Shown: piece by piece, positions 1 through 64,000 of the stretch
Numbering within the stretch: position 1 is the first letter of the stretch
How the letters are laid out: each line of letters opens with the position of its first letter
From: a virus
DNA: 64,000 nt
IMG/VR virus record: IMGVR_UViG_3300042691_007361
Location: 32,001-96,000 of that record
Reading direction: 5' to 3' (one strand)
Translations under genes and position numbers: made by a program
The notes under the pieces: generated by a model
Told to the model about the DNA's origin: nothing
Seen by the model: only the letters and a program-made list of their open reading frames with translations
Database searches by the model: none

Positions 1-81
1 ACTGGTAATGAAACAGTCTATGATGTATTTCTTTGGCTGAAAGAAAATTATCAACCACCAATTATAAGGAAAAAAGTATGA
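1..81 (+). CDS. 3' end of a hypothetical protein (partial, runs off the left edge)
   Basis: Frame 1 is open from base 1 (TGNETVYDVFLWLKENYQPPIIRKKV*). Its TGA at 79-81 overlaps the ATG at 78 of the next gene (ATGA coupling). Confidence 0.6.
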   Translation, partial: TGNETVYDVFLWLKENYQPPIIRKKV

Positions 82-515
82 AGACTATAAGTTCAAGGAT
101 CTTTGATACTAAAACTCGTAATCTTTATAGAAACCTGTGTAAGAAAATTGCTACAGAGCATTTTAATATTACACTGGTGTCAGACAGAAACTTTAATTAT
201 CTTTGGTTCATGTATACTAAAGGTGTACATGCTGGAGAGCCTGCGGATTTTATGATTATGTCAGAAATCAATCTTCTTAAGAATCTAGATATCATCACTG
301 ATGAACAAATAGAGAACATTACTAAGATGCTGTTATCTGATGACAATGATAATATCTACATTGCTCTAATGAGTATAAAGGCGCTAAGACTAATGAGAAT
401 TAAGAAACACGGAGACTATAACAATTCAGATAAAGTATCTCCGGAGTTTGTTGAAGCAGCTATGACTTACTCACAGTTTATTACACCTACAACAACCAAA
501 TTAGTTGAAAAATGA
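78..515 (+). CDS. Hypothetical protein containing an MLxSxDxDN helical motif
   Basis: The ORF track gives 33..515 from a TTG. ATG 78 is preferred because of ATGA coupling to the upstream ORF. Confidence 0.75.
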   Translation: MKTISSRIFDTKTRNLYRNLCKKIATEHFNITLVSDRNFNYLWFMYTKGVHAGEPADFMIMSEINLLKNLDIITDEQIENITKMLLSDDNDNIYIALMSIKALRLMRIKKHGDYNNSDKVSPEFVEAAMTYSQFITPTTTKLVEK

Positions 516-769
516 TAAGAGAACAAGAGTTAATTGAAGAAGGATTTGAAAGAGTTGATGTATTAACATCAGAAAGTGGTAATGAAAATGACTACCACCA
601 CTATCAGTTAGTATTGAATCCAGAGTTTACACTTATAAGTGAGGCCAGTGATGAAATCAATAACAATCAGTGGAATGTGTACTGCTATGAAATTGATGTA
701 ACAATTAAAGACATAGAAGATATACAAACTCTAATTGCCCTTCATCAAAAGTGGAAAAAGAATAGCTAA
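512..769 (+). CDS. Hypothetical protein
   Basis: 85-aa acidic ORF, translationally coupled on both sides. Confidence 0.75.
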   Translation: MIREQELIEEGFERVDVLTSESGNENDYHHYQLVLNPEFTLISEASDEINNNQWNVYCYEIDVTIKDIEDIQTLIALHQKWKKNS

Positions 770-1119
770 TGTTTACAGGTAAACTTGTGAAGAAGGATGG
801 CAAACTTGTCTACCCTAATTCAAAAGACAAAACTCTCTATGAGATCTTTATTAAGAATCTCAAGGAAGGAGAGGAACTTGATATTTTTATTAGTATATCC
901 GGTGTTAAAGCTTCAACAGCACAAATTTCTAAAGTACATACATGTATTAGAGTAATTGCTATGGATCTTGGTTACACCTTTGAGGAGATGAAACTCCTTG
1001 TAAAAGAACAAGCAGGATTAAAAGACAGATCATTTGCTGATTGCAACAAAGATGAGATAACACTAGCTATTGAAGCTTGTAATTGTATTGCGGAAGATAA
1101 TGGTATTAACCTTGGGTAG
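769..1119 (+). CDS. Hypothetical protein
   Basis: 116-aa ORF with TAATG overlap to the previous gene. Confidence 0.75.
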   Translation: MFTGKLVKKDGKLVYPNSKDKTLYEIFIKNLKEGEELDIFISISGVKASTAQISKVHTCIRVIAMDLGYTFEEMKLLVKEQAGLKDRSFADCNKDEITLAIEACNCIAEDNGINLG

Positions 1120-1420
1120 GCTGAACATAGCCTTCATCACCAGGTTCTAATATCTCTTTCTCGTCATACAAGTTACTTGCTGTAGCTTGTTTTTCAACTT
1201 CAGCAAGAAATAAGGTAATAGTATGGAATGCTCTTTCCCAGTCATCCATTTCTTCAAACTTACCTTCCATTATCTTTTTAAGTGAAGCTTCTTTAGATTC
1301 ATTATTTTCCTTTTGATTAAAAAGGTAAAATAAAACAGACTTCACCATTAGATAGTAATTCTTGTTTACTTTGATTTCAACAAGTGCATCATCTTTGAGT
1401 TCTTTAACTTTTACTGCCAT
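1106..1420 (-). CDS. Hypothetical protein, lone minus-strand gene in the replication block
   Basis: 104-aa ORF filling the gap between + strand genes, with natural composition and a TATATTTG box 4 nt upstream of its ATG. Confidence 0.75.
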   Translation of the reverse strand: MAVKVKELKDDALVEIKVNKNYYLMVKSVLFYLFNQKENNESKEASLKKIMEGKFEEMDDWERAFHTITLFLAEVEKQATASNLYDEKEILEPGDEGYVQPTQG

Positions 1421-1424
1421 AACA

Positions 1425-1432
1425 CAAATATA
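1425..1432 (-). promoter_or_regulatory. Bacteroidota-type -7 promoter element (TATATTTG)
   Basis: The reverse complement of caaatata matches TAnnTTTG, directly upstream of the 1420 start codon. Confidence 0.55.
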
Positions 1433-1438
1433 AAAATT

Positions 1439-2152
1439 ATGAGTGATAAACTTGATATTGAAGAGATAAAAGAAAAAGTATATGCTAAACTTGAACCTTC
1501 AGGCTGGGCAAGAGTGCTTAGAGGATTTATCTATAGTAAAGACTTTGAGACAATAATTCTTACTCTGGCAAAACAAGCTAGAGATGGTAAGAGGTTTACT
1601 CCTACTATGAAGAATTGGTTCAGAGCTTTTGAGGAATGTTCCTATAGTGAGCTTAAAGTAATTATTGTTGGTCAGGATCCATACCCGGGACTTAATCAAG
1701 CTGATGGAATTGCATTTAGTCTAAGTACTGCAGAAGAGATGCAACCTAGTCTTAAGTATATGCTAGAAGAAATAAACAGAACTGTTTATAATGGTGTCAA
1801 TGCTTCTAGAGATATGGACTTAAAACGCTGGTCTAATCAAGGTGTGTTAATGTTAAACTCAGCTTTGACAACATCAGTTGGTAAGATAGGTCAGCATTAT
1901 TTAGTATGGAGACCTTTTCTTGCTTATCTGTTTGACTGGTTAACCTGGAATAACAACGGTCTCGTGTATATCTATATGGGTAAAAAAGCAGAAGAATGGT
2001 CAGATAGTGTTAATGATAATAACTACAAGTTTTTTGTTACACATCCAGCTAGTGCTTCCTATAATCATTTAGATCAATGGGACTCCAAAAAAGTTTTTGA
2101 ACAAACAAAGGAGATTTTGCAGAAGAATTATAACTTTGATATTGAATGGTAA
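1439..2152 (+). CDS. ung: Uracil-DNA glycosylase, family 1
   Basis: Motifs VIIVGQDPYP, ADGIAFS, QPSL, W.NQGVLMLN..LT and HPAS. Confidence 0.95.
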   Translation: MSDKLDIEEIKEKVYAKLEPSGWARVLRGFIYSKDFETIILTLAKQARDGKRFTPTMKNWFRAFEECSYSELKVIIVGQDPYPGLNQADGIAFSLSTAEEMQPSLKYMLEEINRTVYNGVNASRDMDLKRWSNQGVLMLNSALTTSVGKIGQHYLVWRPFLAYLFDWLTWNNNGLVYIYMGKKAEEWSDSVNDNNYKFFVTHPASASYNHLDQWDSKKVFEQTKEILQKNYNFDIEW

Positions 2153-2153
2153 T

Positions 2154-2747
2154 ATGGAGGAGATATTTTTTAAAACAATAAGTCTCGGACTCACACCAAA
2201 TTCCTTGTATATTCTTTATTGTATTGGTAAAAACAATGTACCAAGCTCAACAGTAAACTCTAGCATAGAGATGGCTAGATTGACTACAGGAGAATGGTTG
2301 ATAGATGGTAAACCTTCTGGTAAGGCAATACTATTGATTCAAGAGTTAGACAAGTATTTTAAGACTAGTAAAAAGAAGACATCAGCTAATATAATGGGTG
2401 ATGATTTCTTTACTAGAATTGAGGAATATTTGGAAATTTTTCCTAAATTTAAACTTCCAAGCAACAAGTATGCTAGGTCTGATAAGAAGAATTTAGAGAA
2501 CAACTTTAGATGGTTCTTTGAGACTCACAGCTATGATTGGGATACTATAATCAATGCTACAAAAATGTACGTTGATGAGTATGAAAGACAAGGATACAAG
2601 TATATGAGAACTTCTCAGTATTTTATCCGGAAGCTTAATCCAGCAGAAAAGACATTTGAGTCTGAGCTAGCAAACTATTGTGAAGTTTATTTGAATGGTA
2701 GTGATGATTATGGGCATGATTCTCATTTTAAAGAAAAAGTAGTATGA
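2154..2747 (+). CDS. Conserved hypothetical protein upstream of the helicase (possible replication initiator or loader)
   Basis: The ORF track gives 2097..2747. ATG 2154, just after the ung stop, is more plausible. Function is inferred from position only. Confidence 0.6.
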   Translation: MEEIFFKTISLGLTPNSLYILYCIGKNNVPSSTVNSSIEMARLTTGEWLIDGKPSGKAILLIQELDKYFKTSKKKTSANIMGDDFFTRIEEYLEIFPKFKLPSNKYARSDKKNLENNFRWFFETHSYDWDTIINATKMYVDEYERQGYKYMRTSQYFIRKLNPAEKTFESELANYCEVYLNGSDDYGHDSHFKEKVV

Positions 2748-2920
2748 TTGATAAACTTAAGCTTCTGTGCCTAGCTATAATGGGCACAATGATAGGATAT
2801 GGTTTTTCCAAAATCCTAATTCCTGAGATTTCTTTCTTTAAGTACTTTGCTATTGAAGCAGTGATAACTCTACTGCATGCATTGTATGAAAGAACAAAGG
2901 CCAAGACAAGAAATATTTAG
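2744..2920 (+). CDS. Small putative membrane protein (58 aa, absent from the ORF track)
   Basis: MIDKLKLLCLAIMGTMIGYGFSKILIPEISFFKYFAIEAVITLLHALYERTKAKTRNI*. ATGA overlap with the upstream stop, two hydrophobic segments and a basic tail. Confidence 0.65.
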   Translation: MIDKLKLLCLAIMGTMIGYGFSKILIPEISFFKYFAIEAVITLLHALYERTKAKTRNI

Positions 2921-2926
2921 TGGTTT

Positions 2927-3937
2927 ATGGATAATCAAAAGAAGGCTGCTCCTAAGAAAAAATGGAATAGTCAAAGAGAGGGTTTTCAAGATTCTCTAAA
3001 ATATCTACAGGGCAGAATGCATGGGCATATAAAGAGTCTTAGAACTCCATGGCCTAAGTTTAATGATGCTACTACAGATGGAATAGAGTGGAATACACTC
3101 ACTGTTATAGGCGGAAGACCGGCTAGTGGTAAGACACTGATTGCAGAACAGATTGTTAGGGAATCATTTCCTCTCAATCCAGGTGAGAACTTTAGAGTTC
3201 TGCAGTTTCAGTTTGAGATGCTAGCAAGAACCTCTGCAATACGTGAGTATTCCAGTGTTATTGGAAGGTCTTACAAGTACTTGTGTAGTGCTGATGGAAA
3301 ACTAAGTGATGCTGATTTACAAAGATGTTATGATTACGCAAAAGAAAAGATAAAATATCCAATTGATGTAGTAGAAACTCCGTGTACCATAGAGGAATTT
3401 AAGGAGATTGTTAGGGATTACATGCTTTCTAATGCAAGTTATGATTCAGAAGGGAATATGATTATGCCAAAAGTGCTGATTACTATAGATCACTCTTTGT
3501 TGTTTAAGAAAGCTAGCTATGAGAAAGACAAGCATGATATGCTTAATAATCTTGGTGAAGCTTTAACTCTACTCAAAAGACAATATTCATTGTCATTTAT
3601 TGTGCTGAGTCAGCTCAATAGAAACATTGATAATCCAGAGAGAAGTGAAGAGGGTAAGTATGGTAATTATGTACTTGAGTCTGATTTATTCGGGGCTGAT
3701 GCTCTGTTACAGCATGCTGATACTGTTATAGGTATCAATAGACCTGCTAAACAGAAGATTAGGTTTTATGGCCCTGATAGGTATGTGATTGAAGATGATA
3801 GAGTTATTGTCTTGCACTTTCTGAAATGTAGGAATGGTGATACAAGACTTAGCTTTTTCAGAGCTGAATTTGAAAAGATGAAAATTGTAGAAATGATTAC
3901 ACCTCCTCAACAGGAGAAAAGATTATCAACTAAATGA
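2927..3937 (+). CDS. DnaB-like (SF4) replicative helicase
   Basis: Walker A GGRPASGKT, FQFEM, ITIDH (Walker B), LSQLNR, ESDLFGADALLQHAD and KCRNG. Confidence 0.92.
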   Translation: MDNQKKAAPKKKWNSQREGFQDSLKYLQGRMHGHIKSLRTPWPKFNDATTDGIEWNTLTVIGGRPASGKTLIAEQIVRESFPLNPGENFRVLQFQFEMLARTSAIREYSSVIGRSYKYLCSADGKLSDADLQRCYDYAKEKIKYPIDVVETPCTIEEFKEIVRDYMLSNASYDSEGNMIMPKVLITIDHSLLFKKASYEKDKHDMLNNLGEALTLLKRQYSLSFIVLSQLNRNIDNPERSEEGKYGNYVLESDLFGADALLQHADTVIGINRPAKQKIRFYGPDRYVIEDDRVIVLHFLKCRNGDTRLSFFRAEFEKMKIVEMITPPQQEKRLSTK

Positions 3938-3945
3938 TGTAAATT

Positions 3946-4482
3946 ATGAGTTTATCAACTAAAGCAACAAATGTAAACAGACAGGAGAAGACTGAGGAGT
4001 TGCTCAAACATCATGATTGGAAGTTTAAGTTAATGCAAGATGAGAACCCTTTATTTATTCCTAAGTGTGCTTATATACCTAAAGGTATGAATGAGACACA
4101 TATTGGCTTCTTTCAAAGTGAAGTCAAAAAAGGTAGGGATATCTATACTGAGTTCACTAGCATTGACCTAGAACCTGAAGATCCTGAGAGAGCACTCTAC
4201 AAGTGGAGATTTAATCCTCATTATGATGAGGAGTATGAACGTACTGAACCAGGTACAAATGGTCATTTTAGATATTTAATACCAGTATCTGAGTTAGTAA
4301 AGATTGAGTTTGAGAAGGAAGAACCTACTCAAGCTACATTGTTCCCAGACTTTGATGAGATTATGGATCCTGATCAAGATGCACCGTTTAATCAAATTAC
4401 TCTACGTGATTTGGCAGCTATCATGCTAAGTAAACCGGTGAGTCACAAACAATGGTTAAATGAAATTATTAAATCAAAGTAA
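3946..4482 (+). CDS. Hypothetical protein (contains QATLF, a possible clamp-binding motif)
   Basis: 178-aa ORF in the replication cluster. Confidence 0.7.
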   Translation: MSLSTKATNVNRQEKTEELLKHHDWKFKLMQDENPLFIPKCAYIPKGMNETHIGFFQSEVKKGRDIYTEFTSIDLEPEDPERALYKWRFNPHYDEEYERTEPGTNGHFRYLIPVSELVKIEFEKEEPTQATLFPDFDEIMDPDQDAPFNQITLRDLAAIMLSKPVSHKQWLNEIIKSK

Positions 4483-4484
4483 TC

Positions 4485-5234
4485 ATGGGAATAGTATTGC
4501 CAACTACAAAGGTGGCTCCAGAATGTAAGAGCCCCAAAAATCTGATTATCTTCTCAAAGCCAAAGATTGGTAAGACAAGTCTATTAAGTACTCTTGATAA
4601 CTGTCTTATTCTTGACTTAGAAGGAGGTACTAAGTATCTTAATGCAATGAAGGTTGAAGCTAAGAGCTTTGAGGATCTCAAAGAAATTGGTAAAGCAATC
4701 AAAGATGCGGGTAATCCGTACAAGTATATTGCTGTAGATACTATAACTGCATTAGAGGAGATGATAATTCCTTATGCAGAAATGCTTTATTCAAAAGCTC
4801 CAATGGGTAAAAACTGGTTTAATCCAGGCGGTGGTAAAGAGAAATATGGTAACATTCTTGGCTTGCCAGAGGGTGCAGGATATTTCTGGACACGTCAGGC
4901 TTTTACCAAAGTCATTGATTATATTCTAACATGGGCTCCATACGTAATCTTTGTAGGTCACGTAAAGGATACTCAGTTAGAGAAAGCTGGAGGTACATTT
5001 AATGCCATGGATTTAGATTTAACAGGTAAACTGAAGAGGATTACAACATCCAATTCAGATGCTATTGGTTATCTCTATAGAAAAGGTAATAAAAACATCT
5101 TGAGCTTCAGAACCAATGATGATATATCATGTGGAGCAAGACCAGAGCATCTTAGAAATGAAGAAATAGTAGTTTCTGAGGTTGATGAGAACGGTGAGTA
5201 TAAGACTTACTGGGATAAAATATTTATTGATTAA
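4485..5234 (+). CDS. AAA_24 / Sak4-like P-loop ATPase (recombination, ssDNA annealing)
   Basis: SKPKIGKTS Walker A, LILDLEGG, YIAVDTIT, FVGH and DAIGYL, adjacent to an SSB-like gene. Confidence 0.8.
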   Translation: MGIVLPTTKVAPECKSPKNLIIFSKPKIGKTSLLSTLDNCLILDLEGGTKYLNAMKVEAKSFEDLKEIGKAIKDAGNPYKYIAVDTITALEEMIIPYAEMLYSKAPMGKNWFNPGGGKEKYGNILGLPEGAGYFWTRQAFTKVIDYILTWAPYVIFVGHVKDTQLEKAGGTFNAMDLDLTGKLKRITTSNSDAIGYLYRKGNKNILSFRTNDDISCGARPEHLRNEEIVVSEVDENGEYKTYWDKIFID

Positions 5235-5250
5235 TTAAAAACAAAGTAAA

Positions 5251-5934
5251 ATGGCTTTAAGCACAACAGATTTAGGAAAAGAAGGTGGTTCAGGACTACC
5301 TAAAACAATTGCACCAGGTAACTTAACACTAAAGATTAATAGTGTAACACTTGAGGAATTCAAATTTATTCCTAATGCGTATCATCTGCTATTGAATGTA
5401 GAAACAGAACCTATTGATGGTTATGAAGGTTTCTTGATTGACAAAGACAATGAATCTCTTGGACGTTATGCAGGTCAAATTGGTAGAGTGAAAGCTAGCC
5501 AATATGCATTTGCTGATGGTAAAACCAAAACAGGTATTGAGGTTCAGAGAGATAGATCAATCTTAATCTTCCTACAGAAACTCTGTAAAACTTTGGGACT
5601 TAATGATTGGTTTGTATCCCAGAATGATAAACATGATACTATTGAAGACTTTGTAGAAGCTTTCAATAAAGACATGGCTTATAAAGATATATATTTTGAT
5701 GCTTGTGTAGCAGGTAAGGAATATGAAGGTAAGTCTGGGTATACCAATTACGATATGTGGTTCCCAAGAGATGGTAAAGGAGTATATGCAATTGCTTCTA
5801 AAGGTGGTGCTGTTCTTTCATATAATGAGACTGAACACCTCAAGAAAATGGAGACTAAAACAGTTACTTCATTTGGAGATGATGATGATTTGGATATTCC
5901 AAAAAGAGCAGCTTCTGACTTCAGCCTAGACTAA
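5251..5934 (+). CDS. Putative single-stranded DNA-binding protein
   Basis: Beta-rich body with an acidic C-terminal tail (DDDDLDIPKRAASDFSLD), located between the Sak4-like ATPase and primase. Confidence 0.55.
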   Translation: MALSTTDLGKEGGSGLPKTIAPGNLTLKINSVTLEEFKFIPNAYHLLLNVETEPIDGYEGFLIDKDNESLGRYAGQIGRVKASQYAFADGKTKTGIEVQRDRSILIFLQKLCKTLGLNDWFVSQNDKHDTIEDFVEAFNKDMAYKDIYFDACVAGKEYEGKSGYTNYDMWFPRDGKGVYAIASKGGAVLSYNETEHLKKMETKTVTSFGDDDDLDIPKRAASDFSLD

Positions 5935-5942
5935 ATAGTTAT

Positions 5943-5969
5943 AGGGGAGTTGGAAACAGCTCCCCTTTT
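5943..5969 (+). terminator. Rho-independent terminator
   Basis: GGGGAGTTG-GAAA-CAGCTCCCC hairpin followed by TTTT. Confidence 0.75.
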
Positions 5970-5986
5970 CTATTAAATTTACAGCT

Positions 5987-6964
5987 ATGATTTCAACAAT
6001 TAAATTAATTACATCTATATCAGATGTACCAAGAGAATGGGTATTTGAATATTATCTGAATCTAAAAGAAAAACTTACCGGTCAAGATGTAAAAATGCTA
6101 TCAGCATTTAATTCTAAAGACAAGGTCCCATCAATGTTTGTGTACTTTGATACATTTACAGGAAGATATAAGTTTAAGGATTTCTCATCTGGGCACCAAG
6201 GTAGTCATGTTGATTTGGTTAGGTATATGTATAACCTAGATACATCATCAGCTTTAGGTAAAATAATAGCTGATTATGAAAACTATATCAAAGACAATGG
6301 TAAACGTGAGGAGGTTGAATTAAAGATTCAAGATAGATATAAAGTAGTTGATTATGAAATAAGACACTGGACTAACCTTGATGAGGCATATTGGTCTAAA
6401 TATAAGATTGGATCAAAGTTACTTGAGTATTATAATGTAGCTCCTCTAGAGTTTTTCAAGATGGAGAAAGAAGAAGATGGAGAATTGTTGTCTCACACTT
6501 TTAACCGTAAATATGTTTATGGTTATTTTAGAAAGGACGGTAGTCTTTATAAGATTTATATGCCCAAGATAACAGATAAGAAATTTATTAAGGTTCAAAA
6601 TTATATTCAGGGTAGTGATCAAATAAACTACAAAAACAATAACTTAGTTATTACATCTTCTCTAAAGGACTTAATGTGTTTTGTTAAGCTTGGCTATAAA
6701 CATATTGAAGTTATTGCACCAGACAGTGAGAATAGTATGCTTACTGAGCATACAGTAAAAATGTTAAGGAGTAAGTTTAAGAAGATATGTGTATTGTTTG
6801 ATAATGATACTGCCGGCAAAGCATCAATGCAAAAGTATCAAGATAGATATGGGTTTGAACCAATACTACTTGATATGGAGAAGGATTTATCTGACTCTAT
6901 TGCTATGCATGGTCTGATTAAAGTTAAAGAGAAACTTGATTTATTAATTAAAGACAGATTCTAA
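5987..6964 (+). CDS. DNA primase (TOPRIM, crAss-type DnaG-like)
   Basis: FKDF N-terminal motif, LVITSSLKD, LFDNDTAG (DxD) and KDLSD. Confidence 0.85.
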   Translation: MISTIKLITSISDVPREWVFEYYLNLKEKLTGQDVKMLSAFNSKDKVPSMFVYFDTFTGRYKFKDFSSGHQGSHVDLVRYMYNLDTSSALGKIIADYENYIKDNGKREEVELKIQDRYKVVDYEIRHWTNLDEAYWSKYKIGSKLLEYYNVAPLEFFKMEKEEDGELLSHTFNRKYVYGYFRKDGSLYKIYMPKITDKKFIKVQNYIQGSDQINYKNNNLVITSSLKDLMCFVKLGYKHIEVIAPDSENSMLTEHTVKMLRSKFKKICVLFDNDTAGKASMQKYQDRYGFEPILLDMEKDLSDSIAMHGLIKVKEKLDLLIKDRF

Positions 6965-7380
6965 TGTGGATATACATGGGTAAAGAGTTTACTGAAGCTG
7001 ACATTCCTGAAGAGGCTGTTGGCTTTGTCTATGAAATGATGAGCATCATTGATGGTAAACTTGTTAGATATATAGGAAAGAAAAACTTCTACGCAGATGT
7101 AAAAGTCAAGTTAGGCAAGAAAGCTATGCCTACAGATAAAAGACTTAAGACATACAAGCGTGTACGCAAAACAACTTATCTTAATTACTATAGCAGTAAT
7201 GAGACACTAAAGCAAGCTCATAAAGATAAAATACAAATCAAACGTGAGATACTAATGATATGTTATAGTCCCACTGAACTTACATATCAGGAAGCAAAGT
7301 TGCTGTTTTGCAGAGATGTTCTTGATGATCCTATGTACCTAAACTCTAACATCTTAGGTAGATTTTACAAAACAAAATAG
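6964..7380 (+). CDS. GIY-YIG family endonuclease (T4 endonuclease II-like)
   Basis: GFVY...RYIGKK, YYSS, REIL, catalytic E (TYQEAK) and YLNSNILGRF. Confidence 0.8.
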   Translation: MWIYMGKEFTEADIPEEAVGFVYEMMSIIDGKLVRYIGKKNFYADVKVKLGKKAMPTDKRLKTYKRVRKTTYLNYYSSNETLKQAHKDKIQIKREILMICYSPTELTYQEAKLLFCRDVLDDPMYLNSNILGRFYKTK

Positions 7381-7382
7381 TT

Positions 7383-7805
7383 ATGACAGAACTAGAAATG
7401 ACAGGCCTTCTCCTTGAGTTGGCTAATGAAGGTATTACTGGAATTAAAGTACATTATGCTGGGAGTGGTGACTCCGGGTCAATTGAAGAAATTGTATATA
7501 CAACAGAAAAATTAAACAGTGAAGATGAGGAAGATGCTTTTACTGAAATAGGTAATATGTATTTATATGGTGAAAATACAGATAGCCTAGAAGTATTAAA
7601 CAGCAGTCTTTATGCTAGACTACAAGATTTTCTTTATCAAAATGTACTTAATGATATAGAAGACTGGTACAATAATGATGGTGGTGATGGATATGTATAT
7701 ATTATGATTCCTTCAGGAAAGTATAAGATTGAGAATACTGTGTATTATACAAGTTCAGAAACTTATATACATGAAGGAGGTTTAATTAATAACACACTTT
7801 ACTAA
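7383..7805 (+). CDS. DUF6878-like protein
   Basis: VHYAGSGDSGSIE and DWYNNDGGDG motifs, paired with a DUF6915-like gene. Confidence 0.7.
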   Translation: MTELEMTGLLLELANEGITGIKVHYAGSGDSGSIEEIVYTTEKLNSEDEEDAFTEIGNMYLYGENTDSLEVLNSSLYARLQDFLYQNVLNDIEDWYNNDGGDGYVYIMIPSGKYKIENTVYYTSSETYIHEGGLINNTLY

Positions 7806-8152
7806 TGGCACATCCTTGGGATCATGCAAGGTCATCTGCTAAGAAGTTTGGCGGGTCACCAGTAGATTATATTGAAATCCATAATTGGTTTGATGAAACT
7901 AAAAAATGGATTGGGCATAGTAAACATAGAATGTTCCGTCACCATAGTGAAGGAATATTTGAATGTGAGCAAAGATTTGGTATGACTATTACCAACTCTG
8001 ATGGTAAACAAGTTTATGTAAGATATATTGGAGAACAGCATGTAAAAGAGGATTGCTTTGGTTACATACCAAGTGCAAAAGAATGGGTTAAGGCTTTAGA
8101 GTCTGGTAAACCTGAAGAATGGATGATTAGAACATTAAAAATTGAAGACTGA
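7805..8152 (+). CDS. DUF6915-like His-rich protein
   Basis: AHP..HARSSAKKFGG, IHNWFDETK, HRMFRHHSEGIF, EQHVKED and GYIPS. Confidence 0.75.
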   Translation: MAHPWDHARSSAKKFGGSPVDYIEIHNWFDETKKWIGHSKHRMFRHHSEGIFECEQRFGMTITNSDGKQVYVRYIGEQHVKEDCFGYIPSAKEWVKALESGKPEEWMIRTLKIED

Positions 8153-8562
8153 TGAAAATTGCTAAAACAGAAGTAGAGAACATTATGAATATGCTTGTGT
8201 CAAGTGACACAGACAATGGATATCTAGCTTTTAAAGCTATTGAAGCACATGATTTTGACAGTAAAGAAACATTAGGTTATCTGATTTATTTCTATAAGTT
8301 CTGTAAGTATAATATGAGTGAGTGGAAAGAGCATGCACCAAAAGCACATGAGATATTACAACGTGTGTTTAAAGCGTATAATCTTGAGTCAGCACCAATT
8401 ACTTATTCAAGAGCATTACAACTTATGGTTGAATACAATGTTAGTGTAGATTCAATAGAATTGTTTTTGGAGAGACATGTAAAAGATCTTACTAATAGTT
8501 TGAGTGCTCTTGGTTATCCAACAGATAAGTTAGAGCTTACTATTAAATTAAAAGAGAAATGA
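8152..8562 (+). CDS. Hypothetical protein with N-terminal MLxSxDxDN motif
   Basis: 136-aa ORF coupled to both neighbours. Confidence 0.7.
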   Translation: MKIAKTEVENIMNMLVSSDTDNGYLAFKAIEAHDFDSKETLGYLIYFYKFCKYNMSEWKEHAPKAHEILQRVFKAYNLESAPITYSRALQLMVEYNVSVDSIELFLERHVKDLTNSLSALGYPTDKLELTIKLKEK

Positions 8563-9797
8563 CTAGAGAAGATAGTCTAGGTAAAGCTAGTAAAGAGTTA
8601 ATGTGGAAAGAGCCCTTCTATGGGTTCTTTCTACTTATGCTCAATAAAGTATGGGACAATAGAAGAGTTCCTACTGCCGGTGTAAGTAAGAATGGTATTA
8701 ACTATCAACTTGCTATCAATGAAGACTTCTGGACTGAGTTGAGTGAAGAACACCGGATTGGCTTGTTAAAGCATGAGTTATTGCATATAGCATACTTTCA
8801 TTTGAGTATGCATTTTAATTTCCCTGACAAAAGAATGGCCAATATTGCCATGGACATGGAGATTAACCAATATATTGATAAAGACCTTCTACCTGAAGGT
8901 GGTATTGATATTGCTAATTATACTGAATTAAATTTGGATCCTAAAGCTGGTTGCCGCTATTATTATGAAAAGCTAAAGCAAGCACAGCAACAGAAACAAC
9001 AGAATGGTAGTTCAGGCTGTCCTAACTTTGATAAGTTGTGTGATGCTATGGATCAAGGTCAAGGTACTGTAACTATACAAGTTAGTACAGGACCTAATGG
9101 TGAGATGGAGATTACTATTCCTGAACATGGTACATGGGAAGAGTTTGCTGATTTACCAGAAGCAGAGCAAAAGCTTATTCAGAATCAAATGAATAGACTA
9201 CTTCAGGAAGCTGCGGATCAAACTGAGAAGAAGCGTGGTACTGTTCCTGGGCATATTCAAGATCACTTGATTAAGATAACTCAGCTAGAACCACCAAAGT
9301 TTGATTGGCGTGGACACATACGTAGATTCACAGGTACAAGTACTAAAATCTTTACCAAGAAGATTAGGAGAAAAGAGAATAGAAGATATTCTGAGAATCC
9401 AGGTCTTAAGATAAAGATGAAACAACACATGCTGCTAGCTATTGATACTTCAGGTTCTGTAAGTGACAAAGAAGTAGAAGAGTTTATGTCAGAGATCAAA
9501 CACATTCACAAGTGTGGTGTTGATGTAACTATTATTCAGTGTGATACAACAATCAGATCTATTGAACCATATAATGGTAAAGATGAGCTTAAGATACACG
9601 GAAGAGGTGGGACTGAATTTGATCCCGTCCTAGAGTATTATAATGAGAATCTGCGTAAGTATACCAGCCTAGTGTATTTTACTGATGGTGAGTGCACTGC
9701 TGATGTAAAACCTAAAGCTCCCGTATTATGGGTGCTGTCTGAACAGTCAAGTATGAATAAAAGCCTACCGGGCAAAGTAATTAAGTTAGAACTTTAA
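8559..9797 (+). CDS. Metallopeptidase-like domain plus vWA domain protein (DUF2201 family)
   Basis: HELLH (HExxH) with ANIAMDMEINQ, and a C-terminal vWA with MIDAS DTSGS, GRGGTEF and YFTDG. Confidence 0.88.
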   Translation: MTREDSLGKASKELMWKEPFYGFFLLMLNKVWDNRRVPTAGVSKNGINYQLAINEDFWTELSEEHRIGLLKHELLHIAYFHLSMHFNFPDKRMANIAMDMEINQYIDKDLLPEGGIDIANYTELNLDPKAGCRYYYEKLKQAQQQKQQNGSSGCPNFDKLCDAMDQGQGTVTIQVSTGPNGEMEITIPEHGTWEEFADLPEAEQKLIQNQMNRLLQEAADQTEKKRGTVPGHIQDHLIKITQLEPPKFDWRGHIRRFTGTSTKIFTKKIRRKENRRYSENPGLKIKMKQHMLLAIDTSGSVSDKEVEEFMSEIKHIHKCGVDVTIIQCDTTIRSIEPYNGKDELKIHGRGGTEFDPVLEYYNENLRKYTSLVYFTDGECTADVKPKAPVLWVLSEQSSMNKSLPGKVIKLEL

Positions 9798-9808
9798 AAA
9801 TTAAACAA

Positions 9809-10984
9809 ATGGCACAAGTACAATTAAACATTAATGAATTAAAAGATTTCTTAGGACACATGGTTAGCAATAACCAGCATATTCAAGCTCAAGGAAAAGT
9901 TCCTGTAGCTGTAAATATTGAGGGTGACGCAGGTCTTGGTAAGACTTCATCCTTAATGCAGTTAGCTGCTGAAATGAACATGGCAGTAATAAAGCTAAAT
10001 CTATCACAGATAGAGGAGCTTGGTGACTTGGTTGGTTTTCCATTCAAGGAGTTTGAAATGATTAGAGAAGATGGTGCTAAGAGATGGGTTCAAGAAAGTT
10101 TAATGGACACATATCTTAAGAATAAGTTCAGACCTTCTGGAGAAAGTAGAATGTCACATGCTGCTCCTGAATGGATTCAGGGACAACAAGAAGGTGGCTT
10201 CTTGATTCTTGATGACTATACTCGCGCAGATTCAAGATTTATGCAAGCTACTATGGAATTGATTGACCGTCAAGAATATATCTCTTGGAAGCTACCAAAG
10301 AACTGGCATATTGTATTGACTACTAACCCAGACAATGGTGAGTATAACGTAACTTCTCTTGACATAGCTCAGAAGACTCGTTTTATTTCTGTTGAAGTAA
10401 AGTTTGATTCTAGTGTATGGGCTAAATGGGCAGAGAAATCTAACATTGATGGCAGATGTATTAACTTCATGTTGATGCACCCAGAGGTGGTAACTCGTTC
10501 TGTCAATCCAAGAGCAATTACTACATTCTTTAATTCTATCAGTTCTATTGAGAAGTTTGAAGAGCAGTTACCATTGATTCAAATGATTGGTGAAGGTTCT
10601 GTTGGAGCAGAGACATCTACTATGTTCACTATGTTTATCAATAACAAGATGGACAAGATTATCTCTCCTCAAGATATCATGACTAATGCTAATGAAGCTT
10701 ATGTAGTTGGTGCATTGAATTCTGCTGTAGGTCAAGGAGACTCATTTAGAGCAGATATATCTAGTGTAATTGCAACTCGTATTGTTAACTACTCACTTAC
10801 CCATGCTGAGAATCACTCTGTAAGTGATGCAATGGTGAATCGTTTAGTTAAACTTACTACAGACTGCGATGCCTTTACTGATGATCTTAGATACTACATG
10901 GTAAAGGAGATTGTAAATGGGAATAAGAGTAAATTTGCAAAACTGATGATGAACAGTTCTGTAGTCAAAATGGCGGTTAAGTAA
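9809..10984 (+). CDS. MoxR-like AAA+ ATPase
   Basis: GDAGLGKT Walker A, GDLVGFP, LILDDYTRA Walker B, LTTNP, AQKTRF and NPR, adjacent to a vWA gene. Confidence 0.88.
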   Translation: MAQVQLNINELKDFLGHMVSNNQHIQAQGKVPVAVNIEGDAGLGKTSSLMQLAAEMNMAVIKLNLSQIEELGDLVGFPFKEFEMIREDGAKRWVQESLMDTYLKNKFRPSGESRMSHAAPEWIQGQQEGGFLILDDYTRADSRFMQATMELIDRQEYISWKLPKNWHIVLTTNPDNGEYNVTSLDIAQKTRFISVEVKFDSSVWAKWAEKSNIDGRCINFMLMHPEVVTRSVNPRAITTFFNSISSIEKFEEQLPLIQMIGEGSVGAETSTMFTMFINNKMDKIISPQDIMTNANEAYVVGALNSAVGQGDSFRADISSVIATRIVNYSLTHAENHSVSDAMVNRLVKLTTDCDAFTDDLRYYMVKEIVNGNKSKFAKLMMNSSVVKMAVK

Positions 10985-11039
10985 GTCATTGTAACATCAT
11001 TTCCCCATAAAAGGAAAATAAATTAGATTAAGTCAAATA

Positions 11040-11063
11040 TAAGGCGGTGTAAAAGCCGCCTTA
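11040..11063 (+). terminator. GC-rich stem-loop (terminator or regulatory hairpin)
   Basis: TAAGGCGG-TGTAAAAG-CCGCCTTA, with no long U-tract. Confidence 0.5.
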
Positions 11064-11077
11064 CTTAATTAACACAC

Positions 11078-12223
11078 ATGAAAGATTATTTAGTAATAAA
11101 AGTTTGGGATAGCGGAAGTTATCATATGACAGATCAGTTATCAAATTTACATATAGAAATATCTATTGATGTTCTAACAGGTGCATTTGATATGGATGCA
11201 TTAAGCTTTAATATAAAGCACACGTACACTCCTGTACAAGGTGATAAGTTTTATTTCTTACCAGGAGTTACTGTACCTAGAGTAAAGCTAAAAGACCTAA
11301 ATGCAACATACAAGATCAGATCTGTAAGAGATATAAACGAAGCAAATGTATTTTTTATAGGTAGTAAAACTAATGATGTTTTTACTGACTATAGTTGGGA
11401 GCATAAAGTTGAAACTGAAAAGCTAAAAGAGTTTATTGTAGCAGCTCACACAAAGGGTCATATTGACCATTATTATTATCAGAAGTTTCTTGATGCGGTT
11501 GAATTTTATACTAATGAAGAAATCATTATTGATTATGGTACAAAAAGACTGTTATTTGATAAAGATTTAGGTTTTCATATAAGTGACAGCAATTTCTTTG
11601 GTAGTGATAAGTTTATTAAACTATCTCCAGAACAAAAGGAGTTATATGAACAAATTAAAGACAAAGAATTATATTCAGAGGAATCCATCTATGAGTATAT
11701 TAATGGTCCAGATGCTGTAACAATTGATCAGAATATGTTTGAGATACTCGGTGACATGTTTAAAAGTTCAGATACGGATAATCATGTATTAGCCATGGAG
11801 ATTATGGCTAACTCTGATTACAAGTCTAGCATCCTCTATCTATGTTTTCTTTTACATGACTACCACCCTACAATAGAAAACAGAAGAGAGCGTACTCATG
11901 TTAACTTCAAGTCTCTCCTAATGTATATGGGTAGAACTACAGGTAATGTACATCTTGATAAGGATCAGATGGTAGACTTAATGATTAACAAGAAGCTTTT
12001 AACTAAAGAGTATTTCTTTGAGATGTGCAATAAGTTTAAAGGTGAGATAGATACTTATAGCAGTACCCATTTCAAAATAAAAACCGTATCTTCAAGCAAA
12101 GTAGTTGATGAGTATTTGAATGAAGAACTCATAGTACAAATCAAAGAAGATTACACTTCAGTAAAAGAAATAGCTAACATATCACAAGATGAGTTTAAAA
12201 ACACAGAACTTGACATTATCTGA
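11078..12223 (+). CDS. Hypothetical protein (possible BRCT-like N-terminal part, MFxSxDxDN motif)
   Basis: 381-aa ORF. The segment KFYFLPGVTVPRVKLKDL...VRDINEANVFFIG loosely resembles BRCT. Confidence 0.65.
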   Translation: MKDYLVIKVWDSGSYHMTDQLSNLHIEISIDVLTGAFDMDALSFNIKHTYTPVQGDKFYFLPGVTVPRVKLKDLNATYKIRSVRDINEANVFFIGSKTNDVFTDYSWEHKVETEKLKEFIVAAHTKGHIDHYYYQKFLDAVEFYTNEEIIIDYGTKRLLFDKDLGFHISDSNFFGSDKFIKLSPEQKELYEQIKDKELYSEESIYEYINGPDAVTIDQNMFEILGDMFKSSDTDNHVLAMEIMANSDYKSSILYLCFLLHDYHPTIENRRERTHVNFKSLLMYMGRTTGNVHLDKDQMVDLMINKKLLTKEYFFEMCNKFKGEIDTYSSTHFKIKTVSSSKVVDEYLNEELIVQIKEDYTSVKEIANISQDEFKNTELDII

Positions 12224-13211
12224 AGAACTTGAAAGATTTTACTCTGAAAAGTTCTATTTTAGTTACTCAAGTATCAATAAACTTTTGTTCTCTCCAAGAC
12301 TGTTCTACAGTCACTATATTCTAAACCAGAAAGAAGATAGTACAGATGCCCACCTCATAGTAGGTCGGGCACTGCACTGTCTTTTATTGGAACCGGATAA
12401 GTTTGATGAGGAGTTTGTAATGGTACCAAAGATTCCTACAGATAGTAACAGGGTTATTATTGATCATATCTTTAAGACCCACTATGAACCAATGAATAAT
12501 GATGCATTGTCACTAGAAGATTTCCCTAATGAGTTGCTGGGGCAAATGGTAGTGAACAATTTGTATCAAAGTCTCAAGACAGATCCGCAGAGACTTGAAA
12601 AATTACTTACTGATAATAACAAAGAGTATTTTAACTTTTTGAAAATCAGAGAAGGTAAAACCGTGATTGATCCTGCTGTGAAGCAGCAAGCTGAATCAGG
12701 ACTTGAAGCACTTAAAGCAAATGACAGGGTTAAAGCTTTACTTCAATTGGAACCAGATAAACCTGTGGGAATCAGTGTGTTTAATGAGCTTATGCTAAAA
12801 ACAGAACTTGAGAAATATCCATTTGGTTTTAAAGGTATACTAGACAATGTAGTCATGGACGAGAACACCAAGACACTATTTATCAATGACTTAAAAACAA
12901 CCAACAAATCTATTCAAACCTTCCCTGAATCCGTAGCTTATTATAGATATGATATTCAGGCAACAATGTATGTTGGGCTTGCCTATGAGAAGTTTCTCAA
13001 AGATAGGCCTGATGCTAATGAATGGACAGTTGTGTTCACATTCATTGTGATTGATAAGCACAACCAAGTGTATCCATTCCAGGTATCAAAAGAAACGCTA
13101 GTAAATTGGGAAGAAGAATTTTCTTATGTAGTACAGCAGATAGACTATCACTATCTGAATAGAGATTTTACTCTACCTTATACACTAGCTATTGGTAATG
13201 TAACACTGTAA
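12189..13211 (+). CDS. PD-(D/E)XK exonuclease (RecE / DUF3799-like)
   Basis: FSYSSI, GRALHCLLLEP, KGILDNVV...INDLKTT and YRYDIQATMY. Confidence 0.85.
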   Translation: MSLKTQNLTLSEELERFYSEKFYFSYSSINKLLFSPRLFYSHYILNQKEDSTDAHLIVGRALHCLLLEPDKFDEEFVMVPKIPTDSNRVIIDHIFKTHYEPMNNDALSLEDFPNELLGQMVVNNLYQSLKTDPQRLEKLLTDNNKEYFNFLKIREGKTVIDPAVKQQAESGLEALKANDRVKALLQLEPDKPVGISVFNELMLKTELEKYPFGFKGILDNVVMDENTKTLFINDLKTTNKSIQTFPESVAYYRYDIQATMYVGLAYEKFLKDRPDANEWTVVFTFIVIDKHNQVYPFQVSKETLVNWEEEFSYVVQQIDYHYLNRDFTLPYTLAIGNVTL

Positions 13212-13217
13212 ATTTTT

Positions 13218-13784
13218 ATGGCAATAGACGCGCTTTATAAGGATTATTTTCAAAAGTCTAGGGTCTTTATGTATCCACTCCTAGGCATTCGCAGGGGTGC
13301 AAGTGTAATACCGGAGATAACCTATATAGGTTGGGAAGGTAACCTAACACCCGAGGATACAAAGCTGATTACTATTTATCCTAAGAGGACAGACAAAGAA
13401 TATCAGAACTTTGAGAAACATGTTTTAATTAACCATTCTCGTGCTTCTGACTTTGTTGAGCTTAATGATGAACAGCTTCTGATTACATTTGATTTTTCTG
13501 ATATGAAAAAAGATTGGGACCATTTTGTTAATGGTAGATACAGTCAAATGGACATAAAAATAAAGCGCAAAATCCGTGATTTCTTTGATAGAAACAGTGC
13601 AAATTATGTATATATAGATAGTTATTTATTTCCTGAGAAGTATTTTACTCTCTATGCAGATTTGCTAAATGTCAAAGAAGACTTGTTAAAAGAAGTTGGT
13701 GAACTATGTAGTAAACCAGACCTAGAACGTGAGACTTTAGTCGCAAGTATAATCAATTTGGAAAACAAGAAAATTCTAGGTTAA
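13218..13784 (+). CDS. Hypothetical protein
   Basis: 188-aa ORF with normal spacing. Confidence 0.75.
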   Translation: MAIDALYKDYFQKSRVFMYPLLGIRRGASVIPEITYIGWEGNLTPEDTKLITIYPKRTDKEYQNFEKHVLINHSRASDFVELNDEQLLITFDFSDMKKDWDHFVNGRYSQMDIKIKRKIRDFFDRNSANYVYIDSYLFPEKYFTLYADLLNVKEDLLKEVGELCSKPDLERETLVASIINLENKKILG

Positions 13785-13811
13785 TTTGTAAAACAATTTA
13801 AAACCAACATT

Positions 13812-14183
13812 ATGAGTAATTCAATTGGAGGCAATATGCTTCTTATCAAATCAGTTTGGAATGAGGGAGAAACATTCAAACTTCTTCCACTTTCACTTGA
13901 CTGTCCTTACATTGAGGGAATTTATGATCCAGGAGCTAAAGTTCTTGTGATGATTAGTCGTGTATCCATGAGTAAGCTTCATATGCTTCCTAAGTTAGAT
14001 GACAATGGTGACCCAGCTCCACTGAAAGTAAAAAGAGCTAATGGAAGAACAGTAAAAGAAGAGAGAAAAACTGTTGAAACTTTTCAAGAATTCTATATTG
14101 ACAATGATGAAGCTATAGCATCTGTTATAGATATCTTTGCAATGAATAAGGATTTTGATTACAAGAAGTACATTACTAAGTAA
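13812..14183 (+). CDS. Hypothetical protein
   Basis: 123-aa ORF with an A-rich leader. Confidence 0.75.
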   Translation: MSNSIGGNMLLIKSVWNEGETFKLLPLSLDCPYIEGIYDPGAKVLVMISRVSMSKLHMLPKLDDNGDPAPLKVKRANGRTVKEERKTVETFQEFYIDNDEAIASVIDIFAMNKDFDYKKYITK

Positions 14184-14206
14184 TAACCTGTCAACCTAGA
14201 CCAGTT

Positions 14207-14233
14207 GGGGCGGATGAGAGTCTGCCCCTTCTT
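14207..14233 (+). terminator. Stem-loop, probable terminator
   Basis: GGGGCGGA-TGAGAG-TCTGCCCC followed by TTCTT. Confidence 0.6.
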
Positions 14234-14251
14234 GTCTAAAATATTTAGCTT

Positions 14252-14602
14252 ATGTATATATCAGAAAGAAAATACAAGAATGCTCTTGCTGTAATTAATC
14301 AGTATAAAGCTCAACAAAAAGAGCTTGAGAAAAACAAAGTAAAAGAAAGCGGAATAACATTAGCTACTACACTTAAAGAACTTAAAGATAACAATCTTAT
14401 ATCCCCTAAGTTGTACCGTACTTTAGAAGAAATCTATAAATGGGATTATGCATACTCAATAAATGATACTCCTCTTGAGCCATATATTGGTTTCTTTATA
14501 GAGACTAAATATGAAGATATATCTAAATGGCGTGGAATAGGTAAGACTATGAGAGATGAATTTGTATCACTAATGGCTGCCGCTGGGCATGAAGTAGTAT
14601 GA
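14252..14602 (+). CDS. Hypothetical protein with helix-hairpin-helix / RpoA-CTD-like C-terminus
   Basis: ISPKLYRTL...DISKWRGIGKTMRDEF pattern. Confidence 0.55.
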   Translation: MYISERKYKNALAVINQYKAQQKELEKNKVKESGITLATTLKELKDNNLISPKLYRTLEEIYKWDYAYSINDTPLEPYIGFFIETKYEDISKWRGIGKTMRDEFVSLMAAAGHEVV

Positions 14603-16773
14603 GACAACATTATGTAATGGATTATGAAACACTCTCCAACTGCTTTGTTGCTGTGTTTCAAGGAGTTAAGTCAGATGACTATGAAGTATTTGTAGTACAT
14701 GATTTACAGAATGATATTGATAGACTAATTAGTTTTCTTGAGGATAACATTCTTCTTGATGAATGGCACATATCATTTAATGGTCTTGGGTTTGATAGTC
14801 AGATTACTGAGTATATCCTAAGAACACAAGACCAGCTACGGGAAATGGGTGGATGTGAGATTGCTGAGTGGTTATATGGCAAAGCACAGAACATTATCCA
14901 AAGTCAAGATGAGAATAGGTTCTTAGAATTCAGTCCAAATGATCTGCAGATTAATCAGATTGATGTTTTTAAACTTAATCACTGGGATAATCCTGCTAAA
15001 AGAAGTTCACTAAAGTGGATTCAGTATACAATGGATTGGGCTAACATAGTTGATATGCCTATTCATCATGCTACTGAGATAACAACATTTGAGCAGATAG
15101 AACAGATAATCTATTATTGTAAGAATGATGTTAGCTCCACTAAGAAAATCATGGAGCTTAGTAAGAAACAGATTGAACTCCGCAAGAGTCTAACAGAAGA
15201 GTATAACATTAATTTGTTTAGTGCTTCTGAACCAAGGATATCTAAAGAGCTGTTCTTACATTTCTTGAGTAAGAAGACCGGTATCAAAAAGTTTGACCTG
15301 AAGAACCTGAGAACCAAAAGAGATCAGATTGTAGTTAATGATATTATACTAGACTATGTAAGTTTCAAGACTGCTACATTCCAAAGACTCCTGGCTAAGT
15401 TTAGAGATATTGTTCTAGACCCAAAGGATACAAAAAATGGTTTTAAATACTCTATTCAATATAGAGGAGTTAAAACTGACTTTGGTCTCGGTGGTTTGCA
15501 TGGTGCCTGGTCTAAGAGTAGAATATTTGAATCTAATGAAGAGATGATTATCATGACTTCAGATGTTACATCCTTCTATCCTAACTTGGCTATTAGAAAC
15601 AAATGGTCACCGGCACATATTCCTAAAGAGGAATTCTGTGAGCAGTATGAGTGGTTCTTTGAAGAAAGAAAAAAGATTAGTAAGAAAGACATCAGGAATT
15701 ATGTATACAAGATTATACTCAATTCAACTTATGGTTTGAGTAATGATGAAAACAGTTTCCTGTATGACCCAGAGTTTACTATGCGTATTACTATTAATGG
15801 TCAGTTATCTCTGGCTATGCTGTATGAGATGCTAACTGAGGGTATCCCGGGAGCTATTCCAATCATGCAGAATACTGATGGTCTTGAGACAATGATACCT
15901 AGAGAGTATGAGCAGAAATATTATGACATCTGTAAAGAATGGGAACAGATAACTCAATTACAATTAGAGCATGACAAGTATCAGAGAATGATTATTGGTG
16001 ATGTAAATAATTATATTGCTGTTCATATGCCTAAAGAAGTTGACATAGATACAGCAATGGATATGAGTATGGACAACCCACACTATATTTACAGACGTAC
16101 TCCAGACGGAGTCTATAGTTATCAGGCTGTAAAGTGTAAGGGTAGATTTGAGTTTCATGATCTTGCTCTACATAAGAACAAGAGTTTCTTGGTTATACCA
16201 AAGACTATCTTCTACTATTTTGTACACGGAATTGATCCTAAAGAGTTCCTATCTAAACAGACAAACATATTTGATTTCTGTGGTGGTAAGAAAATCAGAG
16301 GAGATTGGAAATTTATTGAACATCTAGTAGAAAAAACTATTGATCCTAATTATTTGAATTACAGTCTTAAACAAAAAAGAGATTATCTACTATCCAATGG
16401 GTGGGAACAATCTTGGTCGGATGATAACTGGGTAAGAAGTAATTCTACTAATAAAGAAGCTAATACTGGTATAAGTACTGAAGCTGCGTTTAATCTCATT
16501 GTTCCTAAAATAGGTGGTGAGTATAAGGAATGTCCTTTGCAGCATACTATTAGGTATTATATTTCTAACAACGGATCTAAAATTATTAAGCACAATCTAG
16601 TTGATGAAAGGTCAACTCAACTAGAAGCAGGTAAGTGGTTACAAACACTGTTTATTGATTATGTAGAAAAGGACATAAACAATTATGATTTAAACTATGA
16701 TTACTATTTAGAGAAGATTATGAAAGAGATACATAATCTTGAACCCGTCAAAAACCAATTAAGTTTATTTTAA
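14599..16773 (+). CDS. polB: DNA polymerase family B with 3'-5' exonuclease
   Basis: ExoI MDYE, ExoII FNGLGFD, ExoIII YCKND, polymerase motifs SDVTSFYPN, KIILNSTYG and NTDG, and a C-terminal QLSLF. Confidence 0.95.
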   Translation: MRQHYVMDYETLSNCFVAVFQGVKSDDYEVFVVHDLQNDIDRLISFLEDNILLDEWHISFNGLGFDSQITEYILRTQDQLREMGGCEIAEWLYGKAQNIIQSQDENRFLEFSPNDLQINQIDVFKLNHWDNPAKRSSLKWIQYTMDWANIVDMPIHHATEITTFEQIEQIIYYCKNDVSSTKKIMELSKKQIELRKSLTEEYNINLFSASEPRISKELFLHFLSKKTGIKKFDLKNLRTKRDQIVVNDIILDYVSFKTATFQRLLAKFRDIVLDPKDTKNGFKYSIQYRGVKTDFGLGGLHGAWSKSRIFESNEEMIIMTSDVTSFYPNLAIRNKWSPAHIPKEEFCEQYEWFFEERKKISKKDIRNYVYKIILNSTYGLSNDENSFLYDPEFTMRITINGQLSLAMLYEMLTEGIPGAIPIMQNTDGLETMIPREYEQKYYDICKEWEQITQLQLEHDKYQRMIIGDVNNYIAVHMPKEVDIDTAMDMSMDNPHYIYRRTPDGVYSYQAVKCKGRFEFHDLALHKNKSFLVIPKTIFYYFVHGIDPKEFLSKQTNIFDFCGGKKIRGDWKFIEHLVEKTIDPNYLNYSLKQKRDYLLSNGWEQSWSDDNWVRSNSTNKEANTGISTEAAFNLIVPKIGGEYKECPLQHTIRYYISNNGSKIIKHNLVDERSTQLEAGKWLQTLFIDYVEKDINNYDLNYDYYLEKIMKEIHNLEPVKNQLSLF

Positions 16774-16775
16774 TT

Positions 16776-18452
16776 ATGGCAAAGAGAATTAGAGAAGTAA
16801 CAAGAGATTTTCTTAAGGCAGTTCCGCTGCCTGTACAGACTAGCAGTTATACTGTTATATCGCATGAGTCTGTTATGGACTATGTATTTACTGAGCTTGC
16901 AGCTCAAGGTTTTGGTATCCTCTCAGAGGAGTATAGATGTACATATGATGGTCTGATTGCACAAGGTATTTACAAGCTAAACTATGGTACTGATGAGGAG
17001 ATGTCTCTGATGTTTGCATGGTCTAACAGCTACAATAAACAATTAAAGTTTAAATGTGTAACTGGTGGTTATGTAACAGCAAACCAAACAGTAATGTTGT
17101 GTGGTGAGATTGGAACATGGACTCGTAAGCACACAGGTACTGCAGATGCAGATGCTATTGAGATGATTAAAACTCAGATTACTAATGCTGCTGTATATTA
17201 CAACAACCTAGTAGCTGATAAAGAAGTAATGAAGCAGATACCACTTACTACAAAGCGCCAGGCAGAGTTGCTTGGTGTATTGTTTGCAGAGTATGAATTG
17301 CTTACTACAGAGCAGGCAAGTATTGTACGCCAACAAATAGATAAGCCTAGCTTCTTCTATAATGGTGGTAAGCATACACTGTGGTCATTCTATAATCACG
17401 TAACTCTGGCATTCCAGCAATCACATCCAAAGACATGGATGGAGGATCAGCGCATGCTTCATTGGTTTATCAGTAATGAGTTTGACCTAACAGGTAGTCC
17501 TGTTATGTCTGCTATTGTACAAGCAATGGTTGAGGTTACAGAACCTATGGTAGATCCATTGTATACTGTACCTAATCAGACTAACATCTTAGATCAAATA
17601 GCAGACTTAGAAGCAGATCAAATGGATGAAGACATTAGATATGCTAAAGTAGAAGAAGAAAGTGGAACAAATGAGGTAAAAAATGAAGAGATTTTGTACC
17701 AGTCTGAAGAAGTAGTTGAAGATGTTGTTGAAGACACAGAAGTTCCATTTGATATTGATGAGGATGATGATGCTGTGTTAGGTTCATTACTAGTTCCAAT
17801 AGAGAATCCTGAGCCACCTGTTACAGTGGAAGAATATTTGGATCACAAGGAATTACTTGATGAAACTGTAGCTTATACTGACCCAGCAGGTAATGTATTT
17901 GAAGCTCCAGTAGTTCAAACTAAAGCACCACAAGAATTTATTGATGCTCTTATGAATGCACCAGAAATGGATGCTTCAGAAATTGATATGTCAAAAGTTA
18001 CTTGGGTTGATGCTCCAGAAACTGTTAAGGAAGTTGAAGATAAGCCTAAACTTTCTCTTGATGATATTCTAATCAGAATACCAAATGAGGAGAAGAAAGC
18101 TGAAGCTGAGATTGCTACTGCTATTGAAAGAGTGGAGCGTAAAGAACTCAAAGAAACTCTTAAAGCAGAAGATCAAAAAGGTAAGCTACCAAGTGATATT
18201 CAATCTAGACTAGATGCATTTAATGCTAAGAGAGAAGCTGAGTCTTCAATACTTACTCCTGAAGAAATTGAGGAAGAGTATGACCTGAAGCACACTGATG
18301 ACTATCAAGATGTGATTGAGATGAAGGCTGAAGAATCACTTGAAGTGGAAGCAGTTAATACTACTGAAAATCAACCAAGTACATTCAATGATTTTGAGTT
18401 TGACCTAGGGTCAGATGATGAAGAATTGAAGTTTGATGATGATTTTCTTTAA
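16776..18452 (+). CDS. DUF932-like protein with a long acidic low-complexity tail
   Basis: N-terminal YTVISH, NSYN, RKHTG and TLWSFYNHVT. About the last 300 aa are very rich in E and D. Confidence 0.7.
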   Translation: MAKRIREVTRDFLKAVPLPVQTSSYTVISHESVMDYVFTELAAQGFGILSEEYRCTYDGLIAQGIYKLNYGTDEEMSLMFAWSNSYNKQLKFKCVTGGYVTANQTVMLCGEIGTWTRKHTGTADADAIEMIKTQITNAAVYYNNLVADKEVMKQIPLTTKRQAELLGVLFAEYELLTTEQASIVRQQIDKPSFFYNGGKHTLWSFYNHVTLAFQQSHPKTWMEDQRMLHWFISNEFDLTGSPVMSAIVQAMVEVTEPMVDPLYTVPNQTNILDQIADLEADQMDEDIRYAKVEEESGTNEVKNEEILYQSEEVVEDVVEDTEVPFDIDEDDDAVLGSLLVPIENPEPPVTVEEYLDHKELLDETVAYTDPAGNVFEAPVVQTKAPQEFIDALMNAPEMDASEIDMSKVTWVDAPETVKEVEDKPKLSLDDILIRIPNEEKKAEAEIATAIERVERKELKETLKAEDQKGKLPSDIQSRLDAFNAKREAESSILTPEEIEEEYDLKHTDDYQDVIEMKAEESLEVEAVNTTENQPSTFNDFEFDLGSDDEELKFDDDFL

Positions 18453-18488
18453 GACCTTACCTCTGCATAAGGTAAGTTAAACAATGAA

Positions 18489-18523
18489 AGAGGGGGATGG
18501 CTTAGGCTGTCCCTCTTTTTTTT
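18489..18523 (+). terminator. Rho-independent terminator
   Basis: AGAGGGGGATGGC-TTAG-GCTGTCCCTCT followed by a long T run. Confidence 0.8.
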
Positions 18524-18524
18524 C

Positions 18525-18532
18525 TATCTTTG
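18525..18532 (+). promoter_or_regulatory. Bacteroidota-type -7 promoter element (TATCTTTG)
   Basis: Exact TAnnTTTG immediately after the terminator and 5 nt before ATG 18538. Confidence 0.55.
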
Positions 18533-18537
18533 TGGTT

Positions 18538-18639
18538 ATGAATTATTTATACATAGGAATTTATTTAATAGTAGTCTGGGGCTGGGTAGGCTTTGAGATG
18601 TTACGTGCAAAAGGCGAAGACAATGAAAAAACAGATTGA
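18538..18639 (+). CDS. Small single-pass membrane peptide (33 aa, absent from the ORF track)
   Basis: MNYLYIGIYLIVVWGWVGFEMLRAKGEDNEKTD*. It follows a promoter box and overlaps the next gene start. Confidence 0.5.
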   Translation: MNYLYIGIYLIVVWGWVGFEMLRAKGEDNEKTD

Positions 18640-19030
18640 ATCAGTAGAACGATTTCATGAGGCATTTGGACAAAAGAATGGTAAATGGCCTCAGCATATT
18701 GAGTTAGATCAATATGAGCTAAGACATAAACTAATGGCGGAAGAAAATGATGAATATCTAGAAGCATGTGATGCTAAAGATATTGTAGGTATAGCTGATG
18801 CATTAGGTGATCAAATGTATATTTTATGTGGGACTATTCTTAAACATGGATTACAGCACATTATAGCAGATGTATTTGATGAAATACAAGCTAGTAATAT
18901 GAGTAAGTTAGGTGAAGATGGTAAGCCGGTATTAAGAGAAGATGGAAAGATTCTCAAGGGACCAGGTTACTTCAAGCCAAATCTAGAAAAGTTTTTTGTG
19001 GCAGAAGGCAAAAAGAAAGGGGAGCAATAA
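18623..19030 (+). CDS. MazG-like all-alpha nucleotide pyrophosphohydrolase (PRA-PH / dUTPase-like)
   Basis: V..FHEAF, EENDEYLEA, IADALGDQMY, SNMSK and REDGKILKG. ATG 18623 is preferred over TTG 18593. Confidence 0.88.
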   Translation: MKKQIESVERFHEAFGQKNGKWPQHIELDQYELRHKLMAEENDEYLEACDAKDIVGIADALGDQMYILCGTILKHGLQHIIADVFDEIQASNMSKLGEDGKPVLREDGKILKGPGYFKPNLEKFFVAEGKKKGEQ

Positions 19031-19047
19031 GCTCCCCATTTTTTTTT
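19011..19047. terminator. Bidirectional terminator at the convergence of the two gene blocks
   Basis: A-rich tract, GGGGAGC-AATAA-GCTCCCC, then a T-tract. Confidence 0.85.
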
Positions 19048-22000
19048 AGTTAAGGTTTTGGAATGTCTCTCTAGACTTGATTGCATGTATTGGGTCATAG
19101 TTCTTACCTCTGACACCAAAGATACCCCCTATGTGGTTCCATAGTTTATAGTCTCCTTCTTCCTGCCAGAAGTATGGACCAACATCTTGTTTATAGATTG
19201 CTGAGTCATCTCCTGTAGCCATGTGGAATAGGTCTGCCATTATCTTTAATGTGTTACCTATTATTGGTCCTGAAGCTAGGGAAGCTGGATTAATGAAGTT
19301 CATGAAGTCATCAAATCCTACTATAGGAACTAAGAGCTCATTCTCTGATTTTACTGCCATAAGTTGGTAAAGTAAGTGATTAGAAAAATAACCCATTGCT
19401 CCCCAATCTTTTTCTCTTTTTCTGAGTTTGTTGAAACGGTCTTCATCATCATCATCATATCCAAAGATAAATCCAACAGCTAGTCCCATCATAGCAAGGT
19501 AAATACCTTCAGCTAACATTCTTCTAAATGCAGCTTTTTCTTTATCAGATGCCATTGGATAATATTTACCCATGGTTTTTACTGTTCTCCACATTAATTG
19601 AAGACCGGATATGTAGTAACCTTTTGTAAGGGTGTTCATGTTAAAGTCATAGACCTCTCCTCCAAAGTTTTCTTTAGAGGTATCAAATTGGAATCTATGT
19701 ACAAACATTGGTAATGAGAATAGACGGTAGAAAGTAAAGAGTCTAAATCCAAGATACTTACTTGCCAGTGGTGTATCTAATTGGTCTATTAGACCATTAA
19801 GTCTTTTACCTACTCCCTGTACCTTAAGTTTGAAGTCATTGAAGAGTGCATTCTCAGAGATGATAAGCTCATCTCCTTCTTTTACATCTGCCGGATCTTC
19901 AATGTCATTCTTTTTCATCAAGTCCTCTACAGTAAGATTGTATTTCTTTGCTACTGACTCAAGTGAGTCACCTACTTGATATACATGGTTTATTGATTGT
20001 ACTCCATACTCAGGATCAATACCATCTTTAAGTTTAATCATACCTTTATCATCAAGCTCAAATGCATCTGAGTATCTAATCTTCTGTATATTCCCTGCTG
20101 AATCTGTTTGGTCAATGTATTTGTTATACATCATTCCCCAGAATACTTCAAGACCAGCTTCAACTTCAGCAAGCTTTCTAGCATCATACATCCATGTCAT
20201 ATCTAACATGTCTTTAAGGAAACTTCTAGAAGCTGATTTACTGAAGTCTTTTTTAGTCTTACCTGTGATAGGGTCAAAGTACTCCATCATTTGTATATCA
20301 AGAGACTTAGGTCCATGTGTATATATACCTTTTGTCATCAGCTGAATAGTAGCTGTATATGCTCTATACTTACCTAGAGCAAGTGACTTAGCTGTTATAT
20401 ACTCTGCTCCGGCTGCTTCAATCATAGACTGGAACAACATACCGTAACGGTTCTTAGCAGCAGAGACCATATCTAATGCAATAAAGGATCTACTTGTATT
20501 TCCCATAAGTGCGTTAGCTAGCTTAGTAACTCTTACATTTTTTTCATTAAACTCAGCATTGACTTTACCGTAGAAAGTTCTCTCAAGGAATTCATCAAAT
20601 GCTTTTGCTCTTTTGTTATCTCCTGTAGGTATAAAAGAGAGCATGCCTGTTGACTTCTTAATTTGCTTACTGATTCTGTTCATGTCTTTTATGGCATTCT
20701 CAGAATTGTTAAGCACATCACTTATTAGTTTTGCTATAGGCTCAATTTCAGAAAGCTTCTTCTGTACAGTAAGTGACTCCATGTAATCATAGAAACTTCT
20801 CAGGAAGTCCATTGATACATCTTGTTTCTTTAATCTATATAGACCACGTACAGGAATTCTAGTAAGTGGATTACCTAGTAAGTCAGTACCAATAGCAGTA
20901 GCCTCAGCATTGTAGTTAAACATCCATTCAGCAGCATCTGCAGTCTTTTCTTTACCAAAGAATCTTTGACCTAGTGTTTTTGCTGAGCTTAATTTATCTT
21001 CTACATTCTCCCTGGCTTTACCAGACTGTACCATCTCTAGATTACTTCTATGAAAGAAGTTAGCATAGTCATAGTATAACTTACTACCAAAGCCTTTGTC
21101 ATCCTGAACTCGTAGATACTCTTTCTTAAGCTCTTCAAGTAACTTATATGTTGGTGAATTAAGCTTCTTAAGATCATAGTACTCTTGATTCATGTACTTA
21201 TTATCATATGCAGAATCCTTTTTACCGGGAGTATACTCTTTAGGCAAGTAATTGTTTCTGTTATCTACAGTAACTCCAACAATCTTTGGTGTAACATATT
21301 CAGGTTTAGGAACTACTTTGTTGTATTTACCACCTGGAACAGCATATCTAATAATTTCTTTCCCTGTTATTGGATGTACAAGTTTTGTAGTCTTGTAATT
21401 CTCAAGACCGATTGGTTTAGCTACAGTCCATGCAGAAGTTCTAAATACTTTAATAGCTTTTTGCTTTATTGCAGGATCCCAAACTTCTTTAGTATAATGA
21501 TTCTGTATAAACCACTGGTCAAATGCTTCACTCTTAGTTCTTGCTTCTAGTATTTTAGGTGAGTTAATAAACTCATCTGCATTATCAATAGTAACATCAT
21601 CAATACCAGTACCTCTTAAAGCATAATTAATTGCTGCTATATAGTAATCAGTAGGTTCTTTGTAACTAAGCTCTGATAAGTCTCTGAATAATACTCTTAG
21701 TTTCTCAAGCTCAAGTGGACCAAGACCCATATCATTCTTAATGTTGATAAGGTCATCATACTCTTGTCTTTCTGATTCACTAAGTGCAGGACCATTATTG
21801 ATTCTATCTTGGTAAGTTTTAAGCTTTTCTGCATCCTCAAGTGATAGACCAGACTTCTTATCAAACTGTGCTTCAAGATTTACAAGCTCTACCTCTATTT
21901 CTTTTACACGTTTTCTCTGCTCTTCAGTAAGCTGGATACCATTTACCTGACGGTTCTTATCTGTAGTCTTACCAATAATGTCATAGCGCTCTTCAATAAG

Positions 22001-25000
22001 TTCAGCTCTACGTTTAGCAATCTCAGATTTTAATCCGGGCTTATCAGTAATCTGTCTTATCTGAGCAATTATATCTCTTCTAGTTTCAACATACTTATCA
22101 GAGTATGCTACACGCATATTCTTACGGAAGAATCTTTCTAGCTCCTCATTGAAGACATCAGGCTTCTCTTCCATAGTAATACCTTTGGCTGCTAGCTTAT
22201 CAACGTAGTTATCAAGTTCTCTTTGTAAACTATCTACATCCGGTTCTCCTGTCATGAACTTTCTAGATACAGATCTGTAATGTTTCATTACAAGAGCTTT
22301 CTCTAAAGCTTCACCAGTTTTCTGAGTACCATCAGGATAGTATACATCATAAAGACTTTCATACTCCATCTTAGCTTCATCAGCAGCCGTAGCTTCAAGC
22401 ATATCATCTCTATCTTCATACTTAATATTCTGAAGAGTATTCATCTTTTCTATAGCAGCTGCTCTTTCTAGGTAAGCTTGGAAAGACGTATCTGCATTTA
22501 CAACAACTTCTGATTTGGTAAATGGATTGATAAGCTTGTTATCTTGTGTCCAGATATTAAACTTCTCATAGTATTCATCTACCATTGGACGGTGCATGTA
22601 CTTCTTCTCAAAGTCAATAAGGTTCTTGTAAGCTTCTTTTACTAGAGTCTTATCCTTTTTATCCTTGGCATTCTCATACTCATTCTTCAGCTTACCATAA
22701 TCATAACGCCAGTTTTTAAACTTGTCATGATATGTAAACCTTTCATACTCTACCCACTCACCGGTTTTACTGTCTGTATAACCATCTTTATCAAGTAATA
22801 ATAGTTGTTTACCAAGTGCGGCAACATTATTCTCATTGTATCCTGCTTGTCTTAATAGTGGGTCAAGTTTACTTGCTATCTGATCTCTTTCTCTGAGTAG
22901 TTCTAACTCAGTATTAGACAACTCAATTGAGATATCTCTTGCAAATGTTCCTATAACAGGGTCATCAATGTTCTTAATAGGAATAAGATTAGCTGCTATA
23001 TAACCAATGTCTCCGCGTTCACCTTTCAAGAATGCATCATACTGCTCTCTTGTAAGACGTTTATCATTATACTGCTGAACTAATTTAGCAATGTAAGGCT
23101 TACGTTTTATATCAAGAGACAATCCTGCGTTATCAAGATTAAACTCCCGCATCAACGGTGCATTGACTACACTATCAATAAAGTCATTGATTGCATCAGT
23201 AGATATGTTATCTGCTTTTAGTGCTTTTGTGATATCAGCTTTAAACTTTTCATCAATCTCTTTACCCATAGAGGCACCCTTCTTCTCAAAGTATTGTCCG
23301 GCAAATTCTTGTTCTATATCATTGATCTTTCTAATTGCATCATTTACACTAGTATTGATACCATTAAGAGTCTTTACAAAATCAGTTTCTTTATTTAGAC
23401 CTACTGCTACACGTACATCCTCTACAAGTTTCTTCTGTCTGATCAAGAAATCTTTGAAGTACATTACCTTTGTAATCTCTTCTGTTTTAATCTTACGCGG
23501 GTCACCACTTATTTTTCCTAGTGCCTTGTCAATATTTTCAACAAAGACTTCAATATGTGCTATTGAATTTACAAGAGCTAGAGTTCTTAGTCTGAACTCT
23601 TCTTGCTGATCCTTCATTGCACTAATTGCATTCTCAGGTTTTACTTTTGTAGGATCATCGGATACAGTCTGGTATGGTCTTAAGTCTTCAGCAATGTATC
23701 TTAAAAACTTGATACCCTCTCTACTTTCTAATAAATCTTTTAGTCTCTTTGGAGATTTACTAAGCTGATCAAGTTCATACATGTTTTCTGCATATACATT
23801 ATTGATAGCTTTCTGTAACTTACCGTCCTCAACCTTTTGGAATTGAGAAACTATACTTGAGATATCTTTCTTAAACTCAGCAAAATCTGTTTCACTAAAT
23901 ACAACATTATCAATTTGAAAATCCTCATTGACCATCATATTTGCTAAGTCATCTAGAGTAGTATCAACACTAAGTTTATCTAGGTTTACCTTACCAACCA
24001 GTTCCTTGATTAGTTTCTTTATAGCAAACAATATATTCTGAATGAACTGTTTGAAACCTTCTTCAGTTTCTGTTTGCTCATTTACCTTATTCATTGCTGC
24101 TTTTTCAAGAGCATTTACAATAACCTCTTCTTTAAAACGGTCACTCTCAAACTCTAGATTAGGATAGTTAACTACTACATTTTCAATAAGTTTAACACCG
24201 GTAGCTGAAGTTCTGAGTTGATAATATAGTTTATCAAATAGACCGGGATTCATTTTTGCTATACCCTTAACAAGTGGGTGAGCATATTCATGAAGTACTA
24301 GTTCTGTAGAAAGTTTATCACCTACAAAGTATACTGTATCATTATAATAGAACGCAGCTTCTCCTTCATAAGGAGTTGTTGTATTCTCAAGTACTCTTGT
24401 TGCTTCTGCTGCACTTATCATAGTATAAGGTACACCAAATGCTTTTGCAAACTTATCTCCTAATCTTACTGCAATCTCCTTTGCCTTCTCCTTTTTCTGA
24501 GTTTCAGGGTCAGCAGCAAAGTTTTCATTGAAATCATTAACTTCTTCTTCATCTTGTTCTTCTGTAGTTTTAATTCTATCAGCTAAAGGTTTAATTACTA
24601 CTTCAACTGTATAGGCTTTTCTCTCTGATCTTGAGAGACTTATGACACTAGGAAACTTATCTGCCAGAGCTTCTACAATAGCAACATTAGGTTTGAAGAT
24701 CAACTCTTCAGCAGCCTTTTGTTCTACTATAGAACCATAATTAGTAAATCCTCTTGTTACATAGTACTTACCCTTTAAAGGATGTATTACACCAGATAGT
24801 AGAGATTGAATAGCTCTATCAGTAAGAAAAGGATTCACCTCAAATGCCTTCATAACATTTTGACGTACCTTCTGCTTATCATTTGTAAGCCAGTCTTTAA
24901 CTTCTTTAGGAGTAGGATAATAGTACTCATCATTAGGACCAACCTTTCTTACAACAACTGAATAGTCATGTACAAACTTTTCAGCTAGGTCTGTCCCATA

Positions 25001-25051
25001 TATATTTTCTAATGCCTTAAACTCTTTAAGACTTCTGACAATACACTTCAT
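19046..25051 (-). CDS. Giant virion cargo protein (2001 aa): zincin-like HEYAH domain, LysM domain, C-terminal hydrophobic helix
   Basis: HEYAH at 24278-24292, LysM-like HVYQVGDSLESVAKKYNLTVEDLMKKNDI...EGDELII at ~19859-19987, and GIYLAMMGLAVGFIFGY. Confidence 0.8.
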   Translation of the reverse strand: MKCIVRSLKEFKALENIYGTDLAEKFVHDYSVVVRKVGPNDEYYYPTPKEVKDWLTNDKQKVRQNVMKAFEVNPFLTDRAIQSLLSGVIHPLKGKYYVTRGFTNYGSIVEQKAAEELIFKPNVAIVEALADKFPSVISLSRSERKAYTVEVVIKPLADRIKTTEEQDEEEVNDFNENFAADPETQKKEKAKEIAVRLGDKFAKAFGVPYTMISAAEATRVLENTTTPYEGEAAFYYNDTVYFVGDKLSTELVLHEYAHPLVKGIAKMNPGLFDKLYYQLRTSATGVKLIENVVVNYPNLEFESDRFKEEVIVNALEKAAMNKVNEQTETEEGFKQFIQNILFAIKKLIKELVGKVNLDKLSVDTTLDDLANMMVNEDFQIDNVVFSETDFAEFKKDISSIVSQFQKVEDGKLQKAINNVYAENMYELDQLSKSPKRLKDLLESREGIKFLRYIAEDLRPYQTVSDDPTKVKPENAISAMKDQQEEFRLRTLALVNSIAHIEVFVENIDKALGKISGDPRKIKTEEITKVMYFKDFLIRQKKLVEDVRVAVGLNKETDFVKTLNGINTSVNDAIRKINDIEQEFAGQYFEKKGASMGKEIDEKFKADITKALKADNISTDAINDFIDSVVNAPLMREFNLDNAGLSLDIKRKPYIAKLVQQYNDKRLTREQYDAFLKGERGDIGYIAANLIPIKNIDDPVIGTFARDISIELSNTELELLRERDQIASKLDPLLRQAGYNENNVAALGKQLLLLDKDGYTDSKTGEWVEYERFTYHDKFKNWRYDYGKLKNEYENAKDKKDKTLVKEAYKNLIDFEKKYMHRPMVDEYYEKFNIWTQDNKLINPFTKSEVVVNADTSFQAYLERAAAIEKMNTLQNIKYEDRDDMLEATAADEAKMEYESLYDVYYPDGTQKTGEALEKALVMKHYRSVSRKFMTGEPDVDSLQRELDNYVDKLAAKGITMEEKPDVFNEELERFFRKNMRVAYSDKYVETRRDIIAQIRQITDKPGLKSEIAKRRAELIEERYDIIGKTTDKNRQVNGIQLTEEQRKRVKEIEVELVNLEAQFDKKSGLSLEDAEKLKTYQDRINNGPALSESERQEYDDLINIKNDMGLGPLELEKLRVLFRDLSELSYKEPTDYYIAAINYALRGTGIDDVTIDNADEFINSPKILEARTKSEAFDQWFIQNHYTKEVWDPAIKQKAIKVFRTSAWTVAKPIGLENYKTTKLVHPITGKEIIRYAVPGGKYNKVVPKPEYVTPKIVGVTVDNRNNYLPKEYTPGKKDSAYDNKYMNQEYYDLKKLNSPTYKLLEELKKEYLRVQDDKGFGSKLYYDYANFFHRSNLEMVQSGKARENVEDKLSSAKTLGQRFFGKEKTADAAEWMFNYNAEATAIGTDLLGNPLTRIPVRGLYRLKKQDVSMDFLRSFYDYMESLTVQKKLSEIEPIAKLISDVLNNSENAIKDMNRISKQIKKSTGMLSFIPTGDNKRAKAFDEFLERTFYGKVNAEFNEKNVRVTKLANALMGNTSRSFIALDMVSAAKNRYGMLFQSMIEAAGAEYITAKSLALGKYRAYTATIQLMTKGIYTHGPKSLDIQMMEYFDPITGKTKKDFSKSASRSFLKDMLDMTWMYDARKLAEVEAGLEVFWGMMYNKYIDQTDSAGNIQKIRYSDAFELDDKGMIKLKDGIDPEYGVQSINHVYQVGDSLESVAKKYNLTVEDLMKKNDIEDPADVKEGDELIISENALFNDFKLKVQGVGKRLNGLIDQLDTPLASKYLGFRLFTFYRLFSLPMFVHRFQFDTSKENFGGEVYDFNMNTLTKGYYISGLQLMWRTVKTMGKYYPMASDKEKAAFRRMLAEGIYLAMMGLAVGFIFGYDDDDEDRFNKLRKREKDWGAMGYFSNHLLYQLMAVKSENELLVPIVGFDDFMNFINPASLASGPIIGNTLKIMADLFHMATGDDSAIYKQDVGPYFWQEEGDYKLWNHIGGIFGVRGKNYDPIHAIKSRETFQNLN

Positions 25052-28000
25052 TATAGCTTACAATTTTTTAGGTGTTCAATATACTGTTCCTCTGACATAG
25101 TATCAGCATACATTTCAAAATATGATTCAATCACATCATCTAAGTTACCAAGTTTTTGCTGTTGTTCAGCAGTCAGGGTATTATAAAAATCATCCAACAT
25201 ACTATAGTTACCTACTGATATTGCTGAGAAATCAAACCCGGATTCTTGAGCTGTGTTAATAGCATTCTTGTATGTATCAGGAATGTATTCAAACTCTATC
25301 TGCCATGCCTTATCAAGTTTTGGTCTTACTACTTTATTAAAGTAATCAGTTGACCATCCTTCAAGTTGTGACCATTGACTAGCTGTCTTACCACTACCTA
25401 CTAATTTGTGTAGAGGCTTAGTCACTTTTACTTTAAGAGAGTCACCGTTATCAGATACCCACTCAATAATATCACCTGTCTTAGCTTTCTTCCAATAATC
25501 AAATCCTTTTTGATCTGAGTATCTTGTTGTAGCAGTTCTTTCTCCAAGAGCCACTGCTGCAATTGTGCTATCTGCAGTAACACCAGGACGTTTGTTATCA
25601 CCATAAGAGAAGGACATCTTACCTTTGAATGATAAAGGTTGAGTAAGTTGGTTACTCATTGGCTTAAGGAACTCATTGAAGTTCTTTCTTGACTTAGCAT
25701 ATTTATCTGCTAGATCATTCATCTCTTCACCAGAGTGACCTTTAACCCAAGTAATCTTAACTGAACCACCATTAGCTTCAATCTTAGCAATTGCTGCTAC
25801 TGCTTTATCAATCAAGTACTGAATATAAGGTTCTTTTGACTTCCATGGTTTGTCTGCACGTTGAAGTGATCCTTCTGAATGTTGCCATAGACCATTGTAG
25901 TTAACAGCTCCGTTATAATCTTGATGGATAAACAAATGCTCCCCGGTATCTTGGAATGTTTCAAGTACTGTACTTAGTGCTAACATCTCCATTGTAGGAT
26001 TACTAAACTTAGCGTTAGGGAATTTAGCTTGTAAATCTTTTACTGCTTCACCTTCTTGAGTACCTGAGAGACCAAACTCTTTATCTTGATACTTATATAC
26101 TGCACCAAATCCAATGTTACCTGTTCCTTTGATATCTGAACCATCAGAATATACTCTTATTGGTTCTTGTACTGTAGACATCTTAGCTGTTTTGTTTTCT
26201 TTAGCCTCTACTTTCTCTTCTTCAAAGAGGCTAAGTTGTTGATTATCACCCATATCCTTCTCTAATATTTCTGGTGATTCCTCAACTTCTGGAGCTTTTA
26301 TATTGTTATCAACCCATAGACTAAACTCTGAGATATTCACAGGTTGATCCGTTGAGAAATCATGGAACAAGTTACTCAATTTATCAACATTAACACCTGC
26401 CGTAGCCAGTCTATCTAGTATAATATTTAAACTTTGGTATGTGACATCTACATAATCATCATAGTCATCAGAGTATAGTTTTTGAAGATCAACATTTTCT
26501 GGCACATCAATAATGGTTAGATCCGGATTTAAATCTTTAACCATTTGGTTAAACTCATTCTCTCCTAATTCATTAACAAGATTATCTATTGCTGTTCTTG
26601 TAGAAATTGTTTCTTCAAGTGGGAATGCAGTAACTTGATTTGAGTTAAATACTTTTGGTTCTACAACATAGTTTTTGAACTGTGAGTCACTCATCAAATT
26701 ATTGTACACTTTAGATAAGCTAGCAGGGTTTAGATTATTTTGCATGAATGTACCAGCAGCACTACGCATTACTTCTAGATACATTGTATCATCAAGCGCT
26801 TTGTTGAATCCATATTTAGTATAACCTACACCATGTTGGTGGATCATCATTAGTGAGAAGATACGGAAGACATCACTTAGTCTTTTGTTATCTGCTTCTG
26901 ATGATACCTTACGTACATTAACATCAGCTAACTCTCTAAGGTTCTGGAAATAAACATCACCTAGTTCTCCCTTAAGAATATTTCTATCATTAAGCTGAAC
27001 TATCTTCTCTTTACCTTTATATGGTAATACAGATATCTGCCCAAGGATTGGATATCTATCTTTAAGTTGGGAGAACTCTCGGATAGTATTCATTACCAAG
27101 TTAGTGTAAGAGAATTCATCTGTACCTACAATTGCATCTCTATTGAAAGTGTTTAATAGAGCACGTTGAGCTAAGAACTTTTCAAAGGCTGGAGTATAGC
27201 TTTCACCTTCTGTATATATACTTCTTAGGTACTCTCTTTCAACTACATATCTATTAAAGGAAGCTTGAGATCTAAATGGGTCATCAGATACTTTGAAAGA
27301 GGTCAACCCTCTCTTAGTAAAGCTATCATTAGAGTCTGATGTTTTTAAATATTTTTTGTCAGTAAAGTCCCTGTTAAGCTGACCACGATCTACATAAATA
27401 ACTCCATCTTTATACTCAACTCCATTCTGAACTCCGGGCTTAATTACTATCTGTGAGCCTCTGTAATAGTCAGGTAATTCTGATATATTACCTTTAGAGT
27501 CAACAAAGTTAGACATGTAGTTTTGGAAGATGTAGTTAATCACAGCGTTATTAAACTCTGATGTAAATCTTTCCTCACCGTCCATACCCTGACCAAACTT
27601 TCTAGATATCTCAGTTTTGTTACCACCTAGTTTACTAGTAATAAAGTCTGATACTTCTTTGTTTAATCTTAATGGCATTACAGGTTCTACAAGATCAAGA
27701 GCTAAGTCTCCTTGATAGAATGACCTAAGAATAGATTTGTTTCTGATTGCTTCTGGTAATTCAGGATCTACTTTAGATGTTTCTGTTGAATCAAGGAATG
27801 CTTGTTCTCTCTTTCTTACTTGCTGTATTGTCTTTAACAGTTTAGTATCTGGGTTAGACTGGCGTTTTACTGCCTCTAGACCCTTAATCTGTTTTTCTAT
27901 TTCTAAGAAGTGTAAGAATGCTGCGTCCTGAATAGCTTTGTACTTAGGATTCTTTGGATCCTTGATGCTAGCTATTAGTGTTTCTTCATCAAAGTAACCT

Positions 28001-31000
28001 TTGTCATTAAGAATTCCAGGCTCGGATGTAGCAAGAACTGCAGCATCATATGCTGTGTCATTAGTTACAAGTGAACCAAATCTCTTATATAATAAGTTTT
28101 TCTTACTTACTTCTGCTCCTCTGTATATACTAACCACTTTTGCTGGTGTAGTTATGCCTTTTTGAATCGCAGTCTTCAAGTTTTTAACTAGAGTTACTTG
28201 TGGTGCATTATCACCATCTAGAACTACAGAGATTGTATCATTATCACCAACCTTAGCTATTGCTCTGCTGTATGCGTTCTCATTTATCTGTTTAAGATAT
28301 AATGCTCTTCTTTGATAAGGTATTCTTTTCTCAATTCTATTAGCGGCTTTGAACTTAGTAAAAGTAGCTTGAGGGATTTCTTTAGTAGCTAGTGTAGAGA
28401 ATGTACTCTTAAGTAGCTTTTGATTACTTCCATACTCACGGATTGTAGGCTGAGATACAAATGCAATTGCTGTCTTCTCAGGTACTCCTGCTTCTAGTAA
28501 GTAGTTAAGGATGCTGATTGTTTCTAGGTTAGCTTGAATAAAGAATGCCCATGGATCTTTCTCAACATCAAGAAGACCATTCATGATATGAGAGTATACG
28601 TCAGCAATTCTAGTACCTGCTACATTAACATTATTAGACAAAGAAATATGTCCGTCTATCTCAGCATGCGGTAGAAGTAATCTTGTTTCATAATCTCTCT
28701 CACCATCTACATACTTACCAGAGTTCTCATCAAAGAATGATTCTTTGTAAGTCTTAGGCATCTTAGCACCAATAGATTTAAAGATTGGGTGTTTCTTGTT
28801 TTGTAGAGCTTCAATACCTAGGGTATCTTTACCTACCATGTTTACATCATGCTTATGCAAGTTGTAACCTACTTCCAGAATACGGGTAGGGCTGATAGCT
28901 TTTTTTCTTTTGCCACTATCATCAGCCGGACCCATTCTCTGTTCCTCACCATGCATATTCTTGTATCTGTTATACTCAATAACATATGGTTCAAATTCAT
29001 CTGCTGTACCTTTTACAAGGTGAGTTTCATTTGGACGTACAAGTGATGCAAAGTTTCCTGGAGTTGCCAATATATCTTTAGTAGCCTGGATCAATTCATT
29101 CTCAAGTGCCTTCTTCTGTTTTTGAATTAGAGCTTTAGGACTTGGTTTTTTCATTCCAGGTTTTGGTTTGATCTTTTTAAGATCATCAATCTTTTGTTTT
29201 AACTCCTCATTGCTGATAGCTCCTGTTGCATACTCACCTTGTGTATTAATGTGAGGCATCATCCAGAAGATTTTATCAACGTCAAAGTCAGATCCTGCCT
29301 TAGCTACAATCTCTGTAGGTACAACAACTTTATTTCCTGCTGCTGGATCTAAGAAATGCCATACTTCACCAAACTCCATTGAGTTTAAGTTCTGAATTGG
29401 AATACGTGCACCAGCAAGAGTAATTGCTTTACGGTTGTTACCAGTATCTAACCACTCATCATCTTTGATAGCTTCGTTTAGTCTACTGATATTACCAATC
29501 TCTTCTCCTTTATATTGTAACTTAAGTAAGTTAACAAAGTCACCTTGAAGAGCAATAGCAATCTTCATTGCATTAGTCCCATCTTTACCTGGGTGATATG
29601 AAGGAAGGTTGTTACTACCTAGATATTTCTTTTTATCTTTTTCTGAAGCTTTATCAAACTGTACTGTCTGATCCCAGAGACCATTGTACATTGTACTTGG
29701 TACTTGTACTAATGCTTCTCCTTTTACCTTTTGTCTGATAAGTCTTTTAGTAAGTACAGACAATAGCATACGCTCAATAGTATCTGCTTCTAGGTGAAGT
29801 GATAAGTCAGTCTTTATGTTACCATTAAAGTCTACACCAATAGATCTTAACAAGTGATCTGGAATATCTCTTTTACCTAGTTCTTTTTGAATAAGCTCTA
29901 GGAAGTTCTTGATATTACCAATGTATTTACCATTCTTTTGCTCGTATCCAATCTCTTCAAGTATCTCTAACTTAAGTAAGTTAGTATACTGAGCAACAAC
30001 ATCATCATACTTAGTTGCTAGTTTATCAAACTCAGGCTTAGTAATTGCTCCTTTATCAAATAATCCATCAAGGATTAATCCACGCAACTGAGTAGGGAAA
30101 GTAACTATTGTTTTGTATTTAGCATTGATATTAGTTACACTCTTAAGATACTCTAAGTAAATTGTATTCGGTGTAAGAGTAAGTTCTTTCTTAAGTTCTT
30201 TCTGTGTATCATCTGCAAAGATTACATCTGCTTTTCCATTAGATGTAACATTACCAACTTTAGAACCTGATTCATATGTTAGATACTGAATGTTGTTTCT
30301 CATCATCTCTTTATGAAGATGTTCTAATTGAGAACCAGCAATCTCACTAGGAATCAGCGGCATCAATGCAAACTTATGGAAAGATGTCAATGGCAAATCT
30401 GTATTTGCTAATGGTCCAAAGTTCTGTAACTTATATACCGGGAAGTAGTTAACTACATCAGATGCTTTTATAGGAACTTTATTTATTATTTTCTTGTAAA
30501 GCTCTTCTTGTTTATTACTCCATGCATTTTCTAGCTTCTTAAGTGTACGGTATGCATCAATACCAATTACACCTGCACCATCAGCCTCATTCATTTCTTT
30601 ATAAGGCTTAAGTTCTTTTTCTAGTAGGTCATTTATCTGAGCTTCAGATTTACCATTTAGTTTATACTCTGCTCTAAGACCAGCTTCTATATCCTTAAGA
30701 TAAACAGACGGGCGCTCAACATCTTTGACTACAGCAGTATTAAAAGTACCATCATAGTGAAACTTGTTGTAGTCATCATTCTTTTCTTCAGCGGCTACCT
30801 TAGATGCATATGTAACTCTCTCAATTATATTACCATCATCATCTACTCTATCTTTATTCCAGATATTATTAATGAAGTCTTGAGCCATTACATCAGTAAG
30901 GAACTTAGGTCCACCTGAAGTAGAACCTGTGTTACGCTTATGCATCTCTTCTTTAAGGTGATTGTACTGAGCCATATCACCATAGAATAGATTAATAGTT

Positions 31001-34000
31001 TCAAAGTTATGTATCCAGGAGTTGTACGTATATGATTTTACAATAGCAGCTTTTTGCTCAACCTCATTAAGGTCATTAGGTCCAAGCTTATCAAATAGAG
31101 ATTGATCAATATACTCTTGTACACCAAGGAAAGATAAGTTATCTGCAGTTTGTTCACCAAAGTAATTAATCATATCATTAATTACCTTTTGTTTTAGACC
31201 TGTTCTATCAGTTCTTAAGAAGTCTTCAAGTGTACCTCCGCTTTCTTTGATAGCATTCATTACTTCTTCTGAAAGTAATTCTTTTTTAGTATCTTCAGAA
31301 AGTACATTATCAAATGATGTTAGTACCTCACCGGCATATATCTTTTCACCATTCTCTCCTCTAGCAACTACTTTGTTATATCCACCATATTTCAGAAACT
31401 CATCCTTATTATCTTTGAATTTCATTATACGTTCATACTCAGCACCTAGATAAGGAATTAGTATGTTATTGATAGCATAGATATCTCCACCACCGTTGGG
31501 TGTAAACATTGACATGTCTACATAAAGATTTTTGTCTTCTCCTTTACCTGGATAAGATACAACACCACCATCTACTTTTACTCCAAATGATGATTTCTTA
31601 GATGCATGGCGGATGAATTCCTGTATACCACCTTTTAACATAAGGTGCATCTCTTGTAGGAACTTACTATAGATATCTAATGATGTTGTGGTAGTACCAA
31701 TATCTTCATTGGCAATCTGAGTACCAGCATCAATAAATAGTTTTAAAGAGCGCCCCTTGATTTTATCACCGTTTCCTTCAGTAGAGAAGATACTATTGAG
31801 GATCTGAGATCTATTGTTATTTACAAATGAGTTAATCTTAGGATTAAGATAAGACATGTATTTAAACGGATTCTCTGCTGCTGTAGGATTAGAGTAAAGC
31901 TCTTTGATATTGTTTACTCTGTTTATAGCATCAACCTGACGGCTGATAGAGTGATCATCAATAAATTCATTAACAAGATTCTTCTCCGGGTTGAGCACAG
32001 AAAAATTAGATCCCTCCAAACCATATCTCATCTGAAGTTCTGCTAATCTCTTTACAATATTTTTTTGGTATACCTCTTTTACTTTCAAACCTGGAAGAAT
32101 AGTGCCAGGTATTTTAGCTTGGAAAGTAGTAAGTGGATTAACTACAAAGTCACCAAGAACAGATATTGCTGCTTGACTAGCTGTAGTTCCTTTAGCTTGG
32201 ATATTAGCTAAGTCTTTTACAATAGTGTATAGATACTGTAAACCATAGTAGTCTACATTATCCTTAAGTCTATCCTTTATAACTTTAAGATCATCAAAGA
32301 TAAAACCAATAGCTCTGGCAAATTCAAATGATTTATTTACATCTAATTCATTTGGTCTTCTCTTATCTGCAAAGTCAGATACAAGTTTGCTTAAATCATT
32401 TAGAGTAGTTACATTTTCTACTTTAGTGATGTATGGATTATCTCTTTCTGATTGAGCTTTGAACTCCGCCTGAAACTTCCTAATAACATTACTTGCATCA
32501 ATTGATGCATCAGTCACCTCAACACTTACTTTATCTACTGTAAGTTTACCTGTCATATAATCATATGATTTATCCAGGTATCCAGTTAACTGCATATAAG
32601 GCACTCTCGGTCTTGAGAATGTCTGCCATATAGATGCAAGTACATCAAACTCTGCACTCCTCTCAATCCTTTGTGGATTAGGAAGTTTACTGTAAACAAG
32701 TTGCTGTAACTCTGGTGAGTATGTTTGAGCTGCTTTCTCTAGCTTCTCATACATCAGGTTAATATCTTTAACTCCACCAATCTCTCTAGTGATAATCTTC
32801 CATATCTTGGAGAAGTCTGCTAACTGATTAAAGCCTAGCTTGTTAGGTACAACTTCTCCTTTTTCTTTTTTGAATAGACTCTTGATTACATAGATAGCTT
32901 CTTTTTGAGCAAGTTGTTCTAATGACTTCTTACCTACTTCACCTGTTTTTACAATTGAATCAGATGATCCTTCAGCACTAGTTTCATCAACTGGTTCTCC
33001 GTCTGCATCTTTTTCTTCATATGACTCTTCTGTATAATCCTCACGGATAATGTCAAAGCGGCTATTCTCCTTATGGTATTTAACTACACCTTTCTTATCA
33101 TCACCCCAGTTATCTAATGTAACTTGTAAAAGTCTGATTTTATCAAGAAGTTCTTCTTGTTCAAACGTCAATGGTTTGTACTGAGGTCCTTCTTTTATAA
33201 TAAGATCTGTTATACTAGTTGCACCACCGCGCTTGTAATTATCAAATTGTACTTGTGCATCTCTAAGATCTTTAACAATAATGATATCAGCTTGATCATT
33301 ATCCTCAGACTTAATAGTTTTATGAGAATAGAAATCAGCTACTATATCTATACCATAGTAGGATTGACCTTTAATTCTTTCTCCTCCTTTAGTATCTGGA
33401 TTAAGATTTTCAAAATTGTCAATTTGATTTGCAAGGAACACGTACTTGTTGTCTCCTTTTTTGCTTTTAAATATGGCTGCTGCATTGCTTTCTAATTCAC
33501 CTATGGTTTCTAATGCACTAAAAGGAGTTAAGGTAATACTACCTAATTCATCTTGGAACTCCTTAAGTTTATCTTGGAATATCTCTTTTACTGACTCATA
33601 TGCTACTGCACGGTTTTCAGGGTCAGTAAGCAATTTAATTGTAGAAGACTTTTTACCAAAGCCCTCATTAAGAGAATCCACAAGTCCAGAGATAACTGAA
33701 TCAATTGACTCATTGATTAGTATTGAATCTTGTCTACTTAGAGCATCTTCTCCTCTAGCATCAACTCTTTCAATACCACGGTTTAACATATCCCACATAA
33801 CATTATCAATGCTAGGTGAATATGTATTCATAAATATTTTACTTGCTTTTTTACTTGACCCAGCAAAGTATAGCTTATTGAATAACTCAGAAGCAGTTGC
33901 AGGATAGTCTTGATTAGCTACTGAAGCTTTGTCTACAACAACTTGTGCTGAACCTACTTTACCAAACAGAGCCTTAAGGAAGTCAAGTATCTTTCTAAAG

Positions 34001-36858
34001 ATAGATTTCTTAACAGGAGTATCTTTCATTTCCTGTTTTGGATTCTTAGCAAAAGATCTAAAGTCTTCAGCTAGCATCTCTTCTATCTCTAGGTATGATT
34101 TATTAAGATAAGGCTTATTACCTTTCTTATCAGTATAGTTTCTTACCTCATTGTATAGGCTAGTCTTCTGATCATTGGTTAGATAAAGCTGAGAGAATGC
34201 ATGCCATGCTTCATGGTATACATCAACCATTGTTCCTTTGTTGATTTGAATCTTACCAAGTGTATCACCAGATAACAATGTCTGACCTGATACTACAAAG
34301 CGCGCATATACATCTGAGTTAACTAGGTTAGCTGCGTGATCAATACCAATCAATCCTTTAAGTGGATTGAACTTACTATTCCACCAATTATTAGCTTCTT
34401 CTACCTGAGCTTTTGTAGCATCATTAGGTAAGTAACCTGCACGGTCAAGACCTTTCCAGTTCTTATTTAAAAGATTAGCTGTATTAGTATTCTTGTTTGT
34501 TGGCGTAACTGGATTTTGATTTTGCTCAATATCTTCAATAACAGGAGATACAGGTGTCTTATCTTCATCAGTTGGAACTTCAATCTCTAGTTCTTCAGCC
34601 TCTTCTGGTACTGCTGGTTGACTATATTCACTTACATCTTTCTCAGCAATAACACCAATATAATCTCCTGTAGATCCATCTTTGTTTACTTTAAAGATTT
34701 CAACTACATCCTTATATGTTACACCGTCTGCAACTAATTCATCTCTAACCTTGAGTCTAACAGCTTCACCTTCTGTAGGGAAGTTTGTGTCTTTGTAACT
34801 CTTATCACCTTTAGTAATAATAAGAGTCTTGTTAGGATAGTATGCTTTTGCTTCTGCATCTGCACCTGGTACATCTACTTGGTAGTTAGCATAGAACTTA
34901 CCCATATAGAAACCTGACTTAGGTGACTTTGCTGTAGCATCTAATTCTCCTGCTTCTTTTACTAAATCAACAATCTGATCTTTAAGCTTCTTAGTTTCAG
35001 TTCTGTTATCTTGAGATACTTTGTCTTTAGCCTGTTGGATAATTGTATTAGTTTTATTCGGTGCTGCAAAGAAGATATAACTATTAACAGAGTCCTTGTT
35101 TACATCTCTAAGGTTAATTGTTGCAGGAAGAGTTTTTAAATAATCAATATAATTTCCAAATGTAAGTCTCTTTGTATCAGCATTATACACAAAGTAACGT
35201 TCATTCTTTAAAAGATCACTGTTAAATGTCATCTTTGAAGGAAACATTTTATCCTTTCTGCCTTTACCAGACATTAACACATCATAGATCTTCTTTTCAT
35301 ATGATGCTAACTGATCATCAGAAAGTGCTTCTACAACTACTTGAGAAAGATCAATTGTATTATCTAGAAACTTACGTGATTGATTTTGTTGGAAAGTCTC
35401 ATTAGAATAATTAAAGTAGAACTCCTGATTAGGAATATTTGTAGAAGTGCTATGTCTTCTTGCTCTATAGTCAATCTTGTTATTAAAGAACTGATAATAG
35501 AAATCTGTTCTTACTTTGAATGGTAAGTTTCTATCTGTTAATACTTTAGATACTTGTTTTGCTACATCATCAGTAGTATCTGGTCTATCTATTACAACTT
35601 CAGTACCGTTAATAGTAATTGTAGCATATCCTTTCTTGAATCCTGCTCTATCTTTCTGTACTGTCTTGATGCTTTTAAATACTTGCTTATCAATGTCAGC
35701 CTTCTTAGAAAGGTCAGAAAGAAGAATTGTTTTTCCTACTAGACCCTCAAGAACACCTGGGCTTATACCAGATATAGGTAATGTTATCTCTTCTTTATTG
35801 TTTAGGACTCTTTCTTTGATATTATATAGAAGAGCCATTTCATTTTGTTGCTCTTGTGCTATACTATTAATTACTGCTGGATCATTTGTTTTATACAATG
35901 ACATTGCAATTTCTGCAGGAGAAAGAACAGACTGATATCCATAGATATTGGATACACTGTACTTACCATTCTCTAATCTTGTATCTCTTAAAAACTGATA
36001 TACAAGTTTACCTCCATCAGCTTTAGTACTTATATCTCCATTTTCTGAGAAGTAGACAAACTTACCATCTCCATCAGTCATCACTAATAGTACTTGCTCA
36101 TCTGCAGGTGTTACACCCTCAGCAGTTTTAGCAGTCTTCTTAATTGACTTTGACCGGATGATGATATTTTTAGTATAGTTATCTAGCTCATCTTGATTAA
36201 TAGATGTAAGCTGAACAGCTTTAAGCTTTAAAGTTGTACCTTGGTATACTAAACTATCTGCTGCAGAATCAACACCATCAGTCTCAGTCTGAATCTTATT
36301 CAGAGTATTATAGATAGTTCTTTTAGACTCATCAAGAGTTTCAATAAACATATCTACTCTAGTAGGGTCAGCTGCAATTAGTTCTTGGGATGTACCACTT
36401 AGTGACGTATATGGTCTAAAGCGCTCAGAAGGATAGTAAAAAGTACCCTCTGGGTCCATCTCTTCAGTATTACCTGCTTCACCCTTTAATGTATTTACAT
36501 AAGCTCTAAGAAACTTTTTTGATGTTTCCTTATATGTATTGATTACATTATTGATACCGTTGTCAACATCTAAGTATGAACGCCCTAGCTCAGCTAGAGA
36601 GTTTAAATCTAACTTTGTAAAGCTTGGGTTCTGAATAAAGTCTGTGTTGTACAGATCAATAATCATACGTGGTACATGCTGAATTAATTTAGCAGCAGTT
36701 TCAGGAGTTGAAGCTTGAGCTTTATTACCATATACATAAGCCATATAGTCTGCAGGAGAAAACGGTTCAGCTCCCTCCTTTAATGAATCAGACATATGTT
36801 TGTATATACTCTTATATAATTTTTCTACTGTTGTACTAGATAAGGCACAATTGATCAT
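25051..36858 (-). CDS. Giant virion RNA polymerase (double-psi beta-barrel, crAss-type) fused to zincin, RNase H and ASCH-like domains (3935 aa)
   Basis: Catalytic AGSDFDVDK (DFDVD at 29275-29289) preceded by RIPIQ, plus EADGAG and HKF. HEAWH at 34201-34215. RNase H motifs at ~25685-26163 and an ASCH-like domain at ~25282-25630. Confidence 0.9.
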   Translation of the reverse strand: MINCALSSTTVEKLYKSIYKHMSDSLKEGAEPFSPADYMAYVYGNKAQASTPETAAKLIQHVPRMIIDLYNTDFIQNPSFTKLDLNSLAELGRSYLDVDNGINNVINTYKETSKKFLRAYVNTLKGEAGNTEEMDPEGTFYYPSERFRPYTSLSGTSQELIAADPTRVDMFIETLDESKRTIYNTLNKIQTETDGVDSAADSLVYQGTTLKLKAVQLTSINQDELDNYTKNIIIRSKSIKKTAKTAEGVTPADEQVLLVMTDGDGKFVYFSENGDISTKADGGKLVYQFLRDTRLENGKYSVSNIYGYQSVLSPAEIAMSLYKTNDPAVINSIAQEQQNEMALLYNIKERVLNNKEEITLPISGISPGVLEGLVGKTILLSDLSKKADIDKQVFKSIKTVQKDRAGFKKGYATITINGTEVVIDRPDTTDDVAKQVSKVLTDRNLPFKVRTDFYYQFFNNKIDYRARRHSTSTNIPNQEFYFNYSNETFQQNQSRKFLDNTIDLSQVVVEALSDDQLASYEKKIYDVLMSGKGRKDKMFPSKMTFNSDLLKNERYFVYNADTKRLTFGNYIDYLKTLPATINLRDVNKDSVNSYIFFAAPNKTNTIIQQAKDKVSQDNRTETKKLKDQIVDLVKEAGELDATAKSPKSGFYMGKFYANYQVDVPGADAEAKAYYPNKTLIITKGDKSYKDTNFPTEGEAVRLKVRDELVADGVTYKDVVEIFKVNKDGSTGDYIGVIAEKDVSEYSQPAVPEEAEELEIEVPTDEDKTPVSPVIEDIEQNQNPVTPTNKNTNTANLLNKNWKGLDRAGYLPNDATKAQVEEANNWWNSKFNPLKGLIGIDHAANLVNSDVYARFVVSGQTLLSGDTLGKIQINKGTMVDVYHEAWHAFSQLYLTNDQKTSLYNEVRNYTDKKGNKPYLNKSYLEIEEMLAEDFRSFAKNPKQEMKDTPVKKSIFRKILDFLKALFGKVGSAQVVVDKASVANQDYPATASELFNKLYFAGSSKKASKIFMNTYSPSIDNVMWDMLNRGIERVDARGEDALSRQDSILINESIDSVISGLVDSLNEGFGKKSSTIKLLTDPENRAVAYESVKEIFQDKLKEFQDELGSITLTPFSALETIGELESNAAAIFKSKKGDNKYVFLANQIDNFENLNPDTKGGERIKGQSYYGIDIVADFYSHKTIKSEDNDQADIIIVKDLRDAQVQFDNYKRGGATSITDLIIKEGPQYKPLTFEQEELLDKIRLLQVTLDNWGDDKKGVVKYHKENSRFDIIREDYTEESYEEKDADGEPVDETSAEGSSDSIVKTGEVGKKSLEQLAQKEAIYVIKSLFKKEKGEVVPNKLGFNQLADFSKIWKIITREIGGVKDINLMYEKLEKAAQTYSPELQQLVYSKLPNPQRIERSAEFDVLASIWQTFSRPRVPYMQLTGYLDKSYDYMTGKLTVDKVSVEVTDASIDASNVIRKFQAEFKAQSERDNPYITKVENVTTLNDLSKLVSDFADKRRPNELDVNKSFEFARAIGFIFDDLKVIKDRLKDNVDYYGLQYLYTIVKDLANIQAKGTTASQAAISVLGDFVVNPLTTFQAKIPGTILPGLKVKEVYQKNIVKRLAELQMRYGLEGSNFSVLNPEKNLVNEFIDDHSISRQVDAINRVNNIKELYSNPTAAENPFKYMSYLNPKINSFVNNNRSQILNSIFSTEGNGDKIKGRSLKLFIDAGTQIANEDIGTTTTSLDIYSKFLQEMHLMLKGGIQEFIRHASKKSSFGVKVDGGVVSYPGKGEDKNLYVDMSMFTPNGGGDIYAINNILIPYLGAEYERIMKFKDNKDEFLKYGGYNKVVARGENGEKIYAGEVLTSFDNVLSEDTKKELLSEEVMNAIKESGGTLEDFLRTDRTGLKQKVINDMINYFGEQTADNLSFLGVQEYIDQSLFDKLGPNDLNEVEQKAAIVKSYTYNSWIHNFETINLFYGDMAQYNHLKEEMHKRNTGSTSGGPKFLTDVMAQDFINNIWNKDRVDDDGNIIERVTYASKVAAEEKNDDYNKFHYDGTFNTAVVKDVERPSVYLKDIEAGLRAEYKLNGKSEAQINDLLEKELKPYKEMNEADGAGVIGIDAYRTLKKLENAWSNKQEELYKKIINKVPIKASDVVNYFPVYKLQNFGPLANTDLPLTSFHKFALMPLIPSEIAGSQLEHLHKEMMRNNIQYLTYESGSKVGNVTSNGKADVIFADDTQKELKKELTLTPNTIYLEYLKSVTNINAKYKTIVTFPTQLRGLILDGLFDKGAITKPEFDKLATKYDDVVAQYTNLLKLEILEEIGYEQKNGKYIGNIKNFLELIQKELGKRDIPDHLLRSIGVDFNGNIKTDLSLHLEADTIERMLLSVLTKRLIRQKVKGEALVQVPSTMYNGLWDQTVQFDKASEKDKKKYLGSNNLPSYHPGKDGTNAMKIAIALQGDFVNLLKLQYKGEEIGNISRLNEAIKDDEWLDTGNNRKAITLAGARIPIQNLNSMEFGEVWHFLDPAAGNKVVVPTEIVAKAGSDFDVDKIFWMMPHINTQGEYATGAISNEELKQKIDDLKKIKPKPGMKKPSPKALIQKQKKALENELIQATKDILATPGNFASLVRPNETHLVKGTADEFEPYVIEYNRYKNMHGEEQRMGPADDSGKRKKAISPTRILEVGYNLHKHDVNMVGKDTLGIEALQNKKHPIFKSIGAKMPKTYKESFFDENSGKYVDGERDYETRLLLPHAEIDGHISLSNNVNVAGTRIADVYSHIMNGLLDVEKDPWAFFIQANLETISILNYLLEAGVPEKTAIAFVSQPTIREYGSNQKLLKSTFSTLATKEIPQATFTKFKAANRIEKRIPYQRRALYLKQINENAYSRAIAKVGDNDTISVVLDGDNAPQVTLVKNLKTAIQKGITTPAKVVSIYRGAEVSKKNLLYKRFGSLVTNDTAYDAAVLATSEPGILNDKGYFDEETLIASIKDPKNPKYKAIQDAAFLHFLEIEKQIKGLEAVKRQSNPDTKLLKTIQQVRKREQAFLDSTETSKVDPELPEAIRNKSILRSFYQGDLALDLVEPVMPLRLNKEVSDFITSKLGGNKTEISRKFGQGMDGEERFTSEFNNAVINYIFQNYMSNFVDSKGNISELPDYYRGSQIVIKPGVQNGVEYKDGVIYVDRGQLNRDFTDKKYLKTSDSNDSFTKRGLTSFKVSDDPFRSQASFNRYVVEREYLRSIYTEGESYTPAFEKFLAQRALLNTFNRDAIVGTDEFSYTNLVMNTIREFSQLKDRYPILGQISVLPYKGKEKIVQLNDRNILKGELGDVYFQNLRELADVNVRKVSSEADNKRLSDVFRIFSLMMIHQHGVGYTKYGFNKALDDTMYLEVMRSAAGTFMQNNLNPASLSKVYNNLMSDSQFKNYVVEPKVFNSNQVTAFPLEETISTRTAIDNLVNELGENEFNQMVKDLNPDLTIIDVPENVDLQKLYSDDYDDYVDVTYQSLNIILDRLATAGVNVDKLSNLFHDFSTDQPVNISEFSLWVDNNIKAPEVEESPEILEKDMGDNQQLSLFEEEKVEAKENKTAKMSTVQEPIRVYSDGSDIKGTGNIGFGAVYKYQDKEFGLSGTQEGEAVKDLQAKFPNAKFSNPTMEMLALSTVLETFQDTGEHLFIHQDYNGAVNYNGLWQHSEGSLQRADKPWKSKEPYIQYLIDKAVAAIAKIEANGGSVKITWVKGHSGEEMNDLADKYAKSRKNFNEFLKPMSNQLTQPLSFKGKMSFSYGDNKRPGVTADSTIAAVALGERTATTRYSDQKGFDYWKKAKTGDIIEWVSDNGDSLKVKVTKPLHKLVGSGKTASQWSQLEGWSTDYFNKVVRPKLDKAWQIEFEYIPDTYKNAINTAQESGFDFSAISVGNYSMLDDFYNTLTAEQQQKLGNLDDVIESYFEMYADTMSEEQYIEHLKNCKL

Positions 36859-36869
36859 AATAAAATGTT

Positions 36870-39800
36870 TTAACAGTCAGAGGTTACGTCTTCAAATAGT
36901 TCAGTATCTACAGCATCAGTAAGTTGTTTGTCTGCTTCTTTCTTAAGAGCATCTTTTCTATCTGAACTTTTAAGTAGATTGTTGATGTTTTCAAATGATT
37001 CTTCCATAAAGTCTTTTTCATCTTTTGTCAATGGAGCTCCCTCATCTTCTGAACCTTCTGTTTTCATAACCTCTTGTTTTAATATAAACATTTTATTTAA
37101 CTCTGCAAAGTTAAATGTGACTGGGACTGATGGTACTGTTGTAGTATTTACATCAGCAAACTGAGCAACCTTATCAATAGATTTAATGGATACAATGTCA
37201 CCCTCTGCTATAGCAAGCTTGTTATTAACAAATATAGGATTAATTGCGACAAGTTGGTCACCTACTTTGACATTCTCAGGTGTAAGTTTTACTGCTACTC
37301 CACTATCTAATTGCCTCTGTCTTTCATTGATAAGTTCCTGTACTGCCGTTACACTTTCTACAGAGATATTATTCTTAGCAATAGCCTGTGCAAAGTCAGA
37401 CTTGAATAGGTCTAATACTTCTTGTGTAGCCTCAGCAATAGGTTTTCTTAATGTATCAATGTCCAGATCAATAACTGGTTCTTCTTGTGGTACCTGTATG
37501 TCACTATCTTCTGCCGGAATGTTACCTCCAGTAAAGTCTTCATTTTGAGCAGGTCCTGTCTCTTCAGTTTCTGGCGCAGCTTTAATCTTTCTTGGAATAA
37601 CAGAGTCAATTTTTTCCTGGATATCAGGTGTTATCTCAAGTGGTATTCTGTATTTACCATCCTCTAATGCACCTTTAGCAGTTGGTTTACCTGCTCTAGT
37701 TATTCTACCTGTGTTAGCCTCATAGTCTATTTGAATCGGTAATAGACTGACCTTAGCTTGTTTATCAGTAAGATTGTAAAGAAGATTAGCATATGCTGTT
37801 TGTTGTAATGTATAGATTTCTTTTTTGGAAGATTGATTACCTTCTACATTGAATCCTCTCCATTTAACTTCTTTACCAGTCTTAGTATCAATGATGTACA
37901 CATTACCAAGTCTATCTACAGCAAGTAAGTCAACTTCACCAGCTACTCCTGCCTCTTCATCATAAAGAACAAGACCTCTTTCTGTACCATCATTGAGTAC
38001 AACTCTTGATAATACATAAAGACCTTCTTCATCTACTAGTCTTTTTATGTTTCTGAGGTAGCCAAGGCTCTCTGGGTCTTCATTAAATAAAGCATCATAT
38101 GCTTCTCTAGTAATTTTAGTATCATCAAACTTAGGCTCTTTGTCAGCAAACAAGTCACGGACTTGATCATCAATATAGTTACCTGAGATTCTAGATTCTT
38201 CATAAGTCTTCTCAGCAATTGTATTCATGACCTTATTAATTAGGTCTTCATTTGATGCAGACGGAGCTTCACTCAACATAGTATTGAGCTCATTCTGTAA
38301 CTCATTGTATGTAAAGTCACTAAATCCAGGAAGCTTCTGCTTTCTCAATTCAGTGATGAAGTTACTTATTGATGACTCATTAAATCCTTGCTCAGCTATT
38401 GTAGTATTGAAAGTAGCTTTAACATCACCTTCAGCTTGATACTTATATTCTTCTGTCTCAAACTTTCTAATGACTTGAGTTACTCTCTGCATTATCTGGT
38501 TGTTAATCAAATAACCACCTTTACCTTTAGTGATATCATTTTGGAAATCAATAATAGGTTGTATTAAATCAATAGTTTTTCTTTGGGCTTCACTGAATCC
38601 CTCTCTTACTTTACCAGATAGATAATCATTTATCTTTCTAATACTATATGCAAGTCTTGCGGATCTTTGTTTTATATCAGGAGTTTGTTCTTCTTTAGCA
38701 AGAGAATCTAATTCAGTCTGATATGTTTTAAGTATTGATCTTAACTGAGCTTCAGGTATCTCATTGATCTTCATTGTTTTATCACCAACTTTGATCATCG
38801 GTACCTCTGGTTCTCTAACCATTGCTTTACCAAGCTCCTGTTCTTTATTATAATCATCAACTAATCTAGCTGCAACAAAACTACTTTTTAAGAATGAGTC
38901 TAATGCCATATCAAAATCATCTCCTGATAAATCAGTAAGACCATTTTCATCAGCATATTCTTCAAAAGCAAGAACTATTCTATTATACAAATCTGGTGGA
39001 AACTCATCCATATCCATATCTGTTGTATAGATAACCCTTTCTTTTACCTCACCTGGATTCTCTACACCTTTTTCAGCAGCTGATTGAAGTATGTCTGCTT
39101 TCTTTTCTGCAAACTCATCCATGATTTCTTTAACAGCATCTGGATCCGGTTCAGTAACCATAACAAACTTAGTTGCTTCTGCAAAAGAATCAGATGTGCC
39201 AAGTTCTTTTAATGATTCTGGTGTAACTTCTTCACCATCTTTATCATTGAATCTTAATACCTCACCGTCTTTGTAGAAAGTAAGTGGTGTGCCATCTTTA
39301 CCAACTACATCTACATACTCTTTGTCTCCAAGTTGCTCAGAGATATTTTTAGATTTGATTGTCTCCTTGCCTTTAAAGTCAAGTGACCCTTGGTCTTCCC
39401 TCTTCTCATTCTTAGGTAATACATCTATTCTAGCTTGCATTTCAGCATCAAGCTTGTCAAGATCTTCTCTTACTGACTCTTCAACAATCTCCATTTCATT
39501 CTTAACTGTCTGAAGATTATTCAGCATCAAGAATGGTCTGATGATCTCATCATACATTGGGTGAGACTTACGGATAACTACTTTATGAACATCATCATAG
39601 ATCTCATCTGGTAGTATCTTCATTTCTCTCCATCTTTCAAAGTCATCTAGACTAATGTAAAGACCTTGGCTAGCTAAGTGATTAAGTAAGTCATTACCTT
39701 CTTTCTTCTGGAACTCTTGCTCTTTAAGATTCTCATAGTATTCTCTACGGTTATCATAAAGCTCTTTCATCCAAACTTTGTTGCGCTTAACATGCTCTAC

Positions 39801-42710
39801 AAATCCTTTAGGGTCATGAAGCAGGTTAATACCTCTTACCATTCCCTGAGCCTCTTTGCTTAGCAAATAGAAGTCACGAAGTTTTTCAAATGCCTCATCT
39901 ATATCACTATCAAATAAGTTATCATCATTAATGGATGCAAGTGACTTTAAGTATTCTCTGAATGTAGACTCAAGTTCCTCATTGAACTTAATGTCATTAT
40001 CATCATTGCGGATACCCAATTCATTATCAATCATCTTAAGAACTTCTTCTTCTGAAGCATCTTTGTTATCATTAATAATTCTTTGTGCTATTTCACTTCT
40101 GTCAACATAGTATCTCTTAAAGCTGGTGATACCATCATCTAGTTTTTTTAATACCTCAAGTCTTCTTTTCTTTTTAGCTAACTCTTTTGGATCAGCTTTA
40201 GTTGACTCAAGTGTATCAACTTCAGTTTTTAATATCTCAGCTTCATTAGATAAAAGAGCTTGATCAAACAATACTTTCATATCATTGAATGATGCTTTTT
40301 TAAGCAAGCCTGAGCTTGTTACATCATTAATAATACTAGACATACGTTTAGTAGTGTTATCAAAAGACTCATTAAAGAATATAGCATTTCTCTTTGCTTC
40401 TTCCCATGCATGATATGTCAATGAAGCATCTTCATAGTCTGGGTCTCCTTTTTTATAGTTACTTATGTTAACTGGATTTGGAAATCTATCGTTTATATCA
40501 TTAAACTTCTTCTCCATTTTCTGAGCCCTATCAATTACTTCAGGTAGTTTATCAAGATACTCTTGACCTTTACCTGCAGGAATTCCAGGAACCATCTCTT
40601 CAAACTCTTCAGCAGTAAGCTGTTGTAAACCTTTTAATTGGTCTGTGTAGTAATCCATCATTCCCTTATCAAGTATAACTTGCATTTGAGAAATGAATGC
40701 TGCATCAGATGCATCTCTTGCTACCTTTTCAGAAGCAGTTACTTTAAGGTCTGTTGCAGAAGCTTGAACACCATAGTTCTTTAAGTTATTATCAAAGAAG
40801 TCTTTTAGATCTACACTAGATAAAGTATTAACCATTTGCTGACCATATTTTGTTCTGGCCATTTTATATTTAGTGTAAGCATCATTATCAAAGATTCTAT
40901 TATAACCAATAGAAAATGCTTGTGGTAATGCGTTTAATGGAGAAGCAAACATACCCATAGTAAAACCAGAAGCAAAAGTTTCCAAACCTCTAGCTGAGAA
41001 CTGATCTTTAACAGCATTCTTAACTAGACCTCTAGCATACTGATGTGTTGCTACATTGGGATTACTATATGAATCAATGTAATAATTCTTTGTAGCATCA
41101 GAAATAACTTCCTGTAAATTCTCTTGTAATGCTTCACCTATATTTGCTTTAAAGTATGCAGCACCAGCAGGAATAGATTTACTTAATGGTCTTTGAGCAA
41201 AACCTTTTACAGTATTCCAAAGATTCTTTTCTCTCCATTCAAGCTTTGATGTATTAACAGTCTTACCTGTTTTAAGAGTTGTCTTCTTATTTATTTTAAG
41301 AATATCACCTCCATCAAGATTTAGTAAATCCTCAGTTTTGGATTTAAGAAAGTTTGCTATACCTCCTCTACGGTTAACAAGGTTAGGAAGTACAAGTTTA
41401 TTTGATGCATATATAAGACCAGTGTTCCATATTAAATCAGTCATACCTGCTTCTTTAGCTTGAAGCATCATTCTTTCTTGAGTCTTATTATCTGGTGCTT
41501 CTTGCTCATCTCTATAATAATCATCATAGAGTTTATTATATGTGTCATTCTCAGCCATACCACCTTCTAGTCTAGCTTCTGACAATGCCATGTTAACTGC
41601 TCTTACATCACCGTAAAATCCACCAAATGTTTTCTTAGTTGCATCATATGCTCTTGCTAGTCCTGTAAGATTATCCTCATTCTTAGCAATTTTAATTCCT
41701 GCTTCTGTAAGGTTAGAAAGAGGATTAAAGAACTTAAAGGTATTACTACTCACAGTCTTTTCTACTCTAGCTGCATTCCAAAAGCTTCTTGCACCACTAA
41801 CAGACTTTAATCCATTTAGTGTAGCATTCATAGCTTTCATACCATCAATAGCATTTTCAGCAGTGTTTAAACCTCTTAGAATGCTTGGTATTTTTCTAGC
41901 GTTGTTTGCTGTAGTAGCAAATAAAGCTGGGGCACCACCCCCAGCAGTAGCTACTGTAAATGCAGCAGCCGCAGCTTCTTCAGCCAAAGCTTCAGTAATA
42001 ACACCTGCTGTATAAGCAAATGCCATTCCTGTATTATTTAACCATGCACCTACACCACCTCTTGAGGAGTAACCAATAGCTGATTGCTCAGCGCTCATCA
42101 TTGCAGCCTCTTTATCAGGACTGAAATCTCCTTGAAGCATTTTACCTAAACTCTGTGGAGCTGACTTAAATGCTTGTGTAAACATTGGCCAGAATGAATG
42201 AACCATCATTCTTTTAGCATCTGCCCAACCTGATGTACCTGCATTATAAATAGATTCATTATCACGGAAAGGGTGAAAGCCTAATTTATTAAAGGTCTCA
42301 TCTCCCATCTTAGAATATCTCTTATAGAATGACCCACCGTCTGGTCCAGCATCATAAGAATATATTCTTGCATATTCATTCTTGTCTTGATTAGCTGCAG
42401 CTTTAGCTGAGTAAAAATCACCTATTGCTTTTGAAAAATCTTTTGCAGATAACTTTGAAGGATTTGCTTTAGCTCCTGGTTTACCAACTATGTCTTTACG
42501 TACAGTAGTTTGCTGATTATCTAATTGACCTGCACTAGGTATAATAGGAATAAAGTTTGTACCTCTATCAGGGAAATTAATTTCAGGTCTTGTAATCCTG
42601 TCTCCCTCAAAAGCAGATAAACCCTGCTCATCAAGAGAGGGTTGGTTTATCTTTCCGTAAGCTGGCCCAAGTGAGTCAAGTGGGCTAAATGATTCATTAG
42701 TATCCGCCAT
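36870..42710 (-). CDS. Giant virion cargo protein (1946 aa) with Ala/Gly-rich hydrophobic N-terminal segment and C-terminal PD-(D/E)XK nuclease domain
   Basis: GMAFAYTAGVITEALAEEAAAAAFTVATAGGGAPALF, and AGEVDLLAVDRLGNVYIIDTKTG...YTLQQTAY at ~37780-37950. Confidence 0.8.
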   Translation of the reverse strand: MADTNESFSPLDSLGPAYGKINQPSLDEQGLSAFEGDRITRPEINFPDRGTNFIPIIPSAGQLDNQQTTVRKDIVGKPGAKANPSKLSAKDFSKAIGDFYSAKAAANQDKNEYARIYSYDAGPDGGSFYKRYSKMGDETFNKLGFHPFRDNESIYNAGTSGWADAKRMMVHSFWPMFTQAFKSAPQSLGKMLQGDFSPDKEAAMMSAEQSAIGYSSRGGVGAWLNNTGMAFAYTAGVITEALAEEAAAAAFTVATAGGGAPALFATTANNARKIPSILRGLNTAENAIDGMKAMNATLNGLKSVSGARSFWNAARVEKTVSSNTFKFFNPLSNLTEAGIKIAKNEDNLTGLARAYDATKKTFGGFYGDVRAVNMALSEARLEGGMAENDTYNKLYDDYYRDEQEAPDNKTQERMMLQAKEAGMTDLIWNTGLIYASNKLVLPNLVNRRGGIANFLKSKTEDLLNLDGGDILKINKKTTLKTGKTVNTSKLEWREKNLWNTVKGFAQRPLSKSIPAGAAYFKANIGEALQENLQEVISDATKNYYIDSYSNPNVATHQYARGLVKNAVKDQFSARGLETFASGFTMGMFASPLNALPQAFSIGYNRIFDNDAYTKYKMARTKYGQQMVNTLSSVDLKDFFDNNLKNYGVQASATDLKVTASEKVARDASDAAFISQMQVILDKGMMDYYTDQLKGLQQLTAEEFEEMVPGIPAGKGQEYLDKLPEVIDRAQKMEKKFNDINDRFPNPVNISNYKKGDPDYEDASLTYHAWEEAKRNAIFFNESFDNTTKRMSSIINDVTSSGLLKKASFNDMKVLFDQALLSNEAEILKTEVDTLESTKADPKELAKKKRRLEVLKKLDDGITSFKRYYVDRSEIAQRIINDNKDASEEEVLKMIDNELGIRNDDNDIKFNEELESTFREYLKSLASINDDNLFDSDIDEAFEKLRDFYLLSKEAQGMVRGINLLHDPKGFVEHVKRNKVWMKELYDNRREYYENLKEQEFQKKEGNDLLNHLASQGLYISLDDFERWREMKILPDEIYDDVHKVVIRKSHPMYDEIIRPFLMLNNLQTVKNEMEIVEESVREDLDKLDAEMQARIDVLPKNEKREDQGSLDFKGKETIKSKNISEQLGDKEYVDVVGKDGTPLTFYKDGEVLRFNDKDGEEVTPESLKELGTSDSFAEATKFVMVTEPDPDAVKEIMDEFAEKKADILQSAAEKGVENPGEVKERVIYTTDMDMDEFPPDLYNRIVLAFEEYADENGLTDLSGDDFDMALDSFLKSSFVAARLVDDYNKEQELGKAMVREPEVPMIKVGDKTMKINEIPEAQLRSILKTYQTELDSLAKEEQTPDIKQRSARLAYSIRKINDYLSGKVREGFSEAQRKTIDLIQPIIDFQNDITKGKGGYLINNQIMQRVTQVIRKFETEEYKYQAEGDVKATFNTTIAEQGFNESSISNFITELRKQKLPGFSDFTYNELQNELNTMLSEAPSASNEDLINKVMNTIAEKTYEESRISGNYIDDQVRDLFADKEPKFDDTKITREAYDALFNEDPESLGYLRNIKRLVDEEGLYVLSRVVLNDGTERGLVLYDEEAGVAGEVDLLAVDRLGNVYIIDTKTGKEVKWRGFNVEGNQSSKKEIYTLQQTAYANLLYNLTDKQAKVSLLPIQIDYEANTGRITRAGKPTAKGALEDGKYRIPLEITPDIQEKIDSVIPRKIKAAPETEETGPAQNEDFTGGNIPAEDSDIQVPQEEPVIDLDIDTLRKPIAEATQEVLDLFKSDFAQAIAKNNISVESVTAVQELINERQRQLDSGVAVKLTPENVKVGDQLVAINPIFVNNKLAIAEGDIVSIKSIDKVAQFADVNTTTVPSVPVTFNFAELNKMFILKQEVMKTEGSEDEGAPLTKDEKDFMEESFENINNLLKSSDRKDALKKEADKQLTDAVDTELFEDVTSDC

Positions 42711-45642
42711 TGTTGTATAGTCTAACTTGTTCTGACATATTTAACCAGTCATATTTTCTTTGAGAAAGGTTATTACCTGATGTTAGAGTATTCTCATATC
42801 TAATATCATTCATATATTGACCAGTCTCATGATCTAAAATGTTGTAGCTTGTCTTAATGTTATAATCTCCAGTACCAGTTTGGTTTTTGGTAATTGTACC
42901 TGTAAGGTTTCCATATGGGTCACGGTATTCATATATTCCATCATAATCTACAATAGATTGAAGTGGATCCATATATGAAGATTGGAATAAACCATTACTA
43001 AAGTTATTATTATTAGATACAATAGATACACCATTTTGCATGATAGCATCATACTGTGCTTGACTAATTATACCTGAACCAGTTTTATTACCATCTTTAT
43101 CTGTCTTATAAACTTGCCCACCTAGCCATTCAGCATCTGGTCTCAAAATCATTGCACCTTTATTTGCATTATTACCTACTATAGATTGAGCACTCATCTT
43201 AAAGTTTTTAAACTTACTCTTAGAGTTATTCATCTCCATAACAATAGCATCAACAAGAGCCTTACCTGTTTTATTACGTAGTGACTCTGCTTTTAATGCA
43301 TTTGCATTTGTTCCTAAGAAAGTAATCTGATGCTTTGTAGGATCACCAAAGTCCATCTTTCTATAGTCACCTACAAACTCATGGAAGTATGCATGTCCTT
43401 TTGTACCCATACCTTTTGGTGATACAAGGATAGATTGTCTACCTGCTGTAAATAAACCTGTTCCAGACATTTCACCAATTGATGCAATTCCTGGAGGAGC
43501 TTTTTTAATTTTACCTGATGAGTATGCGGTACCTGCAGCTTTAACAAGTTCATCATATACATCTGATTTATCAGCACCTGTCATCCAATTATATGCAGAG
43601 CCAACAAGATTAGCAGCTGGTCCTAATACAGTAGAAGCTCCTCTAGCCATAGCTCTAGTTTTTCCACCACCTTCACCACCTTTCATCTTGCCGCTGTTAT
43701 TAAACAATGAATTAAATTCAGCTTTACTACGGAGTCTACCGTTCTCATCATATAGATACTTAGCGTATCCTTTCATATTATCATCTAGTGTATATGCTAA
43801 ATGCTGTTCTACAATTTTAGAACTATCTTTTCTCCACTTAGTATCCTGATCTAAGTATTTAGCATAATCATTAAATTGAGATGATGCTTCAGCATAACCT
43901 GGAATACCTTTAGCAATAGCACTAACTTTATTATTATTTCTAACCCACCAATTAAGTCTCTTATTAATACCAATAAGTTCTTTACTTCCTATATCTCCTC
44001 TTAAGAATTTATATGGATCAGACTGAAGCTTTTTATTAAACTCATTCCAGTTAGTTTGTTTTCCATTATGAGAAAGAATCTTACTGATTTCTTTATCTGA
44101 AATAACTCCAGTCTCTTTTAGTTTTTGAAGAAGTGCTAATGACTGATTAAGATATGGAACTGCATATTGACCTGTTTGTCTTTTAGCAATTGCATCACTA
44201 AGTACTTTCATACTTACTTTATCTGTCACGTTACCATCATTCTCTGTATCAACAAATGTATTTTGGTAACCTTCATTAACAACTACTTTTCCTGTGTTAA
44301 GATCTATAGTACCAATACCACTGTCAATAAGTGCTTTGTCAAGCATATTCTTACGCTCACCAGCATTACGGATTCTAGCTGCATTAGCAAGACCTGCATT
44401 TCTAGCTGCAACTTCTTGCATAGAGAAAGCATGCTTCTGCTCATTTACTGCATATACATCAGCTTCAATATCTACTTCAGCATCTTTGTAAGCAAAAATC
44501 TGCGCAGCTTCATCTAGATCTTTCTGCATAAGTTTTGAAGCCATACCGTTGTCAACTTTCCAACGCAGTGACTTAACATCTCCATAAGGGTTTTGAAAGC
44601 CTGTAGATGTTGTAAGCGTACTAGACTTTTCAGATAATGCATCTACATCTTTCTGTACTCTTTCTAGTACAGAATCATTAATCTCTTTTGCTTGTGTAAG
44701 ATTATCAAGATATGCTTTTAGCTTAGGGTCTTTACTACCCTTGTCTATTTGTGCCTGAACATCTTTTATTCTACCTTCATATGTAGTTGATGAATCTTTT
44801 AAGTTTTCATATCTCTGAACTTGCTCTTGCTTAAGTAAGTTAAAGCTGTTCTCAAGATACTTCATCTCTGCTGCATTCTTATCTCCACCAAATTGAGCAG
44901 CATTAGAGTAAGCATAATCCTTACGGTTTACATATGCTTGTGTTTGATATATTGCTTGTACTGTTGGATCAGACCCTAGACTGGCTTCAAACAATTTACT
45001 AAGTGGTTCAATTAACTCATCACCATTCTTAGTCTTAATAATATATCTACCATCAGGACTGAAGTCAACTTTTTCTACAGACAGTCCTGCATCCTTTGCT
45101 AACTCCTGTGCCTTCTTCATTGTATTGACGTAAGGAGTATAGCTTACATTCCCAAATCCTAATGCCTCATCAGCAGATGCTTCTTTAAATTCATCACGCA
45201 TGTAGTCCATAGCTCTAACACCAGTCTCCCAGTATTCAGATCTTCTTTTCTCATCAAATGCATTCTTTAAACCTTCAGCTCTACTTTTTTGTGCATTATA
45301 AGTTTTAGTCCAAGCCATATCTTTCATAAGGTTTTTATCCTCATAAAAAGGTTTAAACACCTGTGTAGCTTGATCTATATTTTGACTAAGGGATAAGTCA
45401 AGACCGGAAACTCTTTTTAAGTTAAAGTCAATGTTTTTTAATAACTCATCTTTACGTTGAATATTATCATCTCTTGTAAGATCAGAATAAAAATATTGAC
45501 CATATACTTTATTTATTGATTTCCATGCAGTATCATATTGAGTCTGTTTTGTCTGAAGTACATTAGCATATAAGTTCAGGTCAGGCTGAAATGGTTGAAA
45601 CTGCGGAATGTAATCTGTGACACCTTGTAAATACGTTGCCAT
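42697..45642 (-). CDS. Putative internal virion / ejection protein (981 aa)
   Basis: Cys-free, helical, located directly upstream of the giant cargo genes. Confidence 0.6.
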   Translation of the reverse strand: MATYLQGVTDYIPQFQPFQPDLNLYANVLQTKQTQYDTAWKSINKVYGQYFYSDLTRDDNIQRKDELLKNIDFNLKRVSGLDLSLSQNIDQATQVFKPFYEDKNLMKDMAWTKTYNAQKSRAEGLKNAFDEKRRSEYWETGVRAMDYMRDEFKEASADEALGFGNVSYTPYVNTMKKAQELAKDAGLSVEKVDFSPDGRYIIKTKNGDELIEPLSKLFEASLGSDPTVQAIYQTQAYVNRKDYAYSNAAQFGGDKNAAEMKYLENSFNLLKQEQVQRYENLKDSSTTYEGRIKDVQAQIDKGSKDPKLKAYLDNLTQAKEINDSVLERVQKDVDALSEKSSTLTTSTGFQNPYGDVKSLRWKVDNGMASKLMQKDLDEAAQIFAYKDAEVDIEADVYAVNEQKHAFSMQEVAARNAGLANAARIRNAGERKNMLDKALIDSGIGTIDLNTGKVVVNEGYQNTFVDTENDGNVTDKVSMKVLSDAIAKRQTGQYAVPYLNQSLALLQKLKETGVISDKEISKILSHNGKQTNWNEFNKKLQSDPYKFLRGDIGSKELIGINKRLNWWVRNNNKVSAIAKGIPGYAEASSQFNDYAKYLDQDTKWRKDSSKIVEQHLAYTLDDNMKGYAKYLYDENGRLRSKAEFNSLFNNSGKMKGGEGGGKTRAMARGASTVLGPAANLVGSAYNWMTGADKSDVYDELVKAAGTAYSSGKIKKAPPGIASIGEMSGTGLFTAGRQSILVSPKGMGTKGHAYFHEFVGDYRKMDFGDPTKHQITFLGTNANALKAESLRNKTGKALVDAIVMEMNNSKSKFKNFKMSAQSIVGNNANKGAMILRPDAEWLGGQVYKTDKDGNKTGSGIISQAQYDAIMQNGVSIVSNNNNFSNGLFQSSYMDPLQSIVDYDGIYEYRDPYGNLTGTITKNQTGTGDYNIKTSYNILDHETGQYMNDIRYENTLTSGNNLSQRKYDWLNMSEQVRLYNNGGY

Positions 45643-45662
45643 ATCTTAATTTATCTATATTG

Positions 45663-45694
45663 TAAAAATACCAAAATCAAATAAGTTTACTAAA
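45663..45694 (-). promoter_or_regulatory. Putative promoter TTTA-N20-TATTTTTA
   Basis: Same geometry as the elements at 52262-52293 and 62371-62402, resembling the Bacteroidota TTTG-N19/21-TAnnTTTG consensus. Confidence 0.55.
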
Positions 45695-45704
45695 CATATA
45701 AAGT

Positions 45705-48005
45705 TTAGTAGAACATGAATGGGAATACATTTGCTCCCATTACATAAATACCACCCCCATCTTTGCTATACTGCATATTGTCTAGTAAAGCTTGATAATC
45801 AATACCAGATGAAGAAGTAGATCCTTTCATTGCTTCTTTAGCTGCAACAATTGCATCTTTAGGATCAAAACCTGCTTCAATATAATCATTAAGCAAATCA
45901 TTAAATGTTTGAGTTCTTTCCGGTGTATTATCTTTACCTCCTTGGAATATAACAGTACCTGTTGCAGGATCAATATCATACTGCTCAGACATAGCGTTTA
46001 CCATTGCTAGGTCAGATGCATTCTTCCAACCTGTAGCCATTGCTTGACGTATATTAGCATTGGCAGCACGCTTAGAATTATCATATTGCTGATTCATTAG
46101 ATTAGTTTGATCATAGAGTTTTGTTGCAATCTCTTGATTCTTTAATCTTTCTTGATTTCTAATACCAGCATTAGCTTGTGCATATTGATTTGCAATAGCT
46201 ACGTTTTGGTTGTTGTATGAAGACATCAGGTCTACTACGTTCTTAGCAAGTTGTCCTTGCATACCCATAGCTCTTGCTGATGTAAGTTGTGGAGATCCTG
46301 TAAATTGAGTTAGGTTCTGTTGAGCAATATTTGCTTGTTCTGCTAAAGCAGCAGCAGGTCTAGTTACATCTAAGTATCTTGGTTGTGCTTCTTCTAAATC
46401 AACTCTTGGAGCCCAAGGATATTGTTTTCTTAAACTTGCTCTATCACCAAATGCTCCGGCAAGATTCATAACATCTGGAGCCATCCAGCTTGCTTTTGTT
46501 TCTCTTGGATATTGATAATTATCTATATAGTCTTGATCTACATCAGTATCATCTCCTTCATCAGTAGTTGTAGTAGTTGTAGTTTTATCATCAGCTTTTT
46601 TACCAGCATCCTTCATTACATACTCAGTGTACATTTCAGGATTAGCAGGATCTTCATTAAAGTAGAGTTTATCACCTTGCTTAATAGCATTAGGTTCTTT
46701 CATCTTCTTCTCATACTCTTCTTTAGAAAGCTCTTTAACTTGTGTATCAAGTGCACGGTACCACCACTCATTATCTTTGTATGCAGTCTTAATTTTATCT
46801 GGAGTAAGTTTTCCATCAGCTAGTGCAGCTTTTGCACCGGCTGTAGTTTTAGGATATCCTGTAGGAATAACTTTTAATAACTCTCTGTTAGGTTGATGTG
46901 ACTTAGTAGTCATGTAATCAACCAATAGATCTGGATTAGTTTCTGCAATCTTAGCTTGAAGTTCACCAGCAGCTTTTTGAATATCAGCTTTAGTAACTGA
47001 TCCTTTAAGCTGCGGAAGACCATATTTCTTTCTAAATGCATTAAGACGTACAACACCTTTAGGTGTGTAAGCTTCATTCATTTTATATGGCGGCTCAACT
47101 TCAGCACCTCCTTTAGCTTTTATTAGACCGCCTTCTGCATACTCATCTTGGGTATCATAGTCTTGATAGAATGGCATACTGTAACCACCCATGTTCATAC
47201 CATAGGCCGCCATTGGTGCTTCACCTGACATCTCAGGTGACATAGCAATTTGCTCACCATTAGGCATTTGAGTAGGCATGCTTTCATCCAATCCTACTTC
47301 TTCTTGTGGTTCTGCTGTTTCTTCTTCTGTTGTTTCTTGTTCCTGTTTAGCAAATCTTGGTTTATACTTAGGCATTACCTGCTCTTCAGTAATCTGATTT
47401 GATTGCATAAAAGGTTGAGCAATAAGCGGTACACCTTGAGGAAATCCTTTTTTACCTTCTTGTGCAACTGCTAAAGCTCCAAGCTTCATTGTATAGTTAC
47501 GGATCATTAACTCTGCTGTCTTTCTATCAACAGCATCAGAGTCCGGATCTTGTAAAATCTTTCTATACTTATTTATATCATATTGCTTAGCAAGATCAGC
47601 AGGAGTATATGATCCAGATGTCTTACCAAACTTCTTAAGAATATCAGGATTCTTAATCTTCATTGACTTAGTATCACTGAAGATAAAAGTATCATCTGGT
47701 AGATTAAGTGGTGTACCACCTTGGCTATGACGTTTACCTCCTGCAATATAGGTTTCAATCATTCCATCACCATTCAGGTCACCGGCAACAACTTCACCTT
47801 TCTCAACTTCTACATTAGATTTTTCTCTTGGATCTGGTTGTAATGTCTTTCTTGTATCAACAGCTTTCTCACCAATGTACTGATCAATATCAGAACCACC
47901 CATTGCAGTAGGTTGAATAGACAGAGCTCCTGTAGAAGTTTGCTGTCCTGTCTTTACACCTCCTAAAGCTCTATTAGGAAGTTTCTTTATTCTTACTTGT
48001 TGCAT
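45705..48005 (-). CDS. Putative internal virion protein (766 aa) with xxxGG motifs
   Basis: N-terminal NVEVEKGE...GKRHSQGG...FIFSD block, which I recognise from crAss-like structural proteins, plus a Q/N/A-rich coiled C-terminal half. Confidence 0.65.
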   Translation of the reverse strand: MQQVRIKKLPNRALGGVKTGQQTSTGALSIQPTAMGGSDIDQYIGEKAVDTRKTLQPDPREKSNVEVEKGEVVAGDLNGDGMIETYIAGGKRHSQGGTPLNLPDDTFIFSDTKSMKIKNPDILKKFGKTSGSYTPADLAKQYDINKYRKILQDPDSDAVDRKTAELMIRNYTMKLGALAVAQEGKKGFPQGVPLIAQPFMQSNQITEEQVMPKYKPRFAKQEQETTEEETAEPQEEVGLDESMPTQMPNGEQIAMSPEMSGEAPMAAYGMNMGGYSMPFYQDYDTQDEYAEGGLIKAKGGAEVEPPYKMNEAYTPKGVVRLNAFRKKYGLPQLKGSVTKADIQKAAGELQAKIAETNPDLLVDYMTTKSHQPNRELLKVIPTGYPKTTAGAKAALADGKLTPDKIKTAYKDNEWWYRALDTQVKELSKEEYEKKMKEPNAIKQGDKLYFNEDPANPEMYTEYVMKDAGKKADDKTTTTTTTDEGDDTDVDQDYIDNYQYPRETKASWMAPDVMNLAGAFGDRASLRKQYPWAPRVDLEEAQPRYLDVTRPAAALAEQANIAQQNLTQFTGSPQLTSARAMGMQGQLAKNVVDLMSSYNNQNVAIANQYAQANAGIRNQERLKNQEIATKLYDQTNLMNQQYDNSKRAANANIRQAMATGWKNASDLAMVNAMSEQYDIDPATGTVIFQGGKDNTPERTQTFNDLLNDYIEAGFDPKDAIVAAKEAMKGSTSSSGIDYQALLDNMQYSKDGGGIYVMGANVFPFMFY

Positions 48006-48006
48006 A

Positions 48007-51000
48007 TTATACGTATTCTAATTCACCACCATCCTCAAGAAACTTCTGAATCATCTCAGGAGTCATCCACATATACTCTCCAATCTCATTATCATATACT
48101 GGACCACCCTGCTGATAGATGTTACCGCCATACTTAACAGATTGTCTCTGACCCATATCTGGTGTTTCTAATCCACTGTTAGTAATAATCCAACCTTTAT
48201 CAATTGATGCTTGAGCATCTTCATTTCTCCAAGATTTATCTTGTCTAGGAGAATCAAACCATCCTGCAATTGTATTTCCTGCAGCATTTGTCCAATCCAT
48301 AAGCAATCTTCTTTTTGCTGCATTAGCATCCCAATCACCTTTAGTATTATAATCTACAGATACATCATCATATTCTTTTCTTTGAGAGAAGTCAGTTAGA
48401 TCTTCTTTAGGTACTACACCTTCATTTACATAACTTCCTTCTGTTCCCATTTTTACTCCAGACTTCTCATTAGTCAATTGATTTTGTCCACTATAAACAA
48501 AAGGATTATCTAACTCTGATGAACCTAAATCAAACTGTCTTTGTTGAGCTCTAAACCTTGGATCATAGTTTACTGGTGTGTCTTCATCAAGATCATTATC
48601 ATATCCTGTGTAAGCTTTAGGCATTGTCATAGTACCACCGTATGCCATGTAACCACCATCTTTTGCATACTTATATAATAAAGCATTTCTAAGATCTCTG
48701 TTCTGAATACTTTTTATATAGTCTAATCTTTGTTTAGATGTTTTTAATAATCTCATTGATCTATCAATAGCCGGATCTATCTTGTAGTTTTTATACGTAT
48801 CTTTAAACACAGCTGGCTCATCACCCATTGCATTTTGTTTGAGATCCATTAATTCTCTCCAAGCAGCACCTTGTCTATTTTGTTCTTTAGCTTTTTCAGT
48901 TGGTGTAAGATTAGAAGAATTATTTTGTTCAACATTTTTCTTTGAAACAATAGGCTTTGCTTGTTCTTGTTCAACAGGTTTATTAGACTTAGTAGGAACA
49001 GTTTTATTTCCATATTCCTGAATCTTCTGTCCTAAATTTCTCTGAGTGGTGTTTGCCTGTGCAGCTGCTCTACGTTGAGCTTCCGCTCTTTGTTGTGCAA
49101 TAACTTGTTGTTGACGTGCAGCTGCTTCTTGTGGAGTTAAAACAGGAGTACTTGCGCTACCAAGAAGTTCTTGACCCGGTTCCCAATTATATTGTTGTTG
49201 ACCATAGAAATCTGGATTTTGCTCCATCATTCTTTGAAGCTCAGCTTGTTGTAAATCATAAGCACCTTGATCACCCACTTGCTGCATATATTCATCTTGT
49301 GCTGTAGGTAAACCAAGTAAACCTAATCCACTACCTCTTAAATCTTGTTCTCTTTGTTGTTGAGCAAGTGCTGCTGCATCTTCTTCACTAGCTTGGTCAT
49401 AATACATAGGACCAGTTTGTCCTGGAGCTAGTCTTGTTTGAGACGGCAATAATAATGGTTGCGCAGATCTAGTAGGTAAACTACCTATTGGACTTTCTAC
49501 TGGTCTCTGTGGTATTAACTCATCTTCATTACCTTGAATTGCTTGCGCGCCTCTTGTAGGAAGACTATATCCAGCCATGTCACTAAATGTTCCAGCATTT
49601 TGTATCTCTGGAAACTCTGTATCTACAGCAGGTGTTGATTGATTAAATGCAAATGTACTATCCGGAGTTGTTGCATAAGGGCTTTCATCAGGATAGTATC
49701 CATAAATCTTTTTGTAATTCTCATCCCATTTATCATGTGGCATACCAGAAACTTTATCAGCTTTTGATTCAAATGGTCTAAGTTTAGAACCTAGCCATGC
49801 TAATGGACCAAACTGAGAATCAATTGCTGTATCAGATCTTCTACCTGACATGCCAGAAGATTGAGATCTATTAAATAAACCTTGACGTGTTGGTGCAACT
49901 TGATCCATTGATCTTCCATCAAGCGTCATACCAGCATCAGTAAAGTTTAATCTTTTACTTAGCGGGTCTCTTTCTACTTGATAGTTAACAGTATACTTTT
50001 TAGGCATTCCTTTATATGGACCAAAGGCTTTTGTCTTTTTAACATCAATGTTTTTTAGTTTAGCATTATCTAGAGCACCTGTATAAGTTTGGTTACTACC
50101 GGTCATATAAGGCATTCCTTTTTGCTTAGTTCTAAACGCAGGACCATAACCATATCCCATATAACCTTGTTCTCCAGGTTGTGGGTTAAAGTTATCTCTT
50201 ATAGGTTGTCTATTAATTATTGGTCTATCACTTGCAAAACTTAAATCAGTTAAACTAATATCTGGTGTGCCACTTCTTGCTTCATTCCAAGTTTCTGCAT
50301 CTTGTTGATTTACCAATTTTGTATTTCCATTATTATCTGAAATGGTAATCATACCTGGTTGTGCTTTTGGTAAATAACCACCATATGCAAAATATGGATC
50401 ACCAGTTAAGTCACCTTGGTCATCACCTCCATACAGAAACTTATAAAGACCGGAATCTTGATCTGTAAATCCTCCACCTTGGAATTTTTCACCTAAACCA
50501 ATTGTTTGGCGTGGAGCTGTTCTAGATACAGGAACATTCATATTGGTAGGTTGCACAAAGCCTCTTAGGTTTTCAGGATTTAGTGCTCCTTTAATATCAT
50601 TACCTACACTATTCAAAAATTCTTTTGAAGTAATGTATTGATTTAATGGTACACCTTGACTTCCATATACAGGTGCTGAAGAACGTCCTGTTGCCATTGG
50701 GCCTGGATTAGCATCAGACATTGTATAAGTTGAACCTGGAGCAAGTTGTGCCATTGATGGCTTAGTGGATCTCTCAATATTTTTTACACGGTTAGGGTCA
50801 GAAACCTCATACCATTGTACATTCTTTTTATCCTTAGTAGTAAAGTTAGGAGATACAAACCACTTATTACCTCTTTGTATATAAGCACGGCTTTTATCTT
50901 GTCCTGCAAATCTTACTGATGATGGATCATATCCTTTCCAAAAACCTTTAAATGATGGACTAGCTTTAGACGGTGCATATTCTTCTGTACCTGCACCTGC

Positions 51001-52245
51001 TCCAGATGACGCTGCTCCACTTCCAGATTTACCTGACCCAGAACCTTTTCCAGAAACAACTTGGATATCATTGATATCTACATCTACTTCATCAGCTGCA
51101 GCTTGTGCAGCAGCTTCTGCTTCAGTTTGTTTCTTTTCTTCTACACCTTGATCAACAGTTCCTTCTTCTGCAGCGTTTACTTCGTCTTTTATCTCCTCTT
51201 CTTTGTTTATAATTTCCTGCTTGATTGTATTCTCAGCAGTTTGAGGATTGTTTACTACATCATCTGCAAATGTAATTGAGTACTCTTTTGGTCTACCAAA
51301 TAAACCTGTTCTACGTACATCTATATTAGCCATCTTTGGTCCTCTATAGTAGCTACCGTCTGCAGGCATCTGACCTTGTCCAAAAGCTCCAACTAAATCT
51401 GTATAATCATATGCTCCAGGAAGCATTGGACCACCAGGCATACCTGCAAAACCAATAGGAAGTTGACCAACCATACGGTTCATTCTCCTATTCATTCTTC
51501 TCATCTGACCTCTACGCATACCTCCAAACTGTGCATAGTCCATATCTTGTTCTTGATAATATGACTCATCACCACCAATTGGAGTAGTAAGCATTTTGTA
51601 CATTTCTTCAGCATCTTGTTTTGCAAGATTGAGAGAACCATCCGTTTCAACAGCTGTAGTAAATGCAGCTAGCCCATCTTTTCTTTTATTGTCTGGATCA
51701 GTTGAATCTACTCTTGATTGTTGAGAGTCACCTCCCATTTGTTTCTTTACTTGCTTAAGTACATTTTTTACAAATGTTCTTTTAGAAGGTACACCACCAT
51801 TTCTTTCTATAATTTGACTAGCTGCCTCTGTGTCATCACTATAGTCAGGTTCATTATAGTCAGCATACATTTGTTGCATTGCATCACTACGTGCTTCTTC
51901 TTCTGCACGCTCTAAAGCAGATTGCTCTTCAGCAACTGAAGAATCAATAGCAGCTTCATCAGCTGTAATATCTGCATACGCATCTTCATCTGCAGTAGTA
52001 AGTGACTCATTAAGATACTGCTGATCATTTACAAACTCTTGTGTATTATTAGATATTAGTGTTACTGTATCTTCATCAACACCAATTTGTCTAAGTGCAT
52101 TTTCAGCATCTTCAATAGAAGAACCTGGCTCAGAAAGAGCCGTCATGTATATTGATGTAAGCTGATCAGGAGTAAACTGTGCAGACTGCTGACCTCCTGC
52201 TGCAAACTTATTTGTTGGTTTATATATTCTTACTCTTTTCTTCAT
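48007..52245 (-). CDS. Putative internal virion protein (1412 aa), low complexity, many xxxGG motifs
   Basis: Long ORF rich in G, Q and P, Cys-free. Confidence 0.65.
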   Translation of the reverse strand: MKKRVRIYKPTNKFAAGGQQSAQFTPDQLTSIYMTALSEPGSSIEDAENALRQIGVDEDTVTLISNNTQEFVNDQQYLNESLTTADEDAYADITADEAAIDSSVAEEQSALERAEEEARSDAMQQMYADYNEPDYSDDTEAASQIIERNGGVPSKRTFVKNVLKQVKKQMGGDSQQSRVDSTDPDNKRKDGLAAFTTAVETDGSLNLAKQDAEEMYKMLTTPIGGDESYYQEQDMDYAQFGGMRRGQMRRMNRRMNRMVGQLPIGFAGMPGGPMLPGAYDYTDLVGAFGQGQMPADGSYYRGPKMANIDVRRTGLFGRPKEYSITFADDVVNNPQTAENTIKQEIINKEEEIKDEVNAAEEGTVDQGVEEKKQTEAEAAAQAAADEVDVDINDIQVVSGKGSGSGKSGSGAASSGAGAGTEEYAPSKASPSFKGFWKGYDPSSVRFAGQDKSRAYIQRGNKWFVSPNFTTKDKKNVQWYEVSDPNRVKNIERSTKPSMAQLAPGSTYTMSDANPGPMATGRSSAPVYGSQGVPLNQYITSKEFLNSVGNDIKGALNPENLRGFVQPTNMNVPVSRTAPRQTIGLGEKFQGGGFTDQDSGLYKFLYGGDDQGDLTGDPYFAYGGYLPKAQPGMITISDNNGNTKLVNQQDAETWNEARSGTPDISLTDLSFASDRPIINRQPIRDNFNPQPGEQGYMGYGYGPAFRTKQKGMPYMTGSNQTYTGALDNAKLKNIDVKKTKAFGPYKGMPKKYTVNYQVERDPLSKRLNFTDAGMTLDGRSMDQVAPTRQGLFNRSQSSGMSGRRSDTAIDSQFGPLAWLGSKLRPFESKADKVSGMPHDKWDENYKKIYGYYPDESPYATTPDSTFAFNQSTPAVDTEFPEIQNAGTFSDMAGYSLPTRGAQAIQGNEDELIPQRPVESPIGSLPTRSAQPLLLPSQTRLAPGQTGPMYYDQASEEDAAALAQQQREQDLRGSGLGLLGLPTAQDEYMQQVGDQGAYDLQQAELQRMMEQNPDFYGQQQYNWEPGQELLGSASTPVLTPQEAAARQQQVIAQQRAEAQRRAAAQANTTQRNLGQKIQEYGNKTVPTKSNKPVEQEQAKPIVSKKNVEQNNSSNLTPTEKAKEQNRQGAAWRELMDLKQNAMGDEPAVFKDTYKNYKIDPAIDRSMRLLKTSKQRLDYIKSIQNRDLRNALLYKYAKDGGYMAYGGTMTMPKAYTGYDNDLDEDTPVNYDPRFRAQQRQFDLGSSELDNPFVYSGQNQLTNEKSGVKMGTEGSYVNEGVVPKEDLTDFSQRKEYDDVSVDYNTKGDWDANAAKRRLLMDWTNAAGNTIAGWFDSPRQDKSWRNEDAQASIDKGWIITNSGLETPDMGQRQSVKYGGNIYQQGGPVYDNEIGEYMWMTPEMIQKFLEDGGELEYV

Positions 52246-52261
52246 GATAGGGTATATAATA

Positions 52262-52293
52262 TAAATATAGTAAAATCTATGTTAATCAGTAAA
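52262..52293 (-). promoter_or_regulatory. Putative promoter TTTA-N20-TATATTTA
   Basis: Intergenic, with geometry shared by two other sites. Confidence 0.55.
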
Positions 52294-52303
52294 CTTTATA
52301 AGT

Positions 52304-54763
52304 TTAGTCAAGATCTTCAATGATATAACCTTGTGCCTCTAATTCTCTTCTTCTTTCATCATCAATCTCCTCTTCCCAAACATCACCACCTTCTTGTCTT
52401 CCAGTCAATATTCTTGCTGCTGGGAATATACTTCTAAAACCTTCATAATCACCTTTATTAAGTTTACTTATATTATCAGCAAAAAATGCTGCTGCTGCAG
52501 GATTAGATGCATATAATGCTCTACCTGCTGGTCCAAACACTGGAGCTAAACCTAAACCTGCATTGCCATATTGATATCCAATATTTTTTAAATCCTCATA
52601 CTTTTGTTCCCAAGGTTTATCACTTGTAGCGGCAGCTACGGCATTTGATAATGATGGTGCATCTTTTAAAGCTACTCCTGTTCTTAGAACAGTTGCATTT
52701 CTTAATACATCAGCAACAGAAAAATTTCTTGCATTACCAATACTTCTTTGATTATTTAATAAAGGTCCTGCCACAGGTTTGCTTATACTAATTGGTAATG
52801 GTCTAGATAGTGTAGGTTTACTTGCTGTTAAAGCAAATCTAGGTTTATCAAGAAAGTTTACAACACCTTGTGATTTTTCTTGTAATCCTTGTAAACCTGC
52901 TTTTCCCATTTCAGTTAGTTGAACTTTTGGTATTATCTTTCCTGGTGTTTTTGAAAGACGTGCTATAGGTGAATAGTCTAACATATTTAATCCTATGTTA
53001 CGTAAACCTTCTCCTACTGGTGTCTTTCCAGCAATCATTCTGTCTACTATACGTAATGAACTTGGATCATCTGGTCCTCCAAATCCTAGATCTCTTGCTG
53101 CACCTGAAGCTGGAAAATAAGCTTTGGCTAAATTTCCATATGTAGCTCCAGAATACTTTGATAAGAATGGAAGACTTGCTTTACTAAGAGCATTAACTCC
53201 TTGAGCTCCTGCACCAAGCCCTGTTCCTGATGCTATAGCTAATGCTAAATTTCCAGCTCCGCTAGCAACGTTACCTTTTGTAAAATCAACACCTGCTTTA
53301 GAAGCATATCTTAATGGATTATAATCATTAAGCCAAGGCAGCGCACCTTCAACACCATAACCTAATGCTCTATCATAGAATCTAGAATCCTCATATTCTT
53401 CTGGATTAAGTGATCTATAACCTTGACCCATCAAACTTCTTTTACCTTCCAAAGTTCTCATGATTTGACCAGGTGCATCTGTTGTAAATGCTTGAAGTTC
53501 ATTTAAAGCTCTATCAAAGTAATTTGCATTTTGATAAGCTTTTTCTTCACCTCTCTTCCAAATTCTGTATTCAGCGTCCTCAATATCTTCAAGTGCATTA
53601 GGATCACTGTATATCTTATTTAACAGCATTTGATTCATATCAGTATCTCCTGTCTGATCAAAATACCTGTTACCAAGTGTTTCTGCTGCAACTCCTCTAT
53701 TTACTTTATTAGCAACAAAGTCTTCTATTGCTTTTTTATCTTCTAGTGGTGTAGAGCTTACGGGTACATCAATTTTATTAGGTGTTACATATGTAGATGA
53801 TCCTGGTCCAGCTCCTGTAGCTTTGTTTAAAGCTGCTCTTTCTTGATTTGCTATCCTTTGTGCTTTAGCCTTATCTGATGTTTGCTTTATATTTTGAACT
53901 ACTTGGTTTGGTGCAGTTTTTTGTTGTTGCTTAGCTCCTTGAAGTCTGTAACCTGCTTCTTGTAATAATCTATCATAGCGTTTAGTTATTTCTGCTTTTT
54001 GTGCTGCAGTTTTTGCATATGACAATTCTTTTGTTTTAGCTTCTTGTAAACCTTTGACTTCATCTTCAGAAACTCTTGTTCCTGTATTTAATCCTACCTG
54101 TGCTTTTTGTAACATACCAATAGACTCTCCATATGTCCAATCACGGAGAACTTGTCTACGTTTATCTATATCAGTACTAAAGTCACCACCATTTGCATAA
54201 TACTTAGAGTCTGGATCAAAGACTTTTCTTTTCTTAGACTTAGTCTTTTTAAGCAGTGGATTTTTTGTAAATAATTTATTTGTTGCTTGTAAACTTCTTG
54301 AGTATCCTTTTGATCCTTTTTTCTTTGGCATACTTGGTAGTTCCTGTACAACATACCCACCTTTTTTTAACTCTGCAATTTCTTCATCACTAAGATCATA
54401 CTCTCCACCATCTTCATAATCAGTCAAGTCTGGTATAGATATATCACCACCATATGCAGCCATAGGAAATTCATCTACATACTCTGATCCTCCAAACCTA
54501 TGGTTTCTTGTATCTCCTGCAGCAACAAATCTTTTTTCTCCATCAGATCCAACAGCAATTATATTCTGATCAGTTGGGTTATATATAGTATTACTTGGAA
54601 TTCTATAATGCGTTCCTGCTGGCGGAGGTCCTTGTTTATAACCTTCATTAGATATAAATGGAAGTAACTTATTGTTATTAACAATTCTATCTTTCTTTTT
54701 TGCTGGAGCTTTAGTACTGTTCAAGTTCTTTGTAGCTTCAGAGAGTACTTTCTTATTATACAT
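52304..54763 (-). CDS. Putative internal virion protein (819 aa) with xxxGG motifs and Gly/Ala hydrophobic segments
   Basis: MAAYGG, YEDGG, YANGG and RQEGG, plus GAGNLALAIASGTGLGAGA. Confidence 0.65.
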   Translation of the reverse strand: MYNKKVLSEATKNLNSTKAPAKKKDRIVNNNKLLPFISNEGYKQGPPPAGTHYRIPSNTIYNPTDQNIIAVGSDGEKRFVAAGDTRNHRFGGSEYVDEFPMAAYGGDISIPDLTDYEDGGEYDLSDEEIAELKKGGYVVQELPSMPKKKGSKGYSRSLQATNKLFTKNPLLKKTKSKKRKVFDPDSKYYANGGDFSTDIDKRRQVLRDWTYGESIGMLQKAQVGLNTGTRVSEDEVKGLQEAKTKELSYAKTAAQKAEITKRYDRLLQEAGYRLQGAKQQQKTAPNQVVQNIKQTSDKAKAQRIANQERAALNKATGAGPGSSTYVTPNKIDVPVSSTPLEDKKAIEDFVANKVNRGVAAETLGNRYFDQTGDTDMNQMLLNKIYSDPNALEDIEDAEYRIWKRGEEKAYQNANYFDRALNELQAFTTDAPGQIMRTLEGKRSLMGQGYRSLNPEEYEDSRFYDRALGYGVEGALPWLNDYNPLRYASKAGVDFTKGNVASGAGNLALAIASGTGLGAGAQGVNALSKASLPFLSKYSGATYGNLAKAYFPASGAARDLGFGGPDDPSSLRIVDRMIAGKTPVGEGLRNIGLNMLDYSPIARLSKTPGKIIPKVQLTEMGKAGLQGLQEKSQGVVNFLDKPRFALTASKPTLSRPLPISISKPVAGPLLNNQRSIGNARNFSVADVLRNATVLRTGVALKDAPSLSNAVAAATSDKPWEQKYEDLKNIGYQYGNAGLGLAPVFGPAGRALYASNPAAAAFFADNISKLNKGDYEGFRSIFPAARILTGRQEGGDVWEEEIDDERRRELEAQGYIIEDLD

Positions 54764-57700
54764 TACCTTGGAGAATAAACTTGTTTAGCATTGGTTAATT
54801 TCAAAATCATATCAACATCACCTACAATATCCTTTCTAAGTACAAGATAGTTAAGGTAGTGTCTGAACTTCTTGCGTTGTAATTCAGATTTATTGTAGTC
54901 TAAGTTAGCTGGATTCAGGTCTCTAATATAACCATTTGGTTGCGTTATCCAAATTCTTTCATCAGCTCTTGGTCCATCAAGTATTGTTGTTCCTGGAATT
55001 ACAGGACCTGTTGGAGGATAATTTGACCCTACAGGAAACTCACCACGGTCTCTTGTTATATCCCAGAATTGATTAAATCTATACTTGTTTTCCTCTTTAG
55101 AATACAAAATACTAATTGAGTTCGGATTAATAATTGGATACTCTTGAGCTAATGTAATATTATTCTTAGGGAATATGTTAAGATGCATATGCCCAGATAC
55201 TTGCTCTGAGTTATAAATAAACGCATGATCAAAGTTTTGATCAAGTATATGGAATTGATCAATACAATCGTATCTTCTATAAGCTTCTAATATATATTCT
55301 ACACTTCTCAATGTTGTTACTGTTTGACCCGTTGTAATAGGAAGTTCTATTTCCATTACTGCAGGTGTATCATAGAAATTACAGAATTGTGTACAAGCAT
55401 CATTATGTACCCATATTGAATCATCTTTAACACTCAAGAAAGTATTCTTACTTGGTATTAATAAATCCGGATGCCAGTCATGGAATGATATAAAGAACTT
55501 AGATTTAGGATCAAAGCTTACAGTCCAAGATGCATCATGGAATATTAATGGGTCACCTAATCTAAAGCGTGCTGTTCCATCAACAATAAATACATTTCTA
55601 CATTCATCATATACAGTTCTATCTTTAAACTCATCTTTAAGTTTAAAGTCTTTCTTGCAGAAATAAGCTATAGTATCTCTATTGTTATACATTGATTGAC
55701 AACCAACTCCTGCAACTGGATTATCTAGATGCGGATAATTAGGAAAGTCTTCAATTATCTTGTAAGGTAGATACAATACAAACCACCATTTAAGACCAAG
55801 CTGTGATATCTCATCTAGATCTTGTCCAAACTTAAATATCTTTCCTTGGTTCTGAGATATGTAGAACATTCCTGCCGGTGTAGCAATTACACTGTTTCTA
55901 CTTTGACATGATCCATACTCATACGGGTTATCTGCAATTGACACACTCTGTGGTGTTTGATCAAATAGACCTCCATCACCTAGAGTAACTTTAACACCGG
56001 CTTCAGTTTGTAACTGATCAACACCCTGGAACAACTGTGGACTAGAGTTCTTGAATGTAATAAATATACCCGTCCTTGCAAAGTTCTTAACTCCGGAGAT
56101 CTGATCTTTAAACTCCTTATAGTTATTAGCTAGATAAATAAACCAAGAGTCTTTTGCAGATTCAAATCCTTGAGGTAAAGAATATATAATTCTATCTGGT
56201 CTATATGTGAAACATAGACTAGATACTTGTGGATCATAATATCTTGACTGAAGGTTACCTTGTGAAAAATACTGAGTATATAACTTACCAATACTTAATG
56301 AGTAATCATAAGCATAGTAGTTACCTCTTGTTATTTGATCAGGGTTGATATTAAACATTACAGGTAAATCTGTAAAGCTATATGGGTTATAGAACTTTTG
56401 ATATATCTCCGGTCCAGCTTCTCTATAATCAACAAGTACTTCACTCTCAACAAAGAAATCTCTAACTGAAGACGCAGCTAAATAAAAGTATGCTTCTCTA
56501 ATACCCATATTAAATAATCCTGCATAGTCACCCTCATTATCATTAGAGTAATTATAGCTACTGTTGTCTAATTGATAAAATGCTCTTGGAAACCATCCTG
56601 TGCCAGGAGGAGGGTTAAAGTCTGGACTAAATAGATCAGTAGTTTCATATCTCTGACTATTCATCCAAAATCTTGGTTCAGGTAACATCTGACGTATAAA
56701 ATAATTATACTCATAACCATCAGGTTGACCATATAACCAATCATTGAAGAAGAACATATTATTCTTTTCAGTATATCTATTAACGTATGTATCACCATTA
56801 AATAAAACTGGAGTTTTAACAATCTTATGTTCTACTTTTACTGTTGTGCGTGTACCATCACATTTAATTTGTATACAAGTAGCTCCTGTTTTCTTTGGCT
56901 TAATTGTAGCTAAATTAATTTTTTGTTCACAAGGTGTAATAGGTACTTGCTTGATACTATCTAGTTGACCATATTGATTTCTTAGTCTTACTTTGATAGC
57001 ACCATAGTGACTTGCTATTTTTGCATTAAATACACTAGTTTTATTTGTATCATCAAACTCAACTTTTCCTAAACCATTATTACGTGCTGTACCAATAGTT
57101 AATAATGATTGATCATAGTAACCAGTACTTCCACTGCCAGTAATAAAATATGGTCCGGTATCTAAACCTGCACCACTTGTTGTTCTAAGCAATACAGTTC
57201 TTTGTCTCTTAAGATTATTTACTCTATAGAGATTATTGTTCCAAGGCTTAAGATCTTGTACATTATCATTAAGATAAAGCTCATCACCAATTTTAAATCT
57301 GTAAAGCTGCGTTTGCACTAAAGCAGAAAAATCACTATAGTATCCATGAGCAAGCATCTGCAATGCATATTGTCTATAAGGTATGATTGCATATATTGTT
57401 CTTAATGCAAGTTCTGCACCTTGACTAAAATAAAAGAGAGTTTGAGTAATTGCAGTTATAGTACCTAGCAGTCTACTTGTTGAGTTAGTAACTGTATATG
57501 AAGGTGCCGTATATGTATTACCCGCTTTCCTATATGTGTTATATATTGCATCAAGCCCTGTATAATTAGTAAATGCATCAGCAATTCCTGTTGAAGAACT
57601 ATAATATGCAGCTAATGCAGCATTGTAAGTACTTGTTGCATTTAAAAATGGCAATCCAATAAATGCTTGTGATCCATTAAAATTTGCATTATATGCTTGA

Positions 57701-60069
57701 TTACTTATTGCATTAATTGTTGTACCGCCTTGTACCCATGTTTGAGGAATTCCATATACTTTATTATATGAACCGCCATAATCAGTAAATGATACATCAC
57801 CTCCAATACTTAACAATGCTTCTAATGCCCCAGCCAATATCATAACAGTAATAACATTATTACTGATAAGTTTGTTTTTTGGATGCTGGTCAGGTTCAAT
57901 AAAGTATTGTTCACTTAATCCAGATAAAACTCCATAAAGTTTAAGCTCTACAGTATCAAGATATGGATTTCTAAAGTTTGTATCCGGTGAATGAAATGTA
58001 TTCATGAATGTTGGTATATCATTCTTGGTAACATTTACTCTATCATCATCATTATCAGTAACTACTATGTACGGATCATTTGCTTGGTTACCTGTATTTA
58101 AGTCACCACCACTTGCTGGGTTAAGTGGCACAATAGTATTAAATGGATAGTTAGGATAAAGACCTTTTCTATTTGCATTACCTGGTCCTTTAATATTATA
58201 TGGACGCAGGTTGTTTAACATACCTTTTGCAATAACAGTCTTATTACCTTCTCTTGATCCTCTTAGTATTTCATAACCTACAATACCTTTAATATCATTT
58301 CCTTCATTATCTTTTGGACAAATAATATTATCAAACTCAACTCCTAATAATCTTATAGTAGTTTGTTTTGTTGCAGGATTTGTATAAAAGTGATTTGTTA
58401 GTTGACTATTACTAGTTATGTTATCTGGAAACTTGTGATGTCTTATTGGTTTACCACATAAGTCATAAATATCTGTAGTAACAGCTGTCCAACAAGGAGC
58501 TCCATTATTTGTAGAACTATTCCATACTTCAGGTTTGTTATCTGGGTAATACTCAGTAGATTCCCAATAACCCATTTGACCACGCGCAATAACCTTACCT
58601 CCATCTTCAAGTATTTCTGGTGGAGATACTACAGTTAGTGTAGCTGTGTTTTGTACTTCAAATACTCTTTCTGGTTCAGTAGGATCTGTAAACAATACAT
58701 TACCGCCTGTAGCAACTGCTAGTTCATTTCCAACTGGTGGTCTTCCTGGAATATGATATGAAGATGATTTATCTCCTGTGTTGTATACCCAACGTATAAA
58801 GAATGAGTAGACCTCATCTCTTAAGTAACTTGGTTTATATCCACCGTTTACATAATAATCAGGATTGTATTCAACAGATACCCATTTAGCTTGTATAAGA
58901 TTTGCTAGTGGCTGATAGTTAAAATCAAACTTACCTGTAGGACCTACTCTTAGTAGATAGTTATTTACCTCAACAATCTGATCAGACTTTTCATATACTG
59001 GAGTTTGTATTGGTAGTTGTTCTATAGGAACACTTATCAAAGACTCAGCAATATTATCTAAATAAATTTTTTGAGTATTAGTTGAATATACACCAATTCT
59101 TTTAGCTACAGTACCTTGATTTATTGTTTGTACAACAACAAGTATAAACTCATCAAAGCTTACATTATCTGCTTCAACAGTTATTTCTAGTGCACCTTGT
59201 AAATTACTTTCAAACCATATTGGTTGAACATTACTTGGAGAAAACCAGTCTGTTACTTTTTCTCCTTTAATACTATATGCTATTGTAGCAAAGTAAGATC
59301 CGTTTCTAAGACTTCCACCAGACTTACCTGGTGCAACATGTAAACATGGTGTCTTCATTAAACGTGCAAGTCTTATCTGATCACAATCTAAACTAGTTGT
59401 GTTCTCACATGTAATACATCCTTGAGGATGACCTGTAGCCCATACATCTGGTTCTGTTTGTGTATAACCTAGTGAATCAGTACACAATTGAATCCACGGA
59501 ACTCCAGGCCATTGTATATTGCTTACACCATTAGAATAAGTATTATTACCTATCCATATATAATCATCTGATGGCCAAGTCTGAGGATCTCCAACATTAA
59601 GATATCTATCAGGATTTAAACCATCATTCCAATAACATGCCCAAGAACAATCTTCTTTTTCTCTTGAGGCACCATAGATTAGATTTAACTCATTAAAGTT
59701 TAAGCAAGGGTCTTGTACAATTGGTCTATACTTACATAAGTCTTCTTCAAATAATCCAATCTCAGAATTAATAGAATTAAGTTGAATATCATTATGTACT
59801 GCAGTAAAAATTAACCATTTATCTGAAAACAAATGAATAGCCCCTACAATAACCTTTCTACCACCTGTAAGTGTAGAGCCAGCAACAGCACATAAATAGT
59901 TTGCAGGTTCTCCTGACAATGTTCCTAAGTTACCTTCAATAGTATTATTAACTACATTTCGCGCATGCGTCCACATGCCTTCTGTCATGAAGGAGCTATC
60001 AGAGTCTTTATTAAGACCTTTAACAAAACTATTAGTTTCTGTTTTTCCTAAATCAATATTCTTAGCCAT
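54763..60069 (-). CDS. Tail stabilisation / muzzle-like protein (1768 aa)
   Basis: N-terminal FVKGLNKD...ARNVV, LRDEVYSF and GYEILR, beta-rich, downstream of the ring-protein genes as in crAss-like tail modules. Confidence 0.7.
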   Translation of the reverse strand: MAKNIDLGKTETNSFVKGLNKDSDSSFMTEGMWTHARNVVNNTIEGNLGTLSGEPANYLCAVAGSTLTGGRKVIVGAIHLFSDKWLIFTAVHNDIQLNSINSEIGLFEEDLCKYRPIVQDPCLNFNELNLIYGASREKEDCSWACYWNDGLNPDRYLNVGDPQTWPSDDYIWIGNNTYSNGVSNIQWPGVPWIQLCTDSLGYTQTEPDVWATGHPQGCITCENTTSLDCDQIRLARLMKTPCLHVAPGKSGGSLRNGSYFATIAYSIKGEKVTDWFSPSNVQPIWFESNLQGALEITVEADNVSFDEFILVVVQTINQGTVAKRIGVYSTNTQKIYLDNIAESLISVPIEQLPIQTPVYEKSDQIVEVNNYLLRVGPTGKFDFNYQPLANLIQAKWVSVEYNPDYYVNGGYKPSYLRDEVYSFFIRWVYNTGDKSSSYHIPGRPPVGNELAVATGGNVLFTDPTEPERVFEVQNTATLTVVSPPEILEDGGKVIARGQMGYWESTEYYPDNKPEVWNSSTNNGAPCWTAVTTDIYDLCGKPIRHHKFPDNITSNSQLTNHFYTNPATKQTTIRLLGVEFDNIICPKDNEGNDIKGIVGYEILRGSREGNKTVIAKGMLNNLRPYNIKGPGNANRKGLYPNYPFNTIVPLNPASGGDLNTGNQANDPYIVVTDNDDDRVNVTKNDIPTFMNTFHSPDTNFRNPYLDTVELKLYGVLSGLSEQYFIEPDQHPKNKLISNNVITVMILAGALEALLSIGGDVSFTDYGGSYNKVYGIPQTWVQGGTTINAISNQAYNANFNGSQAFIGLPFLNATSTYNAALAAYYSSSTGIADAFTNYTGLDAIYNTYRKAGNTYTAPSYTVTNSTSRLLGTITAITQTLFYFSQGAELALRTIYAIIPYRQYALQMLAHGYYSDFSALVQTQLYRFKIGDELYLNDNVQDLKPWNNNLYRVNNLKRQRTVLLRTTSGAGLDTGPYFITGSGSTGYYDQSLLTIGTARNNGLGKVEFDDTNKTSVFNAKIASHYGAIKVRLRNQYGQLDSIKQVPITPCEQKINLATIKPKKTGATCIQIKCDGTRTTVKVEHKIVKTPVLFNGDTYVNRYTEKNNMFFFNDWLYGQPDGYEYNYFIRQMLPEPRFWMNSQRYETTDLFSPDFNPPPGTGWFPRAFYQLDNSSYNYSNDNEGDYAGLFNMGIREAYFYLAASSVRDFFVESEVLVDYREAGPEIYQKFYNPYSFTDLPVMFNINPDQITRGNYYAYDYSLSIGKLYTQYFSQGNLQSRYYDPQVSSLCFTYRPDRIIYSLPQGFESAKDSWFIYLANNYKEFKDQISGVKNFARTGIFITFKNSSPQLFQGVDQLQTEAGVKVTLGDGGLFDQTPQSVSIADNPYEYGSCQSRNSVIATPAGMFYISQNQGKIFKFGQDLDEISQLGLKWWFVLYLPYKIIEDFPNYPHLDNPVAGVGCQSMYNNRDTIAYFCKKDFKLKDEFKDRTVYDECRNVFIVDGTARFRLGDPLIFHDASWTVSFDPKSKFFISFHDWHPDLLIPSKNTFLSVKDDSIWVHNDACTQFCNFYDTPAVMEIELPITTGQTVTTLRSVEYILEAYRRYDCIDQFHILDQNFDHAFIYNSEQVSGHMHLNIFPKNNITLAQEYPIINPNSISILYSKEENKYRFNQFWDITRDRGEFPVGSNYPPTGPVIPGTTILDGPRADERIWITQPNGYIRDLNPANLDYNKSELQRKKFRHYLNYLVLRKDIVGDVDMILKLTNAKQVYSPR

Positions 60070-60070
60070 C

Positions 60071-61108
60071 TTAGATTACTCTTGTTCCTGTATAGTAATT
60101 AAAGTAAGTTGGATCAATAGGATATGACTTAAACATATCATAATATTTTCCATACTGTGCTCTGCGGTTAGCCCACCACAGTTTCTTCATCTCCTCAAAG
60201 TTTGGAGTATTGACTAAACCTAGAGCCTGGTTTCTTGCTGTGCGGTATCTTCCTTCTATAAGTTGTATTCTATTAGATACATCCTCACCATTCATATAAA
60301 GATTCTCAAGTATTCTTTGTTTAAGAGCATACTCATAGTACTCATTAAGAAGTGCGTGATCCGGTACAAGAATATTTCCTTCATCATCTTCTAACTCACC
60401 TTGATAATTTACATACACCTTACATGTGTTTAGAGTAGTAAATAAAAAACCATTCTTAATCCATCCTTGGTTAGGTGTATTAAAGTATAAGTTAGGACAC
60501 TCGCATTCTATATTCTGACTTGGCTTCATTCTTAATGGAAGCAAAGTAGTGAACTGTCTTGTCTGTCCTGTAGGCATAATTTGTATTAACTCATACTTCT
60601 CTCCCTTACAGTTCATGAATACGCGCGGGCGTATACAAGTATCACCATAAGGGTTATTTGGATCATATGCATCAGGAATATAATTACCTGGTAATGTATT
60701 TAACTCACATCCAGCAGTATGATTACACGGATTAGCATTACATACTGAACAGTTAACTGTTGGAGGAGCACATTGATCTACAGTACTTGGTACTTCTCTA
60801 TAAGGTACTTCTTGTATATTAGTTCCTCCAATATCATATCCTGTATGTACATTAAACTCTCCACAGATAAATGCAAAGTTCCATGTATAGAAGTCATCTG
60901 GTAATTTTACCTTACCATGTTCTACTTCTAACAATACTTCCTTCTGCTGGTTTATTCTTAAGCCTAAATCATAATTGCATCTTCTAGCTACTTTGATAAG
61001 TGTCTGAGGATCAATCATATTCTCAAGTGCATAAACTTGAAAGTCAACCATTACATCATCAAGAAGTTGATCTAAGGTTCTATATTTTAGAGTGTAATTA
61101 AAGTCCAT
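60071..61108 (-). CDS. Putative tail ring / tubular protein
   Basis: Position and motifs (KVKLPDDF, YQG...DEGNILVPD...YYEYAL), with a Cys-rich insertion. Confidence 0.55.
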   Translation of the reverse strand: MDFNYTLKYRTLDQLLDDVMVDFQVYALENMIDPQTLIKVARRCNYDLGLRINQQKEVLLEVEHGKVKLPDDFYTWNFAFICGEFNVHTGYDIGGTNIQEVPYREVPSTVDQCAPPTVNCSVCNANPCNHTAGCELNTLPGNYIPDAYDPNNPYGDTCIRPRVFMNCKGEKYELIQIMPTGQTRQFTTLLPLRMKPSQNIECECPNLYFNTPNQGWIKNGFLFTTLNTCKVYVNYQGELEDDEGNILVPDHALLNEYYEYALKQRILENLYMNGEDVSNRIQLIEGRYRTARNQALGLVNTPNFEEMKKLWWANRRAQYGKYYDMFKSYPIDPTYFNYYTGTRVI

Positions 61109-61779
61109 TATCTAAGTGCATTTTGGCTATCATCAGCTCCATCTGTTGGAATCTTAATTGACGTAGCAAGTTCTTGAATTACATATTGCTCAATCTCAGA
61201 AAATAAATACTCTGGTAGAGTAAGGTTCTGATCTTGTTTTACTACACATTGATCTTCAGGATTACATTGGAAGTCACCAGTTGATCCTTCAAAGATTGCT
61301 TCTATTTTAATAGCATCCCATTCTACATTTGGTAAATAGAGATACCCATTGTGAAACCAGAAGTATGCTCTTTTATTATATTTGAATGTAGTTGTTTTTG
61401 TCATTGAGGCAAAAGTACCGGGCTCAGTACGGAATACTTTTATACTACCATCTATTGAAGATACTGTACGGAATACTGGACCAAAAGCTCCTGTAAATAC
61501 ATTAGGTAGTTTTTCCTTGGTTCTTTTGAAATAACATTCTGAGTATACTCCTGTACAATCTGCTTCTACCCTATCTACATCAATTAACTCAACATACTGT
61601 AGATATGTAAAGAGAGAACTAATCTTCATTAGTTTATTCTGATTGTCTTCTCTTTTAAGTAATGTCTTACCGTATTTTATAATAGCAAAGTAAATACTTC
61701 TGTCTGTAAGAAATGGATCTTCCTTTACAGCTTTAAGTGCAGTTCTTACTCTTGATATTGCTTCACCTATTGTTGTCAT
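61108..61779 (-). CDS. Putative tail ring protein
   Basis: YFWFHNGYLY, IEAIFE and a C-terminal LP...I...EL...P.D..DD pattern, in the tail module context. Confidence 0.55.
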   Translation of the reverse strand: MTTIGEAISRVRTALKAVKEDPFLTDRSIYFAIIKYGKTLLKREDNQNKLMKISSLFTYLQYVELIDVDRVEADCTGVYSECYFKRTKEKLPNVFTGAFGPVFRTVSSIDGSIKVFRTEPGTFASMTKTTTFKYNKRAYFWFHNGYLYLPNVEWDAIKIEAIFEGSTGDFQCNPEDQCVVKQDQNLTLPEYLFSEIEQYVIQELATSIKIPTDGADDSQNALR

Positions 61780-62360
61780 AAATCAAACTCATTATAGTCT
61801 TTTAAATTAGACTGTAGTTTTCTATCTCTTATACCTTGTAGAACTAGAGCAGTATAGGCCTTCTTCATTTTAGTTGTTGCATCTATACTAACATATATTG
61901 TCCAGTTCTCCGGATACGTTTTAGCTACAGTTCTTTTAAAGTTTCTACATGCTGTAAAACTCCAGCATTCTCTAAAAGTATATTTGTATTTACTTGCAGA
62001 GCATGTGTAAAATATCTTAGCAAGTTTACCATCTGTCTCCCAGTTTTTATTGTTTACAGTTACTCCATATTTTGAGGACTTACCATAATCAATGTTTCTT
62101 CCTTTTACAGATTGACAGCTTCCAATAAACAAGTGTCCTAATCCTTCTGGTAATTGAACACCATCTCTTGTTTCTATTACAGTTTCAGCAAGAACTTCAT
62201 TAAACTTTTTGACAATCTTTTTGATATCACTTTCTGTTACATCTTTATACTTGCCAAACTTTTCTTTAAAAGCTTTAAAGAAATCCCTGTTTAAAACACT
62301 GTAAGCCTTCTGTCTAAATCTTGGAGCCTTTACATTTGGTAACTTAAACTCTTTACTCAT
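61776..62360 (-). CDS. IHF/HU-like DNA-binding protein
   Basis: Basic protein with DIKKIVKKFNEVLAETVI...GVQLPEGLGHLFI and FTACRNFKR, matching the HU/IHF fold pattern. Confidence 0.65.
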   Translation of the reverse strand: MSKEFKLPNVKAPRFRQKAYSVLNRDFFKAFKEKFGKYKDVTESDIKKIVKKFNEVLAETVIETRDGVQLPEGLGHLFIGSCQSVKGRNIDYGKSSKYGVTVNNKNWETDGKLAKIFYTCSASKYKYTFRECWSFTACRNFKRTVAKTYPENWTIYVSIDATTKMKKAYTALVLQGIRDRKLQSNLKDYNEFDL

Positions 62361-62370
62361 ACCATACTAT

Positions 62371-62402
62371 TTAATATACAAAAAATTATGCACTTTAGCA
62401 AA
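62371..62402 (-). promoter_or_regulatory. Putative promoter TTTG-N20-TATATTAA
   Basis: Lies just downstream of a terminator and 10 nt before ATG 62360. Confidence 0.55.
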
Positions 62403-62408
62403 TATACA

Positions 62409-62443
62409 TAAAATAGAAAACCCCGGGCTCATTTGCCCAGGGT
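62409..62443 (-). terminator. Rho-independent terminator
   Basis: Minus-strand ACCCTGGGC-AAATGA-GCCCGGGGT followed by TTTCTATTTT. Confidence 0.75.
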
Positions 62444-62486
62444 CTCCACTTGTTAGCCACAGAAACCAACAAACTGCGACATATCT

Positions 62487-63041
62487 TTAAACAGGAGAAA
62501 TACTAACAGCAGTGTAATATGCTGTAGCAATTTGTCCAACTGAATCAGTTACTTTTACTTTAAATAGGCAAGTAGCAATTTCTCCTGCAGTAAAACCATC
62601 ATATACGTTTCCTGTAAGATTAAGATTAACTGAAGATCCATTAGTTGCTCCAGCAATAGAAAATCCTGCAAAAGCGTTTTGCTCAATTGTCCATTCATAT
62701 GTAAATGGTGCAGTACCATTTGTAAGTGTAGTAGTTAGTGCTCTTCCTGCTTGCTCATCAAAACTAATATCAACAGCAAACGTTGGACAACATTGAGCTG
62801 GAGCAGGATTACAAAAATAATCCACTACTTGATTTAATGCATCTGCTACAGTATCATTAGTTGCTACTACAGTATCTTGATCACAAATAATTGGATCTCC
62901 TGTATAAACTATACACTGAGCATCAAATACTTCTGAGCATGGTTGAGGATCTGGACATCCTTCTGGTGTTGGACATGGTGCTGGAGTTGTAAGGAAACTA
63001 TCCTTACATCCACAATTTATATTTGTATGATTACAAGCCAT
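62487..63041 (-). CDS. Cys/Pro-rich virion protein with Ig-like (SprB/PKD-like) C-terminal domain
   Basis: N-terminal CNHTNINCGC...PAPCPTPEGCPDPQPC, and C-terminal NGTAPFTYEW...KVKVTDSVGQ. Confidence 0.6.
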   Translation of the reverse strand: MACNHTNINCGCKDSFLTTPAPCPTPEGCPDPQPCSEVFDAQCIVYTGDPIICDQDTVVATNDTVADALNQVVDYFCNPAPAQCCPTFAVDISFDEQAGRALTTTLTNGTAPFTYEWTIEQNAFAGFSIAGATNGSSVNLNLTGNVYDGFTAGEIATCLFKVKVTDSVGQIATAYYTAVSISPV

Positions 63042-63043
63042 GA

Positions 63044-64000
63044 TTAATATTTTATAATATATTGCATTACAATGTATGGTTGCATGTTGCCATGTGGTAA
63101 GCCTTGAAGTGTTGGTGAACCATCTCCAGTTGTTCCAGATAAAGTTCCTGATAAACTGTGAGTATGTGCTCCTGCATCTGCAATATAAGCACCATTACCA
63201 CCTGCTCCAGTTTGAGGGGTAGTATCATAATCACTACCTGTATCAGAAGTTAATGTTATTGCTCCTGATCCTGCAGTGTTATTATTATCTGCCCAAATAC
63301 CATGACGGTGTGTACCCGCTGATCCTGTTGTACCTGATAATGTACCGCCTGATAAATCATGTGTATGTGGTGGAAGTTGTGCATCACTTAATGTTTCAAC
63401 TCTATTCCCACCTGTATTACTTACAACAGATAAGTTATAACCATCAGCATTAGTTCCTAGTCCAACAGGTATTCTATTTGCCATTACTGGTAATCTAAAT
63501 GAGCCAGGGCCTAAACTACCGTATGTTGTTCCAATTGCTGCCCATAAGTCCGGATAGGCAGCTTGAGTTACATAATCCCCATCACATAGTAACCATCCAA
63601 TTGGAGGAGTTGGATTAGGACTAGCCCATGGAACAACTACACCTGCTGGCATAAATGCAGCTGAGTTTACATCATATGTTGTTGTATTAGTTACAGCATC
63701 ATATGATGATGTTACTGTTATACTTCCTGATCCTGTTACTACGGTTTGAGCATAGTTAAAATCATAGAAAAAACATATGCTTGTCCAAATATTACTAATT
63801 GCATCTGCTAGTGTTGCAGGCGGATTAATCCATCCTGGTTGAGAAACAATATCAGAATTAAAATATGTACTCCCTGTAAGTGTACAAGATGGATTTAGAA
63901 CACTTGTTATGTCTCCAAGATTTCCTGATGACGCACACCAGACATCAAGAAATGCTTCAAACAATGTATCAAGTGCTACATCTTGACCAGCTAGATACGG
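63044..64000 (-). CDS. Tail fibre protein with phage tail-collar domain (partial, starts beyond the right edge)
   Basis: MPAGVVVPWA...PIGWLLCDG...YPDLWAAIGTTYG...FRLP collar motif, HxH motifs, and a C-terminal HGNMQPYIVMQYIIK. The frame is open to base 64000. Confidence 0.88.
   Translation of the reverse strand, partial: PYLAGQDVALDTLFEAFLDVWCASSGNLGDITSVLNPSCTLTGSTYFNSDIVSQPGWINPPATLADAISNIWTSICFFYDFNYAQTVVTGSGSITVTSSYDAVTNTTTYDVNSAAFMPAGVVVPWASPNPTPPIGWLLCDGDYVTQAAYPDLWAAIGTTYGSLGPGSFRLPVMANRIPVGLGTNADGYNLSVVSNTGGNRVETLSDAQLPPHTHDLSGGTLSGTTGSAGTHRHGIWADNNNTAGSGAITLTSDTGSDYDTTPQTGAGGNGAYIADAGAHTHSLSGTLSGTTGDGSPTLQGLPHGNMQPYIVMQYIIKY

What the first reader, a model, noticed from the sequence alone, without database searches (positions are those of the whole stretch)
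19046..42710. Three giant cargo proteins have cysteines only at the ends that face each other: possible head-to-tail disulfide 'ejection train'
Seen in sequence (manual scan): across 1946+3935+2001 = 7882 aa I find only four Cys. They are the last residue of the 1946-aa protein (...VTSDC*, codon 36873-36875), residue 4 of the RNAP (MINC, 36847-36849), the third-last residue of the RNAP (...KNCKL*, 25060-25062) and residue 3 of the 2001-aa protein (MKC, 25043-25045). The two outer termini carry no Cys. This is the minimal pattern needed to link A-B-C covalently in gene order. Established: crAss-like giant cargo proteins, including the virion RNAP, are packaged and must pass through the tail largely unfolded, and disulfides are stable outside the cell and reduced in the cytoplasm. 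Inference: the proteins are chained by two inter-protein disulfides (or shared metal sites) so that they are ejected in order and then released by cytoplasmic reduction. I do not know of this mechanism being described.
Basis: partly seen in the sequence, partly recalled or inferred. Interest (0 to 1): 0.93.

Follow-up and report, generated by a model that had tools for sequence, protein, structure and literature searches.

The report
Terminal cysteines chain crAss cargo proteins
Three giant proteins of this crAss-like phage, one of them its injected RNA polymerase, contain no cysteine except one at each end that faces the next protein, a rule relatives keep wherever the genes are separate and drop where they are fused, which suggests untested disulfide links joining them into one 0.9-MDa thread.

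Summary
A (1946 aa), B (3935 aa, DFDVD-type virion RNA polymerase) and C (2001 aa) hold four Cys in 7,882 residues: A's last residue, B's residues 4 and 3933, and C's residue 3. The whole seven-gene cargo block has only these 4 Cys in 11,860 aa; the rest of the genome has 1.59%.

The rule holds widely. It is kept in 344 database homologues and 70 distinct IMG/VR loci. In those loci 133 of 135 junctions have a Cys on both facing ends, and the other two are a start-call error and a frameshift. No outer end carries a Cys. It also holds in crAss001, phi14:2, DAC15, p-crAssphage, crAss002, cr1_1 and Fpv1.

The pair disappears where two genes are fused (A+B or B+C). A new pair appears where the thread is cut elsewhere or an extra 242-762 aa protein is inserted. 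The A|B cut lies on opposite sides of the zincin domain in different lineages.

A solved precedent exists. Cyanophage A4 has the same signature, and its cryo-EM structure shows the Cys1715-Cys5 disulfide (PMC12002296).

Best reading: head-to-tail disulfide tethers in the virion. The bond itself, ordered ejection and release by reduction are untested. I found no paper describing this for Crassvirales.

The parts
36870..42710 (-). Protein A, 1946 aa, first chain member. Sole Cys is the last residue (codon 36873-36875). PD-(D/E)XK-type nuclease region at residues ~1510-1700 (about 37758-38111 for the PHROG match).
   Evidence: 118 of 120 homologues have exactly one Cys, 0-3 residues from the C-end. 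C1946 is invariant in alignment A1. AF2 of the last 250 aa gives three terminal helices and then a 6-residue coil carrying the Cys.
25051..36858 (-). Protein B, 3935 aa, crAss-type virion RNA polymerase and middle chain member. Cys4 (36847-36849) and Cys3933 (25060-25062) are its only Cys.
   Evidence: C4 and C3933 are invariant in A2. blastp to phi14:2 gp66 gives E 1.4e-21. AF2 of residues 1-300: residues 1-7 are coil, then an all-alpha domain at 8-127.
29275..29289 (-). DFDVD catalytic motif of B (residues 2524-2528)
   Evidence: D2524, D2526 and D2528 are invariant in A2. The motif aligns with DFDID 1361-1365 of phi14:2 gp66, which is shown to be catalytic in bioRxiv 10.1101/2020.03.07.982082.
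34201..34215 (-). HEAWH zincin-type motif of B (residues 882-886). It serves as a marker that the A|B cut lies upstream of this domain here, whereas the cut lies downstream of it in crAss001.
   Evidence: Y881, H882, E883 and H886 are invariant. The homologous motif lies in the A-type protein of crAss001 (gp47 residue 2157), p-crAssphage gp45 and crAss002 gp32.
25690..26160 (-). RNase H domain near the C-end of B (residues 3567-3723), a variable payload position in relatives
   Evidence: Pfam PF00075, E 1.3e-10; PHROG 531.
19046..25051 (-). Protein C, 2001 aa, last chain member. Sole Cys at residue 3 (25043-25045). LysM at residues 1694-1731 (19859-19972). Its start overlaps B's stop (TAATG).
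   Evidence: 95 of 104 homologues have a Cys at residue 3-6 and none has a Cys in the last 8 residues.
42697..54763 (-). Four further cargo-block genes (981, 766, 1412 and 819 aa) with no Cys at all. They lie between the muzzle-like 1768-aa protein and A.
   Evidence: The synteny matches crAss001 gp44-gp47. CrAss_Ring_1 and CrAss_Ring_2 Pfam hits lie just upstream at 60071-61779.

Best explanation
A, B (the virion RNA polymerase) and C are packaged cargo proteins. In the virion they are tethered head to tail, in gene order, by two inter-protein links: A Cys1946 to B Cys4, and B Cys3933 to C Cys3. The links are most likely disulfides. The result is one thread of 7,882 residues and 893 kDa. Other crassviruses encode the same thread as two genes, or as four to five genes.

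Shown here: the facing terminal Cys are functionally coupled in pairs, and the pair stands wherever the thread is cut.

Inferred:
- The coupling is a disulfide, by analogy with phage A4, where the same signature is a solved disulfide.
- It forms once the particle is outside the reducing cytoplasm.
- The near-total absence of other Cys prevents wrong cross-links.
- The tether keeps the proteins in fixed order and 1:1:1 ratio for packaging, and for threading one after another through the tail.

Least certain is release by reduction in the host cytoplasm. It is possible but not required, because fused forms exist.
For: (1) Conservation.
- A family: 254,092 aa hold 118 Cys, all within the last 8 residues and none internal.
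- B family: 98 of 120 have a Cys in the first 7 residues and 118 of 120 in the last 8.
- C family: 95 of 104 have a Cys in the first 7 residues and 0 of 104 in the last 8.

(2) Same-genome pairing. In 70 distinct IMG/VR loci, 133 of 135 junctions have a Cys on both facing ends. The two exceptions are a mis-called start and a poly-A frameshift. No Cys occurs at 0 of 58 outer N-termini or 0 of 57 outer C-termini.

(3) Cultured or named crassviruses obey the rule.
- phi14:2: 1797 aa (last residue); 2180 aa (residues 3 and 2179); 1421 aa (residue 3).
- crAss001: gp47 (2339 of 2341); gp50 (5 and 2404 of 2412); gp49 (5).
- DAC15 follows the same pattern.

(4) The cause is not at nucleotide level.
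- In crAss001 and DAC15 the A gene is on the opposite strand to B.
- The flanking residues and the offset of the Cys vary.
- TGT and TGC codons both occur.

(5) Fusions remove exactly the facing pair.
- B+C fusions (p-crAssphage gp44, crAss002 gp33) keep the N-terminal Cys and have no C-terminal Cys.
- A+B fusions keep only the C-terminal Cys (cr1_1 gp076; P0225, P0231, P0233, P0235-P0239). Fpv1 gp33 (4401 aa, sole Cys at 4400) fits by length and RNA-polymerase position only; BLAST found no A-type match in it.
- The next protein still has its N-terminal Cys in Fpv1 gp34 and cr1_1 gp077, the two fusions whose neighbours I could see.

(6) New cuts gain a pair.
- Nine loci carry extra 242-762 aa links, each with a Cys at residue 3 and a Cys at the last or third-last residue.
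- L016 X residues 1-168 match window C residues 1-170 (E 2e-32), so there C is cut in two.
- The A|B cut lies before the zincin domain in the window's clade and after it in crAss001, p-crAssphage and crAss002.
- A FastTree of the polymerase core needs at least 2-3 split/fused changes.

(7) Precedent. A-4L gp27 (1717 aa, sole Cys at 1715) and gp26 (1114 aa, sole Cys at 5) form a disulfide in the cryo-EM structure (PMC12002296).

(8) Context.
- crAss001 virions contain disulfides, and gp46, gp47, gp49 and gp50 are found in the virion by mass spectrometry (PMC10172136).
- The phi14:2 homologues are annotated as found in the virion by MS/MS.

(9) AF2 places both partner Cys on short coil tails next to helices.
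Against: - No physical evidence exists for the bond in any crassvirus. The crAss001 paper lists disulfides but none for cargo, which was not resolved in its maps.
- The terminal segments of A and B showed no detectable homology, by sequence HMM or Foldseek, to the A4 pair, so the precedent is an analogy.
- Gut crassviruses live in an anoxic habitat where spontaneous oxidation is less obvious.
- The genome encodes no thioredoxin or Erv1-type oxidase that might control the redox state.
- N4 injects a Cys-free polymerase and two Cys-free partners without any terminal Cys, so a tether is not a general need.
- Some gut phages tolerate several internal Cys in B (p-crAssphage gp44 has 7).
Confidence: 0.68

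Rival explanations
1. The facing Cys pair up, but through a bridging metal ion or another thiol chemistry rather than a disulfide.
For: Thiolates bind metals. It would work in an anoxic gut. The comparative data show pairing, not its chemistry.
Against: Only the single Cys is conserved at each end. There is no CxxC, and no conserved His, Asp or Glu beside it; the neighbours vary freely. Two thiolates alone make a poor Zn or Fe site. In A4 the same signature is seen as a disulfide.
Confidence: 0.1
2. The Cys do not join neighbours in gene order. Instead, proteins with two terminal Cys close on themselves and A pairs with C, or each Cys links to another virion part such as the portal or capsid interior.
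For: The 1-2-1 valence also fits a closed B plus an A-C dimer. The A4 structure has only two members and cannot tell the two models apart.
Against: Each fusion removes exactly the two Cys that face each other and leaves the other pair as it was. Under self-closure, every fusion or fission would force all partners to re-pair. Fused genes join A's C-end to B's N-end by a peptide bond, which is the same topology as the proposed link. If the Cys bound a fixed virion site, the outer ends and the other Cys-free cargo would be expected to carry them too; they never do.
Confidence: 0.07
3. The Cys codons are a by-product of a nucleotide signal at gene junctions (translational coupling, a promoter), of relaxed selection at protein ends, or of chance.
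For: In the window all four codons are TGT and lie within 30 nt of a junction. B's stop overlaps C's start.
Against: In crAss001 and DAC15 the A and B genes are convergent, on opposite strands, and still carry the pair. The distance of the Cys from the stop or start varies (0-7 residues from the C-end, residue 3-6 at the N-end) and the neighbouring codons are not conserved. The outer termini never have a Cys (0 of 58 and 0 of 57). The chance probability is about 1e-11 for the window alone.
Confidence: 0.01

Closest known systems
Cyanopodophage A4 (Anabaena phage A-4L) pre-ejectosome, gp27-gp26 disulfide (PNAS 2025, PMC12002296)
   Same: The upstream ejection protein has its sole Cys third from the end (1715 of 1717). 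The next gene's protein has its sole Cys at residue 5. The two are joined by a disulfide in the cryo-EM structure, where a C-terminal helix of gp27 sits in an all-alpha part of gp26. The window's A also ends in helices followed by a short tail with the Cys, and B starts with a short tail followed by an all-alpha domain.
   Different: A4 has a single link between two proteins and no RNA polymerase. The paper does not present it as a general rule. I found no sequence or fold similarity to A, B or C. The crassvirus case has two to four links in series and moves with gene fission and fusion.
RNA-polymerase cargo block of cultured crassviruses: phi14:2 g067-g066-g065 (gp66, the virion RNAP) and crAss001 gp47-gp50-gp49
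   Same: These are homologous proteins in the same order. They share the DFDxD polymerase motif and are found in virions by mass spectrometry. They show the same terminal-Cys rule.
   Different: The papers describe the trio and note that some phages fuse them into one polyprotein, but they mention no cysteine or link. The window's proteins are larger (7,882 aa against 5,398 and 6,102). The A|B cut lies about 1,000 residues earlier relative to the zincin domain.
Coliphage N4 virion RNA polymerase gp50 with ejection proteins gp51 and gp52
   Same: A giant polymerase is packed in the capsid and injected, presumably unfolded or as beads on a string (PMC13434306). All three proteins are entirely free of Cys (4,294 aa), as is the interior of A, B and C.
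   Different: There are no terminal Cys, so no such tether. The polymerase is a single polypeptide of a different fold family.

Membership tests
Crassvirales virion RNA polymerase (phi14:2 gp66 type) | DFDxD catalytic motif in a giant virion protein | tested here: met
   DFDVD at B residues 2524-2528, invariant in 49 aligned homologues. It aligns with DFDID 1361 of gp66.
Crassvirales virion RNA polymerase (phi14:2 gp66 type) | Sequence similarity to gp66 and crAss001 gp50 around the catalytic core | tested here: met
   blastp of B residues 2036-2540 against gp66 residues 913-1377 gives E 1.4e-21; against crAss001 gp50, E 1.2e-13.
Crassvirales virion RNA polymerase (phi14:2 gp66 type) | Two double-psi beta-barrel fold and presence in the virion | not tested
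   B is too long to fold whole, and no virion data exist for this uncultured phage.
Crassvirales (order) | crAss-type tail ring proteins and cargo-block synteny | tested here: met
   Pfam CrAss_Ring_1 (E 6e-9) and CrAss_Ring_2 (E 1.7e-24) at 60071-61779. The gene order ring, muzzle-like, cargo, A, B, C matches crAss001. The replication module lies on the other strand.
A4-type head-to-tail disulfide between ejection proteins | Upstream protein with its only Cys within a few residues of the C-end, and next protein with its only Cys at residue 3-6 | tested here: met
   The signature is identical in A-4L gp27 and gp26 and at both junctions of the window.
A4-type head-to-tail disulfide between ejection proteins | A physical S-S bond between the two Cys in the virion | not testable with these tools
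   This needs non-reducing gels, MS or cryo-EM.
A4-type head-to-tail disulfide between ejection proteins | Homology of the partner proteins to gp27 and gp26 | tested here: not met
   HMMs of the A, B and C families find nothing in A-4L gp26-gp29 at E <= 1. Foldseek of the terminal models finds no A4 chain.
Split intein / protein trans-splicing | An intein half of about 35-100 aa at the facing ends, with the Cys at the intein-extein border | tested here: not met
   The Cys sit 0-2 residues from the C-end and at residue 3-4. No Hint or intein domain appears in the Pfam scans.
Bacterial lipoprotein (lipobox Cys) | A signal peptide of about 15-25 aa before the Cys | tested here: not met
   The Cys is at residue 3-6 with no preceding hydrophobic leader.

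The most novel reading that the evidence does not exclude
Crassvirales use a general 'terminal-cysteine code'. Any protein that carries a Cys at residue 3-6 and another at its C-end is built into a defined-order, redox-sensitive thread of injected proteins. The polymerase is the middle link. Under this rule, genes can be cut, fused or inserted, and new effector links added, without losing co-packaging or ordered delivery. The same solution arose separately in cyanophage A4.
Probability: 0.5. Interest if true: 0.9.

Novelty: new variant of a known kind. Interest (0 to 1): 0.8.

Why it matters
How podophages pack megadaltons of protein and pass them one by one through a narrow tail is an open question. 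The crAss001 and N4 structure papers both say that the order and mechanism of cargo ejection are unknown. A covalent head-to-tail tether would explain three things: fixed stoichiometry, ordered threading, and the extreme avoidance of cysteine in injected proteins. The rule predicts from sequence alone which proteins belong to the injected chain, including small unannotated ones. It also explains why gene fission and fusion are so free in this block. It can be tested at once in cultured phages (phi14:2, crAss001, DAC15) with a non-reducing gel. Crassvirales are the most abundant phages of the human gut, so the rule touches a very large group.

Tried and rejected
I replaced the latter with a profile scan of IMG/VR.
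- Searches with no match: DNA and protein searches of the junction regions against the phage collection. Only weak domain hits to crAss001 and others came from A and C.
- Locating the lost Cys positions inside natural A+B fusions failed. HMMs of A's last 120 aa and B's first 150 aa gave no significant match, because the window's junction lies in a roughly 1,000-aa stretch that those fusions lack.
- Generic docking modules are not supported. The idea was a shared 'tail' domain at every C-end and a shared 'head' domain at every N-end. BLAST finds no similarity between A and B C-ends or between B and C N-ends. The X-protein hits are explained by ordinary fission and fusion.
- Homology to A4 or N4 proteins: none by HMM. 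The Foldseek PDB search of both terminal models gave nothing at E <= 0.001; the only hint is a weak SH3-like barrel in A's C-terminal region.
- Phage-encoded thioredoxin or Erv1 oxidase in this genome: none. The Erv1 control rang nowhere, so that answer is empty.
- Codon test: nearly all terminal Cys codons are TGT in these AT-rich genomes, with TGC in phi14:2 A, DAC15 A and A-4L gp26, so it says little.
- Rejected explanations: nucleotide motif, relaxed selection at ends, chance, split intein, lipobox (see rivals and membership test).
Full report
**Observation.** The three minus-strand ORFs are exactly as described.
- A = 36870..42710, 1946 aa, ends ...VTSDC*.
- B = 25051..36858, 3935 aa, begins MINC and ends ...KNCKL*.
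- C = 19046..25051, 2001 aa, begins MKC.

The depletion is wider than reported. The four genes upstream of A (981, 766, 1412 and 819 aa) have no Cys at all, so the block 19046..54763 holds 4 Cys in 11,860 aa. In the whole 106,795-nt record the other ORFs hold 296 Cys in 18,571 aa (1.59%), and the tail genes are Cys-rich at 3-8%. At that background about 189 Cys would be expected in the block (Poisson P(<=4) = 7e-75). Random placement would put all four in the 16 junction-facing terminal positions with P of about 1.7e-11.

**What the genes are.**
- B carries an invariant DFDVD (residues 2524-2528). It aligns with the catalytic core of phi14:2 gp66 (E 1.4e-21) and crAss001 gp50. The DFDID motif of gp66 is experimentally catalytic (bioRxiv 10.1101/2020.03.07.982082).
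- B also has an invariant HExxH zincin motif (882-886) and an RNase H domain near its C-end.
- A has a PD-(D/E)XK-type nuclease region (PF12705 in homologues). C has a LysM domain.
- Upstream lie Pfam CrAss_Ring_1 and CrAss_Ring_2 proteins and a 1768-aa muzzle-like protein. A replication module is on the other strand.
- The order ring, muzzle, Cys-free cargo, A, B, C mirrors crAss001 gp43-gp50.

So this is an uncultured crass-like phage, and A-B-C is its RNA-polymerase cargo block. Packaging is inferred from relatives: MS/MS annotation in phi14:2 and mass spectrometry of crAss001 virions (PMC10172136).

**Conservation.** I searched the 5.8-billion-protein collection with each protein and counted Cys.
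- A family: 120 proteins at 34-91% identity, 254,092 aa. There are 118 Cys, one per protein, always 0-3 residues from the C-end, and none internal. The two proteins without a Cys have unrelated C-ends and are probably truncated.
- B family: 120 proteins down to 25% identity. 98 have a Cys at residue 3-5 and 118 have one within the last 8 residues.
- C family: 104 proteins. 95 have a Cys at residue 3-6, and none has a Cys in the last 8 residues. Those lacking it have shorter, different N-ends.

C1946, C4 and C3933 are invariant columns in alignments A1 and A2. The neighbouring residues vary freely (SDC*, ICE*, LKC*, NCQ*), so selection acts on the cysteine itself.

**Same-genome pairing.** A profile scan of IMG/VR gave 78 loci, 70 of them distinct, with both flanks.
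- Of 135 junctions between consecutive chain genes, 133 carry a Cys on both facing ends with naive start calling.
- In L026 the second Met gives MKITC.
- In L057 the true start MVNC directly follows A's stop and is cut off by a frameshift in an A10 run.
- None of 58 outer N-termini and none of 57 outer C-termini carries a Cys.
- 507,109 residues hold 21 internal Cys.

**Order-wide check in named phages**.
- phi14:2: 1797 aa (Cys = last residue); 2180 aa gp66 (Cys 3 and 2179 only); 1421 aa (Cys 3 only).
- crAss001: gp47 (sole Cys at 2339 of 2341); gp50 (Cys 5, 1334 and 2404 of 2412); gp49 (sole Cys at 5).
- DAC15: the same pattern.

In crAss001 and DAC15 the A-type gene lies on the opposite strand to B and C. 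A junction-level nucleotide signal or translational coupling therefore cannot explain the A|B pair.

**Fission and fusion.** This is the key test.
- B+C fusions. In p-crAssphage gp44 (4070 aa) and crAss002 gp33, B and C are fused (blastp). The protein keeps the N-terminal Cys: MSC in p-crAssphage, and MSC in crAss002 if Met33 is the start. It has no C-terminal Cys. The A-type partner keeps its own (1956 of 1957; 2019 of 2020).
- A+B fusions. The B-family members without an N-terminal Cys (P0225, P0231, P0233, P0235-P0239) and cr1_1 gp076 are A+B fusions by blastp. Each keeps a Cys within the last 8 residues, and P0231, P0238 and P0239 have no other Cys at all. Fpv1 gp33 (4401 aa, one Cys, at 4400) is probably also such a fusion: its polymerase part starts near residue 1740, but BLAST found no A-type match. 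The next proteins of Fpv1 and cr1_1 start MAC and MSIIC.
- Extra links. Nine loci have additional proteins of 242-762 aa between B and a short C'. Each has exactly two Cys, one at residue 3 and one at the last or third-last residue. The 300-aa type is the N-terminal domain of the window's C (L016 X 1-168 against C 1-170, 37% identity, E 2e-32). C' matches C's C-terminal part, so there C is cut in two. Larger links match C-terminal parts of other B proteins.
- Moved cut. The zincin HExxH is inside B here (residue 882). In crAss001 gp47 (2157 of 2341), p-crAssphage gp45 and crAss002 gp32 it lies near the C-end of the A-type protein. The distance from it to the DFDxD motif is similar in all (1,444-1,667 aa). 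The A|B cut therefore lies on opposite sides of the same domain in different lineages, with the Cys pair at the cut each time.
- Tree. A FastTree of the polymerase core needs at least 2-3 split/fused changes. Long branches make the count rough.

**Chemistry.**
- The paper reports a disulfide between Cys1715 of gp27 and Cys5 of gp26, with gp27's C-terminal helix inserted into gp26 (PMC12002296).
- In the A-4L genome, gp27 is 1717 aa with a sole Cys at 1715. The next gene's gp26 is 1114 aa with a sole Cys at 5. This is the same signature as here.
- I found no homology between the two systems, so it is an analogy.
- crAss001 virions do contain structural disulfides.
- No second metal ligand is conserved beside any of the Cys, which argues against a metal clasp.
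- AF2 models put A's Cys on a 6-residue coil after three terminal helices. B's Cys4 sits on a 7-residue coil before an all-alpha domain. Both are exposed tails; this is consistent but not decisive.

**Topology.** A closed B plus an A-C dimer also satisfies the 1-2-1 valence. But each fusion removes exactly the two facing Cys and leaves the other pair untouched. A fusion also joins the same two ends by a peptide bond. Self-closure would demand re-pairing of every partner at every fission or fusion. I therefore favour the linear chain.

**Function (inference).** The thread is 893 kDa here, 694 kDa in crAss001 and 611 kDa in phi14:2. It would keep order and stoichiometry, and would let each protein pull the next into the tail channel. 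The absence of other Cys would prevent wrong cross-links. N4's injected polymerase and its two partners are wholly Cys-free but have no terminal Cys. So Cys avoidance is general for injected proteins, and the tether is specific to this system. Release by reduction is possible, but fused forms show it is not required. The direction of exit is unknown.

**Novelty.** Full-text searches found no paper on terminal cysteines or cargo links in Crassvirales. The crAss001, phi14:2 and N4 papers do not mention them. One link of this kind is published for A4. This scan has already reported the same rule on other crass-like genomes, so this window is a further, very clean instance. My checks were made independently on this DNA.

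**Limits.** Starts were called naively. Database proteins are not phylogenetically independent.

Noticed in passing
window 25051-26900 (C-terminal part of B) and homologues P0121-P0240: The region near B's C-end is a variable payload slot. It is RNase H here. In relatives it holds AlkB (PF13532), YbiA/DUF1768 (PF08719), RecD-like helicase domains, an AAA_33 kinase, HD/RelA-SpoT-like domains, PF18760 or PF25176. This looks like a set of injected effectors swapped between lineages.
   Followed up: no
L016:19436-20359, L022:8617-11807, L045:19587-20315, L057:22528-23313, L059:19929-20687, L069:21589-22461, L072:21939-23906: Small extra chain links of 242-762 aa have exactly two Cys, one at residue 3 and one at the last or third-last residue. 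None has a Pfam match. Some are the split-off N-terminal domain of C; others are split-off C-terminal parts of B.
   Followed up: partly
L008 (crAss002, NC_055828) gp33, locus 12088: The annotated start is probably 32 codons too far upstream. Met33 gives MSCTPSN, matching the MSC start of p-crAssphage gp44.
   Followed up: partly
L057:10136-10146: An A10 homopolymer run breaks the B reading frame 45 codons after a normal MVNCSLS start. This is probably an assembly or sequencing frameshift.
   Followed up: yes
L013:22201-28269 (C homologue) and P0255, P0264, P0279-P0284, P0301: Several unsplit C proteins carry one extra Cys at residue 304-317, close to where other lineages cut C into X (about 300 aa) plus C'. 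It may be a leftover of a former junction, or coincidence. The window has Val there.
   Followed up: partly
L006 (p-crAssphage) gp47 and gp48; L008 (crAss002) gp30: Other cargo-block proteins of gut crassviruses have a Cys close to the C-end: gp47 at 856 of 857, gp48 ...RCGGHRR, gp30 ...FRCGGKKKIA. None has an obvious N-terminal partner in the next gene. p-crAssphage also encodes thioredoxin-like genes (gp37, gp39).
   Followed up: no
L012 (coliphage N4) gp50, gp51, gp52: All three N4 ejection proteins, including the 3500-aa virion RNA polymerase, contain no Cys at all (4,294 aa), while neighbouring gp53 and gp54 have some.
   Followed up: yes
genome G000 95044-100049 (just past the window's right end, which is genome position 96000): The tail-region proteins are very Cys-rich: 17 Cys in 498 aa, 35 in 463 aa, 9 in 180 aa and 17 in 424 aa. 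This fits a disulfide-stabilised tail as in crAss001 and contrasts sharply with the Cys-free cargo.
   Followed up: no
window 24278-24292 (C residues 254-258) and relatives: C carries an HExxH motif (HEYAH at 254). phi14:2 gp076 has one at a similar place (HEIMH at 245) and cr1_1 gp077 at 517. With the LysM domain this suggests a cell-wall-acting metallopeptidase, but no family match was found.
   Followed up: no
window 37122-37622 region (A residues ~1697-1946): The AF2 model of A's last 250 aa contains a small beta-barrel (model residues 123-181) with weak SH3-like Foldseek matches (E about 0.01, TM to target 0.6-0.7) before the three terminal helices.
   Followed up: partly
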